Origin: Candidatus Omnitrophota bacterium | GTDB taxonomy: Bacteria > Omnitrophota > Gorgyraeia > Gygaellales > JAQTUX01 | Length of the DNA stretch: 64,000 bases | Assembly: GCA_028707125.1 (NCBI GenBank) | Contig: JAQTUX010000001.1 | Coordinates: 977,493-1,041,492 of the forward strand | Direction of reading: 5' to 3' | Part shown: positions 1 to 64,000 of the stretch, piece by piece | Layout of the letters: every line of letters starts with the position of its first letter | Numbering within the stretch: position 1 is the first letter of the stretch | Notes under the pieces: generated by a model | The model's input: only the letters and a program-made list of their open reading frames with translations | What the model was told of the DNA's origin: nothing | Databases searched by the model: none | Position numbers and translations under genes: made by a program

Positions 1-752
1 GGTTTAACCGCGCAAAGAAGAAACTGGTTGAGGCAAACCTGCGGCTGGTAGTAAGCATAGCGAAGAAATATACTAACAGGGGGCTCTCCTTTTTGGACCT
101 GATCCAGGAAGGGAATATGGGCCTGATGCGGGCAGTGGAGAAATTTGAATACAAGCGCGGATATAAATTCTCCACTTATGCCACCTGGTGGATACGCCAG
201 GCAATAACCCGTTCCATAGCCGACCAGGCGCGCACCATAAGAATACCCGTGCATATGACGGAGACGATAAATAAGATCATACGCATAACGCGGCTTTTCG
301 TGCAGGAGAACGGCAGGGAGCCGCTGCCGGGAGAAATAGCCAGGGAAATGCGCATGCCTCAGGATAAGGTCAAGGCAATACTGAAGATCGCTCAGGAGCC
401 GATATCGCTGCAGATGCCCATAGGAGACGAGGGGGATACGCATTTTGGGGATTTTATTGAAGATAAGAGGGCGGTTTCTCCCGCGAACGCTACCGTGCGT
501 TCCATGCTGAAGGATGAGATGAACAGCGCGCTGGATACCCTAAGCGACCGCGAAAGAAAGATATTGACCTTGAGGTTCGGCATGACCGACGATTCTCCCC
601 GCACGCTTGAGGAGGTGGGCAATATATTTGACGTCACCAGAGAGCGGGTGCGTCAGATAGAGGCAAAGGCATTAAGGAAACTCAGGCACCCCACCCGCTC
701 GCGCCGGCTGCGTTCTTTTCTGGATATGACTTTGGCGCATGAAAGGGATTAA
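1..752 (+). CDS. rpoD: RNA polymerase sigma-70 factor RpoD, 3' portion (regions 2-4); the 5' end lies outside the window
   Basis: The frame is open from base 3 and translates as ...[54 protein letters not shown]..., the sigma-70 region 2.x signature, with a region 4 HTH at the C-terminus; the stop is at 752. Confidence 0.9.
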
Positions 753-773
753 GCGCGTAGAGTTGGCTTTAAG

Positions 774-814
774 CCCGCTGAGGCCTCCCTTTGAGTTCCC
801 TCAGCGGGTTTTTT
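774..814 (+). terminator. Rho-independent terminator after rpoD
   Basis: CCCGCTGAGG, a 15-nt loop, CCTCAGCGGG, then TTTTTT. Confidence 0.7.
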
Positions 815-832
815 GTCGGTCAATTTTAGTAT

Positions 833-860
833 TGCAAATTCGCGTTCGTGGTTGTATAAT
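833..860 (+). promoter_or_regulatory. Sigma-70-type promoter upstream of the tRNA pair
   Basis: TTGCAA (833-838), a 16-nt spacer, then TATAAT (855-860), about 45 nt upstream of the first tRNA. Confidence 0.5.
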
Positions 861-904
861 ATTTCATCTATCTATACGCTTTTGAGGGGGTTGCAAAATA
901 TATC

Positions 905-978
905 GGGCCCATAGCTCAGTTGGTTAGAGCAGCTGACTCATAATCAGCGGGTCAGAGGTTCAAGTCCTCTTGGGCCCA
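905..978 (+). tRNA. tRNA with a CAU anticodon, most like tRNA-Ile2 (lysidine type); elongator Met is not excluded
   Basis: Cloverleaf GGGCCCA..GCTC AGTTGGTTA GAGC..GCTGA CTCATAA TCAGC..GGTTCAAGTCC..TGGGCCC A. The anticodon loop is CUCAUAA. Acceptor pairs C4-G69 and C5-G68 and the T-arm GGTTCAAGTCC resemble E. coli ileX more than metT. CCA is not encoded. Confidence 0.8.
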
Positions 979-1106
979 CGAAGTTCGCCGAAGGCGAACG
1001 AGTCCCGAGCAGCAGTTGTTAGTGTTGAGGCTGCGAGGGAGTCCCTCGTTGCCTGCGGAATAGGAAGGCAACTCGGGATCAAATTTTTACTTCGTAAAAA
1101 TTTGTC

Positions 1107-1183
1107 GGGCGATTGGCTCAGCTGGTTAGAGCGTTGCGTTCACATCGCAAAGGTCACAGGTTCGAATCCTGTATCGCCCACCA
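1107..1183 (+). tRNA. tRNA-Val (anticodon CAC)
   Basis: GGGCGAT acceptor, D arm GCTCAGCTGGTTAGAGC, anticodon stem-loop TTGCG TTCACAT CGCAA, T arm GGTTCGAATCC, 3' ATCGCCC A with an encoded CCA. Confidence 0.85.
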
Positions 1184-1288
1184 CTACGCTTTAGTTTAGA
1201 TAGTTGGCGTAGTGTTGTCCCGAGCAGCAGTCGTTAGATTTTAGACTGCGAGGGACCACGATTGAGATGCAGACAACCGAAAGAGGAT

Positions 1289-2011
1289 ATGCCTGAAGTA
1301 AGCATACGCGAGCAAATAAAAAAACTCTTAGAACTTCAGAATGTTGATTCTGAGATCTATAGATTGAACCGCGAGAAAGAGGATAAGCCGGCTTTGCTTA
1401 AGCAAATGGAGGCGGCCTTTGAGGAAAAGAAGGCGCTCCTGCAGAGGCTTGAAGATGAACGCAAGGCCCTGCTTCTTAAGCGCAAAGAAAAAGAAGGCCA
1501 GCTTGCCCAGAAAGAAGAACAGGCAAAGAAGCTGGAAGGGCAGTTGTTCCAGATAAAGACGAATAAGGAATATACAGCGATGCGGAAGGAGATAGCCGGC
1601 ATCAAGGCGGACAATTCTTTGATAGAAGACGAGATAATCTCCCTGTTTGAACAGGCAGACAATAAGGATAAGGAAATAGACGCGGAAAAAAAGCGCCTGC
1701 AAGAGGAAGAGGCAAGATTCAACAGCGAGAAGAAGGCGGTTGATGAACGCGTTAAAGAAATAGACGCCCTGATCAATACGCTTAAGGAAAAAAGAGGGCA
1801 GATGGCGCCCTTGATAGAAAAGAGCGTGCTCGCGCAGTACGAACGCATTTTAAAGAACAGAGACGGTTCTGCCATAGTCGCGGTTAAAGATAACTGCTGC
1901 GGGGGCTGCTTCATAAACCTTCGGCCTCAGGTAATAAACGAGATCAAGATGAATGAGCGGCTTGTGTTCTGCGGCAGCTGCTCGCGTATTTTATGCATAG
2001 ATAATGAGTAA
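1289..2011 (+). CDS. COG1579-family zinc-ribbon coiled-coil protein (putative nucleic-acid binding)
   Basis: A long charged coiled-coil (MPEVSIREQIKKLLELQNVDSEIYRL...) ends in CGGCFINLRPQ...FCGSCSRILC, a CxxC...CxxC ribbon. The ATG at 1289 follows AAAGAGG; an upstream TTG at 1262 is possible. It sits directly upstream of rnhA as in many genomes. Confidence 0.7.
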   Translation: MPEVSIREQIKKLLELQNVDSEIYRLNREKEDKPALLKQMEAAFEEKKALLQRLEDERKALLLKRKEKEGQLAQKEEQAKKLEGQLFQIKTNKEYTAMRKEIAGIKADNSLIEDEIISLFEQADNKDKEIDAEKKRLQEEEARFNSEKKAVDERVKEIDALINTLKEKRGQMAPLIEKSVLAQYERILKNRDGSAIVAVKDNCCGGCFINLRPQVINEIKMNERLVFCGSCSRILCIDNE

Positions 2012-2423
2012 TGACGAGGTCTTTGACATATATATAGACGGCGCCTCAAAGAATAACCCCGGGCCGGCGGGTATAGGCGTGATCATCTGCCGCGGGGAAG
2101 AAGTAGTCAAGAATGTGTCGCGCTTTCTTGGCGAGGCGACAAATAATATAGCCGAATACAGCGCGCTTATTTGCGCCCTGGAAGAAGCGGTTTCTTTGGG
2201 CATCAAGCGGGTAAGGGTCAATACCGACAGCCAGCTTGTTTACAGGCAGATCAAGCGGGAATACAGGGTAAAAGACCTCAATATCAAAGTGATGTTTGAG
2301 AAGGCGCTTATGCTGCTTTGCCGTTTTGATCATTTTGATATAAGGCATATACCGCGCGCTGAGAACGAGGGCGCGGATCGGCTGGCAAACATAGCAGTTA
2401 AGAAAGCGATAGAAAAGAAATAA
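2004..2423 (+). CDS. rnhA: Ribonuclease HI family protein (RNase H-like)
   Basis: 139 aa reading DIYIDGASKNNPGPAGIGVII...ATNNIAEYSALICALEEA...RVNTDSQLV...HIPRAENEGADRLAN, an RNase H fold with DEDD-type motifs. Confidence 0.75.
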   Translation: MSNDEVFDIYIDGASKNNPGPAGIGVIICRGEEVVKNVSRFLGEATNNIAEYSALICALEEAVSLGIKRVRVNTDSQLVYRQIKREYRVKDLNIKVMFEKALMLLCRFDHFDIRHIPRAENEGADRLANIAVKKAIEKK

Positions 2424-2425
2424 TG

Positions 2426-2870
2426 CAGGTTGGATAGCCGCCCCCGTACCAACTGGCGCGGGGGAGGAAAGTCCGGGCTCCGGAAGGTTTTGCGTACCCC
2501 GATAATTTCGGGGCTATCCTCCTACGCCCATCGATGAGTAAATCATGGTAGGGCTTCGGAGCGATAAGGATCAGAGCCACAGAGACGAGTAGCGGCTGAA
2601 GATGCGATTATCAAGATCCTTCGCCCCGCTTTGCGGGGCTCAGGATCACATCGCAGCCTTCGGTTGCGATGTGAAACGCGGCAATCTCTACGCGGAGCAA
2701 GGCCAGAAAGGAGACGATGAGCCACGAAACCTGGCTCGCTTGCACCGAGTGTCACCCGCAAGGGAATATGATACGAGGTGCTATCAGTCTTGGGTAGGCC
2801 GCAGGACGCCCTCAGCAATGAAGGCGCTTAGATGAATGGCTATCATAACAGAACCCGGCTTATTAACTTG
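2426..2870 (+). ncRNA. rnpB: RNase P RNA (bacterial type A, M1 RNA)
   Basis: Contains the universal P4 strands GGAGGAAAGTCCGGGCTCC (5') and ACAGAACCCGGCTTAT (3'), plus AGATGAATGGCT and GCAAGGCCAGAAAGG-like blocks matching E. coli M1 RNA. P1 can form between CAGGTTGGATAGCCG (2426-2440) and CGGCTTATTAACTTG (2856-2870). Confidence 0.9.
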
Positions 2871-2902
2871 CATTATTTCATTATCTATAGGGGGATGTAA
2901 AG

Positions 2903-3475
2903 ATGAAAAGGGATTTAAGGGTTGCTTTCGCGGCAGGCGCGCTGTTCCTGATCCTCGGCGGAAGGTCTTTTGCCGTATCGTTTGATCTGACAGATGAGCA
3001 GTTGTCTGAAGCAGTGGAATATGGCCGGCAGGGAGGCAATAATTTATCCCTGGGATCTGAATGGACGGTCACTAAGCCCGGATTAAAGGGCTGGGTTGAG
3101 GTGAAGACGCCTTTTAAGGCGGCGGCTGAATTTGTCAGGAATAATCCTTCAAGGAAGCGGTTCGCGAACAGCGAGCTAAGAGAAGTGATCGAACCGCTTA
3201 AAGGCAACCTTATCTTTACTTACTATCATTACAAACTGGACGATGAGTTTACTCAAAGGCCTTCGCCTACGGGCGAGTATTACGCCTTTTTAATGGCAGG
3301 GGAAAAGTACGTTTATCCCTTACGTTACACAACCGGTACCCGGTTTAAGGAGATAAGCCTGGATTTTGTTTTTCCCGCTGAAGATATTGAAGAGGGCTCG
3401 CAGATAAAGTTCGTTTTCAGGGAACCGTCGGGTTTCCAGCGGGATTTCGTTTTTGATTTAGATAAAATACGATAA
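2903..3475 (+). CDS. Hypothetical secreted protein with an N-terminal signal peptide
   Basis: RBS GGGGGATGTAAAG before the ATG; N-terminus MKRDLRVAFAAGALFLILGGRSFA; no family recognised. Confidence 0.5.
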   Translation: MKRDLRVAFAAGALFLILGGRSFAVSFDLTDEQLSEAVEYGRQGGNNLSLGSEWTVTKPGLKGWVEVKTPFKAAAEFVRNNPSRKRFANSELREVIEPLKGNLIFTYYHYKLDDEFTQRPSPTGEYYAFLMAGEKYVYPLRYTTGTRFKEISLDFVFPAEDIEEGSQIKFVFREPSGFQRDFVFDLDKIR

Positions 3476-3487
3476 GGGAGGGTATTT

Positions 3488-4237
3488 ATGTCAGGTCATT
3501 CAAAGTGGAAGACAAATAAGTCAAGAAAAACAGCGGCAGACGCGAAAAAAGGCGCTGTCTATACAAAGTTGATCAAGGAAATAACTGCCATAGCCAGGGA
3601 TGGCGGCGGCGATCCGGATACTAACGCGCGCCTCAGGGCGGTTATGCAGAAGGCAAAAGAAGCGAACATGCCCTCTGATAACGTCAAGACCGCGATCAAG
3701 CGCGGCACCGGCGAATTACCGGGCGTTTCTTACGAAGAGGTTGTATATGAGGGCTACGGACCGGCCGGCGTCGCTATAATGGTCGAGACCCTCACAGACA
3801 ACAAAAACCGCACCTCTGCTGAGGTGAGGAATATATTCTCCAAAAAAGGCGGAAACCTCGCGGGCGCGGGTTCCGTAAGCTGGATATTCAACACAAAGGG
3901 CTTCATCGTGATAGACACATCAAAGGTGAAGGAGGAACAGCTTCTTGACATAGTGCTTGAGGCAGGCGCTGAGGATATGAAGGTTGAGGGAGACACCTAT
4001 GAAGTCATCACGCAGCCAAAGGACCTGGAAAATGTCAAGGGCGCCCTTTCCAAGCATAATATCGAGTGGCAATCGGCGGAGATAATGAAAATACCCTCTT
4101 CAAGCGTAAAGGTCGCTTCCGAGCAGAACGCGAAGAGCCTCCTTGCTTTAATAGACGCCCTGGAGGAACAAGAGGATGTCCAGAACGTATATTCCAATTT
4201 TGATATACCGGATGAACTGCTGGTTAACACAGAATAG
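3488..4237 (+). CDS. yebC: YebC/PmpR family DNA-binding transcriptional regulator
   Basis: MSGHSKWKTNKSRKTAADAKKGAVYTKLIKEI...GGDPDTNARLRAV is the canonical YebC N-terminus, in the conserved position upstream of ruvC. Confidence 0.9.
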   Translation: MSGHSKWKTNKSRKTAADAKKGAVYTKLIKEITAIARDGGGDPDTNARLRAVMQKAKEANMPSDNVKTAIKRGTGELPGVSYEEVVYEGYGPAGVAIMVETLTDNKNRTSAEVRNIFSKKGGNLAGAGSVSWIFNTKGFIVIDTSKVKEEQLLDIVLEAGAEDMKVEGDTYEVITQPKDLENVKGALSKHNIEWQSAEIMKIPSSSVKVASEQNAKSLLALIDALEEQEDVQNVYSNFDIPDELLVNTE

Positions 4238-4248
4238 CTGATCAACAA

Positions 4249-4731
4249 ATGCGTATCCTGGGCATAGACCCCGGCCTTTATATAACCGGTTACGGCCTCA
4301 TAGACTGTAACAAGTCAAGGTGTTCATTGATAGAAGCGGGGATAATCAAAACAGGGCAGAAAGAAGCCCTGCCTGAACGGCTGGGCAGGATCTTCCGGGG
4401 GCTGTGCGGTTTAATTGAGGAAACGCGTCCGGACGCGATGGTTTTAGAAAAGCTGTATGCTCATTATAAGCACCCTCTTACTTCATGTTTGCTGGGCCAT
4501 GCCAGAGGGGCTGCCTGCCTGGCGGCGGCGAACTCCAAGATCGCCTTTGTTGAGTATCCTTCCACGCGCATCAAGAAGGCGATAGTGGGCAGGGGCAGCG
4601 CTTCAAAGGGGCAGGTAAAAAGAATGGTTGAGAGCATATTGGGCGCCGGCACGCTTGACGGGCCGTATGACGCGACGGACGCGCTGGCAGCCGCCATGAC
4701 GCATTTTCATGTCATCAGGAGCAAGGTATGA
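4249..4731 (+). CDS. ruvC: Holliday junction resolvase RuvC
   Basis: MRILGIDPGLYITGYGLID... is the RuvC fold, in yebC-ruvC-ruvA order. Confidence 0.9.
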   Translation: MRILGIDPGLYITGYGLIDCNKSRCSLIEAGIIKTGQKEALPERLGRIFRGLCGLIEETRPDAMVLEKLYAHYKHPLTSCLLGHARGAACLAAANSKIAFVEYPSTRIKKAIVGRGSASKGQVKRMVESILGAGTLDGPYDATDALAAAMTHFHVIRSKV

Positions 4732-5348
4732 TAGCCAAGCTTTACGGCAAGGTTATTGACAGCGGCGATGACTACCTGCTGCTGGATGTGGGAGGCATAT
4801 GTTACGAGGTCTTTATTCCGGCGGCGATCTTAAAAAAGATCGAACAGGAAGGCATAAACGGCAGCATTGAGTTGATCACTTATCATTATCATCAGGTCGA
4901 GCCGTCAAAGAGCTTTCCCGTGCTTATCGGTTTTATCAATAATATAGAGAAGGAATTCTTCGAGCAGTTCATCACTGTTTCCGGTATCGGGCCGAAGGCG
5001 GCGCTCAAGGCGTTCAGCAAGCCGATATCGCTTATCGCCAAGGCGATCGATGAAGGCGACGTAAGTTTTCTGCGTTCGCTTCCCGGCATAGGCCAGCAGC
5101 GCGCCAGAGAAATAGTCGCCAAGCTCCAGGGGAAGGTCGGCAAGTTCGCCCTGATCCAGGACAACATAGAGGGCGGGGCGGCGGATGGAAAAGGCGACAT
5201 ATCGCGAGAGGCAATGGGCGTGCTCGAGCAATTGCAGTACAAAAAAGGCGAGGCAGAGCGGATGGTGAAAGCGGCATTTGAGCGCGCCCCGCAGATATCT
5301 TCGGTAGAGGAGATCCTGAACGAGGTCTACCGGCAGAGGAGGAAATAA
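4728..5348 (+). CDS. ruvA: Holliday junction branch-migration protein RuvA
   Basis: MIAKLYGKV...LLLDVGGICYEVFIP..., with HhH motifs FITVSGIGPKAALKA and a C-terminal domain III. Confidence 0.85.
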   Translation: MIAKLYGKVIDSGDDYLLLDVGGICYEVFIPAAILKKIEQEGINGSIELITYHYHQVEPSKSFPVLIGFINNIEKEFFEQFITVSGIGPKAALKAFSKPISLIAKAIDEGDVSFLRSLPGIGQQRAREIVAKLQGKVGKFALIQDNIEGGAADGKGDISREAMGVLEQLQYKKGEAERMVKAAFERAPQISSVEEILNEVYRQRRK

Positions 5349-5965
5349 TGGACGAGGGTATCGTGAAGGGCGTTATCGAGGCGTTGTTGTTCATAAGCGA
5401 CAGCCCTCTTTCCATAGAGCGGATGCAGGGCGCTTTCGATGCCATAGAAAGCCCGTATTTGCTTCAGTGCCTTGATTCGTTGAAAAAAGAATACGATGAG
5501 TCCGGCCGCGGCCTGAAGATAGTGGAAGTCGCCGGCGGCTATCAGTTTGTCAGCGCGCCGCAGTACCTGCAGTTCCTTAAGAAATTTTACAGGCAGAAGA
5601 ACACCGACCGCCTCAGGCCCGCGGCCCTGGAGACGCTGGCCATCATTGCCTACAAACAGCCGCTGACCCGCATTGATATAGAGAAGATCAGAGGGGTTAA
5701 CGTTGACGGCGTGATCAAGAGCCTCATGGATAAGGGGATCATACGCGTAGCCGGCAGGAAAAAACATACCCCCGGCAGGCCTTTTTTATACGGGACTACC
5801 AGGGTTTTTCTGGAAAGATTCGGTTTGAATTCTTTGGCTGACCTGCCCGAGATGGAAGAGTTCAAGGCGGGCGCGGCGGCCCTGGTTGATCAGGAAGAGA
5901 ATATAGAGGAGGAAAAAGATGCAGTTGTTGAAAACGCTGCGCAGGCAGATAAACAGGCTGGATAA
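5348..5965 (+). CDS. scpB: Segregation and condensation protein B (ScpB)
   Basis: [19 protein letters not shown]....[11 protein letters not shown]...[29 protein letters not shown] is the ScpB winged-helix tandem. Confidence 0.85.
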   Translation: [205 protein letters not shown]

Positions 5966-6983
5966 AGATATAATAAACCTTTTGAATAAAAGGGCGGAGA
6001 TAATACTCAAGGTAGGGCGCGTTAAGGTAAGGTCCGGCAAGGGGATCTATTCTCCCGACAGGGAAGCGGATGTCCTTAAGAGATGCACGCTTTTAAACAG
6101 GGGGCCTTTGACTAAAGGGGCGGTCCAGGCGATATACAAAGAGATCATGTCCGCGTCGCTTTCTCTGGAGAAGCCGATATCTATCGCTTATTTAGGCCCG
6201 GAGGCGACCTTTACGCACCTGGCAGCGTTGAAGAAATTCGGTTCCCAGGTCAATTATTACCCCTGTAATACCATAAGCGAAATATTCCTGGAAGTGGAGA
6301 GGGGCGTGGCCGACTACGGAGTTGTCCCTATTGAGAATTCTATTGAAGGCGCGGTTACGCATACGCTTGATATGCTTGTTGATTCCGACCTGAAGGTATG
6401 CGCGCAGATCATACTGGACGTGTCTCATAATCTGCTAAGCCGTTACGGCCTGAAGGCGATAAAGTATGTGTATTCCAATCCTCAGGTATTCGGCCAGTGC
6501 AGGTTATGGCTGCAGAAGAATCTGCCTCAGGCAGAGCTGGTAGAGGTTTCTTCTACCACGCGCGCCGCGCAGCTTGCCGGCAAGAACAGATACAGCGCCG
6601 CCATTGCCTCTATACTGGCGGCCAAGGTGTATAAATTAAAGGCCCTCGCGCGGGATATTGAAGACAGCCCGCATAATATAACGCGTTTTCTGGTGATCGG
6701 CAGCCACGAAGTTCCGCCTACCGGATACGACCGCACCTCGGTTGTGTTCTCGGTCAAAGACAAGGTAGGCGCGCTTCATGATATGCTCGCGCCTTTTAAG
6801 AAATACAGGCTCAACCTTACCAAGATCGAATCAAGGCCGTCCAAGAAAAGGGCATGGGATTATTATTTCTTCATTGACTTAAACGGCCACTGCCGCGATA
6901 CAAAGGTGAAGAAGGCATTGGATGAGCTGGAAGAGAAGTGTAAGTTCTTAAAAGTGCTGGGGTCGTATCCTATTATTGAGTGA
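5919..6983 (+). CDS. pheA: Bifunctional chorismate mutase / prephenate dehydratase (P-protein) with a C-terminal ACT domain
   Basis: N-terminal CM helix (LRRQINRLDKDIINLLNKRAEI), a PDT domain (IAYLGPEATFTHLAA...VVPIENSIEGAV) and a C-terminal ACT domain; 47-nt overlap with scpB. Confidence 0.85.
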   Translation: MQLLKTLRRQINRLDKDIINLLNKRAEIILKVGRVKVRSGKGIYSPDREADVLKRCTLLNRGPLTKGAVQAIYKEIMSASLSLEKPISIAYLGPEATFTHLAALKKFGSQVNYYPCNTISEIFLEVERGVADYGVVPIENSIEGAVTHTLDMLVDSDLKVCAQIILDVSHNLLSRYGLKAIKYVYSNPQVFGQCRLWLQKNLPQAELVEVSSTTRAAQLAGKNRYSAAIASILAAKVYKLKALARDIEDSPHNITRFLVIGSHEVPPTGYDRTSVVFSVKDKVGALHDMLAPFKKYRLNLTKIESRPSKKRAWDYYFFIDLNGHCRDTKVKKALDELEEKCKFLKVLGSYPIIE

Positions 6984-8110
6984 TGGAAGATCTTGTAAGA
7001 AAAAATCTATCAGAGATCAAGCCCTATGTCCCGGGCAGGCCCATAGACGAGATAAGGCGCGAGTATAACCTGAAGAAGGTCATTAAGCTTGCTTCTAACG
7101 AGAACCCTCTGCCGCCGCCGCCTTCTGTGCGCCGCGCCATATCCAAAGCGGTTATGGAAGCAAACAGGTATCCTGACGGGGATTGTTATTATTTAAAATC
7201 AGCCGTGTCTGATAAGCTGGGAGTGAAGAATTTCAACCTTATTTTCGGGAACGGCTCGGACGAGATCATTGACATCATCATAAAGGCCTTTATGAACGAC
7301 GGGGAGGAAGTTGTCACCTCCGATACAACCTTCCTGGAGTATGAGATAGTTTCCAGGATCAATTCCAGGCGGGTGGTCCTTGTGCCCCTGAAGGGTCTCA
7401 AATATGATCTGGAGGCGATGCTTAAGGCGATCAATGCCAGGACAAAGCTGGTTTTTATAGCCAACCCTAACAATCCCACAGGCACCTACGTAGACCGCCG
7501 GGAAACAGAGGATTTCCTCGCGCGCGTTCCGGATAACGTAATAGTTATCTTTGATGAGGCATATAGCGAGTTCATTGACGCGGATGATTTTCCCCGATCA
7601 ATGTCTTATCTGGATAAGAACGTTATTTTGCTAAGGACATTTTCCAAGGCCTACGCCCTGGCAGGGCTGCGCCTCGGCTTTGCCGTGGCAGGCGCTGAGT
7701 TTATAAAGGCGATGGAGAAGGTGCGCCAGCCCTTTAACGTAAATTCGCTGGCGCAGGCAGCAGCCATAGCAGCGATCAATGATGAGCGTTTTCTGGCTAA
7801 GACAAAGAGTATTGTCAGCCGGGGCAAGAAGTATCTCTATAAGGCATTGGACAAAACTGGCATTGAATACGTAAGGTCGGAGGCCAACTTCATACTGGTC
7901 GATCTTAAAAGGGATTGTGCCGGCGTGTTTGAGGAAATGCTGCGATACGGATTAATAGTCAGGGATATGAAGCAATATGGGCTAAGCACTTATATACGTG
8001 TTACGATAGGCACGGAAGAGGAGAACAGGAAATTCGTCGGTATTTTAAATAAGGTTATGCGGGCAAAGGAGAATCAGCATGATAATCGTCTTAAGGCCGG
8101 ACGCTACTAA
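6980..8110 (+). CDS. hisC: Histidinol-phosphate / aromatic aminotransferase (class II PLP)
   Basis: KLASNENPLPPPPSV...YPDG...FSKAYALAGLRLGF are HisC family motifs; the gene is embedded in the aromatic amino-acid cluster. Confidence 0.85.
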   Translation: MMEDLVRKNLSEIKPYVPGRPIDEIRREYNLKKVIKLASNENPLPPPPSVRRAISKAVMEANRYPDGDCYYLKSAVSDKLGVKNFNLIFGNGSDEIIDIIIKAFMNDGEEVVTSDTTFLEYEIVSRINSRRVVLVPLKGLKYDLEAMLKAINARTKLVFIANPNNPTGTYVDRRETEDFLARVPDNVIVIFDEAYSEFIDADDFPRSMSYLDKNVILLRTFSKAYALAGLRLGFAVAGAEFIKAMEKVRQPFNVNSLAQAAAIAAINDERFLAKTKSIVSRGKKYLYKALDKTGIEYVRSEANFILVDLKRDCAGVFEEMLRYGLIVRDMKQYGLSTYIRVTIGTEEENRKFVGILNKVMRAKENQHDNRLKAGRY

Positions 8111-9095
8111 AAGACAGACAGACCACATAGTTGAGCGGGTGAAGAAGCTGGGATTGACCCCTCATCTTTCCAAGGGCACAGAGCGCACCATTATCGGTGT
8201 CATAGGCCCGGAGGATATCCTGCGGGTTACGCCGCTTGAAGTATTCCCCGGAGTTGAGAGGGTGATGTCTGTGCTCGCTCCGTATAAGCTGGTTTCGCGC
8301 GAATTCAGGCAGCAGGATTCCGTGCTGGATCTGGGAAAGGGCGTTAAGGTGGGAGGCAAGGAAATAATAATTATGGCCGGGCCTTGCGCGATAGAGAGCT
8401 TGAAGTGCTTGAAAGATACAGCCAGGAAGGTAAAGGCGGCAGGCGCTAAAGTATTAAGAGGCGGCGCGTTCAAGCCGCGGACATCGCCTTACAGCTTCCA
8501 GGGATTGGGAGAGAAGGGGTTGAGATACCTTAAAGAGGTAGGCGATGAGTTCGGCCTTGTTACGGTAACCGAAGTGATGGACCCCAGGGACGTTGGGCTC
8601 GTGGCTGAGTTCTCTGATATGCTGCAGATAGGCGCCCGCAATATGCAGAATTTTAATCTCCTTAAAGAGGTCGGCGGCACACAAAAGCCGATACTGCTTA
8701 AAAGGGGTATGTCTTCTACCATAAAGGAATGGCTTATGTCTGCTGAGTATGTGCTTTCCGGGGGGAATTTTAACGTAGTCCTTTGCGAACGCGGCATACG
8801 CACCTTTGAGGATTTTACGCGCAACACCCTTGATATAAGCGCCATACCCGCGGTAAAACAGCTTTCGCATCTGCCGATAGTGGTTGACCCCAGTCATGCC
8901 GCTGGCAGATGGGGCATGGTCCCCAGTTTGTCAAAGGCAGCCATCGCGGCCGGCGCGGACGGCTTGATCATAGAGGTCCACCCTGATCCCGAAGAGGCCT
9001 TGTCAGACGGAGTGCAGTCCTTGCTTCCGGAAAGATTTAAGCAACTCATACAGGAATTAAAGGCGGTTGCCGCGGCAGTGGGAAGAAAGTTATGA
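8079..9095 (+). CDS. aroF: 3-deoxy-7-phosphoheptulonate (DAHP) synthase, type I-beta with an N-terminal ferredoxin-like regulatory domain
   Basis: [12 protein letters not shown]...[20 protein letters not shown]...DPSH is the KDO8PS/DAHPS I-beta core, preceded by an ~80-aa ACT/FL-like domain as in Thermotoga-type DAHPS. Confidence 0.85.
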
Positions 9096-9928
9096 GATTA
9101 TTCAGGAAAGTAGCGATAGTAGGGGTTGGCTTGATCGGCGGCTCAATAGGCCTTGAAATAAAAAAGAGGTCTTTGGCAGGAGAGGTCATTGGCATGGCGC
9201 GCCATAGGCGCACCCTCAGCATCGCCAGGAAAAGAGGCGCTATTGACAGGGGCGTATCCGGCCTTGAAGAAATTAAGGACGCCGACCTTGTTATTCTCGC
9301 CGCGCCTGTCGGCACTATCATAAATATGGCCCCGCGATTATCCAAGGTCTTGAAGCGGGGTTGTATCGTAAGCGACGTGGGCAGCACCAAGGCATCCATC
9401 GTAGAGAAGATGGAACGGCTCCTGCCGCGGGGCATTGATTTTGTGGGAGCGCATCCTCTGGCGGGAATGGAGAAGCGGGGAATATCCAACGCGCGGCTGG
9501 GGCTTTTTAAGGGCTCTATATGCGTTTTATGCCGGGCAAAGAATACAAGACAAGGGTCGGTTTTGAAAATAGGCAGGTTATGGCGCCTTTTGGGAAGCAG
9601 GGTTTGGGTCACATCGCCGAAAAACCACGACAGGACTCTCGCGTTTGCCAGCCATCTGCCCCATATAGCGGCCTTTAGTCTGGTTAACGCGGTACCTGCC
9701 GCCTGCCTGAGATTTTCCTCCGGCGGATTCAAGGATACCACGCGCATAGCCTTATCTGACGAGGAGATCTGGAAAGACATCTTTATCAGCAATAAGAAAT
9801 ATGTTACGGAATCCATTGAGTCGTATCAGGAAAAGATCGCGCAATTCAAGTCGGCTCTGCGTTCCAGCGATAGATCGCGCTTATCGCGCCTCATAAAGCA
9901 GGCCAGGAGTAAGAGAAGTTTAATATAA
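9092..9928 (+). CDS. tyrA: Prephenate/arogenate dehydrogenase
   Basis: [19 protein letters not shown]... Rossmann N-terminus and GAHPLAG motif. Confidence 0.85.
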
Positions 9929-9932
9929 ACAT

Positions 9933-10050
9933 TAATTACCAATTCACCAATGACCAAATCCCAATAAATGTCCAATTATCCAATTCCCAATTTTTCTCAT
10001 TGGACATTGGTAATTGGTAATTTATTTGTCATTGGTAATTGGTCATTGGA
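9933..10050. repeat. Imperfect ~118-bp palindrome made of 7 CCAAT-containing units followed by 7 ATTGG-containing units
   Basis: Left arm ..taCCAATtcaCCAATgaCCAAAtcCCAATaaatgtCCAATtatCCAATtcCCAAT, a tttttct centre, then the right arm cATTGGacATTGGtaATTGGtaatttatttgtcATTGGtaATTGGtcATTGG. Lies in the tyrA-cmk gap. Confidence 0.8.
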
Positions 10051-10067
10051 AATTTAATTTACTAGGT

Positions 10068-10724
10068 ATGATAATCGCCATAGACGGACCGGCGGGGGCA
10101 GGCAAGAGTACCGTCGCCAAAAAATTAGCCCAGAGATTGGGCTTTATTTATATTGATACCGGAGCGATGTACCGAGCAGTCACTCTGAAGCTGCTGGAGG
10201 GCCGCGTAGACATAAAAGACGAGAAGGCGGTTGTTGAGGCGGCAAGGAGCTGCAAGATCGGACTGAAGAATCCGCCCGGAGGCGGCCTCCAGGTATTTCT
10301 TGATTCAGCGGATGTTTCTCAGCAGATAAGGCAGCCGCGCATAACGGAATTCGTCTCCGATGTGGCCAGGATAAAAGAGGTAAGGTCTGTAATGCTGGGT
10401 TTGCAAAGGAAGGCGGGCGAGGGCAAAGACGCTGTTATTGACGGCAGGGATATCGGGACCGTGGTCTTTCCCGGCGCCGAGAAGAAATTTTATATTGACG
10501 CGGATTTTCAGGAGAGGGTAGAGCGGCGTTTCAAAGAGCTGGCGGCGGCAGGGCAGGATGTGAGCCGCGGCAGCGTGGAGAAAGATCTGCGTAACAGAGA
10601 TAGTATAGATTCAAACCGCGAGGTAGCGCCGTTGAAAAAGGCCGATGACGCGGTTCGTATTGACACGACGAATATGACGATAGAGGAAGTCGTCAATACT
10701 CTATTTAACCAAGTTTTAGCGTAA
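10068..10724 (+). CDS. cmk: Cytidylate kinase
   Basis: MIIAIDGPAGAGKSTVAKKLAQRLGFIYIDTGAMYRA is the canonical Cmk start. The listed ORF start at 10014 falls inside the palindrome, so ATG 10068 is preferred. Confidence 0.85.
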   Translation: MIIAIDGPAGAGKSTVAKKLAQRLGFIYIDTGAMYRAVTLKLLEGRVDIKDEKAVVEAARSCKIGLKNPPGGGLQVFLDSADVSQQIRQPRITEFVSDVARIKEVRSVMLGLQRKAGEGKDAVIDGRDIGTVVFPGAEKKFYIDADFQERVERRFKELAAAGQDVSRGSVEKDLRNRDSIDSNREVAPLKKADDAVRIDTTNMTIEEVVNTLFNQVLA

Positions 10725-10834
10725 AACGTAAAGCGAAAAGCGCAAAACTAAAGTGTAAAACTTAAAACTATATAACAAAAACTTTAAACTTTACGTTTTG
10801 GTTTTACGCTTTGCGCTTTACACTTTTCACTTTC
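10718..10834. repeat. Family-A intergenic palindromic repeat, copy 1 (cmk-lepA gap)
   Basis: agcgtaaaacgtaaagcgaaaagcgcaaaactaaagtgtaaaacttaaaacta...aaaactttaaactttacgttttggttttacgctttgcgctttacacttttc; over 95% identical to the copies at 38421 and 58383. The left end contains the cmk stop codon. Confidence 0.85.
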
Positions 10835-10837
10835 ATT

Positions 10838-12634
10838 ATGGATAAATCACTTATTCGCAACTTCAGCATAATTGCCCACATTGACCACGGTAAATCAACG
10901 CTTGCCGACAGGATCCTTGAGTTTACCGGAGCCGTGGACATGGGGCATACCAACGACCAGCTGTTGGACGATATGGACCTGGAGCGTGAGCGCGGTATCA
11001 CCATTAAGGCGTCTATGGTGAGGATAGATTACCATTCAAAGGGCGGCAGCGATTTTATATTGAATCTTATAGATACGCCCGGGCACGTTGATTTCAGCTA
11101 TGAGGTCTCAAAGTCGCTTGCCGCCTGCGAGGGCACGCTGCTTGTGGTGGATGCCACCCAGGGCATAGAGGCGCAGACAGTGGCGAATTATCTCCTGGCG
11201 AAGGAGAACCGCCTTAAGATAATACCCGTGGTCAACAAGATAGACCTGGGCAGCGCGGATATAGAGCGCACCTGCCTTCAGTTGATGGAGATGTTCCATT
11301 TCAACGAGGAAGAAATAATCCTCGCCTCCGCGAAGACCGGTGAAGGGATAGAAGAGATACTGGAAAGGGTGATCGGTTATTTTCCCGCCCCAAAAGGGAA
11401 TGAGAACGCGCCCCTCAAGGCGCTGGTGTTTGATTCGCGTTACGATACATTCAGGGGCGTCTACGTTTACGTCAAGGTGATAGACGGCAGGATCACGCCG
11501 GACCTTTCCCTGCGGTTGATGCAATCCAATAAGGTATATAAAGTTGAAGAGTTGGGGGTCTTCTATAATCTTAAGTTCGTAAAAGTAGATTCACTTGGCT
11601 GCGGCGAGGTCGGGTATATCCTGGCAAACATCCGCGACCCCGCCGAAATAGTCATAGGCGATACGCTTACCAACGAGGCCCAGCCGGCTGATTCCGTTCT
11701 ACCCGGTTACAAGAAAATGAACCCGCTTGTTTTTTGCGGCATATATCCGGTGAATGCCGGCGACTTTAACGGGCTGCGCGATGCCATAGATAAACTGAAG
11801 CTTTCCGACGCTTCCTTTATTTTTGAACCCGAGTATTCGGCTTCTTTCGGCCACGGCTTCCGCTGCGGATTTCTGGGGCTGCTGCATATGGAGATAGTCC
11901 ACGAGCGCCTGCAGAGGGAATATGACCTGAATTTAATACTCACCCTCCCCAATGTTGTCTACAAGGTGATAAACCGCAAAGGAGAGACAAAAGATGTTGA
12001 CTGCCCGCAGGAGCTGCCTGCCCCTCCCGATATACAGGAGGTCAAGGAACCGTTCGTGTCAATGATGTTCATAGTCCCGGTTGAGTCAATAGACCCTGTA
12101 TGCGAGATCGCCAAATCGCGAAGAGGTGTATATAAATCCACGGAGTTCATAGGGCAGGACAGGGTAAAGCTGATATTTGAAATGCCTTTATCCGAGATAA
12201 TCGTTGACTTTTATGATAAAATAAAGTCCATGACCAAGGGGTATGGCTCCATAGATTATGAATTTACGGATTACCGCCCCACTGAGATCGTGCGGCTTGA
12301 TATCCTGCTTAACGGCGTGATCTGCGACGCGTTTTCTTCTCTGACCCACAAAAGCAAGGCGCAGTCAAAGGGCAGGGGGATCGTTGAAAAACTTAAGGAG
12401 TTGATACCGCGCCAGCTCTTTGAGATCAGCGTCCAGGCGGCGGTGGGCTCTCAGGTGCTGGCGGCCGAGAAGATAAGGTCTGTGGGTAAACACGTGACCG
12501 CGAAGTGCTATGGCGGCGATATCACAAGAAAAAGGAAGCTTTGGGAAAAACAGAAAATGGGCAAGAAGAGGATGAAACAATTCGGCAAGGTAGAGATACC
12601 GCAGGAGGCCTTTTTGGAGGTATTAAAGATATGA
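10838..12634 (+). CDS. lepA: Elongation factor 4 (LepA)
   Basis: MDKSLIRNFSIIAHIDHGKSTLADRILE...; G domain, EF-G-like domains and the LepA C-terminus. ATG 10838 is preferred over the upstream in-repeat start. Confidence 0.9.
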   Translation: MDKSLIRNFSIIAHIDHGKSTLADRILEFTGAVDMGHTNDQLLDDMDLERERGITIKASMVRIDYHSKGGSDFILNLIDTPGHVDFSYEVSKSLAACEGTLLVVDATQGIEAQTVANYLLAKENRLKIIPVVNKIDLGSADIERTCLQLMEMFHFNEEEIILASAKTGEGIEEILERVIGYFPAPKGNENAPLKALVFDSRYDTFRGVYVYVKVIDGRITPDLSLRLMQSNKVYKVEELGVFYNLKFVKVDSLGCGEVGYILANIRDPAEIVIGDTLTNEAQPADSVLPGYKKMNPLVFCGIYPVNAGDFNGLRDAIDKLKLSDASFIFEPEYSASFGHGFRCGFLGLLHMEIVHERLQREYDLNLILTLPNVVYKVINRKGETKDVDCPQELPAPPDIQEVKEPFVSMMFIVPVESIDPVCEIAKSRRGVYKSTEFIGQDRVKLIFEMPLSEIIVDFYDKIKSMTKGYGSIDYEFTDYRPTEIVRLDILLNGVICDAFSSLTHKSKAQSKGRGIVEKLKELIPRQLFEISVQAAVGSQVLAAEKIRSVGKHVTAKCYGGDITRKRKLWEKQKMGKKRMKQFGKVEIPQEAFLEVLKI

Positions 12635-13206
12635 AAAACAGGGCCTGGCCTGTAATAAAAGAGTGGCTTGAGGCGCTGGTGGTAGCGGCAGCGATCGCTT
12701 TTCTTATCAGCACATTCATAGTTCAATTGTTCAAGATACCCACCGGCTCTATGACTCCGACGCTGCAGGCGGGCGACAGGATAGTAGTGAATAAATTCAT
12801 ATACGGGGCGAAACTCCCTTTTGTTTTTAAGAATATCCCCGCGTTGAGGCCGCCCAAGAGAGGCGACATCATGGTGTTTATTTTCCCCGGGGCGGATAAG
12901 AAGGACTATATAAAGCGCGTTATTGCCCTGCCGGGAGAGTCCGTAGAAATAAAGGGCGGTATGGTATATATAAACGGCCGGCCGCTCAAGGATGAGCCGT
13001 TTAACAGAGTGTATTATTATAGCAAAGGAGATTTTTCCAGGGAAGGGCATAAACTTGTGGTGCCGGAGAATTCTTTTTTTGTATTGGGCGATAACAGCGC
13101 CATCTCTTTTGATTCCAGATGGTGGGGGTGCGTGGACAGGAAGTATGTATTAGGCAAGGCCATAGCAATATTCTGGCCGCCGTTCAGGATAAGGATACTC
13201 AAGTGA
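12631..13206 (+). CDS. lepB: Signal peptidase I
   Basis: MKNRAWPVIKEW...TGSMTPTL..GDRIVVNK...GDNSAISFDSRWWG carries the S26 catalytic Ser/Lys motifs. ATGA overlap with the lepA stop. Confidence 0.85.
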   Translation: MKNRAWPVIKEWLEALVVAAAIAFLISTFIVQLFKIPTGSMTPTLQAGDRIVVNKFIYGAKLPFVFKNIPALRPPKRGDIMVFIFPGADKKDYIKRVIALPGESVEIKGGMVYINGRPLKDEPFNRVYYYSKGDFSREGHKLVVPENSFFVLGDNSAISFDSRWWGCVDRKYVLGKAIAIFWPPFRIRILK

Positions 13207-13766
13207 ATATCGCCAATAAGATATCTTTATTCAGGGTATTGAGCGTACCTTTCTTTATCGCCTGCCTGATCTACTATGTCCCTGAAAAGGATTACCTCAG
13301 GTTCTTCGCGCTGGGCATATTTTTCCTCGCCGTTATTTCCGACGCCATTGACGGATACATAGCCAGGAAGGCAAAATTAAAGACAAAGGCCGGCGCTATA
13401 CTTGACCCGCTTGCCGACAAATTGCTTCTTTTGAGCGCGTTTATCTGCCTGTATCTGATTAGGGGTTTCCCCGGGGGCATAAGCTTGCCGGTATGGGTCA
13501 CGCTGATGGTCGTCAGCCGCGATTGCATCATACTTTTAGGGGCGGTGGTGATTTACGTTGTAAAACAGTCCATTGAGATCGTGCCTACAAAATGGGGGAA
13601 GATCACCACCATTTTTCAGATGCTTACCGTTATGGTCGTATTATTGCAATGGAGATACTCTTTTTCTGTATGGTATATCGCTTCCGTATTTACATTGATC
13701 TCCGGGTTTGACTACGTGAGAAGAGGTTTCAAGATATTGTATCCGCCTTCGCCCGTCAATGAGTAA
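13203..13766 (+). CDS. pgsA: CDP-diacylglycerol--glycerol-3-phosphate 3-phosphatidyltransferase (CDP-alcohol phosphatidyltransferase family)
   Basis: NIANKISLFRVL...DAIDGYIARK...LDPLADKLL is the CDP-OH transferase motif D-G-x2-A-R-x8-G-x3-D-x3-D. The start is assigned to the GTG at 13203, overlapping the lepB stop. Confidence 0.75.
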   Translation: MNIANKISLFRVLSVPFFIACLIYYVPEKDYLRFFALGIFFLAVISDAIDGYIARKAKLKTKAGAILDPLADKLLLLSAFICLYLIRGFPGGISLPVWVTLMVVSRDCIILLGAVVIYVVKQSIEIVPTKWGKITTIFQMLTVMVVLLQWRYSFSVWYIASVFTLISGFDYVRRGFKILYPPSPVNE

Positions 13767-14391
13767 AGTATTCCTCGCGGTAATTATCAGTTATCTTATC
13801 GGTTCCATCCCTACCGCTTATATATTCGGCCGTCTGGTCAAAGGCGTAGATATACGCGAATACGGCTCAGGCAATGTGGGCGCCACAAACGCCTTCCGGG
13901 TCCTGGGGAAGCTGCCGGGAGCCATAGTCCTGCTTCTAGATATCTTCAAGGGGTTGTTTGTCGTTGTTTTCCTGGCGGGATATCTTATGCCTTCCGCGGA
14001 TATTTTAAGCGCGAATACGTTCAGGATCGTCACGGGCATCTGCGCTATCAGCGGGCATAACTGGACGATATTCTTGAATTTCAAGGGAGGCAAGGGTGTC
14101 GCGGCCAGCCTTGGTGTTTTGATCGGCATATGCGTAATGAACCCTTCTCTTTGGATAGTTATCGGCTTATCGTTACTAGTATGGCTGACAGTTTTTCTCC
14201 TATCGCGCATAATCTCACTTTCTTCAATAGCCGCCTCCGCGGCGCTTCCTGTATTTACCGCGCTTTTCAAATCGTCCCCGGAACTGCTTATTCTCTCTCT
14301 GTTGTTGTGCGCGCTTTCCCTTTGGCGCCACAAAGCCAATATCAAACGCCTGATTGAAGGCAGCGAGCCCCGCCTGAAAACGCTTTCATAA
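13759..14391 (+). CDS. plsY: Glycerol-3-phosphate acyltransferase PlsY (acyl-phosphate dependent)
   Basis: LIGSIPTAYIFGRL..DIREYGSGNVGATNAFRVLG is the PlsY signature. Confidence 0.85.
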   Translation: MSKVFLAVIISYLIGSIPTAYIFGRLVKGVDIREYGSGNVGATNAFRVLGKLPGAIVLLLDIFKGLFVVVFLAGYLMPSADILSANTFRIVTGICAISGHNWTIFLNFKGGKGVAASLGVLIGICVMNPSLWIVIGLSLLVWLTVFLLSRIISLSSIAASAALPVFTALFKSSPELLILSLLLCALSLWRHKANIKRLIEGSEPRLKTLS

Positions 14392-14524
14392 TCCACCTGA
14401 TATACCCTTGTTTTGCCTCTATATATAGGTATACTTTTAATAGAGATATCTATATATCCCCACCAGCCATAAAGGAGGTTTGACCCTTATGTCCGGGATC
14501 CGGCATAAGGGGATAGGGGATAAC

Positions 14525-14574
14525 GGCCGGGTTACCGCAAATTGCGACTATGCGGTGAGCCCGGCCTTTTTTTT
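14525..14574 (+). terminator. Rho-independent terminator downstream of plsY
   Basis: GGCCGGGTTACCGC...GCGGTGAGCCCGGCC imperfect stem followed by TTTTTTTT. Confidence 0.6.
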
Positions 14575-14585
14575 GAAAAAAATAC

Positions 14586-14612
14586 TTGACAAAATCCCGC
14601 TGATAAATATAA
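14586..14612 (+). promoter_or_regulatory. groESL promoter (sigma-70 type)
   Basis: TTGACA (14586-14591) followed by TGATAAATATAAT containing TATAAT (14607-12), upstream of the CIRCE element. Confidence 0.5.
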
Positions 14613-14660
14613 TAAGGACTTCAAGAGGAACAGAGGTTTCTCTTTTTTTAGGCCGTATAG

Positions 14661-14687
14661 TTAGCACTCGTAACTTTTGACTGCTAA
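14661..14687 (+). promoter_or_regulatory. CIRCE element (HrcA operator) for groESL
   Basis: TTAGCACTC-gtaactttt-GACTGCTAA against the consensus TTAGCACTC-N9-GAGTGCTAA (one mismatch), 38 nt before groES. Confidence 0.85.
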
Positions 14688-14724
14688 AATATCCTAAACA
14701 AAATCAACATAATAGGAGGTGTAC

Positions 14725-15015
14725 ATGAACATACAACCATTGGGCGACAGGGTTGTAATCAAGCCACTTGAGGCAGAGGAAAAGACCAAGGGCGGCATAG
14801 TCCTTCCTGATACCGCGAAGGAAAAACCGCAAGAGGGCAAGGTAGTCGCGGTAGGAAAAGGCAAGGTGCTTGACAGCGGCTCAACTCAGGCGCCTGAAGT
14901 AAAAGTCGGCGATAAGGTGCTCTACGGGAAATATTCCGGCACAGAGGTGACTACGAAAGACGGCGACGAACTGCTTATAATGAAGGAAGAGGATATATTG
15001 GCGATTCTCAAATAG
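14725..15015 (+). CDS. groES: Co-chaperonin GroES
   Basis: [44 protein letters not shown]; RBS AGGAGG 6 nt upstream. Confidence 0.9.
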
Positions 15016-15026
15016 GTACAATTTAA

Positions 15027-16688
<1,662 letters not shown>

Positions 16689-16718
16689 TCCCTGATCAGT
16701 AAAATCGCAGATCAAAAA

Positions 16719-16750
16719 GGGCAGGATTAACCTCCTGCCCTTTTTATTTT
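16719..16750 (+). terminator. Rho-independent terminator after groEL
   Basis: GGGCAGGA ttaacc TCCTGCCC followed by TTTTTATTTT. Confidence 0.75.
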
Positions 16751-16817
16751 TGATCACGAGGGGAGGGGTCCTGTATTATCAGGCAGCAGGGCCCTGCTGC
16801 CTCGCTACGAGATGCTA

Positions 16818-16895
16818 CCCCACACTTACGTGTGGGGAATGGCAATCCTGAGCATCTTCGGATAGCCAGATGATTCTACACACGTAAGTGTGTAG
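16818..16895 (+). repeat. Family-C double-hairpin element, copy 1 (upstream of gatC)
   Basis: CCCCACAC-ttac-GTGTGGGG aatggcaatc...gatt CTACACAC-gtaa-GTGTGTAG agga. Conserved with the copies at 42846-42914 and 46472-46491. Confidence 0.8.
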
Positions 16896-16944
16896 AGGAA
16901 AAATCATTTACTTTTCGGTGGGTGGAGGATATAATTATAGAACC

Positions 16945-17232
16945 ATGATCGATAAGAAGACAGTAGAATATGTTGCCAATTTGGCGCGGATGGAATTGGA
17001 CGCGAAGGAGTTGGATATGCTCGCCAGGCAGCTTGAGGATATCCTGCGCTTTATAGACAAGTTAAAAAAAGTGGATGTAAGCGAAGTCAAACCCTCCAGC
17101 CATATTCTTCCTTTAGCCAACGTTTTTAGAGAGGATACAGTTAAGGAATCCCTCCCTCAGGAAGAGGCGCTCAAAAACACCGTGTTTAAGAAGGGCGGCC
17201 TGTTCGTAGTGCCCAGGATCATTGAGGAGTAA
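16945..17232 (+). CDS. gatC: Asp/Glu-tRNA(Asn/Gln) amidotransferase subunit C
   Basis: MIDKKTVEYVANLARMELDAKELDMLARQLEDIL is typical GatC (95 aa). The upstream extension to 16888 lies within the hairpin element. Confidence 0.8.
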   Translation: MIDKKTVEYVANLARMELDAKELDMLARQLEDILRFIDKLKKVDVSEVKPSSHILPLANVFREDTVKESLPQEEALKNTVFKKGGLFVVPRIIEE

Positions 17233-18671
17233 TGGAACTAAATCGCCTGACGATTCACGAACTCCTGGATAACAAAGAGATTGCCGCGCCTGATATCTTT
17301 GATTCTCTGGCCAGGAGGATAAAGGATGTAGAAGGTAAGGTTAAGGCGTTTGTAAGGGTTGACAGAACAGAGTCCGGCCAGCCGCGGCAAAATCCGCAAG
17401 CCGAGACCCTGTTAAAAGGCATACCGATAGTCATAAAGGATAACATCTGTGTTAAGGGCTCTCTCACAGAATGCTGCTCAAAGATATTGCAAGGATTCTC
17501 TCCGCCTTACGATGCTACAGTCATAACCAAATTGCGCGCGGCAGGGGCCGCGATCTACGGCTTGAGGGCCAATATGGATGAGTTTGCTTTTGGGTCATCC
17601 ACTGAGAATTCTTGTTTCGGCGCCTCGCGCAACCCGCATGACCCGTCCCGAGTTCCGGGCGGCTCATCAGGCGGTTCTGCCGCCTGCGTTGCCGCTGATG
17701 AAGCGATAGCCGCTTTGGGCTCTGACACAGGCGGCTCAATAAGACAGCCGGCTTCTTTTTGCGGGGTGGTGGGGCTTAAGCCGTCTTACGGCAGGGTATC
17801 CAGGTACGGATTGATCGCCTTTGCCTCAAGTTTAGACCAGATCGGCCCGATCACCAAGGATGTGCGCGACGCCGCCATACTGCTTAGCGTGATCGCCGGC
17901 TATGATGAAATGGATTCTACCAGCCAGAGGATCCCCGTGGCGGATTATACCAAGGCGTTGACAGGCGACATAAAGGGCCTTAAGATCGGCGTGCCTAAGG
18001 AGTATTTTGTTGAAGGTGTTGATAAAGAGGTCAAGGACGCGGCGCGGGAAGCGATAGAGGTCTTTAAAAAAAAGGGGGCTGTTGTCAGGGATATCTCGCT
18101 TAAATATACAGAGTACGCGGTGCCTACCTATTATATAATCGCCACTGCCGAGGCAAGCTCAAATCTGGCGAGATTTGACGCGGTGCAATACGGATACAGG
18201 CCAAAGCTTCCGGCTAAGGCGTCGCTTATAGAGATGTATAAGAAGGCGCGCGGTGAAGGTTTTGGCCAGGAGGCCAAGCGAAGGATAATACTCGGCACAT
18301 ACGTACTTTCTCATGGTTATTATGACGCGTATTATCTGCGGGCTCAGAAGGTGAGGACGTTGATAAAAGGCGATTTTGACCGGGCGCTTAATGAGGTTGA
18401 CTGCGTTATCACGCCTACATCTCCTTCCTGCGCGTTCAGGATCGGCGAGAAACTTGAAGACCCTCTTTCTATGTACCTGTCGGACATCTATACGATCTCC
18501 GCTAATCTCGCGGGTATTCCGGCCATATCCATACCCGCGGGAATGAGTAAAAGCGGCCTGCCCATAGGTATCCAGATATTGGGAAAGGCCTTTGATGAAG
18601 CGACGGTTCTAAGGGCCGCGCATAGTTTTGAACAGAACACCGAGTGGCATAAGATAAAGCCCAATCTTTAA
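17232..18671 (+). CDS. gatA: Glu-tRNA(Gln) amidotransferase subunit A
   Basis: Amidase signature GGSSGGSAACVAA and Ser-cisSer-Lys triad region. Confidence 0.9.
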   Translation: MELNRLTIHELLDNKEIAAPDIFDSLARRIKDVEGKVKAFVRVDRTESGQPRQNPQAETLLKGIPIVIKDNICVKGSLTECCSKILQGFSPPYDATVITKLRAAGAAIYGLRANMDEFAFGSSTENSCFGASRNPHDPSRVPGGSSGGSAACVAADEAIAALGSDTGGSIRQPASFCGVVGLKPSYGRVSRYGLIAFASSLDQIGPITKDVRDAAILLSVIAGYDEMDSTSQRIPVADYTKALTGDIKGLKIGVPKEYFVEGVDKEVKDAAREAIEVFKKKGAVVRDISLKYTEYAVPTYYIIATAEASSNLARFDAVQYGYRPKLPAKASLIEMYKKARGEGFGQEAKRRIILGTYVLSHGYYDAYYLRAQKVRTLIKGDFDRALNEVDCVITPTSPSCAFRIGEKLEDPLSMYLSDIYTISANLAGIPAISIPAGMSKSGLPIGIQILGKAFDEATVLRAAHSFEQNTEWHKIKPNL

Positions 18672-18672
18672 G

Positions 18673-20094
18673 ATGGAATACGAAACAGTCATAGGATTAG
18701 AAGTCCACGCGCAGCTAAAGACAAACACCAAGGCGTTCTGCGGCTGCAGGAATGAATTTGGTTTAGAGCCGAATTCTTCCGTGTGCCCTGTGTGCCTGGG
18801 GTTTCCCGGTTCGCTGCCGGTATTGAATAAGCGGGCTTTTGAGCTGGCCATTAAGACCGCGCTTGCCCTGGGCTGCCGGATACAGCCGCTTACAAAATTT
18901 GACAGGAAGAATTATTTTTATCCGGACCTGCCCAAGAATTTCCAGATATCTCAATACGACATGCCGCTTTCGCTGAATGGCTTCCTGCAGATAGAGGAAG
19001 AAGGATATAAGAAGAGGATCGGGATAAAACGCATACACCTGGAAGAGGACGCGGGCAAGCTTATGCACGAGGAAAACAACAGTTTAGTTGATTTTAACCG
19101 CGCGGGCACTCCCCTGATGGAGATCGTGAGCGAGCCGGATATGAGCTCGCCGCAGGAGGCATACGACTATCTGACCGCGCTCAAGCTTATATTGCAATAC
19201 CTGGAAGTGTCTGAGTGCAGCATGGAGAAAGGCACGTTGAGGTGCGACGCCAACATATCTTTACGCGAAAAAGGGGCTAAGGCGTTAGGGGTAAAAGCGG
19301 AATTAAAAAACCTCAACTCATTCAAGGCGGTCAAGGCCGCGCTGGAGTACGAAGAGATACGCCAGAGGGCTGCCCTTGAGGCAGGCGGGAAGATAATCCA
19401 GGAGACGCGCCTTTGGAATGACGCCTCTCTCAAGACGGTGCCGATGCGCAGCAAAGAGGAGGCGCAGGATTACAGGTATTTTCCCGAACCTGATCTGATC
19501 AGTTTTACGATCGGAGAAAAAGAGGTAGAGGGCATAAGGAAAACCATCCCGGAACTGCCGCTCAAGAGGAGGCAGAGATTCAGCGATGATTATGGCTTAA
19601 GCCGCTACGACGCGGGGGTGCTTATATCGGACAGGTTATTGGCGGATTATTTTGAGGGCTGCCTCAAGATAAGGAATGCCCCCAAGCCGATAGCGAACTG
19701 GCTCAACGGCCCGGTCATGTCCTTTATGAACGAGCGCGGCGCCTCTATCGCGGAACTGGGGATAAGGCAGGGCGATCTTATAGACCTGATCGCCCTGGTT
19801 GAAGACGGCACGATAAATAACCTGACCGCCAAGGATGTGCTCAGGGAAATGTTGCAGACAAAAAGCAGCCCCCGTGATATAATAAAACAGAAAGACCTGG
19901 CGCAGATCTCCGACAGCGGCGAATTGTCCGGCCTGATCGAAGAGGCGGTCAGAGAAAACGAGAAGACCGTAGCCGATTATAAGGCGGGGAAGGTATCGGC
20001 GCTTATGTTCCTTGTGGGACAGGTCATGCGCAAAAGCAAAGGCAAGGCCAACCCCAATCTATTGCAGGATATGATCAAAAGGAGATTGTCTTGA
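18673..20094 (+). CDS. gatB: Asp/Glu-tRNA(Asn/Gln) amidotransferase subunit B
   Basis: MEYETVIGLEVHAQLKTNTKAFCGC... is the GatB N-terminus, with a C-terminal YqeY-like domain. Confidence 0.9.
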   Translation: MEYETVIGLEVHAQLKTNTKAFCGCRNEFGLEPNSSVCPVCLGFPGSLPVLNKRAFELAIKTALALGCRIQPLTKFDRKNYFYPDLPKNFQISQYDMPLSLNGFLQIEEEGYKKRIGIKRIHLEEDAGKLMHEENNSLVDFNRAGTPLMEIVSEPDMSSPQEAYDYLTALKLILQYLEVSECSMEKGTLRCDANISLREKGAKALGVKAELKNLNSFKAVKAALEYEEIRQRAALEAGGKIIQETRLWNDASLKTVPMRSKEEAQDYRYFPEPDLISFTIGEKEVEGIRKTIPELPLKRRQRFSDDYGLSRYDAGVLISDRLLADYFEGCLKIRNAPKPIANWLNGPVMSFMNERGASIAELGIRQGDLIDLIALVEDGTINNLTAKDVLREMLQTKSSPRDIIKQKDLAQISDSGELSGLIEEAVRENEKTVADYKAGKVSALMFLVGQVMRKSKGKANPNLLQDMIKRRLS

Positions 20095-21389
20095 GGACCT
20101 CGAAGAAAATAATTATCGCCCTGTCACTAGGCATATTTCTGGCCGCGTTCATCGTGAACATATCTGAATCGGCAGCTAGGAAAAAAGACGAGCAGAAGGA
20201 CGAGCTTTTTAAGCAGGTTGAGATGTTCGCCGAGTCGTTAGGAATAATAAAGAAGGAATACACGGAAGAGCCGGATACAAAGAAACTGATCTACGGCGCG
20301 CTTCAAGGCATGCTGTCTTCCCTTGATACCCATAGCCAATTCCTTACGCCCGAAGATTACGCCGAGCTTAAGGTAGACACAACGGGAAAATTCGGAGGGC
20401 TGGGCATAGAGATAACGATGAAGGACGGCCTGCTTACCGTGGTTACGCCCATAGACGACACCCCCGCCTGGAAGGCGGGGATAAAGGCGGGAGACCGCAT
20501 AGTAAAGATCGACGGAGAGATCACCAAGGACATAACCTTGAGCGACGCGGTAAAGAAGTTAAGGGGCGAGCCGGGGAGCGAAGTAGCGCTTACGGTCTTA
20601 AGGGAAAATACCGCGAACCTGCTGGATTTTAAGATCGTAAGGAGCATTATAAAAGTAGAGGATATTAAAGACGCCTTGATCCTGGAGGATGGTGTTGCCT
20701 ACATACGTCTGGCGGAATTCAGGGAAAATACGCCCGCGGAGCTTGATAAGACGCTGACAAATCTACATAAGGAAGGGATGAAGAGCGTCATACTTGACCT
20801 GCGCAATAATCCCGGAGGCCTGCTTGACGCGGCGGTAAAGGTCGCGGAGCGTTTTCTTCCGGAGGGAAAGACCATCGTCTCCACAAAGGGCAGGGATGAG
20901 GCGCAGAATTCAGAGATGGTTTCAGGTAGCAGGGACTCTTATGGCATTCCCATGATCGTTCTGGTAAACGAGGGGTCGGCTTCCGGCAGCGAGATCGTGG
21001 CAGGCGCGCTTAAGGACCATAAAAGGGCGCTGATCGTAGGCGCCAAGACATTCGGCAAGGGCTCTGTCCAGACAGTCGTCCCGCTTAGCGACGGCTCCGC
21101 GCTAAAGCTTACCACAAGCTTGTATTTTACCCCTTCGGGCGAATCCATCCATAATAAAGGGGTCAGCCCTGATGTGGCTGTGGAGCAAGCAGCGCGGGAG
21201 CAGCCGGCCGCGCTGGAAGAGGAAGGCGTTAAGCCGGGTAAGGCGGAAGATATTTTTGACCAGATAGAGAAAGGGAATAAAGAACAGCAGGATAAAAAGA
21301 CAGTCATTGATTACAAGCTGGATAATCAGCTTATGCGCTCCGTTGATATACTTAAGGCGATCTCTATATATGAAGAAAAAAAATTATAA
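20091..21389 (+). CDS. ctpA: Carboxyl-terminal processing protease (S41 family, PDZ-containing)
   Basis: N-terminal signal anchor, a PDZ (GLGIEITMKDG...GDRIVKIDGE) and an S41 domain (NEGSASGSEIVAGALKD...GSVQ). TTG start with a GGAG RBS. Confidence 0.8.
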   Translation: MRTSKKIIIALSLGIFLAAFIVNISESAARKKDEQKDELFKQVEMFAESLGIIKKEYTEEPDTKKLIYGALQGMLSSLDTHSQFLTPEDYAELKVDTTGKFGGLGIEITMKDGLLTVVTPIDDTPAWKAGIKAGDRIVKIDGEITKDITLSDAVKKLRGEPGSEVALTVLRENTANLLDFKIVRSIIKVEDIKDALILEDGVAYIRLAEFRENTPAELDKTLTNLHKEGMKSVILDLRNNPGGLLDAAVKVAERFLPEGKTIVSTKGRDEAQNSEMVSGSRDSYGIPMIVLVNEGSASGSEIVAGALKDHKRALIVGAKTFGKGSVQTVVPLSDGSALKLTTSLYFTPSGESIHNKGVSPDVAVEQAAREQPAALEEEGVKPGKAEDIFDQIEKGNKEQQDKKTVIDYKLDNQLMRSVDILKAISIYEEKKL

Positions 21390-22185
21390 GCTTATAATAT
21401 TGATCCTTGCCATTGTTACGGCCGGGCAAGGGGTTTTTATCTGGAAGAGGTCGATTCCCAGGACGCCAAGGATGCCGCGTGTCTCCAGGAAAGAGGCCGC
21501 GCCAAAGGCGCTGATCGCCATTGTCATAGATGATTGGGGGTATAATCTTAATAACACGGAATTCATAAAGGAGACAAAAGAGCCCTTCTCTGTTTCTATC
21601 TTGCCCAATCTCCCTTTCTCAAAGACAATTTCGGAGGCCGCGTACAATAACGATAAGGAGATCCTGCTGCATCTGCCGCTTGAACCGCATAACGAGGAGA
21701 CGCTGGGCCTGGAGAAGAATACCATATTGACCACGATGAGCGAAAAGGAGGTCAGGGATATACTACGGGTAGCGCTTGAAGATATTTCTCACGCCAGGGG
21801 CGTATCCAATCATATGGGCTCCAAGGCCACTGAGGACGTGGACCTTATGAAGACGATATTTAACGAGATGAAAAGGAACGGCCTTTATTTTCTGGACAGC
21901 CTGGTCTCTCCCAATTCGGTTTGTTTTGACCTGGCCCATAAGATGGACGTGAAGTTTGCCAAGAGGAGCGTATTCCTGGACAATAAGGAAAACCCGGACT
22001 ATATCATAGGCCAGATAGGCAAACTCGTTAATAAGGCGAAGGTTTTCGGTTACGCCATAGGCATAGGCCATGACAGGCATTCTACCCTGGCCGTGCTTAA
22101 GAAGTACCTGCCGAAACTTACGGAGAGCGGATACAAGCTGGTTACGGTCTCCGAGCTTATAGAATATGCTGACTCTGGGGATTGA
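21370..22185 (+). CDS. Divergent polysaccharide deacetylase family protein (YibQ-like)
   Basis: N-terminal TM, then ALIAIVIDDWGYN...HLPLEP...GVSNHMGSKAT, the PF04748-type motifs. Confidence 0.65.
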   Translation: MKKKNYKLIILILAIVTAGQGVFIWKRSIPRTPRMPRVSRKEAAPKALIAIVIDDWGYNLNNTEFIKETKEPFSVSILPNLPFSKTISEAAYNNDKEILLHLPLEPHNEETLGLEKNTILTTMSEKEVRDILRVALEDISHARGVSNHMGSKATEDVDLMKTIFNEMKRNGLYFLDSLVSPNSVCFDLAHKMDVKFAKRSVFLDNKENPDYIIGQIGKLVNKAKVFGYAIGIGHDRHSTLAVLKKYLPKLTESGYKLVTVSELIEYADSGD

Positions 22186-23137
22186 GACCTCCTGTGACGA
22201 GACCTCCGTTGCCGTCGTAAGGAGCGGTAAGGACGTTCTTTCAAACATAGTTTCTTCCAGTTTACCTCTTCATAAGAGATACGGCGGCGTTGTCCCGGAG
22301 ATAGCCAGCCGCCATCATCTTGAGGCGATCGCCCCGGTTTTCAAGGCGGCTTTGGATACGGCCGGTTGCGATCTGGGCCAAATAGGCGCTGTATGCGCTA
22401 CTTTCGGCCCGGGGCTGGCAGGTTCGCTTTTGGTCGGAACTTCTTTCGCGCGCGCGCTGGCGTTTTGCCGCGGGGTTCCATTAGTAAAGGTAGATCACGT
22501 TCATTCGCATATATATGCCGCCTGTTTAGGCAGGAAATTACCTATGGTTTTTCCTTTTATTGGTTTCGTGGCTTCGGGAGGGCACACGGATATCTTTTTT
22601 GTGCGGGATTTCAATAGAATGGAATTGATGGGTTCCACGCTGGACGACGCCGTGGGAGAATCGTTTGATAAGGTTGGCAGGATCCTGGGGCTGGGTTATC
22701 CCGGCGGGCCGGAGATCGAAAAACTTGCCTCGCGAGGCGATCCCGGTAAAATAAGATTTTCCTGCGCGAATATGAAAGGGACGCTCAACTTCAGCTTCAG
22801 CGGCATAAAAACCGCGGTATTGTATTACACAAAGGGAAGGAAGATCAGCCGGGCGCTTAAAGCGGATATCTGCGCCTCTTTTCAGAAGGCGGTGGCAGGC
22901 GTGCTTATAGATAAGGTGTTATCGGCCTGCAGGGCGAAAAGCGCCGGCCGTTTGTTTGTGGGGGGCGGGGTGATGTCAAACAGTTATTTACGCCATAAAC
23001 TAAGCGGGGCTTGCCATAGTAACGGCATAGAAATGTTCATGCCGGATAAGGAATATTGTCTTGATAACGCGGCAATGGCCGCGGGTCTGGGGTTTCAACT
23101 CTTAAAATCGCGAGGTGGTCATGTTAAGCCAGGGTGA
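22166..23137 (+). CDS. tsaD: tRNA N6-adenosine threonylcarbamoyltransferase TsaD
   Basis: MLTLGIETSCDETSVAVV...HHLEA... is the Kae1/TsaD family. Confidence 0.9.
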   Translation: MLTLGIETSCDETSVAVVRSGKDVLSNIVSSSLPLHKRYGGVVPEIASRHHLEAIAPVFKAALDTAGCDLGQIGAVCATFGPGLAGSLLVGTSFARALAFCRGVPLVKVDHVHSHIYAACLGRKLPMVFPFIGFVASGGHTDIFFVRDFNRMELMGSTLDDAVGESFDKVGRILGLGYPGGPEIEKLASRGDPGKIRFSCANMKGTLNFSFSGIKTAVLYYTKGRKISRALKADICASFQKAVAGVLIDKVLSACRAKSAGRLFVGGGVMSNSYLRHKLSGACHSNGIEMFMPDKEYCLDNAAMAAGLGFQLLKSRGGHVKPG

Positions 23138-23552
23138 TATTATGTTGAGGTTGGTATTGGCCGTGCTGTTCAGCGGGGCCATAGGGTTTGAAAGGCAGAT
23201 ACGGCACAGGGGCGCCGGGCTTCGCACGCATATATTAGTGTGCCTGGGCTCAACCCTGATAATGTTGACATCAATATACGTTTTTGATATATATAGAGGT
23301 GAGGCGGCGATAGATCCCGCGAGGATCGCCGCGGGCGTAGTCACAGGCATAGGTTTTCTCTGCGCCGGAACCATCATAAGATCCGGAGAGGCGATACGGG
23401 GATTGACTACGGCGACGAGCCTGTGGCTGGTTGCCGCGGTCGGCCTGGCCATCGGCATAGGATTTTACAGCGCCGCGTTCATGGCCACTGTTTTGGCTTT
23501 AGCCGTCCTTATGATGCTTCGCCGTTTTGAAGACAGGGTTTTTAGCAGATAA
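23121..23552 (+). CDS. MgtC/SapB family membrane protein
   Basis: LRLVLAVLFSGAIGFERQ...GLRTHILV...GIGFLCAG...GLTTAASLW is the MgtC signature. Confidence 0.7.
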   Translation: MLSQGDIMLRLVLAVLFSGAIGFERQIRHRGAGLRTHILVCLGSTLIMLTSIYVFDIYRGEAAIDPARIAAGVVTGIGFLCAGTIIRSGEAIRGLTTATSLWLVAAVGLAIGIGFYSAAFMATVLALAVLMMLRRFEDRVFSR

Positions 23553-23574
23553 ACCATTGAAGGAGGTGGTAAAG

Positions 23575-24075
23575 ATGCCCCTCAGAAGAAAAGCGTTGGA
23601 GGAAAAGGTTCTTGACGTAGATGCCAGTATGCAGGGCGCGCTGATCTTTAAGGATTCGGTTAACCTGCGCATCAACGGAAAATTTGAAGGCACGCTTGAA
23701 ACCAGAGGCAGCCTTACGTTAGGGCAGACCTCATATGTTAACGCCGCCATAACGGGAGACGAGATCGTCGTTGCCGGCCGCGTTAACGGTAAGATCACCG
23801 CCAGGGTAAAGCTTACCCTGCTTTCCAGCGCGATAGTGCAGGGCGAGATCATGCCTTCCAAGTTGGTGATAAACGACGGGGCGCTGTTTGAGGGCACCTG
23901 CCGTATGCTGCAGGATTATTTTAACGCGGAGGAGCTTGCCCGTTACCTGGAGGTTGACATTAATTCCGTTATGGAATGGGCGGATTCCGGAAAGGTCCCG
24001 GGCAATAAGGAGTCCGAAGGGTGGAAGTTTGAGCGCAAGGCAGTTGATGAGTGGATAGCTTCAGGGAGGATCTAG
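23575..24075 (+). CDS. Bactofilin (DUF583 beta-helix) fused to a C-terminal excisionase-family HTH (HTH_17) domain
   Basis: Strong RBS GAAGGAGGTG. Residues ~20-120 show bactofilin-like repeats (VNLRINGKFEGTLETRGSLTLGQTSYVNAAITGDEIVVAGRVNGKITARVKLTLLSSAIVQGEI). The C-terminus EELARYLEVDINSVMEWADSGKVPGNK...WKFERKAVDEWI resembles excisionase/MerR-type HTH. Confidence 0.6.
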   Translation: MPLRRKALEEKVLDVDASMQGALIFKDSVNLRINGKFEGTLETRGSLTLGQTSYVNAAITGDEIVVAGRVNGKITARVKLTLLSSAIVQGEIMPSKLVINDGALFEGTCRMLQDYFNAEELARYLEVDINSVMEWADSGKVPGNKESEGWKFERKAVDEWIASGRI

Positions 24076-24080
24076 ATCAG

Positions 24081-24383
24081 ATGTCGGAGAAATTGTTGAC
24101 CATCAGGGAGGTGTCGCACCTTCTGGAGATCTCGGAAAAAGAAGTGGTGGACCTGGCTGAGCAGGGCAAGATACCGGCTTACAAAGTCGGCGGTTTGTAC
24201 CTGCGTTTTAAGAAAGATCAGATAGATGAGATCAGGCACAGGTTCGTGCCTGACAGCGCGGCCGCGAGGATGAAGTATACGCCTTTTGAGCGCGCCCGCG
24301 ACTTTCTGGTGTATAACGATTTCTATATTGTCTCAGCCACGGTCATATTGGCCATAGTTTATATTATTTTTAAAGGGATTTAA
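24081..24383 (+). CDS. Excisionase-family HTH (HTH_17) protein with a C-terminal transmembrane helix
   Basis: MSEKLLTIREVSHLLEISEKEVVDLAEQGKIPAYKVGGLYLRFKKDQIDE (TIGR01764-like), then a hydrophobic tail FYIVSATVILAIVYIIF. Confidence 0.6.
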   Translation: MSEKLLTIREVSHLLEISEKEVVDLAEQGKIPAYKVGGLYLRFKKDQIDEIRHRFVPDSAAARMKYTPFERARDFLVYNDFYIVSATVILAIVYIIFKGI

Positions 24384-24388
24384 TTTAA

Positions 24389-25054
24389 GTGAAGTCAGAT
24401 AAGCCGGGCTTCCGCGATATAGGGTTTGCCAAGGTTGACATAGACAGGCACAGGCGAAGAGGTTTTCCGGAGGTGATTTTCTGCCAGGGCAAGACAGCCG
24501 GGCAGATAAAGGCGATAGCCGAAGAGATCCTGCGCGATAAACAGCCGCTGCTGCTTACCAGGATCGCCGAAGATACCTTTGTTTATCTTAAGAGGCAATT
24601 CCCCAAACTCAATTATAACAAAGAAGCAAGGGCCGCTTATTATATAGCTGTAAAAAAGAAGAAGCGCGGGCCTGCCGTAATAGTGACCGCGGGCACATCT
24701 GATATCCCTGTCGCCGAAGAGGCGCGCGTTACGCTTGAACTCAGCGGTGTCAAGGCCAAGAGGATTTATGACTGCGGAGTAGCAGGGCTGCACAGGATAA
24801 GACCCTATATAGGGTCTTTGCGCCGGGCAAAGGTCATAATAGTCGTCGCGGGCATGGAAGGGGCGTTGGCGAGCATAGTTTCAGGGATGGTTTCCTGTCC
24901 GGTCATCGCCGTGCCTACCAGCGTGGGTTATGGTTCAAGTTTTAAAGGGCTCTCCGCGTTGCTTACAATGCTTAACAGCTGCTCTCCCGGAGTCGCGGTG
25001 ATGAATATTGATAACGGTTTCGGCGCCGGATACTTCGCCGGCCTTATAGCATGA
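24389..25054 (+). CDS. larB: LarB-like (PurE-related) nickel-pincer nucleotide cofactor biosynthesis carboxylase
   Basis: GFAKVDIDRHRRRGFPEVIF..GKT...VTAGTSDIPVAEEA...VVAGMEGALASIVSGMVSCPVIAVPTSVGYGSSFKGLSALLTMLNSC...NIDNGFGAG matches LarB family motifs throughout. GTG start. Confidence 0.7.
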   Translation: MKSDKPGFRDIGFAKVDIDRHRRRGFPEVIFCQGKTAGQIKAIAEEILRDKQPLLLTRIAEDTFVYLKRQFPKLNYNKEARAAYYIAVKKKKRGPAVIVTAGTSDIPVAEEARVTLELSGVKAKRIYDCGVAGLHRIRPYIGSLRRAKVIIVVAGMEGALASIVSGMVSCPVIAVPTSVGYGSSFKGLSALLTMLNSCSPGVAVMNIDNGFGAGYFAGLIA

Positions 25055-25458
25055 ATAAAGCCACGCTGAGAGAAGCGGTAAGATTCCACGGCCACCTTGG
25101 GCCGTGGCTTGTTTTGGGGCTTTTGATGGGGCCGTACGCCTTGAAGAAAATACGCGCCGGGAAATATTTCAAATTGCGCGTTAAGGTGTGGGGGGCCGGC
25201 GAAAGACCGAAATCCTGCTTAATTGACGGGCTTCAGCTTTCTACGGGCGCAACTTACGGCAAGGGGAACATAGAGAAGCTGAAAGGGCCCAGGGTCAGGG
25301 TCTTATTCCATAATCTGGAAAACAATAAAAAGGCCCTGATATATCTGAAGAAGGGCCTAGCCGGCGCGCTGGAAGATTTAAAAAGCCACAGGGATTCCGA
25401 AAGATTCGCGATGAAATTATGCGAGATCAAACCATCAATGATTTTTACAGATAATTAA
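25051..25458 (+). CDS. FmdE-domain-like protein (FHGH motif)
   Basis: 135 aa reading TLREAVRFHGHLGPWLVLG... resembles the N-terminal FmdE/FwdE domain (PF02663) but lacks the full CxxC set. Confidence 0.45.
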   Translation: MNKATLREAVRFHGHLGPWLVLGLLMGPYALKKIRAGKYFKLRVKVWGAGERPKSCLIDGLQLSTGATYGKGNIEKLKGPRVRVLFHNLENNKKALIYLKKGLAGALEDLKSHRDSERFAMKLCEIKPSMIFTDN

Positions 25459-25469
25459 GAAGGAGCGTA

Positions 25470-26807
25470 ATGGCATTATCAGGTTTAGACATCTACAAAT
25501 TATTGCCTAAGACGAACTGCAGGAAATGCGGCTTTGCTACCTGCCTTGCCTTTGCCATGCAGTTGGCGAAGAAGGCGGTTACCCTGGATAAATGCCCGGA
25601 CCTTACGCGGGAGGCAAAGGATGCTCTTCAGGCCCAGGCAATGCCGCCTATCCGGCTTATCGCCATAGGAGGAGAGGGTAATAAGCTTGAAGTAGGCAAT
25701 GAAACGGTGATGTTCCGCCATGAGGAGAAATTTCACCGCCCCGCAGGCATCGGTTTTATCATAGACGACGACCTTAGCGAGGCGGCTATTGAAGACAGGA
25801 TCAGGGCAGCGGGAAATTTGCGCTTTGAGCGTATCGGAGAGGCGCTGAATTTGAACATTATCGCCGTAAGGCAGAAGAAAAACAGGAGCGCTTTTGTTAA
25901 TGCCGTAAAAAAGGTGTGCTCTTCTTCGGATCTTCCTTTGGCGCTGATGAGCAATGATGAAGCGGCCCTGCGGGATGCCCTGTCTTTGCTTAAGGATAAG
26001 AGGCCGCTTATATTCAAGGCGGACAAAGAAAACATTGAGCAACTCTCATCGCTTGCCGCGGAATTCAAGGCGCCTCTGGTTGTGAGCGCGCAAAACCCTG
26101 AAGAGTTATCCCTGCTGGCTAAACAGGCCGCTTCCAAGGGCGTCAATGACATCGTGCTGTATCCCGACAGCCGGACAGTAAAGAAAAGATTGTGGGACCT
26201 GACCCAGATAAGGAGGCAGGCGCTGAAAAAGAACAACAGGGCCCTTGGCTATCCCACGCTGACTGTCGTTGATGAGGAGGACGCGTTCCTTGAAGCGATC
26301 ACGGCGTCTGTTTTCATATTAAAGTATTCCAGCATAGTCCTGCTAGGTAATTTTCATTCATGGGAGATACTGGCTCTGCTTACCTTAAGACAGAATATCT
26401 TCACCGACCCCCAGAAGCCGCTGCAGGTGGCGCCCAAACTTTATGAGATCGGACAGGTTGACGCCGATTCTCCGCTCATCGTTACCACGAATTTTTCGCT
26501 GACCTATTATACCGTGCTTACTGAGGTAGAGGCCAGCAAGGTGCCTTCCTATATACTTAGCGTGGATACCGAAGGGATGTCCGTGCTCACTGCCTGGGCA
26601 GCGGAGAAATTTACTTCGGAAAGCATTGCCAAGGCGTTGAATGATGACTCCGTTAAAAGCAAGGCTTCCCGTAAGGAGGTCATACTTCCGGGTTACGTCG
26701 CGGTATTGAGCGGGAAACTGGAAGAGGACTCAGGATGGAAGGTGCGCGTAGGGCCTAAAGAGGCGTCAGGGCTTCCCGCATTTTTGAAGGCGTTAAGGAA
26801 TCCATAA
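25470..26807 (+). CDS. acsC: Corrinoid iron-sulfur protein large subunit (acetyl-CoA decarbonylase/synthase gamma; AcsC/CdhE)
   Basis: N-terminal [4Fe-4S] domain MALSGLDIYKLLPKTNCRKCGFATCLAFAMQLAKKAVTLDKCPDL, a TIM-barrel middle and a C-terminal B12-binding region; 445 aa, as for AcsC. Confidence 0.85.
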   Translation: MALSGLDIYKLLPKTNCRKCGFATCLAFAMQLAKKAVTLDKCPDLTREAKDALQAQAMPPIRLIAIGGEGNKLEVGNETVMFRHEEKFHRPAGIGFIIDDDLSEAAIEDRIRAAGNLRFERIGEALNLNIIAVRQKKNRSAFVNAVKKVCSSSDLPLALMSNDEAALRDALSLLKDKRPLIFKADKENIEQLSSLAAEFKAPLVVSAQNPEELSLLAKQAASKGVNDIVLYPDSRTVKKRLWDLTQIRRQALKKNNRALGYPTLTVVDEEDAFLEAITASVFILKYSSIVLLGNFHSWEILALLTLRQNIFTDPQKPLQVAPKLYEIGQVDADSPLIVTTNFSLTYYTVLTEVEASKVPSYILSVDTEGMSVLTAWAAEKFTSESIAKALNDDSVKSKASRKEVILPGYVAVLSGKLEEDSGWKVRVGPKEASGLPAFLKALRNP

Positions 26808-26809
26808 TA

Positions 26810-28714
26810 ATGAACAAAGATACTTATACGATCACATTTTTTCATCCCGGCGCCACGAAGATAGAGGTGCATAAAGGCAGGGATATTTTATCTGCCGCGC
26901 TGGCAGCGGGCATATACATTAACTCAAGCTGCGCCGGAGACGGCGTATGCGGCCGCTGCAAGGTGATCATTAAAAAAGGCGAAATAACCACGGAGCCGTC
27001 CGGACGCGTCTCCATGGAAGAGAGGCATAAAGGATATGTGCTTGCCTGTCAGACAACCGTGCATAGCGACGTAGAAGTAGAAGTGCCTGCCGGATCAATG
27101 CTGGACCTGGACAGCGTTTCTGAAGAAGACGAAAGATTCTTGCGCCTGAAAGGGCTGTACAGCCAGGCAGAGGATGTGGATAAGGCGGAAGGCGTGATCA
27201 AGGAGAAACTATTCGCGCATAGCCCGCTGGCAACCAAGGTTTATCTTAAGATGCCCGCGCCGACGTTTAATGACACGGCCAGCGATTTAGAGAGATTATA
27301 CAGAGAACTCAGAAAAAAGAAAGACATACCTGTATTACAGAGCGGCCTGACCAACATTAAGCGCCTGGGTATGCTGTTAAGGGAGAGCGGCTTTAAGGTT
27401 ACAGCGCTTTTAGGGGAGAGGAACGGGACCGTAGAGGTCATTTCTCTGGAGTCAGGCGATACGTCCAGGGATAATTACGGCGTTGCCTTTGATATCGGCA
27501 CTACCACTATTACCGGCCAGCTGGTGGATCTTAATACCAGGAAAATATTGGGCACAAAGGGGACCTACAATAAACAGGCCGCTTTCGGCAGCGATGTCAT
27601 TACGCGCATTATTTACGCGGCAGAGGAAGGCGGACTGGAAAAGCTGCATCACGCGGTGATCGATAATATCAATTCCATAATCCAGGAATTGGTAAAAGAA
27701 GGCGGCGTTGAGTTGAGCGATGTAAATGCCGTGATGTGCGCGGGCAATACCACTATGATACATCTGCTCCTGCGGGTCGATCCCGCGTTTATCAGGAAGG
27801 AGCCCTATGTCGCCACTGCCAATTTTATGCCGGTGATCAGGGCGGCAGAGGCAGGGATAAAGATAAATCCCAGGGGCCTGCTTGCCTCTATGCCCGGGGT
27901 AACTACGTATGTGGGCGGCGATATAACAGCCGGCGTGCTGGCAAGCGGGATCAACAGGTCCGACAAACTAAGTATGCTGATAGATATAGGCACAAACGGC
28001 GAGATAGCCCTGGGGAATAAGGACTGGCTGGTTTCTTGCGCCGCTTCCGCCGGCCCGGCCTTTGAGGGCAGCGGAGTCAAGTACGGCATGAGAGCGGCCA
28101 AAGGCGCGATCCAACGAGTGGATATATCGGCATCGGGAAAGGCCAGGGTTGAAACCATAGGGAATGCCAGGCCCAGAGGCATATGCGGTTCGGGTTATAT
28201 TGACTGCCTGGCGGAATTGTTTAAGAAGGGCCTGATAGACAAAAACGGCAAATTCCGCGATGACAGTGAGGAATTTATCCTGGTTCCCCGGAAGGAAGCC
28301 GATACGGAATACGATATCACAATTACGGAAGCGGACATTGAGAATCTCAAGCGTTCCAAAGGGGCGATCTACGCCGCGGCAACGGTATTGCTGAAGAAAA
28401 TGGACCTGGATTTCAACGATATTGAACGCTTTTATATCGCCGGAGGTTTCGGCACATATCTGGATATAGATAAGGCCGTGGCGATCGGCATGCTTCCCGA
28501 TTTAAATAGAAAGAAATTTTCATTCATAGGCAATAGTTCTCTCGTAGGCGCGCGGGAGGGGCTGCTTTCTTACGAAGCTAAAACAGAGGCGGAAGAGATC
28601 GCGAGGAAAATGACCTATATTGAATTAAGCATAGAGCCGGCATATATGGATGAATATGTGGCGGCTTTGTTCTTTCCGCATACGGACTTGAACAGGTTCC
28701 CCAGCGTAAAGTAA
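26810..28714 (+). CDS. Reductive activator of CoFeSP (RACo): [2Fe-2S] ferredoxin plus ASKHA ATPase
   Basis: N-terminal plant-type ferredoxin (SSCAGDGVCGRCKV...LACQT), a linker, and a C-terminal ASKHA domain (FDIGTTTITGQLVD...); about 630 aa, matching RACo architecture. Confidence 0.75.
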   Translation: MNKDTYTITFFHPGATKIEVHKGRDILSAALAAGIYINSSCAGDGVCGRCKVIIKKGEITTEPSGRVSMEERHKGYVLACQTTVHSDVEVEVPAGSMLDLDSVSEEDERFLRLKGLYSQAEDVDKAEGVIKEKLFAHSPLATKVYLKMPAPTFNDTASDLERLYRELRKKKDIPVLQSGLTNIKRLGMLLRESGFKVTALLGERNGTVEVISLESGDTSRDNYGVAFDIGTTTITGQLVDLNTRKILGTKGTYNKQAAFGSDVITRIIYAAEEGGLEKLHHAVIDNINSIIQELVKEGGVELSDVNAVMCAGNTTMIHLLLRVDPAFIRKEPYVATANFMPVIRAAEAGIKINPRGLLASMPGVTTYVGGDITAGVLASGINRSDKLSMLIDIGTNGEIALGNKDWLVSCAASAGPAFEGSGVKYGMRAAKGAIQRVDISASGKARVETIGNARPRGICGSGYIDCLAELFKKGLIDKNGKFRDDSEEFILVPRKEADTEYDITITEADIENLKRSKGAIYAAATVLLKKMDLDFNDIERFYIAGGFGTYLDIDKAVAIGMLPDLNRKKFSFIGNSSLVGAREGLLSYEAKTEAEEIARKMTYIELSIEPAYMDEYVAALFFPHTDLNRFPSVK

Positions 28715-28718
28715 GGAT

Positions 28719-29468
28719 ATGGGTTATATAATCGCAGTTGCGGGCAAGGGCGGAACAGGCAAGACCACGATAGCGTCGCTGCTGGTCCGGCTCCTTAAGG
28801 ACGCGGGCAAAACTTCCATTATCGCTATTGACGCCGACCCGAATTCCAATTTAGGCGATGCCCTGGGCGTTGAAGTAAAGGAGAGTATCGGCAGCATCCT
28901 GGACGATGTGGCAAAAGACCCGCGCCAGATCCCGGCGGGCACTACAAAAGACAGGTTTTTAGAATACAGGATCCAGGATTCCGTTGTTGAGGCGGATGGC
29001 TTTGACCTGCTTAGCATGGGCAGGCCTGAAGGCCCCGGCTGTTACTGTTTCGTGAATAATCTGCTGCGCGCGATGATCGCGCGGCTGGCGTCGGCTTATA
29101 AGTACGTGATCATAGATAATGAGGCGGGGTTTGAGCATTTGTCGCGGCGCACAATGCGCAGCGCCGACGTGCTTCTCATAGTTTCCGACCCATCTTCTGC
29201 CGGATTACGCGCCGCAGCAAGGATAGATAAACTATCGCGGGAATTGGATATCGCCATAAAAAGAAGGGTGCTTGTGATAAACCGCGTTAGCGGCTCAACA
29301 GCGGATACCGGCATTATACAGAAGTCAGGCATTGAGATGCTTGGCAGCATAGCCGATGATAAGGCCGTAAACGACATATCCGTCAGCGGCGGCTCGGCCT
29401 TTTCGTTGAGCGGCGCGTCGCCGGCATACCGGCAATTGAAAAAGATCGGAGAGAAAATATGGGCTTAG
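28719..29468 (+). CDS. cooC: CooC/AcsF-type Ni-insertion ATPase (CO dehydrogenase/ACS maturation factor)
   Basis: MinD/ParA-type Walker A (AVAGKGGTGKTT) plus the CooC-specific GPGCYC (CxC) metal-binding motif. Confidence 0.8.
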   Translation: MGYIIAVAGKGGTGKTTIASLLVRLLKDAGKTSIIAIDADPNSNLGDALGVEVKESIGSILDDVAKDPRQIPAGTTKDRFLEYRIQDSVVEADGFDLLSMGRPEGPGCYCFVNNLLRAMIARLASAYKYVIIDNEAGFEHLSRRTMRSADVLLIVSDPSSAGLRAAARIDKLSRELDIAIKRRVLVINRVSGSTADTGIIQKSGIEMLGSIADDKAVNDISVSGGSAFSLSGASPAYRQLKKIGEKIWA

Positions 29469-30421
29469 AGCTGGTCAAGGAAAAATGGGCGTCCGCGATC
29501 AACGTGGTGCAGATAGGCGCCGCGAAAGAAGACGGCGGTACGCGTACGCATACTGTGAAGGCAGGCGGCGAGAGCACTCTTGCCTTCCTGGAGGAAGAGG
29601 GAGGAATTCCCCACAGGCCGCTGATCGCCTATGAGGTATGGGATATAGAACCAGGTGACTGGCCTGACGAACTGAAAAACGCCTATGGCAAGGTTTTAAA
29701 GAGCCCTCTTGATTGGGCGCTTAAATGCGTAAATGAATTCAAGGCAGGCCTGCTTTGCCTGCGCCTGCAGGGCGCGCATCCGGATTCAGGTGACAGGACT
29801 GCCGATGCCTCGGTAAAGTTAGTCAAGGAATTGCTGAAGGCGACAGGGGTCCCTCTTATAATACTGGGCTGCGGCGATGATGCTAAGGATAATCAAGTGC
29901 TTGTGTCCTGCTCTCAGGCAGCCGCCGGAGAAAGATGCCTCATAGGCGACGCTGTCCAGGAGAATTATAAGACGCTTGCCGCGGCGGTGATCGCTGACGG
30001 CCACTCCATTATCGCCGAGTCGCCCATTGATATCAATATCGCCAAACAGCTCAATATCCTCATATCGGACATGGGTGTCGCGCTTGATAAGATCGTGATA
30101 AATCCCACGATAGGGTCTTTGGGTTATGGCCTTGAATACGCCTATTCTATTATGGAAAGGGCGCGTTTGGCCGCTCTCTCGGGAGATAAAATGATGCAGA
30201 TGCCCTTTATATGTTTTGTGGGTTATGAGGCCTGGCGGGCAAAAGAGGCAAAGTCAACCCTCAAGGAAACGCCTGAATGGGGCGATGAAAAAATGCGCGC
30301 TCCTTTATGGGAGGCGTTGACCGCCAGCGCGCTCCTGCAGGCAGGGGCGGATATCCTGGTGATGCGCCACCCTATGTCTATAAAATATATCGAGCAGCAT
30401 ATAGACGAATTAATGAAATGA
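29459..30421 (+). CDS. acsD: Corrinoid iron-sulfur protein small subunit (acetyl-CoA decarbonylase/synthase delta; AcsD/CdhD)
   Basis: 320-aa TIM-barrel protein (…VPLIILGCGDDAKDNQVL...) with the size and placement of AcsD beside acsC/acsE. Confidence 0.75.
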   Translation: MGLELVKEKWASAINVVQIGAAKEDGGTRTHTVKAGGESTLAFLEEEGGIPHRPLIAYEVWDIEPGDWPDELKNAYGKVLKSPLDWALKCVNEFKAGLLCLRLQGAHPDSGDRTADASVKLVKELLKATGVPLIILGCGDDAKDNQVLVSCSQAAAGERCLIGDAVQENYKTLAAAVIADGHSIIAESPIDINIAKQLNILISDMGVALDKIVINPTIGSLGYGLEYAYSIMERARLAALSGDKMMQMPFICFVGYEAWRAKEAKSTLKETPEWGDEKMRAPLWEALTASALLQAGADILVMRHPMSIKYIEQHIDELMK

Positions 30422-30577
30422 TAAACTCTAAACTCGAAACCCTAAACTCTCAACAAACCCAAAACCCAAAACTCCAAACCCAAAACCTCACTATGATGAT
30501 TGATGTTTTGAGTTTGTGGTTTAGAGTTTGTGATTTGTTTAGTGTTTAGAGTTTAGTGTTTAGGGTTTGATTTGAGG
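30422..30577. repeat. Family-B intergenic imperfect palindrome (~155 bp), acsD-acsE gap
   Basis: Left arm of aaac-containing units (aaactctaaactcgaaaccctaaactctcaacaaacccaaaacccaaaactccaaacccaaaacctca) and a right arm that is its approximate reverse complement (tgttttgagtttgtggtttagagtttgtgatttgtttagtgtttagagtttagtgtttagggtttgatttgagg). Confidence 0.8.
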
Positions 30578-30585
30578 ATTAGAAT

Positions 30586-31374
30586 ATGTTTATCATTGGC
30601 GAACTAATTAACGGGATGTACAAGGATATCGGCGCCGCGATCAGGGCCAAGGATAAGTCCGTTATCCAGAAAAAGGCGCTGGCGCAGATAAACGCGGGGG
30701 CTGACGCGCTTGACGTTAATTGCGGCCCGGCTTCCAGCGATCCGGTAAATGATATCAAATGGCTGGTGAACGCCATACAAGAGGTAACCGACAGGGCATT
30801 GTGTATTGATTCAAGCAAGCCCGAAGTCGTAAAGTCCGGTTTAGAGGCAGCCAAAAACAGCGCTATCATTAACTCAACTACTGCCGATGAAGAAAAGCTT
30901 GGCGTCCTGGTCCCGTTGGCTAAACAATATAAGGCCAAACTGATCGGCCTGACCATCAGTAAAAAGGGCATACCGCAGAATAAAGACCAGCGGTTAGAGT
31001 TGGCCGCGGCCATACTCGCCGCGGCGCAGGAAGGCGGCCTGAATACGGAAGATGTGTTCCTCGATCCCATAGTAATACCGGTAAATGTGGCTCAAGCGCA
31101 AATGAAAGATATCCTTGAGGCGGTAAGGGAGTTTAAGATAATCTCCGACCCGCCGGCAAAGACAGTAGTCGGCTTAAGCAATGTTTCGCAGGGTACTTGT
31201 CAACGCAACATCATAAACAGGGTTTTCCTGGTTATGGCTGTTGCCTGCGGTTTGGACGCGGCAATACTTGACCCCCTGGATAAAGACCTGGTTGACGCCG
31301 CGATCACCTCAGATTTGATCCTGAATAAGCAGATATACTGCGATTCGTTCCTTGAAGCGTATAGAAAAAAATGA
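30586..31374 (+). CDS. acsE: Methyltetrahydrofolate:corrinoid/iron-sulfur protein methyltransferase (MeTr, AcsE)
   Basis: MFIIGELINGMYKDIGAAIRAKD...DVNCGPASSD...INSTTADEEK...GLSNVSQGTCQRNIINRVFLVMAVACGLDAAILDP...IYCDSF aligns closely along its length with Moorella AcsE (262 aa). Confidence 0.85.
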   Translation: MFIIGELINGMYKDIGAAIRAKDKSVIQKKALAQINAGADALDVNCGPASSDPVNDIKWLVNAIQEVTDRALCIDSSKPEVVKSGLEAAKNSAIINSTTADEEKLGVLVPLAKQYKAKLIGLTISKKGIPQNKDQRLELAAAILAAAQEGGLNTEDVFLDPIVIPVNVAQAQMKDILEAVREFKIISDPPAKTVVGLSNVSQGTCQRNIINRVFLVMAVACGLDAAILDPLDKDLVDAAITSDLILNKQIYCDSFLEAYRKK

Positions 31375-31451
31375 GGCGAGGTAGCTCAGTTGGTTAGAGC
31401 ATGCGGCTCATACCCGCAGTGTCGGCGGTTCGAATCCGCCCCTCGCTACCA
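31375..31451 (+). tRNA. tRNA-Met (anticodon CAU), elongator type
   Basis: GGCGAGG..GCTCAGTTGGTTAGAGC..TGCGG CTCATAC CCGCA..GGTTCGAATCC..CCTCGCT A, with an encoded CCA. It starts one base after the acsE stop. Confidence 0.8.
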
Positions 31452-31455
31452 TTAT

Positions 31456-32451
31456 TTGAAAGTGTCCATCCAAAATAAATTCAAACACACAATAACCCAA
31501 CACAATCTCATCTCTAACCACGACCGTATCCTCATCGGCGTATCAGGCGGGCCTGATTCTGTAGCGTTGTTATGCCTGCTTAATTCAATAAAGAAAGAAT
31601 TCAAACTTGACCTCGTGATAGGCCATCTGGACCACGGGCTGCGCAGAGAATCGGTTAAAGATATGGACTTTGTTTTGGGGCTGGGCAGAAAGCTCAAAAT
31701 TCCCGTGGTGTGTGAAAGGATCAAACTTAGCTCAGAAGGAAAGGGCTCTTTGGAGGAGACTGCCAGGTTCGCAAGGCTGGATTTTTTCCGTCGGGTTTGC
31801 AAAGAATTTAACCTGAACAAGGTTGCACTGGGCCACAATATGGACGACCAGGCAGAGACAGTGCTTATGCGCGTCTTAAGGGGGACCGGTTTGTTCGGGC
31901 TTGCCGCTATTAAACCCGGGAGGCGCATAGGGGCATTAGAAGTGATCAGGCCGCTTCTTGATATTGAAAGAAAGGGCATAGAAAAATACCTTAAAGAGAA
32001 ACGCGTCACGCCTGTTATTGACAGGACGAATACCCGGGACATATTCTTTAGAAATAAGATACGCAACCGCCTGCTTCCCGAATTAACAAAATATAACCCC
32101 AACATAAAACAAATCCTTGCCAATACTGCCAGGCAGTCAGGAGACGACTATGATTTTTTGCTTAATGCCGCCAGGAAGGCGCTGAGGTCGGTCAAGGCCT
32201 CTGCCTCAAAGACAAGAGTAAGATTAGAATTAAGGCGTTTAACCAGATGCCATCCCGCGATGTTCAGGATGGTCTTACGCTTCGCTTATCAGCATATAAA
32301 AGGCGATTTGAGGCGCCTGACCTTCCGCCACCTTGAAGAATTGGAGGCGCTTGTATTCACGAGGCCGCTTCGTTCGGTAGTAAACCTGCCCCGGAACATC
32401 GCTGCCAGGAAAGAGAAAAGATTCCTATCCATTTATTCCTCAAAAGGATAG
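31456..32451 (+). CDS. tilS: tRNA(Ile)-lysidine synthetase TilS (short form)
   Basis: PP-loop ILIGVSGGPDSVALL, HLDHGLR, ALGHNMDDQAETVLMR. The start is assigned to the TTG at 31456 just after the tRNA; the longer listed ORF start overlaps the tRNA and is unlikely. Confidence 0.75.
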   Translation: MKVSIQNKFKHTITQHNLISNHDRILIGVSGGPDSVALLCLLNSIKKEFKLDLVIGHLDHGLRRESVKDMDFVLGLGRKLKIPVVCERIKLSSEGKGSLEETARFARLDFFRRVCKEFNLNKVALGHNMDDQAETVLMRVLRGTGLFGLAAIKPGRRIGALEVIRPLLDIERKGIEKYLKEKRVTPVIDRTNTRDIFFRNKIRNRLLPELTKYNPNIKQILANTARQSGDDYDFLLNAARKALRSVKASASKTRVRLELRRLTRCHPAMFRMVLRFAYQHIKGDLRRLTFRHLEELEALVFTRPLRSVVNLPRNIAARKEKRFLSIYSSKG

Positions 32452-32460
32452 GAAAAAACC

Positions 32461-32505
32461 TTGCTAAAATAAACGGCGCGTTATATAATAGATACCTTAT
32501 ATAAT
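32461..32505 (+). promoter_or_regulatory. Candidate promoter for ftsH
   Basis: TTGCTA, a 17-nt spacer, then TATAAT (32484-89), followed by a second TTATATAAT copy at 32497-32505. Confidence 0.4.
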
Positions 32506-32539
32506 GGTTCGCGGGCGATAACTCATAAAGGAGCGATAA

Positions 32540-34429
32540 ATGCAGCAGAAACAGCAGAAAAACAGGAAGATCCAGCCGAAGAAGTTTAACCGGCCGGCTA
32601 TGATATGGCTTATTCTTGTATTGGGTATATTTTATCTTTTCAGCATAGCCAATGTATCGCTTACCGGCATACCAAAAGAGCTTCAATACGGGCAATTCTA
32701 CCATATCCTGAAAGATAATCCGCAGACCAGCACCATAAAGTCGGTTATCAAGACCGGCAGTATCCTGCAGGGCGAGTTCAGCGACGGAAATAAGTTTTTC
32801 GTTAACGTGCCTGATGAGGACGAGGACCTGCTTTCCCTTCTGAAGAATAACGTGGCCGAGTTTGATATCAAGCCGCCGAAGACCCTGCTTGCCAGTTTAT
32901 TTTTCTCTTTCGGCCCGGTAATAGTGATCCTTATAATCTGGTGGCTTATGGCCGCGAAGGGAGAGCAGTTAGGCAACAGGGTAATGTCATTCGGCAAGAT
33001 CCGGCCGAGGATCCACAGCGAAAAAGACGCGCAGGTAACTTTCAATGACGTTGCCGGAGTGGATGAAGCGAAGGAGGAGTTAAAAGAGGTCATAGAATTC
33101 CTTAAGGACCCCAAAAGATTTCAAAGATTGGGCGGCAAGATCCCGAAAGGCGTCCTGCTTGTCGGCCCTCCGGGCTGCGGCAAGACATTAGTCGCCAGGG
33201 CTGTTGCCGGTGAGGCGGGCGTCCCTTTCTTTTCCATCAGCGGATCTGATTTCGTGGAGATGTTTGTAGGCGTAGGCGCCTCAAGGGTGCGCGACTTGTT
33301 TGACCAGGGCAGGCGCGCGGCAAAAGTTTCGGGCAAAGGCGCCATCATATTCATTGATGAAATTGACGCTGTGGGCCGCTTAAGGTTTTCCGGCATAGGG
33401 GGAGGCCACGACGAAAGGGAACAGACATTGAACCAGCTTTTGGTTGAGATGGACGGGTTTGATACTACCTATGGCCTTATACTCATAGCCGCCACCAACA
33501 GGCCTGATACGCTTGATCCCGCTTTACTTCGTCCGGGAAGGTTTGACAGGCGTATAGTCATAAGCTTTCCCGATATCGGGGGCAGGGAGGCGATATTAAA
33601 AATTCACACTAGAAAGATAAAACTGGCTGACAAGGTTGATTTAAGATCCATAGCCAGCCAGACGCCGGGTTTTTCAGGGGCAGACCTGGCAAACCTGTGC
33701 AATGAGGCGGCGCTGCTCGCGGCGCGGCACGACAAAGAATCTGTGGGTATGTCAGAACTTGAACATTCAATTGAACGCGTGCTTATGGGGCCCGAGAAGA
33801 GAAGCCACGTTATGTCCAGGCGCGAAAAGGAGATCACGGCATACCACGAATCAGGCCACGCGCTGCTTTCTTTGTTAATGCCCGACGTAGACGTGGTGAA
33901 GAAGGTCTCGATCATACCCAGAGGCATGGCAGGCGGCTATACCTTTACGCCTCCGTTAGAAGATAAGCATTATCATACCAGAAAAGAATTGCTCGGCAGG
34001 ATATCGGTGATGTTGGGAGGCAGGGCTTCGGAAGAGATCATACTGCAGGATTTTACCACAGGGGCCCAGAACGACCTGGAGGGCGCGACGCATATGGCAA
34101 GGCGTATGGTGACCGAATTCGGCATGTCGGAAAAGTTAGGCCACATTACGCTGGGAAAAAGAGAAGGGTTGATATTCCTCGGCAAGGATATAGTGGAAGA
34201 GAGGAACTACAGCGATGAGACGGCGCACCTTATAGATGAAGAAGTGAAAAAGATAGTGGACGGCTGCTATGCCGCTTCCAGGAAGATGCTTAAGGAGAAC
34301 GAGGACAAACTGCGGATGCTTTCGGCGCGGCTGCTGGAAAAAGAGATCCTTGATGGAGAAGAGGTAAAGGCGCTTCTTGGCTTATCGGGGGCGAAGGATG
34401 GATCACAGGATAAAGTCCGGGACGCATAA
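32540..34429 (+). CDS. ftsH: ATP-dependent zinc metalloprotease FtsH
   Basis: Two N-terminal TM segments, AAA+ motifs ([14 protein letters not shown]), HEAGH zinc site, 629 aa. Confidence 0.95.
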
Positions 34430-34439
34430 TATCAGGGTT

Positions 34440-35633
34440 ATGCCGGAAACGGATGTATGCCTGGCAGAACGCCTGATGAAGGAAGCAGGCGTTGACGGCT
34501 ACGGCATAGGCATCATGGCCCCCAAGGCCGTATCGCTTTTAATTAAGATAAAAGGCCTCTCCAACATATCGGCCAATATTTTAAAACAGGAATTGCTTTC
34601 GTTGGGAGCGGACGCGGCTATCTCCAGAGGCTCGCTTACCGGAAAGGTAAAGAAAACCGATTGTCTTGTTATGGGCAATCTTGCCCAGTACCAGCGCCTC
34701 CGCGGTAAACTGGAGCGCCAGCCCTTCGGATTGGGGTTATTGGCTGAAGAGGTCAACAGGGCGATAATCAATTTCCAGAAGGAAGATTTCATTCTCTCTG
34801 CCGGAAGTTTCAGGATAAAACTGGGCAGGAAAACCGGGATCGCCGCCATAATCAATATTACGCCCGACTCATTCAGCAACGACGGTATATATCGCGGCTC
34901 TATCGCGGATGTCAAGGCGCGCGCCTTAACGCTGGCAGAACGGGCCATACAGGACGGCGCTGATATAATTGATATAGGGGGCGAATCAAGCAGGCCCGGC
35001 GCCGCTAAAATTACGATAAGGGAAGAACTTAAAAGGGTGATACCGGTGATCAGATTCCTGGCGAAAAAGATAAACAAGCCGGTTTCCATAGATACTTATA
35101 AACCGGAAGTGGCGGACGCGGCCGTTGATTGCGGCGCTTCTATAATAAATGACATTACCGCCTTATCCAATATAAAGATGCGCCGGATCGCGGCGCGCGC
35201 GAAAGCGGCGGTTGTGCTCATGCATATGAAGGGCACGCCCCGCACTATGCAGAAGAACCCCGCGTACAGCTCGATCATTGATGAGATATTGGATTTTCTT
35301 AAGGCAGCGGCAGCGAAAGCGGAAGAAGCAGGCGTAAAAAGAGAAAGCATTGTCGTTGACCCGGGTATCGGTTTCGGAAAGACAGCGCGGCATAACCTTG
35401 AAATTATCAGGCATCTCAAGGAATTCAGAGGCCTGGGCTTGCCTATAATGGCAGGCATATCCAGAAAGTCATTTATAGGGCATGTCCTGGGCCTGCCCGT
35501 GAATGAAAGGTCGCTGGGCACGGCCTCTGCCGCGGCCGCCTGCATATTAAACGGCGCTTCAATAATCAGGGTCCATGACGCAGGCCAGGCCCGGCAGGTC
35601 AGGGACATGGTTGACGCGGTAAGAGGGGCGTGA
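34440..35633 (+). CDS. folP: Dihydropteroate synthase with an ~130-aa N-terminal extension of unknown function
   Basis: The C-terminal 270 aa are pterin-binding DHPS (AIINITPDSFSNDG...DIIDIGGESSRPGA...). The N-terminal part (MPETDVCLAERLMKEAGVDGYGIGIMAP...) matches no family I recognise. The start could instead be ATG 34398. Confidence 0.7.
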   Translation: MPETDVCLAERLMKEAGVDGYGIGIMAPKAVSLLIKIKGLSNISANILKQELLSLGADAAISRGSLTGKVKKTDCLVMGNLAQYQRLRGKLERQPFGLGLLAEEVNRAIINFQKEDFILSAGSFRIKLGRKTGIAAIINITPDSFSNDGIYRGSIADVKARALTLAERAIQDGADIIDIGGESSRPGAAKITIREELKRVIPVIRFLAKKINKPVSIDTYKPEVADAAVDCGASIINDITALSNIKMRRIAARAKAAVVLMHMKGTPRTMQKNPAYSSIIDEILDFLKAAAAKAEEAGVKRESIVVDPGIGFGKTARHNLEIIRHLKEFRGLGLPIMAGISRKSFIGHVLGLPVNERSLGTASAAAACILNGASIIRVHDAGQARQVRDMVDAVRGA

Positions 35634-35636
35634 GAT

Positions 35637-36401
35637 ATGAGTGAGATTTTATGGTTATGGAAGCCCCTTATCGAGATCGCGGTATTATGGTTCGTGATCT
35701 ACCATATAATGCTTTTCTTTGAGGGCACAAGGGCGCTGCAGGTGCTTCGCGGCATTGTCATATTGATCGCCAGTTTTTTTATATCACAGCGCCTGGGCCT
35801 GACCACAATAGACTGGCTGCTCGCGAAGTTGTTCGGCATATCCATTATCGCTATCTTTATTATTTTTCAGCCGGAGATAAGGCACGGCCTGGCGCGGCTT
35901 GGCCAGAGGCACCTTTTTGACGTCGTAATGAAGGAGGAAGAGGAGGAGGAGGTGCTGGCTGAGGTTGCCGATGCCGCTACGCTCCTCGCGGAAAAGAAGA
36001 TCGGGGCATTGATCGCCCTGGCCAAGGAAAGCCCTCTGAGGCCTTATATTGAAAGCGGCGTTATATTGGATTCGCGCGTATCATCAGAGTTGCTGCAGGC
36101 AATATTTTCTCCCACGGGCTTGCTTCACGACGGAGGAGTCATTATACAGCAGGGAAGGATAGTCGCAGCCGGCTGCCTTTTCCCCCTGACCGAAAAACCT
36201 GACCTGAGCAGGTCGCTGGGCACCCGCCACAGGGCGGCGCTTGGCCTGTCAGAGGATACCGACGCGGTGGTGATCGTGGTATCGGAAGAGTCGGGCAACA
36301 TAACCATCGCCTATAAAGGCAGATTATTATACTGCAAGGACAGGGACTATCTCCTCTCTGAATTAAAATTCGGTCTTCAAAGGAAAGAGGCGCATGGCTG
36401 A
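35637..36401 (+). CDS. cdaA: Diadenylate cyclase CdaA (c-di-AMP synthase)
   Basis: Three N-terminal TM helices, then a DAC domain with DGGVII (DGA-like) and RHRAALG (RHR) motifs. Confidence 0.85.
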   Translation: MSEILWLWKPLIEIAVLWFVIYHIMLFFEGTRALQVLRGIVILIASFFISQRLGLTTIDWLLAKLFGISIIAIFIIFQPEIRHGLARLGQRHLFDVVMKEEEEEEVLAEVADAATLLAEKKIGALIALAKESPLRPYIESGVILDSRVSSELLQAIFSPTGLLHDGGVIIQQGRIVAAGCLFPLTEKPDLSRSLGTRHRAALGLSEDTDAVVIVVSEESGNITIAYKGRLLYCKDRDYLLSELKFGLQRKEAHG

Positions 36402-36531
36402 TAAGGCGGAATTTAAAGAAAGAATATACGGCTGGTTTACAAACCACCCCTGGCTTAAACTTATCGCTTTGGTCCTGGCAATAATATTGTGGTTTTACGT
36501 GCAGGGCGAGATAAACAAGTTCAATTATTGA
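36394..36531 (+). CDS. 45-aa small membrane ORF resembling the N-terminal anchor of CdaR/YbbR (possible remnant)
   Basis: MADKAEFKERIYGWFTNHPWLKLIALVLAIILWFYVQGEINKFNY; overlaps the cdaA stop and the pdxJ start (TGATG). The position and TM sequence are like the start of the cdaR normally found after cdaA. Confidence 0.35.
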   Translation: MADKAEFKERIYGWFTNHPWLKLIALVLAIILWFYVQGEINKFNY

Positions 36532-37259
36532 TGAAGAGACTGGGTGTAAACATTGACCATATCGCGACCATCAGGAATATAAGAGGCGGCGTGGAGCCCG
36601 AGCCGGCCCTGGCCGCGCTTATCGCGCAGCAGGCAGGCGCGGACAGCATTGTGGCCCACCTCAGGGAAGACAGGCGGCATATCAACGAAAGAGATGTGAA
36701 TATTCTCAAGGATGTTGTTAAGGTAAAATTTAATCTGGAGATGTCTATCGCGCCTGAGATCGTTAAGATCGCCTGTAAATTGAAACCTGGCCAGGCGACA
36801 CTTGTGCCGGAAAAAAGGCGGGAGATAACCACGGAAGGCGGGCTTGACGTTGTAAAACATAAACGGAGGATCTCAAAGGCGCTCAGCCGGCTTTCAAAGG
36901 CAGGCATAGAGGTATCGCTTTTTATAGACCCGGAAAAAATACAGATAAAAGAGGCGGCGGATATCGGAGCGGGCATAGTTGAGCTGCATACGGGAAGATA
37001 TGCCGAGGCGAAAAAAGACAGCGCGCGCGAAAAAGAGCTTTTGAATCTTATCTTTGCCGCTGAGTCCGCGAAGAAATCAGGGCTTAGAGTATGCGCCGGA
37101 CACGGGTTAAATTATTTTAATGTAGGGCCGGTTGCCGGGATCAAAGAGGTGGAAGAATTGAATATCGGTTATTCTATCGTATGCAGGGCAAGCATCGTCG
37201 GTTTTGAAGAGGCGGTTAAGAGCATGAAGAGATTGTGCAAGGGGATTTATGACGCATGA
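36531..37259 (+). CDS. pdxJ: Pyridoxine 5'-phosphate synthase
   Basis: MKRLGVNIDHIATIRNIRGG..EP is the PdxJ TIM barrel. Confidence 0.9.
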   Translation: MKRLGVNIDHIATIRNIRGGVEPEPALAALIAQQAGADSIVAHLREDRRHINERDVNILKDVVKVKFNLEMSIAPEIVKIACKLKPGQATLVPEKRREITTEGGLDVVKHKRRISKALSRLSKAGIEVSLFIDPEKIQIKEAADIGAGIVELHTGRYAEAKKDSAREKELLNLIFAAESAKKSGLRVCAGHGLNYFNVGPVAGIKEVEELNIGYSIVCRASIVGFEEAVKSMKRLCKGIYDA

Positions 37260-37615
37260 TATACGGCAACGGCGTAGATATAATTGAGGTCAACAGGATA
37301 AGACAGGCGGTGGAGAAATGGGGAGAGAGCTTTCTGGGCAAGGTATTCACTCAACAGGAACTGGAGTGCGCGAAAAAGAGGGGCTCGCCCTATGAACATC
37401 TGGCAGGCAGGTTTGCCGCCAAAGAGGCGGTTGCCAAGGCATTTTCCGACAATTCCATTACCTGGCGGGACATTGAGATAATAAACGATGGCAACGGCAA
37501 GCCATCCTGCAACATACTTAACGGCAAGAAAAAATATTTCCAGATACACGTTTCAATTTCTCATATAAAAAAATATGCGGTTGCCAGCGCGGTTGTTACG
37601 AAGGAACCCCAATAG
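37256..37615 (+). CDS. acpS: Holo-[acyl-carrier-protein] synthase
   Basis: MIYGNGVDIIEVNRI...GRFAAKEAVAKA is the AcpS family. Confidence 0.85.
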   Translation: MIYGNGVDIIEVNRIRQAVEKWGESFLGKVFTQQELECAKKRGSPYEHLAGRFAAKEAVAKAFSDNSITWRDIEIINDGNGKPSCNILNGKKKYFQIHVSISHIKKYAVASAVVTKEPQ

Positions 37616-38468
37616 CCATAAAGGCGATTTCGGCCGCGTATTTATTCTCGCGGCATCAAAAGGCATGACCGGAGCCGGTATACTCTGCGCGAAGGCGGCA
37701 ATGCGCGCGGGGGCAGGGCTGGTGACTCTCGGTATACCGAAGACGCAATACCCGATCGTGGCAAAGAGGCTGCTTGAGGCAATGACAGCGCCTCTGGAAG
37801 ATACTGGCGATGGGTGTTTGGCGCTGAAGGCATTAAGCCGCGTAAGGGATTTTTTAAAAAGAACTGATGTGCTGGTAATAGGCCCCGGCCTTTCGCGGCA
37901 TAAACAGACCCAGCAGCTGATACGTAAAGTCATCGCTGAATTTAACGGCAGCATGGTTGTGGATGCCGATGCTATAAATGCTTTGGCAGGGCATCTTGAT
38001 CTATTGTCTGTCCTGAAGAGCCCGCGGTCAGTAATGCTGACGCCTCATCCCGGAGAGTTTTCCCGGCTCGCGCGTATGTCCGCGGCAAAACTGCGGAAAG
38101 ACAGAAAAATATCCGCCCGGTCTTTCGCGAAGAAATATAAGATCGTTCTGGTGCTAAAAGGGCATAACAGCGTGGTCTGCGGCGAAGGCCGCTGCTACAT
38201 AAATAGGACAGGCAACCCGGGGATGGCTACTGCCGGAAGCGGCGATGTGCTTAGCGGTATGGCGGCCGCGTTTCTCGCGCAGGGGCTGGATACGTTTGAG
38301 GCGGCAAAGACAGCCGTGTATCTGCACGGGCTGGCAGGGGATCTGGCAGCCAGGGAGAAAACGCAGATATCCTTGATAGCGTCCGATATTATAGAGAAGA
38401 TCCCGGAAGCGGTTAAACAAAGCGTAAAACGTAAAGCGAAAAGCGCAAAAGTAAAGTGTAAAATTTAA
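37575..38468 (+). CDS. nnrD: ADP-dependent (S)-NAD(P)H-hydrate dehydratase (YjeF C-terminal domain)
   Basis: HKGDFGRVFILAASKGMTGAGILCAKAA...GPGLS...LTPHPGEF...GNPGMATAGSGDVLSG are carbohydrate-kinase-like Nnr2 motifs. The last ~17 aa (KQSVKRKAKSAKVKCKI) are encoded by repeat A2. Confidence 0.8.
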   Translation: MRLPARLLRRNPNSHKGDFGRVFILAASKGMTGAGILCAKAAMRAGAGLVTLGIPKTQYPIVAKRLLEAMTAPLEDTGDGCLALKALSRVRDFLKRTDVLVIGPGLSRHKQTQQLIRKVIAEFNGSMVVDADAINALAGHLDLLSVLKSPRSVMLTPHPGEFSRLARMSAAKLRKDRKISARSFAKKYKIVLVLKGHNSVVCGEGRCYINRTGNPGMATAGSGDVLSGMAAAFLAQGLDTFEAAKTAVYLHGLAGDLAAREKTQISLIASDIIEKIPEAVKQSVKRKAKSAKVKCKI

Positions 38469-38534
38469 AACTATATAACAAAAACTTTAAACTTTACGTT
38501 TTGGTTTTACGCTTTGCGCTTTACACTTTTCGCT
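38421..38534. repeat. Family-A intergenic palindromic repeat, copy 2 (nnr-recX gap; left arm in-frame with the nnr 3' end)
   Basis: agcgtaaaacgtaaagcgaaaagcgcaaaagtaaagtgtaaaatttaaaactatataacaaaaactttaaactttacgttttggttttacgctttgcgctttacacttttcgct. Confidence 0.85.
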
Positions 38535-38536
38535 AT

Positions 38537-39007
38537 TTGACATTGAATATCTCTAAGGATTATAAGTCAGCAATTAACGCTGCGCTAAGGCTGATCAGGT
38601 TCAGGCCAAGGAGCGAGAATGAAATAATATCGCGCCTTGAGGATAAGGGCTATGGAACCGCCGTTATAAAAAAGGCGGTCAAGTACCTGAAAGGCGCCGA
38701 TTATTTAAACGACGCCGAGTTCTGCAGGATATGGATCGGATCGCGAAAGGATAAGCCGTTAGGTTTCAAGAAGATCATTCAGGAGCTCAAAGAAAAGGGA
38801 GTAAAGCGGGATATTATTGAACACGCCGTTAAAGAATCCCAATGTGATTATAACGAGGGGGAAGTGATCGAGCGGCTGGTCAGCAAGAGGTTTGTCCAGG
38901 CGCACGGACCGGATAAAGGCAATATTAAAAGAAGGGTTTATTCGTTTCTCCTGCGCCGGGGATTCAGCCCGGACGCGGTCAATGAAGCGATATCTAAAAT
39001 AGAATGA
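38537..39007 (+). CDS. recX: Recombination regulator RecX
   Basis: Three-helix repeats (ALRLIRFRPRSENEIISRLEDKGY...) of the RecX family. The listed ATG 38501 lies inside repeat A2, so the start is placed at TTG 38537 and is uncertain. Confidence 0.7.
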   Translation: MTLNISKDYKSAINAALRLIRFRPRSENEIISRLEDKGYGTAVIKKAVKYLKGADYLNDAEFCRIWIGSRKDKPLGFKKIIQELKEKGVKRDIIEHAVKESQCDYNEGEVIERLVSKRFVQAHGPDKGNIKRRVYSFLLRRGFSPDAVNEAISKIE

Positions 39008-41619
39008 ATGCCGACGCACTAAGAGAAAAATTTCTGGAATTCTTCAAATCTAAGGGGCACGAGATAGCGCGAAGCGATTCGCTTGTGCCTAAAGACGACC
39101 CTACGGTGTTGTTCACCTCAGCCGGAATGAACCAGTTCAAGAAGAATTTCTTAGGCATAGACAAGCACCTGAAGCGCGCGGTCAGCTCTCAGAGGTGTTT
39201 AAGGACAGGCGATCTGGATAAGGTAGGAAAGACCGCGGGCCACCATACGTTCTTTGAGATGCTGGGTAATTTCTCTTTCGGCGATTATTTCAAGAAAGAG
39301 GCGATAAACTGGGCCTGGGAGTTTCTTACCAGGGAATTGAACATCCCCGATGATAAACTATGGGTGTCGGTATATAACGATGACACGGAGGCATATGAGG
39401 CCTGGTCAAAGGACATAAAGCTGCCTAAGCCGAGGATGATCAAATTGGGCGATAAAGAGAATTTCTGGCCTTCAGAGGCAAAGCAGAAAGGCCCTAACGG
39501 CCCTTGCGGCCCCTGCTCGGAAATATTTTACGACCGGGGAAAAGGCGTTGGCTGCGGTGAGCCGGTATGCGACCCGAGCTGTGACTGTGGAAGGTTCGTA
39601 GAGATATGGAATCTCGTTTTTACTCAGTTCAACAGGAAAGAGGGTGGGGCGCTTGAGCCCCTGCCTCAAAAAAACATAGATACGGGTATGGGGCTGGAAC
39701 GCTTGACCGCGGTAATGCAGGGTAAGGCCAACAATTTTGAGACCGAACTTTTTCAGCCGATCATAAAGGAAATTATAGCTAAAATAGGGGGCAGGCCTAA
39801 GAAGGAACTGCTCTATGCTATAGCCGATCATATAAGGGCAGCCGTATTCGCCATTGCCGACGGAGTTATCCCCTCAAATGAGGAGAGGGGTTATGTTGTC
39901 AGAAAACTTATCAGGAAGGCTGTTTATGATCTGCGGAAACTGGGAACTAATGATAAATTTCTTTATAAGCTTGTTTATCCAGTTATTGAGACAATGAAGA
40001 TCGCTTATCCAGAATTGGGTAAGCGACACGAGAATATTACGCAGATTATTCTTGCTGAAGAGGAAAAATATTTACAGATTCTGGAGTCTGTGGCTGGAAT
40101 ATGTTTTGATAAGTTTGCCGGTATAGATAAAATGGATAACAAAAAAATCGGCAGGGTTAGTTTCGACCTTTATGACACTCACGGCATACCCATAGAACTT
40201 ACAGAGGAGTGGCTTAAAGGACACGGTTATAGCTTCTCCAAGGATGAGTTCGAAAGGAATCTCTCGCGGCAGCGCGAGCAATCGCGCGGCAAAAGCACGA
40301 TGAAAGGCGATGTATTCTCGGTTGCCGGGCTTAAAATAGATACAGCGGCAACTGTGTTTAAAGGTTATGATTCCCTTGAATCAGAGGCAAAGATATTAAA
40401 GATATTTAAAGGCGCGGATGAAATGAAGTCCGCCTCTGAAGGCGATGAGGTTGCTGTCGTATTGGACAAAACGCCGTTTTATCCTGAATCAGGAGGACAG
40501 GTTGCCGATAGGGGAAGCATCCTCAAGAAGGGCTGCCTGTTTGAGGTTAAGGATACGCAAAGGACGGGTTCTGTGATAGTCCATTACGGCGTAGTAGCAA
40601 AGGGCGCCTTCAAAGAAAAGGATAAGGTTTCGGCTAACGTAGATAAACAAAGGCGGCTTGCTATTGCCAGGAACCATACCGCGACTCATATGCTCCAGTC
40701 CGCTCTCAGGCAGGTGCTGGGAGAACATATCCAGCAGCAGGGCTCGTTAGTGGCAGAGGACAGGCTGAGGTTTGATTTTACCCATTTTAAGGCCGTAAGC
40801 CCCGAAGAGATCTCCAGGATAGAGGAGATCGTGAATAAAATGATCATTGATAACGAAGTATTGACGGCCAGGCAGATGCCGCTGTCCGAGGCAAAGAAGA
40901 CAGGGGCGCTGGCATTTTTCGGCGAAAAATATTCAGATAAGGTGCGGGTCGTGGCGATAGGCGGTTTTTCCCGGGAACTCTGCGGCGGCACGCATCTTGG
41001 TTCAACCGGGCAGATCGGCTTATTTAAGATCGTTTCCGAGTCATCCATAGCGCAGGGCGTACGGCGCATAGAGGCGCAGACCGGGGCCGCCGCTTATAAC
41101 AACATCCAACAGGGCGGCGCTGTCCTTAGGGAGCTTTCAGGCATTTTAAAAGTTCCTGCCGAGGAGATAGTAAGCCAGGTGGAAAAGCTGAACAACCGGC
41201 TCAGGGATTTAAACAGCAAGTTGGATTCCTGCCGGTTGGAGGCGTTCAGGTCGGCGATCGGCGATATGATCAAAACGGGCATTAAGATAGGCGGTATCTC
41301 GTTCATATGCCGGCGCGTAGAACAGGCAGATATGGAGTTATTAAGGCCTATGGCGGATATGTTGAGGCAGAAAGCCGATAAAACGGTATTGCTGCTTGCC
41401 TCTGTTCTGGAAGACAGGGCCGCGCTCGTTGTGGCGTTAAGCAATGATATGAAGGATACGCCGCTGGACGCCTCAAAGATAATAAAGGATATTGCCGCGG
41501 TATTGGGCGGCAGCGGCGGCGGCCGTAAGGACTTCGCGCAGGCAGGCTCACGCGATATCAAAGCGCTTGAGGAAGCGATCGCCAGAGCGCCGGAAATAAT
41601 AAAGGGATATTTAAAATGA
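39004..41619 (+). CDS. alaS: Alanine--tRNA ligase
   Basis: 871 aa with a class II core (FTSAGMNQFK), an editing-domain HxxxH/CxxxH region (HTATHML...CGGTH) and a C-terminal DHHA1. Confidence 0.95.
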   Translation: MNADALREKFLEFFKSKGHEIARSDSLVPKDDPTVLFTSAGMNQFKKNFLGIDKHLKRAVSSQRCLRTGDLDKVGKTAGHHTFFEMLGNFSFGDYFKKEAINWAWEFLTRELNIPDDKLWVSVYNDDTEAYEAWSKDIKLPKPRMIKLGDKENFWPSEAKQKGPNGPCGPCSEIFYDRGKGVGCGEPVCDPSCDCGRFVEIWNLVFTQFNRKEGGALEPLPQKNIDTGMGLERLTAVMQGKANNFETELFQPIIKEIIAKIGGRPKKELLYAIADHIRAAVFAIADGVIPSNEERGYVVRKLIRKAVYDLRKLGTNDKFLYKLVYPVIETMKIAYPELGKRHENITQIILAEEEKYLQILESVAGICFDKFAGIDKMDNKKIGRVSFDLYDTHGIPIELTEEWLKGHGYSFSKDEFERNLSRQREQSRGKSTMKGDVFSVAGLKIDTAATVFKGYDSLESEAKILKIFKGADEMKSASEGDEVAVVLDKTPFYPESGGQVADRGSILKKGCLFEVKDTQRTGSVIVHYGVVAKGAFKEKDKVSANVDKQRRLAIARNHTATHMLQSALRQVLGEHIQQQGSLVAEDRLRFDFTHFKAVSPEEISRIEEIVNKMIIDNEVLTARQMPLSEAKKTGALAFFGEKYSDKVRVVAIGGFSRELCGGTHLGSTGQIGLFKIVSESSIAQGVRRIEAQTGAAAYNNIQQGGAVLRELSGILKVPAEEIVSQVEKLNNRLRDLNSKLDSCRLEAFRSAIGDMIKTGIKIGGISFICRRVEQADMELLRPMADMLRQKADKTVLLLASVLEDRAALVVALSNDMKDTPLDASKIIKDIAAVLGGSGGGRKDFAQAGSRDIKALEEAIARAPEIIKGYLK

Positions 41620-42839
41620 AGATAATACGCAGATACAACAGGGAACTTGAGAAGATCTACAGCCGTAATCTGATAAGGCAGAAGTCCATGCAGGAGCGCG
41701 TGCGCAAGATAATAGACGACGTCAGGCTGAACGGGGACGACGCGCTGGCAAAATATACGCGTAAATTTGACAAGGTAAAACTGCTGCCCAGGCAATTCAG
41801 GGTAGGGCCGCTGGAGATAAGCGGCGCTTATCAGAATATAAACCGGGATTTTGTTTCTAATCTCAAACTTATAATAGAGAACATAAACCGGTTCTACAAG
41901 AGGCAGATAAGAAAGAAGTGGAAGATCAAGGATTCCGACGGCGTAGAGTTGGGAGAAAAGATAGAGCCGATAGAACGCGTAGGTATTTACATACCGGCAG
42001 GCACAGCCCCGCTTGTCTCAACGGTCTATATGACAGCCGTGCCAGCGCGCATAGCAGGGGTAAAGGACATAGCGTTATTTACTCCTCCGGATGAGAACGG
42101 GAACGTTAATCCTCACATACTTGTAGTCGCGGACCTGCTTAAGGTCAATGAGATCTACAAGGTCGGGGGGGCGCAGGCGATCGCCGCCGCCAGTTTTGGC
42201 ACAAGGACCATACCGAAGGTGGATAAGATCGTAGGCCCGGGCAATGCTTACGTAACAGAGGCAAAGAGGCAGTTGTTCGGCTATGTGAATATCGATATGC
42301 TGGCAGGGCCGACAGAACTGGTTGTGATCGCCAACAGGTTCAGTAATCCCAAGTTCGTTATTGCCGACCTTAAATCGCAGATAGAGCATTCCGGCGGCAT
42401 GTCAATACTTATTACTACAAGCAGGGATCTGGCGAAGACGGCCGCGGCGCAGTTAGACGCGAAAGGGGCGATAATCCTGACAAAGAACCTGGCTGAGGCG
42501 GCAGAGATATCTAACCGCATAGCGCCGGAACACCTGGAGATCATGGTAAACAATCCCAAAAAGATCCTGAAGCTTATAAAGAACGCCGGGGCGGTATTCC
42601 TGGGGGCATATAGCCCTGTTTCGGTAGGGGATTATGTAGCCGGGCCCAGCCACGTATTGCCGACCGCCGGCTCTGCCCGGTTCTTTTCGGGGTTGTCTTT
42701 AAGCGACTTTACGAAGTCAATACACATAATTTCTTACTCCAGGAAAGCGCTTGAGGCGATAAGGCAGCCGCTTGAGGCGATCGCCGGAATTGAAAAATTG
42801 GAAAAACACATTGAGTCGGTAAAGGCGAGGTTCGAGTAG
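41616..42839 (+). CDS. hisD: Histidinol dehydrogenase
   Basis: 407 aa, HisD family (…IPAGTAPLVSTVYMTAVPARIAGV...). Confidence 0.85.
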   Translation: MKIIRRYNRELEKIYSRNLIRQKSMQERVRKIIDDVRLNGDDALAKYTRKFDKVKLLPRQFRVGPLEISGAYQNINRDFVSNLKLIIENINRFYKRQIRKKWKIKDSDGVELGEKIEPIERVGIYIPAGTAPLVSTVYMTAVPARIAGVKDIALFTPPDENGNVNPHILVVADLLKVNEIYKVGGAQAIAAASFGTRTIPKVDKIVGPGNAYVTEAKRQLFGYVNIDMLAGPTELVVIANRFSNPKFVIADLKSQIEHSGGMSILITTSRDLAKTAAAQLDAKGAIILTKNLAEAAEISNRIAPEHLEIMVNNPKKILKLIKNAGAVFLGAYSPVSVGDYVAGPSHVLPTAGSARFFSGLSLSDFTKSIHIISYSRKALEAIRQPLEAIAGIEKLEKHIESVKARFE

Positions 42840-42845
42840 AAGAGA

Positions 42846-42914
42846 CCCCACACTTACGTGTGGGGAATGACAATCTAAGCATAGCCAAAGGATTCTACAC
42901 ACGTAAGTGTGTAG
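42846..42914 (+). repeat. Family-C double-hairpin element, copy 2 (hisD-hisB gap)
   Basis: CCCCACAC-ttac-GTGTGGGG aatgacaatctaagcatagccaaaggatt CTACACAC-gtaa-GTGTGTAG agga. Confidence 0.8.
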
Positions 42915-42934
42915 AGGACACTGAAGGTGGAAAG

Positions 42935-43546
42935 ATGAAAAAACGTAGCGCAGAAGTAAAAAGAAAAACAAAAGAAACTGATATTACTGTTAAATTAAAT
43001 ATCGACGGTTCTGGCAAATCTAAAATAAATACTGGCATAGGCATATTAGACCACATGCTGGAATTATTCGCTTTCCACGGATTATTTGATTTGGAAATCA
43101 TGGCTAAAGGTGATTTGAACATAGATATACATCATACTAATGAAGACGTTGGCATCGTATTGGGAGATGCTTTTAAAAAGGCATTAGGAAATAAAGAAGG
43201 TATCAAAAGATCTGGTTCCAGTTCATGGCCGATGGAAGATGTAGTCGCCAATGTGGCGGTGGATATCAGCGGGAGAGGATTTTTTGAAAAGATAACCAGG
43301 GCGACGATCGGATATCCAGAACCCAAAGAAGAAGATGGATACTCTTATTCTTACGCTAATCATTTCTTTGAATCGTTTGCAAAAAGAATGGGAATGAATT
43401 TAAATATAAAATTGGATAGCCAGAATCCGGATTTGCATACTAATTTGGAACCTATTTTTAAGGCCTTCGGTGCGGCGCTGGACCAGGCTACTCAGATAGA
43501 CCCGCGCCGGAAGGGAGTACCCTCAACGAAGGGAATTATAGATTGA
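42935..43546 (+). CDS. hisB: Imidazoleglycerol-phosphate dehydratase
   Basis: KRKTKETDITVKLNIDGSG...GIGILDHMLELFAFHG...DIHHTNEDVGIVLG carries the IGPD His motifs. It is conspicuously AT-rich relative to its neighbours. Confidence 0.85.
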   Translation: MKKRSAEVKRKTKETDITVKLNIDGSGKSKINTGIGILDHMLELFAFHGLFDLEIMAKGDLNIDIHHTNEDVGIVLGDAFKKALGNKEGIKRSGSSSWPMEDVVANVAVDISGRGFFEKITRATIGYPEPKEEDGYSYSYANHFFESFAKRMGMNLNIKLDSQNPDLHTNLEPIFKAFGAALDQATQIDPRRKGVPSTKGIID

Positions 43547-43547
43547 G

Positions 43548-44168
43548 ATGGTAGCGTTGATCGATTACGGTTCAGGCAACTTAAGAAGCGTGCAAAAGGC
43601 CTGCGAGCGCGTCGGTATGCGGGTAAAGGTAACGCAGAGCGGCGAGGATATAAAAAGCGCGGATAGGCTTATACTGCCAGGCGTCGGCTCCTTTGACGAT
43701 TCCATGGTAACGCTGGAGAAGTTAAAACTCTTATCCTCTATCCGATCATTCATAAAGTCCGCGAGGCCGTATCTGGGCATATGTTTAGGCATGCAGATAC
43801 TGTTTGAGCGCAGCGAAGAAGGCAGGCAGGTAAAAGGGCTGGGGGTCTTTGAGGGAGTAGTAAAGAAATTCATGCCGGCAGGAGGCATTAAAGTCCCCCA
43901 TATGGGCTGGAACAGGGTCGCGCGCCCCTCTCGTCCGGTCGATACCTCAGAAAGATTGTTCAAAGGCATAGCAGACGGCTCGTTCTTTTACTTCTGCCAC
44001 TCTTATTACCCTGAACCGAAGGATGATTCAATATCCGCGCTTACCTGCAGTTACGGCCTTGATTTCGCGGCGATGGTCTGCCGCGGGAACACCTTCGGCG
44101 TGCAATTCCACCCGGAGAAAAGCCAGGAGTTAGGATTGCAGGTTCTGCGCAATTTTGCTGAATTATGA
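43548..44168 (+). CDS. hisH: Imidazole glycerol phosphate synthase, glutaminase subunit
   Basis: MVALIDYGSGNLRSV...LPGVGSF...GICLGMQ is the class I GATase triad. Confidence 0.9.
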   Translation: MVALIDYGSGNLRSVQKACERVGMRVKVTQSGEDIKSADRLILPGVGSFDDSMVTLEKLKLLSSIRSFIKSARPYLGICLGMQILFERSEEGRQVKGLGVFEGVVKKFMPAGGIKVPHMGWNRVARPSRPVDTSERLFKGIADGSFFYFCHSYYPEPKDDSISALTCSYGLDFAAMVCRGNTFGVQFHPEKSQELGLQVLRNFAEL

Positions 44169-44899
44169 TAATAATCCCCGCGATTGACCTGAGAAGCGGT
44201 AAGGTAGTCCGCCTTAAGCAGGGCAGATTTGAGGACGAGACGGTATATTCCGACGACCCTCTTGGCACAGCCGGGAAATGGATCAAGGAGGGGGCTCAGA
44301 TAATCCACGTTGTCGACCTGGATGCCGCCTTGACCGGAAAGCCGAAAAATATATCCATTATTGAAGAGATAGTCGGCAATGTGAAGGCAAAAATAGAATT
44401 AGGGGGAGGATTAAGAGAGATCCCCTTGATAGAACGGCTTATAAATCTCGGGGTCGAGAGAGTGGTGATCGGTACAAAGGCGGTCGTGGATGAGGCGTTC
44501 CTTGATGAGGCGCTGCGCAGGTTTTCGGATAAAATACTGGTAAGCATAGACGTAAGGAATAAATTTGTCGCCACTTCCGGCTGGAAGGGCGTTTCGGGCC
44601 TGCAGCCCGTAGAGTTCGCCTCTTTACTGGCGAAGAAAGGCGTAAAAAGGGTTATATATACGGATATATCCAGGGACGGGATGCTCGCGGGGCCCAACTT
44701 AGAAGGGCTTCTGGATATACTTAATAAGGTGGATATCTCCGTCATTGTATCAGGCGGAGTATCTTCACTGGATGATATAGAAAAAATAAGGCGGATGAAT
44801 AAAAAGAACATAGAAGGCGTGATCATAGGCAAGGCGCTTTATGAAAATAAGTTCACTCTTAAAGAAGCCATGGAAACGGCGAAGAAAGGAGAGGTGTAG
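44165..44899 (+). CDS. hisA: ProFAR isomerase
   Basis: MIIIPAIDLRSGKVVRLKQG... is the HisA TIM barrel. Confidence 0.9.
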   Translation: MIIIPAIDLRSGKVVRLKQGRFEDETVYSDDPLGTAGKWIKEGAQIIHVVDLDAALTGKPKNISIIEEIVGNVKAKIELGGGLREIPLIERLINLGVERVVIGTKAVVDEAFLDEALRRFSDKILVSIDVRNKFVATSGWKGVSGLQPVEFASLLAKKGVKRVIYTDISRDGMLAGPNLEGLLDILNKVDISVIVSGGVSSLDDIEKIRRMNKKNIEGVIIGKALYENKFTLKEAMETAKKGEV

Positions 44900-44900
44900 T

Positions 44901-45371
44901 ATGCTCAGGACATTCGCGGTAGTTTTGATCGTGTCGGCATTGGCTCTGTCCGGCTGCCAGACCCTTGGCGCGGGGAAGGCAAAGGTTGATTCTCAGATCC
45001 AGGATCTGCAGAATCAGGTCTCTGTCATGGAGATACGCCTGAAAGAAAATGAGGAAGAATTGCTCAAGACAAGGAAGTCCGTGCAGCAGTTGGTATCGGA
45101 GAATGAAGACCTGAGGGCGGGCCTTTCGGACATGAAGAAGAAGGCGTCAAAATCCTCTGTCGCGGAATTCCGCAAACCGTTGTCAAAACAGGTGCAGATC
45201 GCCTTGAGGAACGCCGGCTTTAATCCGGGGCCGATCGACGGAAAGATGGGGGTCCAGACCAGAAATGCCATAAGGGCGTTTCAGAAGGCAAACCGCCTTC
45301 CCGTAAGCGGCGATGTGGATTATAATACCTGGCAGGCCTTAAAGGAATTCCTTTACAAAAAACAGAAATAA
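44901..45371 (+). CDS. Lipoprotein with a coiled-coil and a C-terminal peptidoglycan-binding (PG_binding_1-like) domain
   Basis: RBS AAGGAGAGG. N-terminus [19 protein letters not shown] (lipobox), a coiled-coil, then ...[48 protein letters not shown]. Inserted between hisA and hisF. Confidence 0.65.
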
Positions 45372-45372
45372 T

Positions 45373-46134
45373 ATGCTGGCTAAGCGTATAATACCCTGCC
45401 TGGACGTGAAGGACGGCAGGGTCGTAAAGGGCGTTAAATTCATCGGGCTTAAGGACGCGGGAGACCCTGTTGAGGCGGCGCTTGTTTATGACTCACAACA
45501 GGCAGATGAGCTCGTCTTTCTTGACATTACCGCCAGTTTTGAGAAACGCAAGATCATTCTTGATGTCGTCAAAAAGACCGCGGAATCGGTTTTTATGCCG
45601 CTGACAGTCGGCGGCGGCATAAAGGATATCTACGACATACGCAACCTTCTCAATGCCGGCGCCGATAAGGTCTCCATCAATACTTCGGCCGTAAAAGACC
45701 CCGTCCTCATAAGGGAAGCGGCGGATAAATTCGGCAGTCAATGTATCGTTATAGCCATAGACGCGAAAAGAACGCCGGATAAAAATGGCTGGAAGGTGTT
45801 TATTGACGGTGGAAGGACTGCCACAGACAAGGACGCGTTGAAATGGTCCGAAGAGGCCGCGGCGCTTGGAGCCGGAGAGATCCTGTTGACAAGCATGGAT
45901 AGAGACGGCACCAAAGACGGCTATGACTTAGAATTGACGCGGCGCGTTGCCGAAACAGTGGCTATTCCCGTGATCGCCTCCGGCGGCGCGGGAAAACTTG
46001 AGCACTTCGCGGAAGTACTTACGGAAGGCAGGGCAGACGCGGCCCTTGCCGCCTCGTTGTTCCATTACGGCGAATTCAGCATAAAGCAGGTAAAGGAATA
46101 CCTGAAAACCAAAGGGATAGAGGTAAGAATATGA
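45373..46134 (+). CDS. hisF: Imidazole glycerol phosphate synthase, cyclase subunit
   Basis: [23 protein letters not shown]... is the HisF TIM barrel. Confidence 0.9.
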
Positions 46135-46469
46135 AGTTTAAGTTAAGCGATTTGAAGTTTGATGTTTCGGGATTGATCCCGGTAATAATACAGGACTACA
46201 AAACTAAAGAAGTGCTGATGGTCGCCTATATGAACAGGGAATCACTAAGGCGGACTATCCGGCTGGGAAAGACATGTTTCTGGTCGCGTTCACGCAAGAA
46301 ATACTGGGTAAAGGGAGAGACCTCGGGACATTTTCAATATGTGAAGTCAATCGCTTATGACTGTGATGCCGACGCGTTATTGATAAGGGTGAGACAGGTT
46401 GGCGTTGCCTGCCACACAGGAAATAGAAGTTGTTTTTATAGAAAGATGGGGAATATCAAACCACGATGA
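46131..46469 (+). CDS. hisI: Phosphoribosyl-AMP cyclohydrolase
   Basis: 112 aa with GLIPVIIQD...CDADALLI..V...G.ACHTG, the HisI zinc motifs. Confidence 0.85.
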
Positions 46470-46471
46470 TA

Positions 46472-46491
46472 CTACACACGTAAGTGTGTAG
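46472..46491 (+). repeat. Family-C element, copy 3 (second hairpin only; hisI-trpE gap)
   Basis: CTACACAC-gtaa-GTGTGTAG followed by aggaaactt ATG (trpE). The upstream ggggaat remnant of the first half lies in the hisI 3' end. Confidence 0.7.
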
Positions 46492-46500
46492 AGGAAACTT

Positions 46501-48000
46501 ATGATATATCCTGACAAGAAAACATTTTTAAGGTTGAGTAAGAAGGGTAACCTGATCCCGGTCTATAAGAACATAAACGCTGACCTGGATACGCCGGTTT
46601 CCGCGTATCTTAAGGTGGCGGATGAGCCGTATTCTTTTCTTCTGGAATCGGTTGAAGGCAGAGAGAAGATAGCCAGGTTCTCTTTTCTCGGTCACGGCCC
46701 CGCGCTGGTTATTAAGCTGAAAGACAAGAAATTATGGATTTTAGACAGGCGCGGAGGATACAAGCCGCAAAAAGCCGTCAAGCTTGAGAATTGCGATCCG
46801 CTTAAGGAGATCAAAAAGATAAGCAGCCGGTTTAAATTCGTAAATCTTCCCGGCCTCCCGCGGTATTGCGGCGGATTCGTGGGGTACCTAGGATACGATA
46901 CCATAGGCCTGTTCGAGCCGCGCCTGTATGAAGGCATCAGGAAGAACAGGGACGACCTCAAGCTGCCGGATATGGCATTTATGCTCTGCGATACTGTTAC
47001 GGTATTTGACCACGCCAACCACCAGATGAAAATAGTCGTCAACGCCGACCTTTCCGCGGCAGGCACTAGAAAGGCGAAATTGGAACGCTATGATGACGCC
47101 GTCAAAACGATAAACCGGATAGAGGCCCGCCTTAATAAGCCGCTTAAAGCGGAACGCAAAGCAACAATCAGCCATAAACGCCTTAAAGTAGCGTCTAATT
47201 TCTCCAGGAAAGATTTTAAAGAAATGGTTTTGAAGGGAAAAGAGCGCATAAAGGAAGGGGATATAATACAGGTTGTCCTGTCGCAGAGGCTTAATGCCCG
47301 TGTTTATGAGAAACCGTTACATATATACAGGAAGCTGCGCAGGGTTAATCCCTCTCCCTATATGTATTATCTTAATCTCAAGGATTCTATAATCATAGGC
47401 TCTTCTCCTGAACTACTCGTGCGCTGCGAGAACGGCCTGGTAGAAACGAGGCCTATCGCGGGGACAAGGCCGCGGGGCAGGGACGCTCAAGAGGACAGCC
47501 GGCTGGAAAAAGAGCTGCTTCAGGATAAAAAAGAGCTGGCAGAACATTTAATGCTTGTCGATCTTGGCCGCAATGACCTGGGCAGGGTATGCGGGTACGG
47601 CAAGGTAAAGGTTAAGGAATTTATGCGGGTGGAGAAATATTCTCACGTTATGCACATTGTCAGCAGCGTAGCAGGATTGCTTTCGCCAAATAAGGACATT
47701 TATGATACAATAAGCGCGACTTTCCCCGCGGGTACTGTGTCGGGCAGCCCTAAGATACGGGCGATGGAAATAATCAACGAATTGGAAAACCTCAGGCGCG
47801 GCCCGTACGCGGGGGCGGTGGCTTATTTCAGTTTTTCCGGCAACCTTGACAGCTGCATTATCATAAGGACGATAATAATAAAGAACAAAACGGCCTATAT
47901 ACAGGCAGGCGCGGGCATTGTCGCCGATTCCGTGCCGGAGCGTGAATATCGCGAGACGCTGAATAAGGCCAGGGCGCTTATTGAAGCGATTAACGCGTAA
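46501..48000 (+). CDS. trpE: Anthranilate synthase component I
   Basis: 499 aa chorismate-binding enzyme (LESVEG..., GAVAYF..G, IIRT). Confidence 0.85.
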
Positions 48001-48035
48001 AGCGAAAAGCGCGAAACCAAAAAAAAGGAGAAAAG

Positions 48036-48287
48036 ATGTCGCTAATGATAAGATTGAGAAGGATAGCCGATACTAAGGGCGCGCATTGTTTCAGGGTAGT
48101 TGCCATAGCAAAGGAGCGCTCCAGGGACGGCAGGAACATTGAGGAATTGGGATTTTACGACCCCAGAAGCAATCCTCCCGTTATAAAGATCAACAGGGAG
48201 AGGATAGAGCACTGGATAAAGAACGGAGCCCAGTTAAGCAACACAGTCAAGGACCTTATGAAAAAGACGAAAAAAGGGGGTAAATAA
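48036..48287 (+). CDS. rpsP: 30S ribosomal protein S16
   Basis: MIRLRRIADTKGAHCFRVVAIAKERSRDGRNIEELGFYDP is S16; RBS AAGGAG. Confidence 0.85.
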   Translation: MSLMIRLRRIADTKGAHCFRVVAIAKERSRDGRNIEELGFYDPRSNPPVIKINRERIEHWIKNGAQLSNTVKDLMKKTKKGGK

Positions 48288-48562
48288 TGCAGCCGGCAGC
48301 CCAGTCAGCAGGATTGATCAATTTCATACCTTTAATTTTGATATTTCTGGTTTTCTATTTTCTGCTTATCAAGCCGCAGAAACAAAAGGAAAAGGAACAC
48401 CAGAAGATGATACACGGCCTGGAAAGGAATAACGAGGTGGTCACGACAGGCGGTGTTCACGGGACCATAGTCGGCGTCAAAGAGAAAACATTCATACTCA
48501 GGGTGGATGAAAACGTAAAGATCGAAATAGAAAAATCGGCTGTGGCATCCCTGTTGAAATAA
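48287..48562 (+). CDS. yajC: Preprotein translocase subunit YajC
   Basis: Single TM then ...GGVHGTIVGVKEKTFILRVDENVKIEIEKSAV, the YajC family, in the expected position before secDF. Confidence 0.8.
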   Translation: MQPAAQSAGLINFIPLILIFLVFYFLLIKPQKQKEKEHQKMIHGLERNNEVVTTGGVHGTIVGVKEKTFILRVDENVKIEIEKSAVASLLK

Positions 48563-48579
48563 CATCAAAAGGCGCGGAT

Positions 48580-50787
48580 ATGAAAAATAAACTTTTATTC
48601 AGAAGCGTACTGATAATCGCGGTCCTGATCATCTCGCTGTATTATACATTCCCGCTTGGCAAAAGGATCAATCTCGGCCTTGACTTAAAGGGCGGGATGC
48701 ACCTTGTCCTGCAGGTCGATACGTCAAAGTTAAGCGATAAGGAGAAATATGACGCGGTTGACCGCGCCATTGAGGTAGTCAGGAACAGGATAGACCAATT
48801 CGGCGTGAGCGAACCGGTTATCCAGCGGCAGGGAGAAAACGGCATCGTAGTCCAGCTTCCCGGCGTAACAGACAGGAAAAGAGCCATAGATCTGATCGGT
48901 AAGACGGCCCTGCTTGAGTTTAAGCTCGTATCGCAGGATCCCGAGGCGCTGAAGCAGGCGGTAGAAGGCAATGTAGCTCCGGAATATGAACTGAAATACA
49001 TCAAGGAAGATTCGCGATCAGAACCGCTTTTACTGCATAAGGAGGCGGTCATTATGGGAGATGCCTTGACAACGGCATCGGCGGCATTTGATTCCAGCCG
49101 TTTTGGCGAGCCCATAGTCAGGATCGCCTTTAATCCCGAAGGGGCAAAGAAATTCGCCCAGATCACAAAGGACAACGTAGGCAGGCAGCTGGCAATAGTG
49201 CTTGACGGCAATGTCCAGTCGGCGCCGCGCATAAACGAACCTATCCCCTCCGGCGAGGCGGTCATAAGCGGCAGATTTAACGTTGAAAAGGCGCAGGACC
49301 TGGCAATAGTGCTTCGCGTCGGCGCCTTGCCCGCGCCGATGCGTATAGAGGAAGAGCGCACCATAGGGCCGCTTCTGGGGCAGGATTCCGTCAAGAGCGG
49401 AATAAAGGCGAGCGCGATAGGCGGATCCATTGTGCTCGCGTTTATGATAGTATATTATTTGCTCTCCGGCCTGGTTGCTTCCATTGCCTTGATCTTCAAT
49501 CTTTTTATCATACTCGGCACGCTTGGCCTGCTTCCTGTCATCTTGAGCAATTTCTCAGCCACGCTTACGCTTCCCGGCATAGCCGGTATAGTACTCACCC
49601 TGGGTATGGCGGTAGATGCTAATGTGCTTATAAATGAAAGAATAAGAGAGGAATTGAGGTCGGGCAAATCCCTGAGGTCATCCATATCCTCCGGGTATGG
49701 CAAGGCATTCAGCGCTATTCTTGATTCCAATATAACCACGCTGATAGCGGCATTCTTTCTATTCCAGTTCGGCACAGGCCCTATAAGAGGATTCGCGGTA
49801 ACGCTTACCATAGGCCTTATGGCAAGCATGTTTACCGCTATAGTGGTGACCAGGCACATCTTTGAACTGCTGCTTTTAAGCCCGAAATTCACATCCTTGC
49901 GCATGCTTAACTTCGCCAGAGACACAAAGATCGATTTTATCGCGAAGCGAAAGATTTGCTACGTTGTCTCCGCCATAGTAATAACCGCGGGACTGGTCAG
50001 CTTCGCGATAAAGGGCAAGGACGCCTACGGAATAGATTTTTCAGAGGGCCAGATCCAGGAATACGCCTTCAAAGAGCCGATAGCGATGGAGGACTTGAGG
50101 TCCGCCCTGATATCTTCGGGGCTGCAGGACGCGTCTATCCAGAAATTCAAAGATAACCCCAAAGTGGTTATGATACGCACAAAAACAGACACCTCCGAAG
50201 CCGTATCAGAAATATTCGGCAGGAAATTCCCCGCGAACACTTTTGAGATCATGCGCATTGAAAATGTCGGCCCTTCCGTGGGAAAACAGCTGAGAGGCAG
50301 GGCGATCTGGGCGATACTATGGGCTATGGCCGGCATACTGGTTTATGTAGGCATCAGGTTCAAGCATTTTGACTTTGCGATCGCGGGAGTCATCGCCTTG
50401 CTCCACGATGTCTTTGTCGCCATGGGCGTTCTCCTGCTTACCGGCAGGCAGATAGACCTTTTGATCGTCACGGCCCTGCTTACCATTGCCGGTTATTCCA
50501 TAAATGATACGATAGTGATCTACGACAGGGTCAGGGAAAACGCGCGCATGTTGCGCAAATACACGCTTCGCGATCTGATAAACTTAAGCGTCAACCAGAC
50601 GATGAGCCGTACCATACTTACTTCGCTGCTGACCTTATTCGTTGTCCTGGCGCTGTTTCTCTACGGCGGGGAGGTCCTGCACAGCTTTTCCTTTGTCTTG
50701 ATCGTCGGCTTTATATCGGGGGTATATTCTACGGTTTTTATCGCGTCGGCGCTTGTGCTTGCCTGGAACAGAAGAAAGACCCTTTGA
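48580..50787 (+). CDS. secDF: Fused protein translocase subunit SecDF
   Basis: 735 aa with 12 TM segments, a periplasmic P1 domain, and SecD and SecF RND-like halves in one ORF. Confidence 0.9.
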   Translation: MKNKLLFRSVLIIAVLIISLYYTFPLGKRINLGLDLKGGMHLVLQVDTSKLSDKEKYDAVDRAIEVVRNRIDQFGVSEPVIQRQGENGIVVQLPGVTDRKRAIDLIGKTALLEFKLVSQDPEALKQAVEGNVAPEYELKYIKEDSRSEPLLLHKEAVIMGDALTTASAAFDSSRFGEPIVRIAFNPEGAKKFAQITKDNVGRQLAIVLDGNVQSAPRINEPIPSGEAVISGRFNVEKAQDLAIVLRVGALPAPMRIEEERTIGPLLGQDSVKSGIKASAIGGSIVLAFMIVYYLLSGLVASIALIFNLFIILGTLGLLPVILSNFSATLTLPGIAGIVLTLGMAVDANVLINERIREELRSGKSLRSSISSGYGKAFSAILDSNITTLIAAFFLFQFGTGPIRGFAVTLTIGLMASMFTAIVVTRHIFELLLLSPKFTSLRMLNFARDTKIDFIAKRKICYVVSAIVITAGLVSFAIKGKDAYGIDFSEGQIQEYAFKEPIAMEDLRSALISSGLQDASIQKFKDNPKVVMIRTKTDTSEAVSEIFGRKFPANTFEIMRIENVGPSVGKQLRGRAIWAILWAMAGILVYVGIRFKHFDFAIAGVIALLHDVFVAMGVLLLTGRQIDLLIVTALLTIAGYSINDTIVIYDRVRENARMLRKYTLRDLINLSVNQTMSRTILTSLLTLFVVLALFLYGGEVLHSFSFVLIVGFISGVYSTVFIASALVLAWNRRKTL

Positions 50788-50799
50788 TACCCACCCGTT

Positions 50800-52686
50800 A
50801 TGTTCAAATCTCTCAAGTTCCACAAAGGCCAGGAGATTGAAACTCAGGCGATCTCAGGGCAGCTGGTTGATTTCGGGTATAAGCGCCGGCAGTCCGTAGA
50901 TGAAGAAGGCGACTTCTCCATACGCGGCCACATCATAGACCTGTTCCCCATTACATTTGAACTGCCCGTAAGGATCGAGCTGGAGATAAATACGATCAGC
51001 AAGATCTATACTTACGCCGTATCAACCGGAGAGAATATATATGAACACGATATCATAGTAGTCCTTCCCCGTAAATCAGAACGCAAAGCCAACATAAACA
51101 TATTCAGCGAAGATTTTCCTTCTTCTAATTTCGTAGATCTAAGCGTGGGGGATTACGCCGTCCACGTGAGGCACGGCATCGGTATATTCAAAGGCAAAGA
51201 AAAGATCAAGGCCGCGGAAGGGCGCGAGGAACACCTGGTGATAGAATATGAAAATAAAGAGCGCTTGTTTGTCCCCATGCAGGAAGCGCACCTTGTGCAG
51301 AAATACCTTGCCTTCGGTTCAAGAAGGCCCAGGTTAAACCGGCTCGGCTCAAAGGAATGGCTCAGGATCAAACAAAGGGCCGGCAAAGGCATACAGAAAT
51401 ACGCGCTGGACCTGCTTCATCTTGAGTCCATGAGGCAGCTGCTTAAGGGATTTAAGTTCTCGCGAGATACCGACTGGCAGGAACGGTTTGAGAAGACATT
51501 CCCTTTTGAAGATACGCCTGACCAGATAACCGCGGCTGCCGAGACAAAGAAAGATATGGAGTCGGAGAAGCCGATGGACCGGCTCATATGCGGAGAGGTC
51601 GGCTATGGCAAAACAGAAGTGGCGATGCGCGCCGCCTTCAAGGCGGTTATGGACAATAAGCAGGTGGCGATGCTTGTGCCTACGACCATACTTGCCGAAC
51701 AGCACTATTATAACTTCTGCTCACGCCTCAAAGAATTCCCCATAAGAGTTGAGATGCTCAGCCGCTTTAAGACCGGCTCCCAGCAGCGCGGCATAACAGA
51801 GGGCCTGAAAGACGGCTCTGTTGATATAGTGGTAGGAACGCACCGGCTCCTGGGAGACGATATACATTTCAGGGATTTGGGGCTGGTCATAATTGATGAA
51901 GAACAGCGTTTTGGCGTAAAGGCAAAAGAAAAGCTTAAGACATTGCGCCTTTCGGTAGATGTGTTGACCCTTACGGCAACTCCCATACCGCGCACGCTTT
52001 ATATGAGCCTTATGGGGGCCAAGGATATGTCACAGGTTAATACCCCGCCAAAAAACCGTATCCCTGTGGCGACATATGTGGTAGAATATGATGAAAATCT
52101 GATAAGACAGGCGGTATTGAGGGAGAAAAAACGCAAAGGCCAGGCCTATTTTGTGCATAATCAGGTCTATGACATAGAGCGCACCTTGGAGAGAATAAAG
52201 GCAATACTACCCGGCAGCATAAAGGCTGCTTATGCTCACGGCCAGATGCCCCCGAAAATACTTGAAAAGGTAATGCTTGATTTCATAAAAGGCGGTATAG
52301 ACGTGCTCGTATGCACCTCTATTATTGAATCGGGCATTGATATCCCCAACGTAAACACTATAATTATAGACAATGCCGAGGCGTTCGGACTGGCAGACCT
52401 GCATCAGCTTCGCGGCAGGGTAGGCAGGTTTAACAGGCGCGCCTACGCTTACCTTCTGGTCTCCAGGGCGGCGTCTTTAAGCGGCGAGTCAAAAAAGCGC
52501 CTCGCGGCGATAGAACAATATTCTCATCTCGGTTCAGGGTTCAGCATCGCCATGGAAGACCTTGAGATCAGGGGCGCGGGCAATATCCTGGGCACCGAGC
52601 AGCATGGTTTTATAATGGCGGTCGGCTTTGACCTTTATTGCCGCCTGTTAAGGCAGGCAGTCGCGAATTATAAGCAGATAACGTAA
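50800..52686 (+). CDS. mfd: Mfd-like transcription-repair coupling helicase, short form (D3-D6 only; lacks the UvrB-homology N-terminus and the D7 C-terminus)
   Basis: GDFSIRGHIIDLFP...VRIELEINTI (D3-like); GDYAVHVRHGIGIF (RNAP-interacting D4, cf. E. coli GDYVVHLEHGVGRY); DRLICGEVGYGKTEVA (Walker A); DEEQRFGV; QLRGRVGR. It ends ~20 aa after motif VI, and secDF abuts upstream, leaving no room for D1-D2. Confidence 0.7.
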   Translation: MFKSLKFHKGQEIETQAISGQLVDFGYKRRQSVDEEGDFSIRGHIIDLFPITFELPVRIELEINTISKIYTYAVSTGENIYEHDIIVVLPRKSERKANINIFSEDFPSSNFVDLSVGDYAVHVRHGIGIFKGKEKIKAAEGREEHLVIEYENKERLFVPMQEAHLVQKYLAFGSRRPRLNRLGSKEWLRIKQRAGKGIQKYALDLLHLESMRQLLKGFKFSRDTDWQERFEKTFPFEDTPDQITAAAETKKDMESEKPMDRLICGEVGYGKTEVAMRAAFKAVMDNKQVAMLVPTTILAEQHYYNFCSRLKEFPIRVEMLSRFKTGSQQRGITEGLKDGSVDIVVGTHRLLGDDIHFRDLGLVIIDEEQRFGVKAKEKLKTLRLSVDVLTLTATPIPRTLYMSLMGAKDMSQVNTPPKNRIPVATYVVEYDENLIRQAVLREKKRKGQAYFVHNQVYDIERTLERIKAILPGSIKAAYAHGQMPPKILEKVMLDFIKGGIDVLVCTSIIESGIDIPNVNTIIIDNAEAFGLADLHQLRGRVGRFNRRAYAYLLVSRAASLSGESKKRLAAIEQYSHLGSGFSIAMEDLEIRGAGNILGTEQHGFIMAVGFDLYCRLLRQAVANYKQIT

Positions 52687-52705
52687 AATTAAACACATTG
52701 TCATA

Positions 52706-53602
52706 ATGTATAACAAAACTGTATTTCTAATCTTAAGTTTTATCTTACTGACCTCTCCCGTATTCGCTGAGAGGATAGTGGCTATCGTAAACGATGATAT
52801 CGTGACCGAGTCGGAATTAGAGGGCTTCATTCAATTTACTGAGCTTGAATTGTCCTCGCGCTATGAGGGAAAAGGCCTGGAGGAACAAATGGCGCTTGTG
52901 CGCAAGGACGCGCTCAATACGATAATTGAGAACAAGCTCATACTCCAGCAGGCAAAGAAAGAAGGCGCCCAGGTTACAAAGCGCGCGCTTGACAAACGCG
53001 TGGAAGAGATAAAAAAGAGGTATCCGTCTGAAGAGCTCTTCAGGATGTATCTGATCCAGCGCGGGCTGACGCAGTCGGATATTGAAGAGAGGATAACGGC
53101 TCAGATGCTTATAAAGGGCTTTATGGAAATGAAATTTGAGTCAAACGTGCACGTTTCTCCCGCGGAGATAACGCGTTATTATAAAGAGCACGGCGATGAA
53201 ATAAAGAAGCCGCAAATGAGAAAGGTCTCGGCGCTGGCCATCAAAGACAAAGACGCGCTTTACGGCGCCCTTAACAGGATAAGAACAGGCGGCGGCTTTA
53301 AAGAGGCTGCCGATGGCGAAACGGCAAGCTTTATAGATATGGGTATTGTGAGCGAAAAAACGTTAAGAAAAGAATTCGACGAGCTGGTTTTCAGGCCCGC
53401 CTCACCGGGTATTACCGATCATATTGAAGTCGACGGCGTATATTACGTATTCAAAATAGATGAGATCATGCCTGAAGAGCGGCTGGCCCTGGATGAGGCG
53501 CAGCCGCAGATAAAGGCGATCATTTCGTATAACAAGGTCACCAATAAGATCAAATCCTGGTTGAAAGAAGTCAAGGAAAGATCGTATATCGCGATCAAAT
53601 GA
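52706..53602 (+). CDS. surA: SurA-like periplasmic chaperone (SurA N-domain plus a degenerate parvulin-like domain)
   Basis: Signal peptide MYNKTVFLILSFILLTSPVFA, a SurA_N-type helical domain and a C-terminal rotamase-like region; the classic mfd/surA-pdxA-ksgA neighbourhood. Confidence 0.7.
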   Translation: MYNKTVFLILSFILLTSPVFAERIVAIVNDDIVTESELEGFIQFTELELSSRYEGKGLEEQMALVRKDALNTIIENKLILQQAKKEGAQVTKRALDKRVEEIKKRYPSEELFRMYLIQRGLTQSDIEERITAQMLIKGFMEMKFESNVHVSPAEITRYYKEHGDEIKKPQMRKVSALAIKDKDALYGALNRIRTGGGFKEAADGETASFIDMGIVSEKTLRKEFDELVFRPASPGITDHIEVDGVYYVFKIDEIMPEERLALDEAQPQIKAIISYNKVTNKIKSWLKEVKERSYIAIK

Positions 53603-53614
53603 GGAGGTGAGAGA

Positions 53615-53773
53615 ATGAGCTGGAAATTATTCTGGCAGATAGTGTTGTTGATAGTGATAGCGGCGGTAGTCGCGTCTGCTGCCAAGGTCGGTATGCTGCG
53701 CTGCAAGTATATGGGCGGGTCTATGCAAATGAAGATGATGCAGGGCGGGCGCCATATGATGCCGCCTAAATAG
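53615..53773 (+). CDS. Small 52-aa membrane protein with a Met-rich C-terminus
   Basis: Strong RBS GAGGAGGTGAGAG; MSWKLFWQIVLLIVIAAVVASAAKVGMLRCKYMGGSMQMKMMQGGRHMMPPK; fills the surA-pdxA gap exactly. Confidence 0.4.
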   Translation: MSWKLFWQIVLLIVIAAVVASAAKVGMLRCKYMGGSMQMKMMQGGRHMMPPK

Positions 53774-53775
53774 AC

Positions 53776-54735
53776 ATGAGGATCAAAGTCGGTATCACGA
53801 TCGGTGATCCTTCGGGTATAGGGCCCGAAGTAACGGTAAAGGCGTTGTCATCTTCTTCAATAGATAACTCCGCTGATTTTACGATCATAGGAGACAAACA
53901 CGCCTTTACGCGCGCGGCAGGAAGGTCAACGCTCATAGAGCGCGGCAACGTTGATTTTATTGATTTAAGGAACCTGAACCGGAAAAATTTCGCTTTCGGC
54001 AAGGTGAGCGCGGAATACGGCCGCGCCTCAGTTGAGTATATCAATACCGCCGCGGATCTCATAAAAGCGGGCGCTATTGACTGCCTTGTAACCGCTCCTG
54101 TCAGCAAGGAAACTATTAACAAAGCAGGTTATAGATTCCAGGGCCACACAGAATACCTCGCGGGGCTTTTTGGGGTGAAAAAATTTCTTATGATGCTTAC
54201 CGCGGGGCCTCTACGCATAGGCCTGGTAAGCCGTCATATCCCCCTAAAGCAGGTAGCGCATAAGATCAGCAGGCAAGATGTAATAGATACAATCCTGTTT
54301 ACCCACCGGGCGCTTAAGCAACTGTTCGGTATTAAGAGTCCTGCAATCTTTGTCTGCGGCCTTAACCCGCACGCCTCTGACGCCGGCCTCATCGGCAAAG
54401 AAGAAATTACCGTTATAGAGCCGGCGGTAAAAGCCGCGTCAAAAATGGCAAAAGGCCTGAAAGGCCCGCTTCCGGCTGACAGCGCCGTGCTTCTGGCAAG
54501 CAGGACAAAGGGAAGCGGCCTGGTGGCGATGTATCACGACCAGGCATTGATACCGCTTAAGCTTATAGGCGAGAATAAAGGCGTTAATCTGACCGTGGGC
54601 CTGCCTTTTGTCAGGACGTCTCCGCTTCACGGCACCGGCTTTGATATCGCGGGAAAAAACAGGGCCGATGCCTCCTCAATGATCGAAGCCGTAAAAACCG
54701 CCATCAAATGCGCGCGTATCCTAAAAAGAGGTTAG
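53776..54735 (+). CDS. pdxA: 4-hydroxythreonine-4-phosphate dehydrogenase
   Basis: MRIKVGITIGDPSGIGPEV..., plus HTEYLAG and the HDQAL/H-x-GT metal ligands. Confidence 0.9.
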   Translation: MRIKVGITIGDPSGIGPEVTVKALSSSSIDNSADFTIIGDKHAFTRAAGRSTLIERGNVDFIDLRNLNRKNFAFGKVSAEYGRASVEYINTAADLIKAGAIDCLVTAPVSKETINKAGYRFQGHTEYLAGLFGVKKFLMMLTAGPLRIGLVSRHIPLKQVAHKISRQDVIDTILFTHRALKQLFGIKSPAIFVCGLNPHASDAGLIGKEEITVIEPAVKAASKMAKGLKGPLPADSAVLLASRTKGSGLVAMYHDQALIPLKLIGENKGVNLTVGLPFVRTSPLHGTGFDIAGKNRADASSMIEAVKTAIKCARILKRG

Positions 54736-55520
54736 GCCAGAATTTCCTGGTTGAGAAGAATATCAGGAAAAAGATACTGGATATCTGTTCTTTTAAGCAG
54801 GGCGATACCGTATTGGAGATCGGCGCGGGCAGGGGAGAGATGACCTGTCTGATCGCGCCGCTGGTAAAACGGCTGATCGCCGTAGAGTTTGACAGAGATC
54901 TATGCGAAGGCCTGAAACCACGGCTGAAAGAATTCGGCAATGTTGAATTGATATGCGGCGATATCTTAAAAGTAAATATCGCCGGCCTGGGTAAGGGTAA
55001 ACGCATAAAAGTATTCGGCAACATACCCTATTATCTCACCACCCCCATCATAATCCACCTTGTCAAACACAAGAAGCATATCAGTAATGTCTATTTGACC
55101 GTGCAAAAGGAATTCGCGCGGCGCATAGTCGCAAAACCCGGCTCAAAAGATTACAGCTCATTCAGTATTTACTGCGGTTATTACCTGATGCCGCGTCTTG
55201 ACTTTGTTATCTCCAGGGGGTGTTTCTACCCTGTCCCTAAAGTAGATTCGGCGTTTTTGAATATTGAAGTAAGGAGAAGGCCTCCTTGCATAGCCGGCAA
55301 TGAGGAGTTTTTCTTTAAAATTGTCAGAGCCGCCTTTAACCAGCGCAGGAAAACCCTGAAAAACTCCCTCAAGAAGATCATCGATCCCGTGGAACTATCT
55401 TCAATTCTGGCAAAACGCGGCCTGAGGCCGGATATAAGAGCCGAGAAGTTAAGCATAGACGATTTCGCCTATATAAGCAGGAAATTTTTGACCCAGAAAA
55501 AAGATATACGAATATGTTGA
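54708..55520 (+). CDS. rsmA: 16S rRNA (adenine1518/1519-N6)-dimethyltransferase RsmA/KsgA
   Basis: KKRLGQNFLVEKNI....VLEIGAGRGEMT...NIPY are KsgA motifs. Confidence 0.9.
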   Translation: MRAYPKKRLGQNFLVEKNIRKKILDICSFKQGDTVLEIGAGRGEMTCLIAPLVKRLIAVEFDRDLCEGLKPRLKEFGNVELICGDILKVNIAGLGKGKRIKVFGNIPYYLTTPIIIHLVKHKKHISNVYLTVQKEFARRIVAKPGSKDYSSFSIYCGYYLMPRLDFVISRGCFYPVPKVDSAFLNIEVRRRPPCIAGNEEFFFKIVRAAFNQRRKTLKNSLKKIIDPVELSSILAKRGLRPDIRAEKLSIDDFAYISRKFLTQKKDIRIC

Positions 55521-55545
55521 CAACCTGCCATAAATCGTATATAAT
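55517..55545 (+). promoter_or_regulatory. Candidate sigma-70 promoter for the IMPDH-like/guaA pair
   Basis: TTGACA (overlapping the rsmA stop), a 17-nt spacer, then TATAAT (55540-45). Confidence 0.45.
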
Positions 55546-55605
55546 TTCTCATCGGTAATTCCGGTATTTTTTCACATAAATATCTGCAAACAAAGGGGTT
55601 AACAA

Positions 55606-56766
55606 ATGGGCGAGTGGATTGGCATTAACAAGCGGGCAAGGAAATGTTACGGGTTTGATGATGTGGCGCTGGTGCCGGGCATGGTTACGGTCAACCCGAA
55701 TGAGGTAGACGCGTCTCTTAAGATCGCCGGAAAGACATATAAGATCCCGATCATGGCGGCGGCAATGGACGGCGTGGTTGATGTGAAATTCGCGGTTGAA
55801 ATGTCGCGGCTGGGCGGCCTGGCCGTCCTTAATCTTGACGGCGTGCAGACCCGCTATGAGAAGCCCGATGAGATCTTAAATAAGATCGCCAAGGCCTCCG
55901 TTGAAGAGGCGACGCATCTTGTCCAGAGTTTATATCTTGAGCCGGTAAAAGAAAAACTCATAGGCGAGCGCGTTAAAGACATAAAAAAGCAGAAAGGCAC
56001 GGCCCTGGTAAGCTGCATACCCGCTAACGCGGAGCGTTTCGCGAAGATCGCGCAGGAGGCGGGCGCGGATTTCTTTGTGGTCCAATCCACAGTTACGAGC
56101 ACGCGGCATATGGCCAGGGAATACAAGGCGCTTGACCTGCATAAGTTCTGTAAAGAAACGAAGATCCCCGTCATTATCGGCAACTGCGTAACATACGAGG
56201 TAACATTAGAGCTGCTTGAGACCGGCGCTGCCGGCCTGCTTGTAGGCATAGGGCCGGGCGCTGCCTGCACCACAAGAGGCGTGTTAGGCATAGGCGTGCC
56301 TCAGGTAACTGCCACGTTAGATTGCGCCGCCGCGAGGGATTTCCATTATAAGAGGACAGGCAATTATATACCTGTTATTACTGACGGCGGAATGAGGATA
56401 GGCGGAGAGATCTGCAAGGCGTTTGCCGCCGGAGCCGACGCCGTGATGGTAGGGTCGGCGTTTGCCAAGGCAAAAGAGGCGCCGGGCAGGGGCTTCCACT
56501 GGGGCATGGCAACTTCAAACGTGAACCTGCCGCGCGGTACCCGCGTAAAAGTAGGGACCACCGGAACACTTGAAGAGATACTGTTCGGACCTGCCAAGGT
56601 TGATGACGGCTCACAAAACCTGATGGGAGCGCTTAAGACATCAATGGGTTCGTTAGGGGCCGCCAGCGTAAAACAGATGCACGACGTAGAGATCATAATC
56701 GCGCCTTCCATACAGACGGAAGGAAAGATATTTCAGGTAGGCCAGAGAGTGGGGATGGGCAAATGA
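55606..56766 (+). CDS. IMP dehydrogenase / GMP reductase family protein lacking the CBS subdomain
   Basis: FDDVALVPG..., [11 protein letters not shown], catalytic-loop [18 protein letters not shown], and the flap region MGSLGAASV; 386 aa versus ~490 for canonical GuaB; adjacent to guaA. Confidence 0.7.
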
Positions 56767-58379
56767 AAAAGAAAATAAAATCCAACCGGCTGAAAATGAT
56801 AAAACGTTATGCCAGAAGCAAGCCGTCCATTCCGGTAAAGCAGATGCGGCCGATACTTGTCCTGGATTTCGGCTCTCAATACACACAGTTGATCGCCCGG
56901 CGGATACGCGAGAACAGGGTATTCAGCAGGATAATCCCTTATAATACACCCGCGGAGGAAATCAAAAAGCTTAACCCATACGGCCTGATTCTTTCAGGAG
57001 GCCCCGCTTCGGTCTACGAAAAGGATGTCCCGCTTCCAGATAAAAAGATATTTCAGTTAGGCATACCTGTTCTGGGCATATGCTACGGCATGCAGGCGAT
57101 CGCGCGCATCCTGGGCGGCAAGGTAAAAAGCGCGACCAACAGGGAATACGGCAAGGCGGAGTTGTTCATAGACAGCATGAAGGACCTGTTTTACGAAATG
57201 CCGGGCAATCTCAGCTGCTGGATGAGCCACGGCGACCTGCTCACGAAACTGCCTCCCGGTTTTGTCAGTATCGCGCATACGATGAATTCCCGGGTAGCCG
57301 CCATAGCCAACAGGCAGAGGAAGATCTACGGCGTGCAGTTTCACCCGGAAGTCATGCATACCCAGAAGGGCGCGGAGATCCTGGGGAATTTTGTTTATAA
57401 GATCTGCGGCGGCCGCACAAACTGGATCATCGGCTCGTTTATAAAGCGCGCGGTGGAAGACATAAAAGCGGCCGTGGGAAAGAAAAAGGCGGTGCTGGGC
57501 TTAAGCGGCGGCGTGGATTCTTCGGTTGCCGCGGTGCTTGTGCACCGCGCTATAGGAAAAAATTTGAAGTGTATCTTCATAGACAACGGCCTGCTGCGCA
57601 AGGATGAGCCGCAGCAGGTAAAAAAGACCTTCAAGGAAAACTTCAAGATGAACGTAAGCTTTATAGACGCGTCCAGGCGCTTCCTTGATAAATTAAAGGG
57701 AGTGGTTGACCCGGAAGAAAAACGCAAGATCATAGGCAATGAATTCATAAAGGTATTTGAACATGAGGCGGCAAGGGCCAAACATGTTGAGTTTTTCGCT
57801 CAAGGCACGATCTATCCTGACGTAATAGAATCACGGTCCGCCTTTGGCGGCCCGTCCGCGAGAATAAAGACGCACCACAACGTAGGCGGGCTTCCGGAAC
57901 ACATGAAGCTGAAACTCGTTGAGCCGCTGAAGGACCTGTTCAAGGATGAGGTGCGGCAATTAGGCAGGGAATTAGGCATACCCGACCCCATCCTTCAAAG
58001 ACAGCCGTTCCCGGGGCCCGGGATGGCGGTAAGGGTCATCGGCGAGGTAACCGCGGACAGGATAAGGATCCTGCAGGAGGTAGACCGGCGCCTGCTTGAA
58101 GAAATAAGGGCGGCCGGGCTGTACGAACAAATATGGCAGTCCTTCGCGGTGCTTTTGCCGATAAAGAGCGTCGGCGTCATGGGCGATCAGCGTTCCTATG
58201 AGAACGTGGTCGCCATACGCTGCGTCACAAGCAACGACGGAATGACCGCGGACTGGGTGCCTTTGCCTTACGAGCTGCTCGGAAAGATATCCAACCGCAT
58301 CATCAATGAAGTAAAGGGCGTGAACCGGGTAGTGTACGACATTTCCTCAAAGCCTCCGGCTACGATTGAGTGGGAATAA
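56763..58379 (+). CDS. guaA: GMP synthase (glutamine-hydrolysing)
   Basis: GATase ([20 protein letters not shown]...GICYGMQ), a PP-loop SGGVDSSV, and a C-terminal dimerisation domain ending IEWE. Confidence 0.9.
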
Positions 58380-58382
58380 ATA

Positions 58383-58496
58383 AGCGTAAAACGTAAAGCG
58401 AAAAGCGCAAAACTAAAGTGTAAAACTTAAAACTAACAAACAAAAACTTTAAACTTTACGTTTTGGTTTTACGCTTTGCGCTTTACACTTTTCGCT
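58383..58496. repeat. Family-A intergenic palindromic repeat, copy 3 (guaA-dnaE gap)
   Basis: agcgtaaaacgtaaagcgaaaagcgcaaaactaaagtgtaaaacttaaaactaacaaacaaaaactttaaactttacgttttggttttacgctttgcgctttacacttttcgct. Confidence 0.85.
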
Positions 58497-58504
58497 AATC
58501 AATA

Positions 58505-61500
58505 ATGCCTCATTCCGATTTTGTCCATCTGCACGTCCACACTCAGTATTCTCTCCTTGACGGCGCCTGCCGTATACCCGAACTGATAAATACAGCCGTA
58601 CACCACAAGATGCCTGCCCTGGCAATTACAGACCATGGCAACATGTTCGGGGCCATTGAATTTTATCTTGAATGCCAGAAACAGGGGATAAAACCCATTA
58701 TCGGCTGCGAGGCATACATAGCTCCCGTAAGCCGCCTTAATAAAGAGCCGTCCGGAATACAAGAGGCCGCTAACCATTTTATACTGCTGGCAAAAGACGA
58801 AGAGGGCTACAGGAACCTCTGTAAACTTGTTTCCATCGGATACATTGAAGGCTTCTATTACCGCCCGCGGATAGACAAGGAAGTGCTGGCGCGATACTCA
58901 AAAGGCCTGATAGGGCTTTCCGCCTGCCTTAAAGGGGAAATACCCTGCCTCATACAGGAAAACCGGTATAATGACGCCTTAAAGGCGGCTGACGATTTCC
59001 TCAATATTATGGGTAAGGGCAACTTTTTCCTTGAGATCCAGGAGAACGGCATCCCCGAACAAAAAAAGGTCAATGAGCACCTGTTAAAGATAGCCAGGGA
59101 ATTATCAATAGGCGTAGCCGCCACAAACGACCTGCATTACCTCAAAAGGGAGGACTCCGCGGCGCATGAGGCGCTGCTCTGTATCCAGACCCAGAACACG
59201 CTTGCCGACCCCGGCCATATGAAATTCCAGACAGACGAGTTTTATTTCAAGACCCCTGATGAGATGAAAAAGATGTTCGGGGATACGCCTGAGGCGATAA
59301 AAAATACTCTCCTGATCGCGGAGTTATGCAATCTGGAAATGGACTTTTCCAAGATACACCTTCCATCTTATCATCCTCCCGACGGCAAGAACTGCCAGGA
59401 ATTTTTGAGGCGCCTGTGCGATGAAGGCCTGCGCAGAAGGTTCAAAGAAGTATCCGCGCGTATAAGCCAACGGCTGAAACAGGAACTCACCATAATAGAA
59501 AAGATGGGCTTTGACAGCTACTTTCTTATTGTCTGGGATTTCATAGACTATGCCAGGAAACAAGGCATACCGGTAGGGCCGGGCAGAGGTTCTGCCGCCG
59601 GAAGCCTGGTCAGTTACCTGCTAGGTATTACCGACATAGACCCGCTGCAATACAACCTGATCTTTGAAAGATTCCTTAATCCTGAAAGGATGGGCCTGCC
59701 TGACATAGACATTGATTTCTGTTACGAAAGAAGGCAGGAGGTCATTGATTATGTGGCGCAGAAATACGGCAAGGATAACGTCGCCCAGATCATAACCTTC
59801 GGGACCATGCAGGCGCGCGCCGTGGTCAGGGACGTAGGCAGGGTGATGAGCATACCTTATGCCGATGTTGACAGGATCGCCAAGCTGATACCTTATGACT
59901 CAGTCACTTCTTTAAGGGGCGCGGTGGAACAGGAGCCGGAACTGAATAAGATGTACAAGACCGACCAGCAGATCGAGCAGCTTATGAGCACCGCCTTTTC
60001 TCTGGAGGGCATGACGCGGCATGCCTCCATACATGCCGCCGGCGTAGTGATCACGGATAAACCCCTCACTGATTACCTGCCCTTGTTCAAGACCGGAGAC
60101 GACCAGATCACCACGCAATACAGCATGGGCATATTGGAAAAGATAGGCCTGCTCAAAATGGACTTTCTGGGCCTGCGGACGCTGACGGTAATAGACCAGG
60201 CCGTCAAGATAATCAAGAGGACAAAGGGCGTGGATATAAATATTGAGGAGCTGCCGTTTGACGATAAAAATACCTTCCGGCTGCTGGCCTCCGCCCATAC
60301 AGGCGGCATATTTCAAATAGAAAGTTCGGGCATGCGCGACCTCTTGAAGAAATTGATCCCCGAACGCTTTGAGGACCTGATCGCCCTGCTTGCTTTATAC
60401 AGGCCCGGCCCCATCGGCTCAGGCATGCTTGATGACTTTATCCAGAGGAAGCACGGCAGAGTAGCCATAAGGTATGACCATAAGAGCATGGAGCCGATAC
60501 TGGCTGAGACATACGGGATCATTGTCTATCAGGAACAGGTAATGCAGATAGCCTCTTCACTGGCGGGTTTCACGATGACGCAGGCGGATATGCTGCGCCG
60601 CGCCATAGCGAAGAAGATACCGGAAGTCATGGAAGAGCAGCGCAAGATATTTATCGACGGCTGCCTGAAAAAGAACATCAAGAGGGGGCTGGCGGAAAAG
60701 ATATTTGATCTGATTGAGTACTTTTCGGGGTACGGCTTCAACAAATCACATTCAGCGGCGTACGCGATGATCTCCTATCGCACCGCCTACCTCAAGGCCA
60801 ATTACCCCGTTGAGTTCATGTCCGCGCTTCTTACCTCAGAATGCGATAATACGGATAAGATAGTGGAATACGTGAACGAAGCTGAAAGGATGGGGATAAA
60901 GGTCCTGCCGCCGGACATAAACGAGAGTTTTATGAACTTCGCGGTAATAGACGATAATACCATAAGGTTCGGGCTCAAGGCGGTCAAGAATGTGGGCGCC
61001 GGCGCCATTGAATCCATCGTCAGATCGCGCGGCGAAAAGGGCGCGTTCAAATCTCTGGACGATTTCTGCCAGCGCGTTGACCTGCGCCTGGTGAACAAAA
61101 AGGTGACGGAAAGCTTGATCAAATGCGGGGCGTTTGATTCATTCAAGCTCTACCGCGCGCAGATGATGGCCGCGCTTTCTTACTGTCTTGATTCGGCCTC
61201 AAGACTGCAAAGAGAGCGTTCCAGCGGCCAGTTGTCCTTCTTTGGCGACGGCCCGGGAAATAATCCGGCATTCAACACAAAGGGCACGGACATCCCGGAT
61301 ATAAAGGAGTGGCCTGAGCCGCAGCTGCTCGCCTTTGAAAAAGAGATGCTGGGATTTTATATAAGCGGCCATCCGCTTGCCGGATACGCGAAGACCCTCA
61401 AGCGCTTCGTGTCCTGCCATACGGGAAACATTACATCGCAGTCAGACGGGCAGACGGTAAAACTGCTCGGCCTTATCGCCAAGATCAAACAGACGCTTAC

Positions 61501-61945
61501 ACGGGCCAAACAGGAAAAAATGGCTATATTGAAGTTAGAGGACCTGGAGGGTTCGGTTGAAGTGCTGGTATTTCCTCAGACCTTTCAACAGTACTGGCGC
61601 AACCTTCAGCCGAATAACGTCGTGCTGGTGAAAGGGCGGTTAGTCCTCAAAGAAGAAACGCCCAAGATAATCGCCAGCGAAATACAACCCATTGAACATA
61701 TCTACAATTCAATAAGTTCCGTAAATATAGACCTGACCGGCTTAAAGGAGAATGTCCTTAAGAGCCTCAAAGAACGCCTGGCCTCTTCTCCCGGCAAGGT
61801 ACCGGTCCTGCTTCATTTAAATAACGGAGGCAGGCAGAACGTCCAGATCATGGTAGGACAGGGTTTCTTCATTACTCCCACACCCGAACTTATCCGCGAC
61901 TTTGAAGAGCTTATCGGAGAAAAAAAATTTTCCTTTATAGTCTAG
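58505..61945 (+). CDS. dnaE: DNA polymerase III alpha subunit
   Basis: 1146 aa; PHP domain HLHVHTQYSLLDGA, the pol III core (GRGSAAGSLVSYLLGITDIDP), and an OB-fold C-terminus. Confidence 0.95.
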   Translation: MPHSDFVHLHVHTQYSLLDGACRIPELINTAVHHKMPALAITDHGNMFGAIEFYLECQKQGIKPIIGCEAYIAPVSRLNKEPSGIQEAANHFILLAKDEEGYRNLCKLVSIGYIEGFYYRPRIDKEVLARYSKGLIGLSACLKGEIPCLIQENRYNDALKAADDFLNIMGKGNFFLEIQENGIPEQKKVNEHLLKIARELSIGVAATNDLHYLKREDSAAHEALLCIQTQNTLADPGHMKFQTDEFYFKTPDEMKKMFGDTPEAIKNTLLIAELCNLEMDFSKIHLPSYHPPDGKNCQEFLRRLCDEGLRRRFKEVSARISQRLKQELTIIEKMGFDSYFLIVWDFIDYARKQGIPVGPGRGSAAGSLVSYLLGITDIDPLQYNLIFERFLNPERMGLPDIDIDFCYERRQEVIDYVAQKYGKDNVAQIITFGTMQARAVVRDVGRVMSIPYADVDRIAKLIPYDSVTSLRGAVEQEPELNKMYKTDQQIEQLMSTAFSLEGMTRHASIHAAGVVITDKPLTDYLPLFKTGDDQITTQYSMGILEKIGLLKMDFLGLRTLTVIDQAVKIIKRTKGVDINIEELPFDDKNTFRLLASAHTGGIFQIESSGMRDLLKKLIPERFEDLIALLALYRPGPIGSGMLDDFIQRKHGRVAIRYDHKSMEPILAETYGIIVYQEQVMQIASSLAGFTMTQADMLRRAIAKKIPEVMEEQRKIFIDGCLKKNIKRGLAEKIFDLIEYFSGYGFNKSHSAAYAMISYRTAYLKANYPVEFMSALLTSECDNTDKIVEYVNEAERMGIKVLPPDINESFMNFAVIDDNTIRFGLKAVKNVGAGAIESIVRSRGEKGAFKSLDDFCQRVDLRLVNKKVTESLIKCGAFDSFKLYRAQMMAALSYCLDSASRLQRERSSGQLSFFGDGPGNNPAFNTKGTDIPDIKEWPEPQLLAFEKEMLGFYISGHPLAGYAKTLKRFVSCHTGNITSQSDGQTVKLLGLIAKIKQTLTRAKQEKMAILKLEDLEGSVEVLVFPQTFQQYWRNLQPNNVVLVKGRLVLKEETPKIIASEIQPIEHIYNSISSVNIDLTGLKENVLKSLKERLASSPGKVPVLLHLNNGGRQNVQIMVGQGFFITPTPELIRDFEELIGEKKFSFIV

Positions 61946-61962
61946 CCCCCTGCATTTTTTCC

Positions 61963-61991
61963 TTGATTTCATAAGGTTTTGCTGGTATTAT
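61963..61991 (+). promoter_or_regulatory. Candidate promoter for hup
   Basis: TTGATT, a 17-nt spacer, then TATTAT, followed by a ~135-nt leader containing two stable hairpins (gtagatttc/gaaatctac and gcgcaacaacttacg/cgtaagttgtgcgc). Confidence 0.4.
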
Positions 61992-62127
61992 AGTTACAAA
62001 GTTATCCCTCGCGTAAGCGCTTGTAGATTTCTTCGAAATCTACTGCGCACGCTTCGGGATCAATTCGCGCAACAACTTACGTCACTTCGTTCCGTAAGTT
62101 GTGCGCTCATTGAGGAGGTGTAAGAGT

Positions 62128-62400
62128 ATGACAAAGAAAGATATAGTGCTGAAGGTTGCCGATGAAACCGGCATCAAACAGACCGACGTAAAAAAGGTGG
62201 TGCAAAAGAGTTTTGACTGTATCATTGAAGGCCTGGCACGCGGCGAAAAGATAGAACTGCGCAATTTCGGTGTCTTCAAGATCAAGCAAAGACGGCCGCG
62301 CACAGGCAGAAACCCCAGGACGGGAGAGGCTGTTCCGGTGCCTTCCAGAAAAGTGGCGATTTTTAAGCCGGGTTTGGAGATGAAACAAAAGATCAAATAA
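62128..62400 (+). CDS. hup: DNA-binding protein HU
   Basis: MTKKDIVLKVADETGIKQTDVKKVV...GEKIELRNFGVFKIKQRRPRTGRNPRTGEAV.VP...FKPG; RBS GAGGAGGTG. Confidence 0.9.
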   Translation: MTKKDIVLKVADETGIKQTDVKKVVQKSFDCIIEGLARGEKIELRNFGVFKIKQRRPRTGRNPRTGEAVPVPSRKVAIFKPGLEMKQKIK

Positions 62401-63653
62401 TGTATAAGACAATCAGGGGCACAAAAGATATTCTGCCTGAAGAGGCGCTATTGTGGCAGGAGGCCGAAAGCAGGGCGCGGCGTATCTTTGCTGTTTACGG
62501 ATATAAAGAGATCCGCACGCCGCTATTGGAAGAGGCCGAGCTGTTCAACCGCTCTTTGGGTGAAACCACCGAGATAGTCCAGAAGCAGATGTTCTTGATC
62601 AAAAGGGACAGCGACACGATCGCCCTGAGGCCGGAAGGCACGGCCTCTGTAGTCAGAGCATGGCTGGAAAACCATCTGGACAAACAAGAGCATTTTTCCA
62701 AACTGTATTATCTGGGGCCGATGTTCCGCGCGGAACGCCCGCAAAAGGGGCGCTTGAGGCAGTTTCATCACATCGGATGCGAGGCGATCGGTTCCCTTAG
62801 CGCGGAATTGGACGTTGAGGTCATTTCTCTGTTAAACAGGATCCTCGGCGAAATAGGGGTAAAGGATTTTGAATTAAGGATAAACAGCCTTGGCTGCGCC
62901 GAAGATAAAAAAAGATTATCGGCCGCGCTCAAGAAGTCGCTGAAGGGGCAGTTAAAAGAGCTCTGCGAGGACTGCGTTGAGCGTTACCAGAGAAACGTAC
63001 TGAGGATACTGGACTGTAAAAAAACCGAATGCAAAGAGGCGGTCGGCAAGCTGGACATCCTTGACAGTTACCTGTGTGAGGAATGCGGCAGCCACTTCAA
63101 AAGCGTATTAGAAGGCCTTTCTTCTTCGGGTATACCATATAAAATGTCAAACCAACTGGTCAGAGGGCTTGACTACTACACGAGGACGGTGTTTGAAGCG
63201 ACATCGGATAAACTGGGTTCGCAGGACGCGCTTGCCGCCGGAGGAAGATATGACATGCTGATAAAAGAACTTGGCGGCGATACTGAAGGGGCGGTAGGTT
63301 TCGCGCTGGGCGTGGAAAGGGCGATGCTTTCAATGGATGGCGGGCTTAAAATACCGCAGCATCAACTTCAGGCATACATCATCCCTTTATCACGGAATGC
63401 GCGCCAGGCCTGCCTCAATACTCTCCAGGCGTTGAGAAATAATAATATAATATCGGATATGGATTATGAAAACAGGTCGCTAAAGGCGAATATGCGCAAG
63501 GCAAATGATATCGGCGCGAGGTTTGCCCTGCTTGTGGGCGACGATGAAATAAGCAATAAATCCGTAGCCATAAAAGACATGCTATCGGGAACGCAGGAAT
63601 CGGTCGCCGTAGATAACTTGCAGCGTATTTTAAAGGATAAACTGGGATCATGA
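62400..63653 (+). CDS. hisS: Histidine--tRNA ligase
   Basis: Class II motifs (GTKDILPEE..., RPEGTASVVRA, GGRYD) and a C-terminal anticodon-binding domain. Confidence 0.9.
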   Translation: MYKTIRGTKDILPEEALLWQEAESRARRIFAVYGYKEIRTPLLEEAELFNRSLGETTEIVQKQMFLIKRDSDTIALRPEGTASVVRAWLENHLDKQEHFSKLYYLGPMFRAERPQKGRLRQFHHIGCEAIGSLSAELDVEVISLLNRILGEIGVKDFELRINSLGCAEDKKRLSAALKKSLKGQLKELCEDCVERYQRNVLRILDCKKTECKEAVGKLDILDSYLCEECGSHFKSVLEGLSSSGIPYKMSNQLVRGLDYYTRTVFEATSDKLGSQDALAAGGRYDMLIKELGGDTEGAVGFALGVERAMLSMDGGLKIPQHQLQAYIIPLSRNARQACLNTLQALRNNNIISDMDYENRSLKANMRKANDIGARFALLVGDDEISNKSVAIKDMLSGTQESVAVDNLQRILKDKLGS

Positions 63654-64000
63654 AGAGGACTCATACTTGCGGACAGCTTACCGAGAACAATGTGGGCAAA
63701 GAAGCGGTGCTCTGCGGCTGGGTGCACAGCAGGCGCGATCACGGTAAACTGATCTTTATAGACATAAGGGACAGGGACGGGCTTACACAGGTCGTGTTCA
63801 TCCCTAAGGAAGCGCCTGAGGCCCATAAGATAGCACAGGACCTGAGGCCTGAATTCGTGATCTCCTTGAAAGGCATCGTAAATTTAAGGCCTGAAGGCAC
63901 GCAAAACCCCCGTATTAAAACCGGGATGGTCGAGGTGCTGGCAAAGGAGCTTGAGATATTAAACCAGGCCAAGACGCCTGTTTTTGAAATAGGCGATGCT
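63650..64000 (+). CDS. aspS: Aspartate--tRNA ligase, N-terminal part (continues beyond the window)
   Basis: MKRTHTCGQLTENNVGKEAVLCGWVHSRRDHGKLIFIDIRDRDGLTQVV... is the AspRS anticodon-binding OB fold. ATGA overlap with the hisS stop; the frame is still open at the window end. Confidence 0.8.
   Translation, partial: MKRTHTCGQLTENNVGKEAVLCGWVHSRRDHGKLIFIDIRDRDGLTQVVFIPKEAPEAHKIAQDLRPEFVISLKGIVNLRPEGTQNPRIKTGMVEVLAKELEILNQAKTPVFEIGDA

Follow-up and report, generated by a model that had tools for sequence, protein, structure and literature searches.

The stretch of Omnitrophota DNA analysed here (64,000 nt in length, hereafter the window) carries genes that are tightly packed and lie nearly all on the + strand. 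Between two of these genes, tyrA and cmk, the spacer is occupied by a palindromic array of heptanucleotides, which we call element A. The features of the locus are as follows:

9092-9928, + strand: tyrA, encoding prephenate dehydrogenase (PF02153, PF20463), with a TAA stop codon at 9926-9928
9929-10067, + strand: element A, the whole tyrA–cmk spacer of 139 nt, consisting of an insert of ~132 nt plus a few junction bases
9933-9991, + strand: 5′ arm of element A, seven degenerate NNCCAAT heptamers (six with CCAAT, one with CCAAA); TRF period 7, 8.6 copies
9992-9998, + strand: centre and apical loop of element A, TTTTCTC
9999-10058, + strand: 3′ arm of element A, six ATTGGNN units and one degenerate ATTTATT; TRF period 7, 7.4 copies
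10068-10724, + strand: cmk, with its true start at ATG 10068; positions 10014-10067 are not coding

An apparent upstream extension of cmk had been attributed in the preliminary description to reading through the repeat, and we find the same: the extension is merely the maximal open reading frame from a TTG at 10014, whereas the deposited NCBI protein (P0001; 218 aa) begins at ATG 10068, and the N-terminal sequence MI(I/V)A(I/V)DGP is common to all 40 homologues inspected. By Cmk, the closest other genomes belong to Omnitrophota, with up to 62–68% identity. We also considered raised divergence in the junction-adjacent codons as a trace of insertion-linked mutagenesis and rejected it, since Cmk C-termini vary in all homologues. 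A Pfam scan of ~45 window genes gave housekeeping functions throughout and no transposase, integrase or reverse transcriptase, and the same gene scan showed no regulator, rep gene or origin near element A.

The two arms of element A are built from tandem 7-nt units in opposite orientation. On the + strand, exact CCAAT is found at 9939, 9947, 9961, 9972, 9980 and 9987, with the degenerate CCAAA at 9954, giving unit spacings of 8, 7, 7, 11, 8 and 7 nt. Exact ATTGG is found at 9999, 10006, 10013, 10031, 10038 and 10045, with spacings of 7, 7, 18, 7 and 7 nt; the degenerate ATTTA falls in the 18-nt interval that separates 10013 from 10031, and ATTGGTA and ATTGGTC are the dominant units of this arm. 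This clustering is far beyond chance, as 111 nt of the element hold 12 of the 87 CCAAT/ATTGG sites in the window where 0.13 would be predicted from the density of the other 75 (Poisson P ~4e-20). The spacer also has a lag-7 autocorrelation of 0.55, against ~0.25 in ordinary gaps, and a GC content of 29%, against ~50% for the window as a whole.

In an ungapped alignment, the inverted repeat comprises arms of 57 nt each (9931-9987 and 10002-10058) that lie 14 nt apart and are 70% complementary, rising to 46 of 62 columns (74%) when gaps are allowed. As RNA, the element reaches a minimum free energy of –41.0 kcal/mol, compared with –26.0 ± 3.8 for shuffled sequences (z = –3.97; 0 of 200 shuffles as good), and folding as DNA gives z = –5.16. 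The predicted RNA fold is a single long imperfect hairpin with a 7-nt apical loop and a stem of 31 A-U, 12 G-C and 1 G-U pairs. The array begins 5 nt past the tyrA stop codon and finishes 9 nt before the cmk ATG. Element A thus shows the structural hallmarks of an inverted-pair heptamer repeat, namely tandem 7-nt units in three or more copies per array, an inverted complementary array, and an intergenic position near open reading frame ends. The palindrome assembled from short units that was first described here is borne out, and the hairpin that formed part of that reading stands. Seven CCAAT and seven ATTGG units had also been reported; the array is real, while the exact count is six units plus one degenerate unit per arm.

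Element A matches neither a canonical terminator nor a sigma-70 promoter. A scan found no terminator-like site inside it, and it lacks a GC-rich stem with a U-tract (its tail reads AAAUUUAAUUUAC). Elsewhere in the window, a canonical terminator of the form AAAAAGGGCAGG...CCTGCCCTTTTT-ATTTTT is present at 16714-16745, after groEL. The sole sigma-70 match for cmk within element A, for –35 and –10 hexamers spaced by 16–18 nt, is weak (9/12), with a –10 hexamer that overlaps the cmk ATG, while perfect TTGACA/TATAAT promoters are found at 14586-14613 and 55517-55545. With Rfam 15 at the gathering threshold, only RNase P RNA and three tRNAs were detected in the whole window, and a permissive scan of 9850-10900 returned only far sub-threshold matches to eukaryotic miRNA hairpin models. 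A blastn search of element A against phages and plasmids gave no match, to which the low-complexity filter may contribute.

Four further period-7 palindromes are present in the window, bringing the number to five in three unit families:

10718-10831, + strand: B1, CGTAAAA / TTTACGC palindrome between cmk and lepA, which supplies the cmk stop codon
30422-30575, + strand: C, TAAACTC/AAACCCA ... TGTTTAG palindrome between cdhD and a pterin-binding enzyme gene
38421-38534, + strand: B2, located after the NAD(P)HX dehydratase gene, whose open reading frame runs through the 5′ arm, and before recX
58383-58496, + strand: B3, between guaA and dnaE

Together with element A, these fill five of ~16 sizeable non-coding gaps, with GC contents of 0.29–0.34 and lag-7 autocorrelations of 0.55–0.64. 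The units are unrelated between families (CCAATNN in A, CGTAAAA in B, TAAACTC/AAACCCA in C), in line with the original view of element A as a third instance of this architecture with a third unrelated unit. What the palindromes share is period and dyad, with no common recognition sequence. B1, B2 and B3 are 114-nt copies that are ~97% identical, with unrelated flanks and sharp boundaries (AGCGTAAAACG ... CTTTTCGCT), making up a dispersed repeat family. The 64-kb window holds no other CCAAT array, and no target-site duplication was seen at element A or at the three B copies. Judged as MITEs, the elements have inverted termini trivially, and the window holds one copy of A and three of B. Identity with REP or REPIN sequences was rejected, as a REP with a GTAG/CGTC head is missing from both A and B and there is no Y1 transposase in the window. 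A search of the JGI metagenomes for the exact 38-nt core of family B gave 0 matches, the source genome evidently lying outside that collection.

We also compared sense and antisense folds in nine such elements. The antisense fold is as stable as or more stable than the sense fold in eight of them, the sense fold is clearly the more stable in none, and G-U pairs are few. The arms of element A thus pair in Watson-Crick fashion as DNA, and the sense transcript gains nothing in stability. Nor is there any sign that selection has acted on that transcript, the differences among the three B copies not being compensatory.

Comparison with relatives places element A in time. The closest sequence is a Logan contig (L082, from SRR33086907) with 92% amino acid identity in Cmk and 93% nucleotide identity over 1885 nt, in which the order tyrA-cmk-lepA is identical to that of the window. 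In this relative, the tyrA–cmk gap is 7 nt and element A is absent; cmk and lepA overlap by ATGA and B1 is absent as well. The close comparison is with this contig alone, the next best TyrA homologue being 64% identical. The tyrA–cmk junction abuts directly in the 64–68% relatives (L083-L085) and in most GTDB Omnitrophota loci. B2 is likewise missing, with an empty site, from a 71% relative (L226), where the junction was read because the contig of the 93% relative starts inside recX. The only other sequence found to carry element A is a second Logan contig (L001), which is 100% identical to the window.

Since the 93% relative, with the same synteny, and most Omnitrophota relatives lack element A, these comparisons indicate a young, lineage-specific insertion into a tight or overlapping junction rather than a conserved site. 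The window and the 93% relative differ at 35/270 = 0.13 of their 4-fold degenerate sites, whereas unit-to-unit identity within element A is 73% in the 5′ arm and 85% in the 3′ arm. Because its units and arms are more diverged (15–27%) than the neutral value, element A appears to have arrived already degenerate, as B1 evidently did, and, judging from this comparison, was probably pre-formed; expansion in place since the split would be expected to leave more uniform units. Its mobility we infer from family B together with its internal age.

Palindromes of the same build are also found at the same junctions in two more distantly related Omnitrophota. One (L020) has a GTTATCT palindrome between tyrA and cmk, plus two further palindromes within 7 kb; the other (L004) has a TGTGTAA palindrome at the cmk–lepA junction, where the first unit contains the stop codon of cmk. 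With their different units, these palindromes at matching junctions are independent of those in the window. Repeated palindromes at the same junctions across lineages could reflect selection for a hairpin there and not mere tolerance.

We then looked at how widely such elements occur, using a metagenome pattern of three CCAAT heptamers, a 3–33-nt spacer and two ATTGG heptamers (25 specified bases, with a chance expectation of ~0). CCAAT-core heptamer palindromes gave at least 120 matches in JGI metagenomes. Among the matches listed, contig G+C content varies between 34 and 71% (median 58%), CCAATGA (equal to TGACCAA in another register) is the most frequent unit at 27% of unit pairs, and only core stretches of 19–28 nt are shared with element A. 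These palindromes are convergent with element A, not homologous to it. By crude gene calls, their flanking genes, again among the matches listed, are co-directional in 41 cases, convergent in 12 and divergent in 7. Palindromes with other units number 16 in 0.67 Mb of the listed CCAAT contigs compared with 3 in 1.30 Mb of unselected GTDB loci, and this ~10-fold difference in density shows that a leaning towards such palindromes is specific to certain genomes. When equivalent patterns were run on IMG/VR, CCAAT matched 4 loci and CGTAA, which is the core of family B, matched 8, while five control cores matched 0, 0, 0, 1 and 1. The comparison suggests a real unit preference among heptamer palindromes, on low counts and with both test cores picked after the fact. 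Such non-random units hint at a sequence preference that pure slippage leaves unexplained. The reverse arrangement, with ATTGG first, belongs to a different class, (GGGGATT)n(AATCCCC)n, on contigs of 21–28% G+C. A rule that units carry stop codons in all frames was rejected as universal, since CCAATTG and AGAAGCA arrays contain none. A full-text literature search by repeat sequence returned only unrelated human primer sequences.

Heptamer repeats have been described in several bacterial groups. The classical STRR units TTGGTCA and CCCCAAT of cyanobacteria contain the ATTGG/CCAAT core, which is thereby shared with the ATTGGTC and ATTGGTA units of the 3′ arm of element A. The original description of STRR is said to be that of Mazel in 1990. 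Filamentous cyanobacteria have 7-bp STRR repeats that fold into hairpins in the spacers of co-transcribed genes, for example hupS/hupL, and the roles suggested for these hairpins are to stabilise the transcript or to couple translation (PMC2670836). Element A resembles them in its 7-bp units, in the occurrence of several unit types per genome, and in the placement of hairpins between co-transcribed genes. The two come from different phyla with no homology beyond the unit, and STRR repeats are mostly direct and present in many copies, whereas element A is one documented CCAAT locus.

In Xanthomonas, 70–75 loci per genome contain two convergent GGGAATC arrays that are capable of forming stem-loops (Rehm et al. 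2015, PMC4692102). These pairs lie within ~50 bp of open reading frame ends, seldom occur between divergent genes, vary in length between relatives and have been given no function; 83% of the loci are shared between species, and the G-rich unit is capable of forming a G-quadruplex (PMC4692102). The likeness to element A extends to tandem 7-nt units, close convergent arrays, stem-loop or cruciform potential, and intergenic position. In contrast to the single unit used genome-wide in Xanthomonas, the units here are AT-rich and locus-specific, element A is absent from a 93% relative, and one family (B) is copied as a whole 114-nt element. The TAACTGA heptamers of marine Beggiatoaceae are intergenic and abut start or stop codons (MacGregor 2015, PMC4679880), and S1, Csp and CsrA have been proposed as their binders (PMC4679880). 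They share with the elements of the window the abutment of start and stop codons, stop codons inside the unit and a sporadic phylogenetic distribution. Unlike element A, they are nearly all direct (1 of 170 inverted), use a single unit and are oriented upstream of start codons. More generally, heptanucleotides are the long simple-repeat unit that is over-represented in many bacteria, with polymerase slippage proposed as their source, according to Mrazek (2007) as cited in PMC4679880 and PMC4692102.

For family B, REPINs, which RAYT transposases mobilise (Bertels and Rainey 2011, PMC3116915), are the nearest mobile analogue: these are ~100-nt hairpin doublets, intergenic and dispersed in near-identical copies, and they also share with the elements here the lack of a target-site duplication (PMC3116915). 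The arms here, unlike those of REPINs, are tandem heptamers and not 20–40-nt REP sequences, and no RAYT gene was seen in the window. Fusarium mitochondrial (A)n(T)n palindromes also join a simple repeat to its complement and differ in presence between close relatives, and mobility has been proposed for them; as mononucleotide runs in mitochondria they offer an analogy to element A only (PMC7218506). In all, element A extends to a new phylum a known class of heptamer repeats whose function is unexplained, from which it differs in phylum, in its AT-rich, locus-specific units, and in its demonstrably young age.

Our favoured explanation, which we hold to be probable though by no means assured, is that element A is a tolerated or selfish palindromic heptanucleotide insertion that arrived pre-formed and is transcribed through with incidental effect. 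It would have been installed ready-made, either as a templated insertion or as a dispersed repeat spreading by copy-and-paste, and not by growth in place. The 7-nt period would be the signature of the replication slippage that makes and maintains such arrays, heptamers being favoured in bacteria, and intrastrand template switching could keep the two arms symmetric. The element would persist since gene junctions are the only sites that a compact genome tolerates. Since no plausible promoter lies directly ahead of cmk, element A is probably transcribed as part of an aro-tyrA-cmk-lepA message, in which it would form a predicted ~45-bp AU-rich hairpin between cistrons. This hairpin would uncouple cmk translation from that of tyrA, abolishing the ancestral coupling, an effect that is likely incidental, and it may serve as a target for a double-stranded RNase or as a barrier to exonucleases, affecting processing or decay. 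Any effect of element A is likely not exerted through sequence-specific protein recognition.

There are other possible explanations for the element. Growth in place, by which a short ancestral hairpin was expanded neutrally, once the 93% relative had split off, through slippage with correction of the quasi-palindrome, would agree with our failure to find another copy of element A in the window or by blastn in phages and plasmids, the metagenome matches sharing its core only, and with heptamer slippage as the proposed origin of such arrays (Mrazek 2007, as relayed by later papers). We give it little probability, as the ancestral junction seen in the relative is a mere 7 nt without a hairpin, divergence among units and arms amounts to 15–27% against a total neutral divergence of 0.13 since the split, and the neighbouring B1 demonstrably comes from a dispersed family. 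A selected intercistronic RNA hairpin, one that stabilises the aro-tyrA message, provides an RNase III site or causes partial termination, and decouples cmk and lepA, fits the strong predicted hairpin and its place at a functional boundary, where it spans from stop to start codon between the aromatic amino acid genes and cmk. It would also be consistent with the independent palindromes at the same junctions in L020 and L004, with the rarity of the listed metagenome CCAAT palindromes between divergent genes (a bias that is alike in Xanthomonas), and with the roles in transcript stabilisation and translational coupling proposed for STRR hairpins (PMC2670836). We nevertheless consider such selection unlikely. 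The absence of element A from a 93% relative and from most Omnitrophota means that its function would be dispensable, there is no advantage in sense-RNA stability and no compensatory change among the three B copies, and the element has no GC-rich stem with U-tract although the genome uses canonical terminators. Moreover, with no promoter after it, a strong terminator in element A would silence cmk, a core housekeeping gene that is generally regarded as essential.

Two further possibilities call on a protein. The preliminary description likened the array to iteron-like binding sites for a dimeric DNA-binding protein, and the six to seven CCAAT units in direct order do form a dyad with the six to seven inverted ones behind them. 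Duplex sites for a dimeric regulator nevertheless seem to us highly improbable, and a conserved binding site is not supported, since the array is not conserved at 93% nucleotide identity with identical synteny. This loss in a close relative, with no other copy in the window, is the outcome that the preliminary description had itself named as a refutation. In addition, there is only one array in 64 kb and the motif is scarce elsewhere (75 CCAAT sites beyond the array, where 162 would be expected window-wide), a 7-bp period puts successive sites 240 degrees apart on the helix, the context is housekeeping with no regulator, rep gene or origin nearby, and the sister elements use other units. Alternatively, element A could be an array for a single-strand binder with a footprint of ~7 nt, such as a cold-shock-domain protein or S1, which would coat one arm and so control hairpin formation, working as a hairpin switch titrated by protein or temperature. 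Cold-shock domains contact single strands over 6–7 nt, and ATTGG/CCAAT was reported in early work as a preferred site, which speaks for such a binder together with the strict 7-nt period and the non-random choice of units across unrelated genomes; the preference for T-rich sites over ATTGG in later studies of Csp specificity speaks against it. S1, Csp and CsrA have been put forward in the same role for the TAACTGA heptamers (PMC4679880). With units that are wholly different between elements of one genome, and with element A absent from the 93% relative, we regard this binder as quite improbable. The preferred reading thus stays with the tolerated or selfish pre-formed insertion.

For the annotation of such genomes, heptamer palindromes yield false 5′ extensions, as at cmk, and real C-terminal tails, as in the NAD(P)HX dehydratase at 38415-38468, and they may also break assemblies. 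The useful additions of the present analysis are the empty-site comparison and the metagenome recurrence. The locus provides a before-and-after pair, with empty junctions in a 93% relative compared to two fresh palindromes 650 nt apart. Since the fresh B1 comes from a dispersed 114-nt family, it argues that heptamer palindromes can move as units, a point beyond what the studies in Xanthomonas and Nostoc established. The recurrence of the CCAAT core without further shared sequence, on contigs of 34–71% GC, turns unit preference into a testable question. A bolder hypothesis, which we offer as a long shot, is that heptamer palindromes are a widespread, structure-defined, self-propagating class, in which a 7-nt host factor (e.g. 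Csp) drives the convergence on CCAATNN and CGTAANN, with element A as a Csp-titrated switch. If this were true, a conserved factor with a 7-nt single-strand footprint would write, spread or read heptamer palindromes in unrelated bacteria and phages, and element A would be a hairpin switch newly installed inside an operon.

Family B, with arms of the form CGTAAAA.../...TTTACGC, is a dispersed repeat, represented in the window by three heptamer palindromes of 114 nt each:

10718-10831, copy B1, between cmk and lepA
38421-38534, copy B2, between the NAD(P)HX dehydratase gene and recX
58383-58496, copy B3, between guaA and dnaE

The three copies share ~97% identity and have sharp edges with unrelated flanking sequences, and no target-site duplication is visible at any of them; the family is presumably mobile. 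At B2, the 5′ arm is read through by the NAD(P)HX dehydratase ORF (37575-38468), which thereby acquires a Lys-rich tail, KQSVKRKAKSAKVKCKI (38415-38468); the Pfam domain stops ~20 residues earlier. In the 71% relative (L226), the dehydratase gene directly abuts recX. Contig L225 (GCA_028687075.1, JAQUAV010000388.1), whose record is labelled Syntrophales bacterium, encodes a RecX with 93% identity to that of the window, with alaS next as in the window; in all probability this contig belongs to Omnitrophota and was mis-binned. Its sequence begins right at the recX junction that carries B2 in the window, as if the assembly had broken at a repeat.

Palindromes, or a possible remnant of one, were also found in other Omnitrophota, including at the junctions occupied by element A (tyrA|cmk) and B1 (cmk|lepA) in the window:

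L020 (distant Omnitrophota MAG STF1_189), 392-500, 1826-1955 and 4596-4700, three heptamer palindromes in 7 kb
L004 (Omnitrophota MAG PPR_0471), 2046-2192, TGTGTAA/TTACACA palindrome located precisely between cmk and lepA
L017 (Omnitrophica CG11_..._42_13), 9951-10090, cmk|lepA gap of ~130 nt

The L020 palindromes are built from three different units (GTTATCT, AAGGNAA and AGAAGCA), and one of them lies in the tyrA|cmk gap. In L004, the first unit contains the cmk stop codon. The L017 gap holds decayed CGTAAAG- and CGTAAAA-like units with a lag-7 autocorrelation of 0.44, and may be an eroded B-like element.

Natroniella sulfidigena (L039) carries two mutually related elements:

18585-18725, GTTGACA/GTTTACA heptamer arms flanking an ~80-nt core
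20431-20575, same architecture

Each adjoins a perfect 12-14-bp GC-containing hairpin (AATGTGGCAC...GTGCCACATT). One viral contig of 21.7 kb and high GC (IMGVR_UViG_3300017987_002545; L206/L207) has three CCAATGA palindromes, with arrays reaching ~10 units. Contig IMGVR_UViG_3300044524_000063 (L213, L217) has four AATTCGT/ACGAATT heptamer palindromes in 33 kb, together with GCGATCGC, the cyanobacterial HIP1 octamer. The (GGGGATT)n(AATCCCC)n palindromes at the termini of very AT-rich IMG/VR contigs (L210-L212; 21-28% GC) are a separate class, possibly telomere-like termini.

The remaining features concern the window itself:

30422-30575, element C, mixed TAAACTC, AAACCCT and AAACCCA units
16714-16745, textbook intrinsic terminator 3′ of groEL
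14586-14613 and 55517-55545, perfect TTGACA-N16/17-TATAAT promoters

Element C reaches -48 kcal/mol, which makes it more stable than the other four window palindromes. AAACCCT is the plant-type telomere heptamer, a match that is probably coincidental. Outside the array of element A, CCAAT/ATTGG is strongly under-represented in the window (75 occurrences outside, 87 in total, versus 162 +/- 12 expected from dinucleotide-preserving shuffles). GC skew is positive throughout the 64 kb (+0.02 to +0.19), and the + strand holds nearly all genes. Given the terminator and the two perfect promoters, canonical signals are in use by this Omnitrophota genome.

Follow-up and report, generated by a model that had tools for sequence, protein, structure and literature searches.

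Family A, a putative MITE-like palindromic repeat at gene junctions of an Omnitrophota bacterium, with an end sequence recurring in uncultured bacteria labelled as different phyla

What kind of DNA is Family A, a palindromic element that recurs between genes in the 64-kb stretch of Omnitrophota DNA analysed here (the window)? Three copies of 114–117 nt and one left-end fragment of 25 nt were located, all on the + strand in the stop-to-start gaps of co-directional housekeeping genes (Table 1). Copies 2 and 3 were 97% and 96% identical to copy 1 over 114 nt in register, confirming the three near-identical copies (>95%) described in an earlier note on this DNA, and the 29-mer GCGTAAAACGTAAAGCGAAAAGCGCAAAA occurred exactly three times in the window versus none in 100 shuffles. 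The layout was also as that note had described it, namely a left arm of A-rich units, an AT-rich centre and a right arm of T-rich units, with GCGAAAA, GCGCAAAA and CGTAAAA among the arm units. Its names for the flanking genes (cmk–lepA, nnr–recX, guaA–dnaE, and trpE upstream of the fragment) proved correct, and the gene 3′ of the fragment was identified as rpsP. The fragment, noted earlier as 24 nt starting at 47995, is real but starts one base earlier, at 47994; it matched the Family A left end at 27 of 31 positions (87%) and gave a weak nhmmer match at 47991–48021.

Table 1. Positions of Family A and of adjoining codons in the window (digits in brackets, right end as alternatively drawn)
Feature	Position	Strand	Evidence and remarks
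Family A copy 1, cmk–lepA	10718-10831(34)	+	Sequence comparison; hairpin fold; junction empty in L049/L059/L060
Copy 1, left A-unit arm	about 10718-10766	+	
Copy 1, AT-rich loop	10767-10789	+	
Copy 1, right T-unit arm	10790-10833	+	
Family A copy 2, nnr–recX	38421-38534(37)	+	Sequence comparison; hairpin fold; L051/L052 without element
Family A copy 3, guaA–dnaE	58383-58496(99)	+	Sequence comparison; hairpin fold; hairpin-less spacer in L053/L055/L057
Copy 3, arms	58392-58431 and 58455-58494	+	AGCG/CGCT pairing at termini
Solo left-end fragment CGCGTAAAGCGAAAAGCGCGAAACC, trpE–rpsP	47994-48018	+	No right arm; trpE stop inside; rpsP Shine-Dalgarno next
cmk stop TAA	10722-10724	+	Element's first TAA (GCG TAA); ORF 10014-10724; Cmk family match; Cmk C-termini compared
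Nnr tail, element-encoded, VKRKAKSAKVKCKI + stop	38424-38468	+	15 codons; ORF 37575-38468
trpE stop TAA	47998-48000	+	Inside solo fragment
guaA native stop	58377-58379	+	After ...IEWE; 4 nt 5′ of copy 3; end GGGAATAA common to all relatives
lepA start ATG	10838-10840	+	4-6 nt past copy 1 right end (by end drawn); MDKSLIRNF vs L049 MDKNLIRNF; TIGR01393 match
recX probable start TTG	38537	+	Right end of copy 2 just 5′
dnaE start ATG	58505-58507	+	8 nt past copy 3 conserved block; relatives share ATGCC start

As shown in Table 1, cmk, nnr and trpE each end at a stop codon contributed by the element, the guaA stop is native, and the right ends lie 2–8 nt 5′ of the start codons of lepA, recX and dnaE. 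The TIGR00196 (NAD(P)H-hydrate dehydratase) match stops at residue 282 of the 297 residues of Nnr, and the 15 residues beyond are encoded by copy 2. It had been stated that the first TAA of each copy falls at or near the upstream stop; this held for cmk, where the two are the same TAA, but the guaA stop precedes its element by 4 nt and the nnr frame runs 47 nt into copy 2 before stopping at 38466–38468, near the top of the left arm. Nor can insertion at stop codons be regarded as a targeting rule, given that two of the three copies and the fragment provide the stop themselves; the stop-codon position of the tolerated insertions is instead accounted for by neighbouring genes that ancestrally overlap or abut.

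This ancestral arrangement was seen in syntenic Omnitrophota, in which all three junctions were empty. At cmk–lepA, the element was absent from all three relatives, the genes being separated by 1 nt in L049 and overlapping by 8 nt in L059 and L060, while the hairpin-less guaA–dnaE spacers measured 41, 30 and 28 nt in L053, L055 and L057, respectively. In a fourth relative (L051/L052), nnr and recX appeared to be uninterrupted (...CGGTTAAGAA-ATG), as judged from just 10 nt of upstream sequence. Furthermore, a Family A profile detected no copy in ~85 kb from six related Omnitrophota loci (L049, L053–L058), versus three in the 64-kb window. Because the relatives' junctions lack the element, the copies were considered derived insertions and not conserved regulatory DNA, and this check against genomes of the same gene order bore out the proposal of a dispersed, insertion-type repeat. 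The copies were thus shown to be recent (96–97% identity) and to be derived insertions between ancestrally overlapping or abutting housekeeping genes. That the element might be regulatory DNA specific to a locus, or belong to a structured RNA family already described, is hardly credible: regulation is suggested by the intergenic position and by nothing further, whereas the relatives' sites are empty and one sequence stands 5′ of three unrelated genes. In an Rfam search at the gathering threshold, RNase P RNA and tRNAs were the only families recognized in the window and none matched Family A; below threshold, only generic eukaryotic miRNA-precursor hairpin models were returned (≤38 bits against cut-offs of at least 57), the best with 37.9 bits against a cut-off of 89.

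When RNA of either strand was folded, the minimum free energy of each copy fell between −33 and −41 kcal/mol (z −4.8 to −5.8; 0 of 200 shuffles as stable), the individual values being −32.8 kcal/mol (z −4.9) for copy 1, −35.7 (z −4.8) for copy 2 and −37.8 (z −5.8) for copy 3, with a predicted A/U-rich stem of ~40 bp and a loop of 16–23 nt. The 3′ arm presents a series of U3–U5 runs, and in other genomes the elements lie 3′ of genes, sometimes between convergent ones, as would befit the intrinsic (Rho-independent) terminators or attenuators between operons envisaged, as a side role, by the earlier note. A terminator is nevertheless very unlikely. The GC-rich stem, short loop and direct U-tract of an intrinsic terminator were found in no copy, and no U-tract follows the stem, although canonical terminators with a GC stem and a U tail do occur in other parts of the window (e.g., after 752 and after 16688). 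A promoter and terminator consensus scan likewise yielded nothing in any copy, leaving no promoter consensus to restart transcription into lepA and dnaE, directly 5′ of which the elements sit within conserved tight gene strings that are contiguous or overlapping in relatives.

The earlier note had also likened the copies to MITEs, a description that stood in part. Prokaryotic MITEs are defined here as in PMC10969869, including a size of about 50–500 bp and a non-coding sequence. Family A, at 114–117 nt, has stops in each of the six reading frames and 44-nt terminal inverted repeats with 70–73% ungapped complementarity and AGCG...CGCT ends; it is dispersed (three copies and one fragment per 64 kb, a count for the window only), and its presence varies at all three junctions among syntenic Omnitrophota. 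Neither a consistent target-site duplication nor a parent transposase was found. TAA/TTA was found on both sides of copy 3 and of a homologous copy in another Omnitrophota bin (L009), and no duplication in copies 1 and 2, a pattern indistinguishable from chance in an A/T-rich stop-codon context. No transposase domain was detected among the window genes, those tested all being housekeeping genes, and no autonomous element among about 50 motif-bearing loci, in which the widest arm spacing was about 310 nt. Comparison of Family A with plasmid and phage collections gave no match.

As for REP/REPIN sequences, a RAYT (IS200/IS605-like tyrosine transposase) might mobilize the element as a hairpin of single-stranded DNA, which would leave no target duplication and be biased by replication direction. 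Such an origin would accommodate the lack of a consistent target-site duplication, the REPIN-like hairpin length (about 110 nt) and the single orientation of all window copies on a strand with a GC skew of +0.12, REPINs being hairpin-forming REP doublets spread by RAYTs (PMC3116915). It is improbable, however, since the arms of Family A are arrays of A- or T-rich units and not short REP palindromes themselves, the conserved GTAG head is absent, and neither a Y1 transposase domain nor a RAYT was found among the window genes.

What chiefly sets Family A apart is the distribution of its end sequence, which recurs in uncultured bacteria labelled as different phyla. Exact matches to a 23-nt piece of the left end were obtained in 37 metagenome stretches; for a 21-nt piece there were 11 such stretches, belonging to 8 genome bins that carry the labels of at least five phyla. 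The repeat is thus not "genome-specific", as had been suggested. Most left-end matches elsewhere belong to hairpins with different interiors, and at orthologous loci of related strains (L014 versus L022/L048) the left end was kept while the interiors were completely different. The L009 copy was homologous to Family A (84% over 106 nt) and likewise abutted a TAA stop; its junction was a different one, and its orientation was opposite, running counter to the genes on either side. Elements with the motif sit after genes in co-directional or convergent arrangement, clear divergent contexts being few or absent. Family A looks like an unnamed and new family within a familiar general type, that of small mobile elements without coding capacity.

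Of 20 non-redundant co-directional contexts, roughly 17 had the exact motif on the coding strand, as judged from crude ORF calls. Such a bias is not predicted for an element that acts purely at the DNA level and is blind to orientation, and it counts against the explanation favoured below.

In addition to Family A, the window and the relatives carry unrelated hairpins of the same plan, built of ~7-nt units. The window contains two of them, at tyrA–cmk and acsD–acsE, which share the architecture of Family A but not its sequence. At guaA–dnaE, two further Omnitrophota have hairpins unrelated to it (L054, 75 nt with −34.6 kcal/mol; L058, 104 nt). Many unrelated unit types occur in these genomes, and a related ~150-nt family has copies whose right arms consist of the same units in changed order. 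The variety and reordering of units, together with the unit-array arms and the differing interiors of L014 and L022/L048, could be attributed to local slippage of ~7-nt units and fold-back (template-switch) synthesis in situ, with identity maintained by gene conversion and not by transposition. We regard this origin as unlikely: the three 114-nt copies are 96–97% identical with sharp common boundaries at unlinked junctions 20–28 kb apart, a homologous copy occupies another junction in another genome (L009), and gene conversion requires a homologous target already present. Near-identical copies and a homologue elsewhere both require that an entire unit be copied to new places.

A host-selected intercistronic RNA hairpin, recruited and not parasitic, is a possibility of a different kind, which we consider less probable but worth weighing. 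Long hairpins kept at certain junctions, in a genome with about 64 genes arranged head to tail on a single strand, would punctuate operons, either as a site of RNase III processing or mRNA stability, or by holding stop and start at the stem base for coupling. Consistent with this, copies 1 and 3 place stop and start codons at the stem feet, and the motif is biased to the coding strand, after genes and rarely if ever in divergent contexts; the unrelated hairpins at guaA–dnaE in L054 and L058, and those at tyrA–cmk and acsD–acsE, point in the same direction. Against it, hairpins are absent from guaA–dnaE in 3 of 6 genomes and from cmk–lepA in 3 of 3, so a junction hairpin is not required, and the L009 copy is inverted relative to its flanking genes. 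Among four sequences, which are too few, the stem showed no covariation: of 35 pairs, one was compensatory and several were broken in L009 (covariation term +0.38), and no sign of selection on the structure was seen. The missing Shine-Dalgarno sequence after the elements carries no information, because dnaE lacks one in relatives whether or not they have a hairpin, and such a sequence precedes only 24 of the 48 window genes.

More speculatively, and with still less confidence, Family A might belong, as a single branch, to a large and hitherto undescribed superfamily of unit-array hairpins that punctuate very long co-directional operons between their cistrons in uncultured anaerobes. Its hosts would include Omnitrophota, Aerophobetes, Atribacterota, Patescibacteria and others, sharing a ~7-nt unit vocabulary and a conserved ~24–31-nt end, AGCGnArAACGTAAAGCGAAAAGCGCAAAAC. 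The hairpins would then be more than parasites, inserted or retained precisely between stop and next start. Translational coupling could be preserved by a stem joining stop to start, or by an upstream ribosome melting the stem and unmasking the start; alternatively, the hairpin could be an RNase III cut site. Spread would have occurred by a novel mechanism, coding-strand biased and without target duplication.

Taken together, Family A is best explained as a non-coding, non-autonomous, MITE-like palindromic repeat spread by insertion in this Omnitrophota lineage, to which we assign a probability of roughly 0.55. Insertions would persist at gene junctions since the element is harmless there. Within 46 nt, the A-rich arm has a TAA stop in each of the three frames, so that an interrupted upstream ORF ends after no more than 15 extra codons; the T-rich arm is free of stops in the sense direction. 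As the element has no promoter or terminator consensus, the operon transcript should pass through it, and, read-through being expected, the element would be part of the polycistronic mRNA, folding as a ~40-bp A/U-rich hairpin. Hairpins in Correia-element mRNAs are cut by RNase III, and ERIC elements expose an RNase E site and alter mRNA decay (PMC10969869). By analogy, the Family A helix would be of the type cleaved by RNase III in Correia-containing mRNAs and could block 3′ exonucleases, so that the element may be a co-transcribed, putative RNase III substrate. Its most likely effect would be that the two flanking cistrons become independent of each other in stability or translation, and it probably has no dedicated host function.

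For annotation, Family A provides or displaces the stop codons of cmk, nnr and trpE, lengthens Nnr by 15 residues and separates genes that overlap in relatives. Repeats of this type may also fragment assemblies, because the contigs of close relatives stop at the recX junction. Rapid gain and loss at fixed junctions could yield strain markers for Omnitrophota, which have few cultured members. The cross-phylum end motif and the same-plan hairpins would imply either that small mobile DNA passes from phylum to phylum in anoxic sediments and groundwater, or that a common process or selection shapes the intergenic DNA of streamlined genomes, and either would merit a systematic survey. Should the hairpins prove to serve in RNA processing or coupling, this would be relevant to the expression of very long one-strand gene strings.

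By analogy, Family A appears to be of the same general kind as the ERIC/IRU, Correia/NEMIS and RUP elements. The Correia elements duplicate a TA target and have an IHF site and promoter-like ends. Correia/NEMIS, the Neisseria MITEs (100–155 bp), resemble Family A in size, non-coding nature, long inverted ends and transcript hairpin, but differ in sequence; Family A has no TA duplication or promoter consensus, and its arms are arrays of ~7-nt A-rich or T-rich units. Both lie next to or between genes and vary in presence among related genomes, with co-transcription known for Correia (PMC10969869) and expected here. REPINs are likewise hairpins of roughly Family A length (PMC3116915). REP/REPIN sequences, which have no target duplication, and Family A, which has no consistent one, are extragenic multi-copy hairpins located after genes, but the GC-rich REP doublets were not seen in Family A, nor a RAYT gene in the window. 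REP units are GC-rich palindromes of about 20–35 nt with a GTAG-type 5′ head, arranged as inverted doublets, with a RAYT gene adjacent for each REPIN family. Rickettsia palindromic elements (RPE; about 100–150 bp) can be read through by ORFs, adding residues, typically in frame inside genes; copy 2 similarly adds 15 residues to Nnr, but Family A sits at gene ends and terminates the ORF within 15 codons. The cyanobacterial STRR heptamers and small dispersed repeats are reportedly intergenic ~7-nt unit arrays, often inverted into hairpins, with many unit types per genome and fast turnover between relatives. Family A shares their hairpin-forming, intergenic ~7-nt arrays but, in another phylum and with other units, is a discrete 114-nt unit with sharp ends copied intact. 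ERIC/IRU (127 bp, enterobacteria) and the pneumococcal RUP/BOX/SPRITE elements, though unrelated in sequence, are like Family A imperfect palindromes of ~100–130 bp in intergenic regions, often just past stop codons; these regions are transcribed, as is presumed for Family A. To our knowledge, the ERIC/IRU, RUP, BOX and SPRITE families are each confined to one bacterial group, whereas the Family A end motif occurs in bins labelled as several phyla.

The positions of Family A, a repeated hairpin element of the window, are summarized in the table together with those of the other features described here. Its copies (n = 3, window) gave a gap-free alignment of 114 nt with 96-97% identity and a sharp loss of identity beyond either end of all three; one 29-nt stretch from the left arm occurred exactly three times in the window versus zero times in 100 shuffles. 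Each copy displayed the same plan, with A-rich units (GCGTAAAA, CGTAAA, GCGAAAA, GCGCAAAA, CTAAAG, TGTAAAA, and CTTAAAA) forming the left arm, an AT-rich centre, and T-rich units forming the right arm. RNA from either strand was predicted to fold into an imperfect hairpin of ~40 bp with an MFE of -33 to -41 kcal/mol (z = -4.8 to -5.8), and 0 of 200 shuffles folded equally well. An Rfam search of the element returned no known RNA family, and a literature search by sequence string and by Omnitrophota and repeat terms found no paper on it. Family A is a real repeat of a familiar kind, and the family is new and unnamed.

Positions of the repeats, hairpins, and RNA gene (in the window unless a locus of another genome, L, is named)
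Feature	Position	Remarks
Family A copy 1	10718-10834	cmk-lepA
Family A copy 2	38421-38537	nnr-recX
Family A copy 3	58383-58499	guaA-dnaE
Family A fragment	47994-48018	trpE-rpsP; 25 nt; 27/31 positions match left end; without right arm
CCAAT/ATTGG hairpin	9930-10060	~130 nt; fills tyrA-cmk gap; CCAAT-type left arm, ATTGG-type right arm
AAAC/GTTT hairpin	30411-30585	~175 nt; AAAC(C)-type and GTTT-type units
Second repeat family, short GC hairpins	16810-16905, 42838-42918, 46445-46495	upstream of gatC, hisB, trpE
RNase P RNA	2422-2878	+ strand
Further unit-type hairpins/arrays	L002 1100-1230 and 2505-2640; L004 3245-3420; L020 6125-6260; L036 655-780	

Comparison with relatives revealed the corresponding empty sites. 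At the cmk-lepA junction, the gene string encompassing the aminotransferase and DAHP synthase genes, tyrA, cmk, lepA, lepB, pgsA, and plsY was kept in three syntenic Omnitrophota relatives (L049, L059, and L060; LepA 70-80% identical), where cmk and lepA, with no element between them, were 1 nt apart in L049 and overlapped by 8 nt in L059 and L060. The guaA-dnaE adjacency was conserved in five relatives, three of which had a hairpin-free spacer of 28-41 nt; in one relative (L053), the window's flanks GGGAATAAATAA and CAATAATGCC were present either side of the insertion point. As for nnr-recX, the sequence CGGTTAAGAA-ATG in two contigs of one relative (RecX 71% identical) resembles, over the 10 nt of upstream sequence compared, the window's GCGGTTAAACAA immediately upstream of copy 2. 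A profile search of six related loci (~85 kb in total) detected zero copies of Family A. Since the comparison did not show an element limited to these junctions and conserved at them in relatives, the reading of Family A as a dispersed repeat, put forward in the earlier note, stands. Separately, contigs of three close relatives begin no further than 10 nt from the recX start (position 1 in L050 and 1-10 in L051 and L052; RecX 93% and 71% identical), two independent assemblies sharing the same starting position; these contig starts suggest that, at this junction, either a repeat broke the assembly or an insertion is polymorphic.

The flanking gene names proposed previously for the Family A junctions were confirmed, and the junctions depart in detail from the accompanying rule of insertion exactly at a stop codon: the first TAA of copy 1 serves as the cmk stop, the fragment contains the trpE stop, the guaA stop is located 4 nt ahead of copy 3, and the nnr ORF extends 47 nt into copy 2, adding a 15-residue Lys-rich tail past the end of the Nnr family model. 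The right ends lie 2-8 nt upstream of start codons. Whichever its orientation, the element closes each of the three reading frames with a TAA within 46 nt, and its right arm contains zero stops in the sense direction. Because the adjacent genes were ancestrally overlapping or abutting, an insertion sparing both has to fall in the few bases immediately preceding the downstream start; the three-frame stops then end the upstream ORF with no more than 15 added codons and leave the downstream start untouched. Selection would explain the stop-codon placement without targeting. The pattern extends to other genomes: based on crude ORF calls, the first stem pair was no more than 15 nt from the stop in ~10 of 16 clear co-directional cases, and the ORF entered the left arm by 35-51 nt in 5 further cases. 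Truncation of Cmk by the insertion was considered and rejected, as it holds only against L049, the Cmk C-terminus of L060 being equally short.

Two further long hairpins of the window share the build of Family A with different units. The one at tyrA-cmk combines the Family A architecture with an unrelated sequence, and the two genes overlap by 4 nt in L059 and L060 and are 51 nt apart in L049. The other, whose left arm is G-poor and very C-rich, is located in the Wood-Ljungdahl cluster between the genes for the acetyl-CoA synthase delta subunit and a methyltransferase. L049, the closest syntenic relative, bears a 206-nt CCAAT-type hairpin (3178-3383) at yebC-ruvC, where the gap in the window is 11 nt. 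At guaA-dnaE, L054 carries an unrelated hairpin of AAGGTC/GACCTT units (5926-6000; -34.6 kcal/mol), and L058 a weaker, likewise unrelated one of CACAAG type (3897-4000). Hairpins have thus been gained repeatedly and independently at this one junction, and unit-array hairpins come and go at gene junctions. A hairpin of opposite polarity, GTTAGTTCATAG ... CTATGAACTAAAC, was also seen in L049 (7304-7415). Genomes bearing the Family A end motif hold many more unit types as hairpins or arrays, including TTAGGG/CCCTAA-like, ATGAAC/GTTCAT, and TAGCGTA/TACGCTA heptamer units, some of them nested within stems of A-units and T-units.

Another Omnitrophota genome bin (L009) harbours the closest homologue of Family A (84% over 106 nt); it sits between a nifU-like and a nifS-like gene, in the opposite orientation to both, and likewise abuts a TAA stop. 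A 21-nt piece of the left end matched 11 stretches in 8 species-representative genome bins, the chance expectation being ~0.5 matches assuming equal base frequencies. These bins are labelled Omnitrophota (2), Aerophobetes, Patescibacteria, Phoenicimicrobium (a member of Atribacterota), 'Clostridia', and unclassified (2), a cross-phylum count to be read with the caveat that genome bins can carry wrong taxon labels; the same family occurs in both the Aerophobetes and the 'Clostridia' bins, and the record of the 93% RecX homologue is labelled Syntrophales. A 23-nt piece of the left end matched 37 metagenome stretches with GC contents of 34 to 61%, about half of which belong to a single 40%-GC genome bearing a ~150-nt family. 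The majority of the motif matches were hairpins of 74-313 nt in which the Family A left end and a T-unit right arm enclosed unrelated interiors, and some were solo left ends. Since by-catch elements in the motif-bearing loci contain related units in shuffled order, the exact 24-mer is not a fixed site but the form in which a shared vocabulary of units most often occurs. In L039 and L043, a solo left-end motif without a right arm lies between two tRNA-like sequences; the motif is thus also found outside protein-gene junctions. A very lopsided version occurs on the minus strand of L008 (3830-4100; bin labelled Patescibacteria), in which the left end, 25 nt long, precedes ~250 nt of T-rich units (TTTACGC, TTTTCGC, and TTTGCGC). 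Family A is of moderate interest, mainly for the end motif common to bins of several labelled phyla and for the recurring unit-array hairpin design.

With regard to mobility, no consistent target-site duplication was observed at the Family A copies, no transposase was present among the tested window genes, all of which were housekeeping genes, and the search for a parent element in the motif-bearing loci yielded no widely spaced motif pairs. A phage or plasmid origin was rejected on the basis of zero matches in the viral contigs, phage records, and plasmids searched. The motif lies on the coding strand in ~17 of 20 cases, a bias that could arise from replication-linked single-strand transposition or from selection at the RNA level. 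In the window, all ~64 protein genes, mostly with tiny gaps or overlaps of a few bases, and the three tRNAs are on the + strand, and the skew (GC +0.12, AT +0.10) persists throughout. The second repeat family consists of CCCCACACTTACGTGTGGGG and CTACACACGTAAGTGTGTAG, the latter running directly into an AGGA Shine-Dalgarno. The gap at 53603-53775, listed as intergenic, contains a Shine-Dalgarno and a short ORF (MSWKLFWQIVLL...), probably encoding a small membrane protein that fell below the 80-aa cut-off used for ORF calling in the window.

The suggestion that the elements may double as terminators was not borne out, as a consensus scan detected neither promoters nor terminators in the copies; other parts of the window do contain canonical terminators and TTGACA/TATAAT promoters. 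Family A interrupts runs of genes found contiguous in relatives and directly precedes lepA and dnaE, from which we infer that transcription would read through the element and that the mRNA would bear the hairpin. A covariation test of the stem gave no support for a selected structure, the sequences being too few and too similar, and the wider family resists reliable alignment because its interior lengths differ and its low-complexity arms pair in several registers. The proposal that the element removes the Shine-Dalgarno, so that the hairpin drives translation, was rejected, since a Shine-Dalgarno precedes only 24 of 48 window genes and dnaE lacks one also in element-free relatives; its absence after the elements is uninformative. 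Considering that Correia elements are linked to RNase III and ERIC elements to RNase E (PMC10969869), an effect of Family A on mRNA processing or stability would, by analogy, be the likeliest.

Follow-up and report, generated by a model that had tools for sequence, protein, structure and literature searches.

Immediately upstream of gatC, hisB and trpE, a 64,000-nucleotide stretch of a Candidatus Omnitrophota genome (hereafter the window, meaning the whole stretch that was analysed) carries copies of a double-hairpin element. The question that this locus raises is whether the element serves the amino-acid and aminoacyl-tRNA operons that it precedes here, or belongs to something more general. 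An earlier note on this DNA had made the pathway link, had called the element MITE-like, and had offered as candidate roles a stabilising or processing stem-loop abutting the ribosome binding site, an intercistronic attenuator, or paired operators; overall, that interpretation is partly supported by the analysis described here.

Copies of the element in the window

The repeat at gatC, hisB and trpE is real: its core, CACACNNNNGTGTG (CACAC-N4-GTGTG), occurs five times in the window (positions 16821, 16879, 42849, 42898 and 46475) and not once in 100 shuffles. There are two full copies, at the groEL-gatC and hisD-hisB junctions, and one copy at the hisI-trpE junction that consists of hairpin 2 (HP2) only; Pfam identifies the genes as GatC, Histidinol_dh followed by IGPD, and PRA-CH followed by anthranilate synthase I. 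The features are as follows.

16818-16837, + strand: copy 1, hairpin 1 (HP1), CCCCACACTTACGTGTGGGG, read as CCCCACAC-UUAC-GUGUGGGG, with A on its 5' side and AAUG on its 3' side
16838-16875, + strand: copy 1, spacer of 38 nt, the same as that of copy 2 apart from an insertion of 8-9 nt (CTTCGGAT)
16876-16895, + strand: copy 1, HP2, CTACACACGTAAGTGTGTAG, read as CUACACAC-GUAA-GUGUGUAG
16896-16899, + strand: copy 1, AGGA tail; the gatC ATG is at 16945
42846-42865, + strand: copy 2, HP1, starting 6 nt past the hisD stop codon (42837-42839)
42866-42894, + strand: copy 2, spacer of 29 nt
42895-42914, + strand: copy 2, HP2; AGGA at 42915-42918, hisB ATG at 42935
46448-46471, + strand: copy 3, remnant of the HP1 3' end and spacer, GGGGAAT...CCACGATGATA
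46472-46491, + strand: copy 3, HP2; AGGA at 46492-46495, trpE ATG at 46501

In good agreement with the earlier description, the 14-nt cores of the window's two hairpins are exact reverse complements of each other, and HP2 is separated from the start codon by 49 (gatC), 20 (hisB) and 9 nt (trpE); the extra insert in the copy 1 spacer is present too, but measures 8-9 nt rather than 6. Also as described, copy 3 keeps GGGGAAT (46448-46454) within the 3' end of hisI; of the copy 1/2 spacer it retains just the 3' end, CCA-GATGAT, and its remnant codes for the final HisI residues (MGNIKPR) and the TGA stop codon. Since the AGGA of copy 3 lies 5 nt upstream of the trpE ATG, it is a candidate for a working Shine-Dalgarno (SD) sequence. 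For copies 1 and 2 the SD closest to the start codon is not the element's AGGA: hisB has an SD-like GGTGGA of its own, and a promoter-like site (16907-16935) lies between copy 1 HP2 and gatC. Covariance model R1 scores copy 1 at 74.8 bits (16812-16903, + strand) versus 44.7 bits on the - strand, copy 2 at 74.9 bits, and copy 3 as a weak full-length match (34.5 bits, 46439-46499). A search of the window for further diverged copies found none, and no direct repeats indicative of target-site duplication were seen flanking copies 1-3. The window also carries a second intercistronic repeat family.

Structure, covariation and placement

Every hairpin combines an 8-bp stem with a tetraloop, and the folding z-scores of the two full copies are -5.2 and -5.9. 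A single genome-collection scan with the 20-nt hairpin pattern yielded 78 loci, about 60 of which show the same two-module layout. The MAGs with this element represent at least 25 species and belong to three PVC phyla, namely Omnitrophota, Planctomycetota (Phycisphaerae/Sedimentisphaerales) and Auribacterota. The module consensus sequences are A-CC(N6)-UNAC-(N6')GG-AAUG for HP1 and (G)AUA-C(N7)-GNRA-(N7')G-AGG(A) for HP2. The modules are arranged as HP1-linker-HP2 (with a linker that is most often the 8-nt AAUGGAUA), as HP2-HP1, alone or in tandem, and HP1-HP2 spacers range from 3 to ~100 nt.

The stems covary strongly. In an alignment of 30 sequences, compensatory changes on both sides are found in 11 of the 16 stem pairs, including 7 of the 8 in HP2, and 98.5% of the cells are paired, versus 19-63% when the partners are slid. 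At the same sites model R1 gives 55-85 bits on the sense strand versus 35-50 bits on the antisense strand; the wobble-pair asymmetry (8 G.U vs 6 A.C) is uninformative on the functional strand. HP2 varies independently of HP1 in other genomes, as in CUGCAGGC-GUAA-GCCUGCAG beside an unchanged HP1, and terminal inverted repeats therefore do not define the element as the MITE comparison had implied. Complementarity between the UUAC and GUAA loops does not covary (L009 pairs UCAC loops with GUAA), and the alternative 2:3 pairing is not conserved where HP2 differs from HP1.

The placement of the element is equally regular: copies are tightly bound to gene boundaries and to gene orientation rather than randomly located. 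They occupy short spacers between co-directional genes, plus some 5' leaders; 49 units share the orientation of the genes on either side, and 3 run opposite to it. HP1 usually starts 0-16 nt past the upstream stop codon (at most 16 nt in 27/41 cases), HP2 is followed by the next start codon within 25 nt in 25/44 cases and within 60 nt in 38/44, and the distance from the end of a unit to the start codon is usually 6-55 nt. The median co-directional gap is 74 nt where the element is present and 17 nt where it is absent.

These data bear directly on the proposal that the element is a gene-specific cis-regulator of amino-acid or aminoacyl-tRNA operons, acting either as a leader of the attenuator or riboswitch kind or as a pair of palindromic operators bound by a dimeric repressor. 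The window copies do precede gatC, hisB and trpE, and trp, his and ilv genes recur downstream of other loci. However, the 59 downstream proteins represent 87 unrelated Pfam families, including V-ATPase subunits, glycosyltransferases, radical SAM enzymes and CorC, and the same his-trp operon lacks the element in five syntenic relatives, so the pathway link does not hold. Neither a sense-strand U-tract, nor a conserved alternative pairing, nor a leader peptide or ORF was found at the element, which speaks against the intercistronic attenuator, and Rfam returned no family match, riboswitch and leader families included. The groEL terminator (16714-16745) is of the canonical U-tract type used by this organism; since its terminators carry U-tracts, the U-tract-less HP1 and HP2 are not sense-strand terminators. 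The stems, moreover, change sequence yet keep pairing, which is the opposite of what is expected of a sequence-specific double-stranded DNA site. We thus regard a gene-specific regulator as extremely improbable. Two specific candidates were rejected: a gene-family leader (attenuator, riboswitch or T-box), with no single pathway and no terminator/antiterminator or SD-sequestering alternative, and a palindromic operator, the half-site sequence not being conserved when 11/16 pairs change on both sides.

Turnover, constraint and related repeat families

In the closest syntenic relative (L082; HisD 82% identical) the gene order of the his-trp operon is the same, and no copy is present anywhere in the corresponding 21 kb; four further syntenic Omnitrophota loci have no copy either. 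The L082 hisI-trpE junction consists of the hisI TAA, 1 nt and the trpE ATG, and its HisI tail differs (CFYR-EIKNRAAKDV, then stop); in the window, unlike in L082, the inserted piece of copy 3 supplies both the hisI stop codon and the AGGA. Since this close relative lacks the element there, it is dispensable at those junctions. Conversely, elements in L068 and L059 occupy junctions whose genes overlap in the window, L062 and L077 show a precise deletion of HP2, and one short-read contig from the same organism as the window terminates inside HP1. The spacer sequence shared by copies 1 and 2 is confined to them, occurring in no fetched locus of other genomes. The family is gained and lost in a REP/BIME- or MITE-type manner and is unrelated to any pathway, which bears out the mobile, repeat-like behaviour suggested earlier. 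At the same junctions of the his operon, palindromic inserts of other kinds are present in other Omnitrophota.

Where the element is retained, it can be conserved above the synonymous level. At the trpF-trpB junction of four species, 56/58 element columns (97%) are identical, compared with 51-61% of third codon positions and 62-66% of the flanking spacer; the identity exceeds even that of first and second codon positions. Gene conversion among copies could be a source of their likeness.

REPs are present in tens to hundreds of extragenic copies per genome, and the RAYT (Y1 transposase) gene is usually flanked by its cognate REPs. The element resembles REP/BIME sequences in its 20-40 nt palindromic units with 6-9 bp stems (here 8 bp, with 4-nt loops), in the joining of two unit types across short conserved linkers as inverted dimers, mosaics and tandems, in its location in spacers of unidirectional genes near the upstream stop codon, and in its variable presence between relatives; like them, it is probably co-transcribed and may stabilise mRNA. 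It differs in having perfect stems with tetraloops where REP stems are bulged, a near-invariant sense orientation to genes, an SD-like AGG(A) tail at the 3' end, an apparently low copy number, and one family common to three phyla. It also lacks the unpaired tag of the GTAG- and CGTC-tagged REP families (PMC3733652): its flanks are A before and AAUG after HP1, and GAUA before and AGG after HP2, while CTAC and GTAG in the window are paired inside the HP2 stem. Finally, no RAYT gene was found nearby; a tblastn search for E. coli RayT, of low power because it covered the window and 0.65 Mb of loci around the elements rather than whole genomes, gave a best E-value of 0.41 (an OPT transporter).

Could the element, then, be purely selfish REP/MITE-like DNA with no RNA-level function, its hairpins being single-stranded DNA recognition structures for a RAYT/IS200-like or other transposase, and its copies persisting only where harmless, that is, in sense orientation inside operons and with their own SD? 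The presence/absence pattern between syntenic relatives, the spacer private to the window copies, the contig break inside HP1, the BIME-like mosaics (HP1-HP2, HP2-HP1, solo, tandem), and the existence of both other palindromic inserts at his-operon junctions and a second repeat family in the window are all consistent with this reading. Inverting the element would yield a hairpin followed by a T-run, a terminator-like form that explains the orientation bias on the selfish reading; indeed, both the orientation bias and the high conservation can be explained without RNA function. Related units of the Acido-Lenti-1 type bear an opposite-strand NTAG tag, as do GTAG-type REPs (PMC3733652), but this tag occurs only on such units outside the PVC group, and an unpaired tag, be it GTAG or CGTC, is absent from the PVC modules. 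The lack of a RayT homologue (a low-power test) and of a visible target-site duplication, an exact-match count of only ~6-8 loci per MAG in the collection scan (the window has 3 copies in 64 kb), far below that of classical REPs, and the 97% identity at an orthologous junction, suggestive of constraint, also argue against a purely selfish element, which we consider possible but rather doubtful.

MITEs such as Correia/NEMIS, RUP, BOX and ERIC are co-transcribed and alter mRNA processing. Like them, the element is small, non-coding, dispersed and inserted beside genes, and its ends in the window are inverted copies of each other, a relation that is lost in other genomes. Unlike MITEs, it shows no target-site duplication or parent (autonomous) insertion sequence, and its functional units are two local hairpins rather than one long one.

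Also among the closest described systems is Acido-Lenti-1 (Rfam RF01687), an orphan two-hairpin motif (Weinberg et al. 2010; PMC2864571). Its first hairpin follows the HP1 design, CC(N6)-UNAC-(N6')GG with an 8-bp stem, and several loci of Acidobacteriota, Bacteroidota and Owenweeksia have the same 20-mer as HP1, CCCCACACUUACGUGUGGGG. Both have two hairpins 8-12 nt apart and many, often clustered copies per genome, and neither has a known function. They differ in the linker (CUAAUnUAUGcC in Acido-Lenti-1 versus AAUGGAUA, i.e. AAUG...GAUA, in the element), in the second hairpin (5 bp with a 3-nt loop versus 8 bp with a GNRA loop), and in that Acido-Lenti-1 clusters occur in either orientation, unattached to start codons. 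At its gathering score of 37 bits the RF01687 model found no match in the window, L045, L072, L035 or L030, nor at E<=10 in window positions 42800-42960, while the control L039 scored 53.7 bits; model R1 in turn detects only HP1 in Acido-Lenti-1 loci.

The shared HP1 raises the further possibility that a dedicated, conserved RNA-binding protein or endoribonuclease recognises the element, as part of a sequence-specific system of operon processing common to the element and to Acido-Lenti-1 in Acidobacteriota, Bacteroidota and Lentisphaerota. The loops and flanks (UNAC, GNRA, AAUG, GAUA, AGG) are conserved beyond the needs of stability, the identical 20-nt HP1 lies within bona fide Acido-Lenti-1 matches (L039), and the CACAC/GUGUG stem motif recurs across phyla, a conservation that exceeds what simple end-capping would require. 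Set against this, the analysis turned up no candidate protein, free covariation of the stems is seen in some lineages, the UUAC/GUAA loop complementarity does not covary (L009), and the identity of HP1 across phyla owes something to the search pattern, which selected for exact matches. We consider such a system improbable.

A proposed role in operon punctuation

The reading that we favour, and hold to be probable, is that the element is a dispersed, modular, REP/BIME-like repeat that is co-transcribed and whose hairpins cap cistron ends and present the SD, i.e. a form of operon punctuation. Of the roles proposed earlier, the stabilising or processing stem-loop abutting the ribosome binding site is still the best mechanistic reading, one that we infer from structure and position. 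Against it weigh the lack of the element at the same junctions of L082, the AGGA of copies 1 and 2, which is not the SD closest to the start codon, and a stem conservation across phyla greater than end-capping alone calls for. Intercistronic stabilisers (Rhodobacter puf, the E. coli malEFG REP and the pap operons) likewise place stable hairpins between cistrons, in a position to shield the preceding segment at its 3' end and the following one at its 5' end; these are single-locus structures, whereas the element is one family at many unrelated junctions and genomes, with processing as a putative property.

According to this punctuation model, the element would be transcribed within the operon mRNA, always in sense orientation, and the transcript would form two tetraloop hairpins of great stability. 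The first, HP1, lying a few nucleotides past the stop codon of the preceding cistron, would cap that cistron at its 3' end; HP2, directly 5' of the SD-like AGGA, would do the same for the 5' end of the following cistron and may also keep the ribosome binding site clear of competing pairing. The A/U-rich single-stranded linker between them is a candidate endonuclease site. Acting in this way, the punctuation module would set both segmental mRNA stability and the translation of the downstream cistron.

Copies in the window and their surroundings

The 64-kb window contains five occurrences of the pattern CACACNNNNGTGTG, as against none in 100 dinucleotide-preserving shuffles, and on reading the sequence we recover two full copies and one partial copy of a double-hairpin element, just as the earlier note had described; neither a hairpin scan nor a covariance-model search located additional copies in the window. 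The first hairpin (HP1) reads CCCCACAC-TTAC-GTGTGGGG and the second (HP2) CTACACAC-GTAA-GTGTGTAG. Each folds into an 8-bp stem with a tetraloop, and the full copies have folding z-scores of -5.2 and -5.9 relative to shuffles.

Table. Copies of the element in the window (window coordinates, forward strand)
Copy 1: HP1 16818-16837; HP2 16876-16895; AGGA 16896-16899; gatC ATG 16945
Copy 2: HP1 42846-42865; HP2 42895-42914; AGGA 42915-42918; hisB ATG 42935
Copy 3: HP1 absent, GGGGAAT remnant 46448-46454; HP2 46472-46491; AGGA 46492-46495; trpE ATG 46501

By Pfam assignment, copy 1 lies between groEL and gatC-gatA, copy 2 between alaS-hisD and a run of genes starting with hisB-hisH, and copy 3 between hisI and trpE. 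Copy 2 begins 6 nt downstream of the hisD stop codon (42837-42839). The insert previously noted in the spacer of copy 1 is present, and measures 8-9 nt rather than 6. Copy 1 is located downstream of a canonical groEL terminator (16714-16745) and of a promoter-like site (TTGATC-18-TATTAT, 16750-16779), the latter followed by a GC-rich hairpin, GGCAGCAGGGCCCTGCTGCC, at 16782-16801. A second, better promoter-like site (TTTACT-17-TATAAT, 16907-16935) lies between HP2 and the gatC ATG and would give rise to a nearly leaderless gatC mRNA without the element.

Copy 3 replaces the tail of HisI. In relatives, hisI and trpE abut or overlap. Alignment of window positions 46440-46469 with positions 14880-14925 of L082, the closest syntenic relative, shows that element-derived sequence encodes the final seven residues and the stop codon of the window HisI (CFYR-MGNIKPR* versus CFYR-EIKNRAAKDV* in L082). 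The same insert provides the AGGA that stands 5 nt 5' of the trpE ATG.

A further family of intercistronic repeats is present in the window, its unit being an inverted repeat, long and imperfect, of ~110 nt (GCGTAAAACGTAAAGCGAAAAGCGCAAAAC ... GTTTTACGCTTTGCGCTTTAC). Its three copies (10718-10831, 38421-38534 and 58383-58496) are 96-97% identical, each filling the gap between two co-directional genes, and a partial copy (47991-48021) lies downstream of trpE. Elsewhere, a 39-nt direct repeat (1002-1040 and 1217-1255, 87% identical) is found shortly past the tRNA genes at 905-978 and 1107-1180, and RNase P RNA maps to 2422-2878.

Spread, structure and orientation across genomes

A scan of one genome per GTDB species with the pattern CYMCACACTTACGTGTGKRG, matching both hairpins on either strand, yielded 78 loci, ~60 of which have the same architecture once oriented; the species of the window was not in the representative-genome or JGI contig collections scanned, and exact matches to its HisB and HisH are not on record. 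The window HisD is 100% identical to an NCBI protein of a 'Candidatus Omnitrophica bacterium' MAG, which identifies the window as Omnitrophota DNA. Planctomycete MAGs among the ~60 loci are labelled Phycisphaerae, Sedimentisphaerales, Planctomycetia, Pirellulales, Planctomycetales or Planctomycetota, and the carriers further include eight Omnitrophota MAGs, one of them a single-cell genome, and Candidatus Tritonobacter (Auribacterota, PVC group). Some of the NCBI taxonomic labels are inconsistent, since trp operon DNA is ~85-90% identical across four loci (L003, L010, L026 and L019) labelled Phycisphaerae, Pirellulales and Sedimentisphaerales. The commonest form of what we call the PVC element is aaA-CCCCACAC-UUAC-GUGUGGGG-AAUGGAUA-CCACACAC-GU(A/G)A-GUGUGUGG-AGGa. 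Across loci the two hairpins are separated by 3 to ~100 nt, and alternative arrangements include HP2-HP1 order, solo modules and tandem HP2 (in L017, three copies repeating every 36 nt). In metagenomes, a window-specific HP2 20-mer matched one 3-kb contig (L079, a solo HP2 between two genes) and a 24-mer matched none; viral contigs (IMG/VR) contained no element.

Three related observations were made in passing. In the MAG CAZVRU01 (L007, two copies in L013, and L068) the element forms part of a longer repeat, with a CCGCCTGCGGCGG hairpin and AAGTAAAAGGAAACATTTTA upstream, and AAGATAAAAGGAAAGATTAGAGGTTCGACTTGT followed by reiterated AACTTGTAAC units downstream. In Roseiflexaceae (L001 5729-5748, L027 15-34) the 14-nt core hairpin stands ~20 nt upstream of the 16S rRNA 5' end (AGAGTTTGATCCTGGCTCAG), a context unrelated to the PVC element. 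At a Pyrinomonadaceae locus (L005 5340-5670 and 6557-6670) there is a tandem array that repeats every ~70 nt, an HP1-like hairpin (CCCCACAC/CCCCAAAC stems, then GATTTG) alternating in it with a conserved G-rich segment.

In an alignment of 30 sequences, standard pairs occupy 98.5% of stem cells, a percentage inflated by the hairpin filter used to choose the seed sequences, which leaves compensatory changes unaffected. Two-sided changes are present in 11 of the 16 stem pairs, including seven of the eight in HP2, and these compensatory changes support the stems. HP2 stems occur as CCACACAC/GUGUGUGG, CUACAGGC/GCCUGUAG, CUGCAGGC/GCCUGCAG, CUGCGCAC/GUGCGCAG and CCCCAUAC/GUAUGGGG, and HP1 stems vary as CCCCACGC/GCGUGGGG and CCCCAUGC/GCAUGGGG. 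With partners slid as a control, pairing fell to 19-63% and covariation almost disappeared. On the evidence of this alignment, the hairpins are selected as structures. Conservation outside the stems is confined to the UNAC and GNRA loops and to the flanks, A and AAUG around HP1 and (G)AUA and AG(G) around HP2.

This pattern of variation bears on several readings, some of them put forward in the earlier note. Because HP2 changes independently of HP1 in other genomes, terminal inverted repeats are not a general feature of the family. Attenuator-like 1:2/2:3/3:4 pairing and a long HP1:HP2 duplex (an RNase III-type substrate) are possible where HP2 is close to an HP1 reverse complement and impossible where it is CUGCAGGC or CUGCGCAC, and both were rejected as general mechanisms. 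The proposed paired operators are ruled out as well, since covariation of the stems excludes sequence-specific double-stranded DNA sites. A riboswitch reading was likewise rejected. Other candidates fared no better: the complementary UUAC and GUAA loops, which could kiss, do not covary; the GGA that CsrA-type sites in the linker call for is unconserved (GAUGAUU, AAGGAUU and GAUGAUA in the window copies); and a small ORF starting from the conserved AAUG keeps neither frame nor length. Counts of G.U versus A.C wobbles did not discriminate between the strands.

The family does have a defined strand, given that R1, a covariance model of the element, scores sites at 55-85 bits on one strand but at 35-50 bits on the opposite one. 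Using crude gene calls, we found 49 units co-oriented with both neighbours versus three opposed to both (binomial p ~1e-11). By the same crude calls, in 27 of 41 cases no more than 16 nt, and often just 2 nt, separate the upstream stop codon from the start of HP1, and the distance from the end of HP2 to the next start codon is at most 25 nt in 25 of 44 cases and at most 60 nt in 38. The median co-directional gap is 74 nt where the element is present versus 17 nt where it is not; the element is essentially the whole intercistronic spacer. Not all copies are intercistronic, copy 1 following the groEL terminator and one copy in L013 lying in a divergent region, and enrichment in co-directional (31/378) over convergent or divergent gaps (2/36 and 1/34) is not significant against background gene organisation. 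The orientation bias would also follow from the main rival to an RNA-level role, namely that the only use of the hairpins is to a transposition machinery with single-stranded DNA as its substrate: the inverse orientation would put a hairpin and a T-run inside operons, leaving the sense orientation as the only one tolerated.

The 59 downstream proteins have hits to 87 Pfam families and show no pathway specificity, which contradicts the suggested link to amino-acid operons. Amino-acid genes do occur downstream elsewhere (TrpB, TrpD, HisI and IlvN), alongside V-type ATPase subunits A, B, C and D, GT4 glycosyltransferases, CorC/CNNM, radical SAM and ferredoxin-type proteins. That the window copies share an amino-acid theme is coincidental, reflecting where this genome carries them.

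Turnover and relation to known repeat families

L082, the closest relative retrieved, has a HisD 82% identical to that of the window and the same gene order (alaS-hisD-hisB-hisH-hisA-x-hisF-hisI-trpE-rpsP-yajC-secDF-mfd), and lacks the element throughout 21 kb: its hisD and hisB are separated by 59 nt of unrelated sequence, and its hisI TAA by 1 nt from the trpE ATG. The element is also absent from four further syntenic Omnitrophota loci, two of which have other palindromic inserts at the same junctions. Conversely, two loci syntenic with the window (L068 and L059) carry elements at junctions where the window genes overlap. In L062 and L077, HP2 has been deleted between similar GTGTGG arms. 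Copies 1 and 2 have in common a spacer found in no other genome, which points to spread within the lineage. A 3.6-kb Logan short-read contig of the window's organism ends inside HP1, the kind of break that repeats typically cause in assemblies. Four species have the element at an orthologous trpF-trpB junction, and there it is identical in 56 of 58 columns, as compared to 51-61% of third codon positions, 89-94% of first and second positions and 62-66% of the flanking spacer; such conservation points to purifying selection or else to homogenisation of the copies.

The unrelated inserts at his-operon junctions of other Omnitrophota (L087 11228-11346, 11950-12192, 12802-12895 and 15233-15356; L089 14896-14995) consist of long GC-rich hairpins and a different double hairpin. 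Intercistronic palindromic repeats thus look like a general habit of this phylum.

No Rfam 15 family matches the element at the gathering threshold, and the hits at E<=10 were only noise, among them RT-6 at 14 bits and some miRNA hairpins. An identical 20-nt HP1 is nevertheless found inside genuine matches to Acido-Lenti-1 (RF01687) in Acidobacteriota, Owenweeksia and Bacteroidales loci (53.7 bits in L039). Acido-Lenti-1 was described from 89 copies in Acidobacteria and Lentisphaerae, with function unknown (Weinberg et al., PMC2864571); Rhodopirellula-1 (Weinberg 2010) proved on comparison to be a different motif. Acido-Lenti-1 and the PVC element both have a UNAC loop on an 8-bp CC...GG stem, a second hairpin at a distance of 8-12 nt, and numerous copies in clusters, but the linker and second hairpin of Acido-Lenti-1 differ and it has no fixed orientation relative to genes. 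Clustered units in both orientations were seen in Owenweeksia (L014 2952-3081, L028, L057, L065), Acidobacteriota (L039, L048, L078) and Bacteroidales (L008, L020, L029). On the reverse strand these units read NTAG plus CCCCACAC-GTAA-GTGTGGGG (NTAG-CCCC...GGGG) and resemble GTAG-tagged REPs from the catalogue of Di Nocera et al. (PMC3733652); rather than a small RNA gene, Acido-Lenti-1 may be a family of REPs.

The PVC element itself shares with REP/BIME repeats its unit size, inverted two-type dimers with linkers, mosaic arrangements, proximity to upstream stop codons and turnover. It differs in having no unpaired tag, and a low-powered search of 0.65 Mb revealed no RayT homologue. We therefore name it a REP/BIME-like intercistronic palindromic repeat without filing it as a member. 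Notable among its traits are a distribution across phyla, a strict orientation, an end that carries an SD and the connection with an orphan Rfam motif. Our literature search found no description of the core 14-mers or of such a repeat in Omnitrophota or Planctomycetes.

Proposed role and implications

The results establish a repeat with a defined strand and structural constraint, mobile or prone to turnover, which fills the spacers between cistrons and has an SD-like end; the MITE-like character and possible stabiliser role raised in the earlier note are the parts of its interpretation that have held. In the RNA-level reading that we favour, the element would be transcribed together with the operon. 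HP1 would lie so near the stop codon that the terminating ribosome must melt it, and on refolding would act as a 3' cap for the upstream mRNA segment. The A/U-rich linker would be a likely endonuclease site, and HP2 would serve as a 5' cap and a rigid insulator keeping AGGA single-stranded for the downstream cistron. A bolder version, which we regard as improbable, is that HP1 and HP2 are recognition hairpins of a putative dedicated RNA-binding protein or endoribonuclease that cuts and caps polycistronic mRNAs at defined junctions, a sequence-coded operon punctuation shared by PVC phyla and evolutionarily linked, via the HP1 design, to Acido-Lenti-1 of Acidobacteriota, Bacteroidota and Lentisphaerota. 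Were this so, Acido-Lenti-1 would gain a testable function.

For annotation, the element family accounts for contig breaks and odd C-terminal tails, as in HisI here, and should be masked ahead of regulatory-RNA searches. Even as selfish DNA only, it would be a new REP-like family, unusually widespread and with a strong orientation, in which to study how operons tolerate repeats of this kind. If the RNA-level reading is true, the mostly uncultivated Omnitrophota, Phycisphaerae and Auribacterota would separate their cistrons with one portable two-hairpin cassette that would protect cistron ends and supply a ribosome binding site, nature's equivalent of the synthetic 'insulator' parts with which operons are designed, and Acido-Lenti-1, an orphan since 2010, would have its first functional lead.
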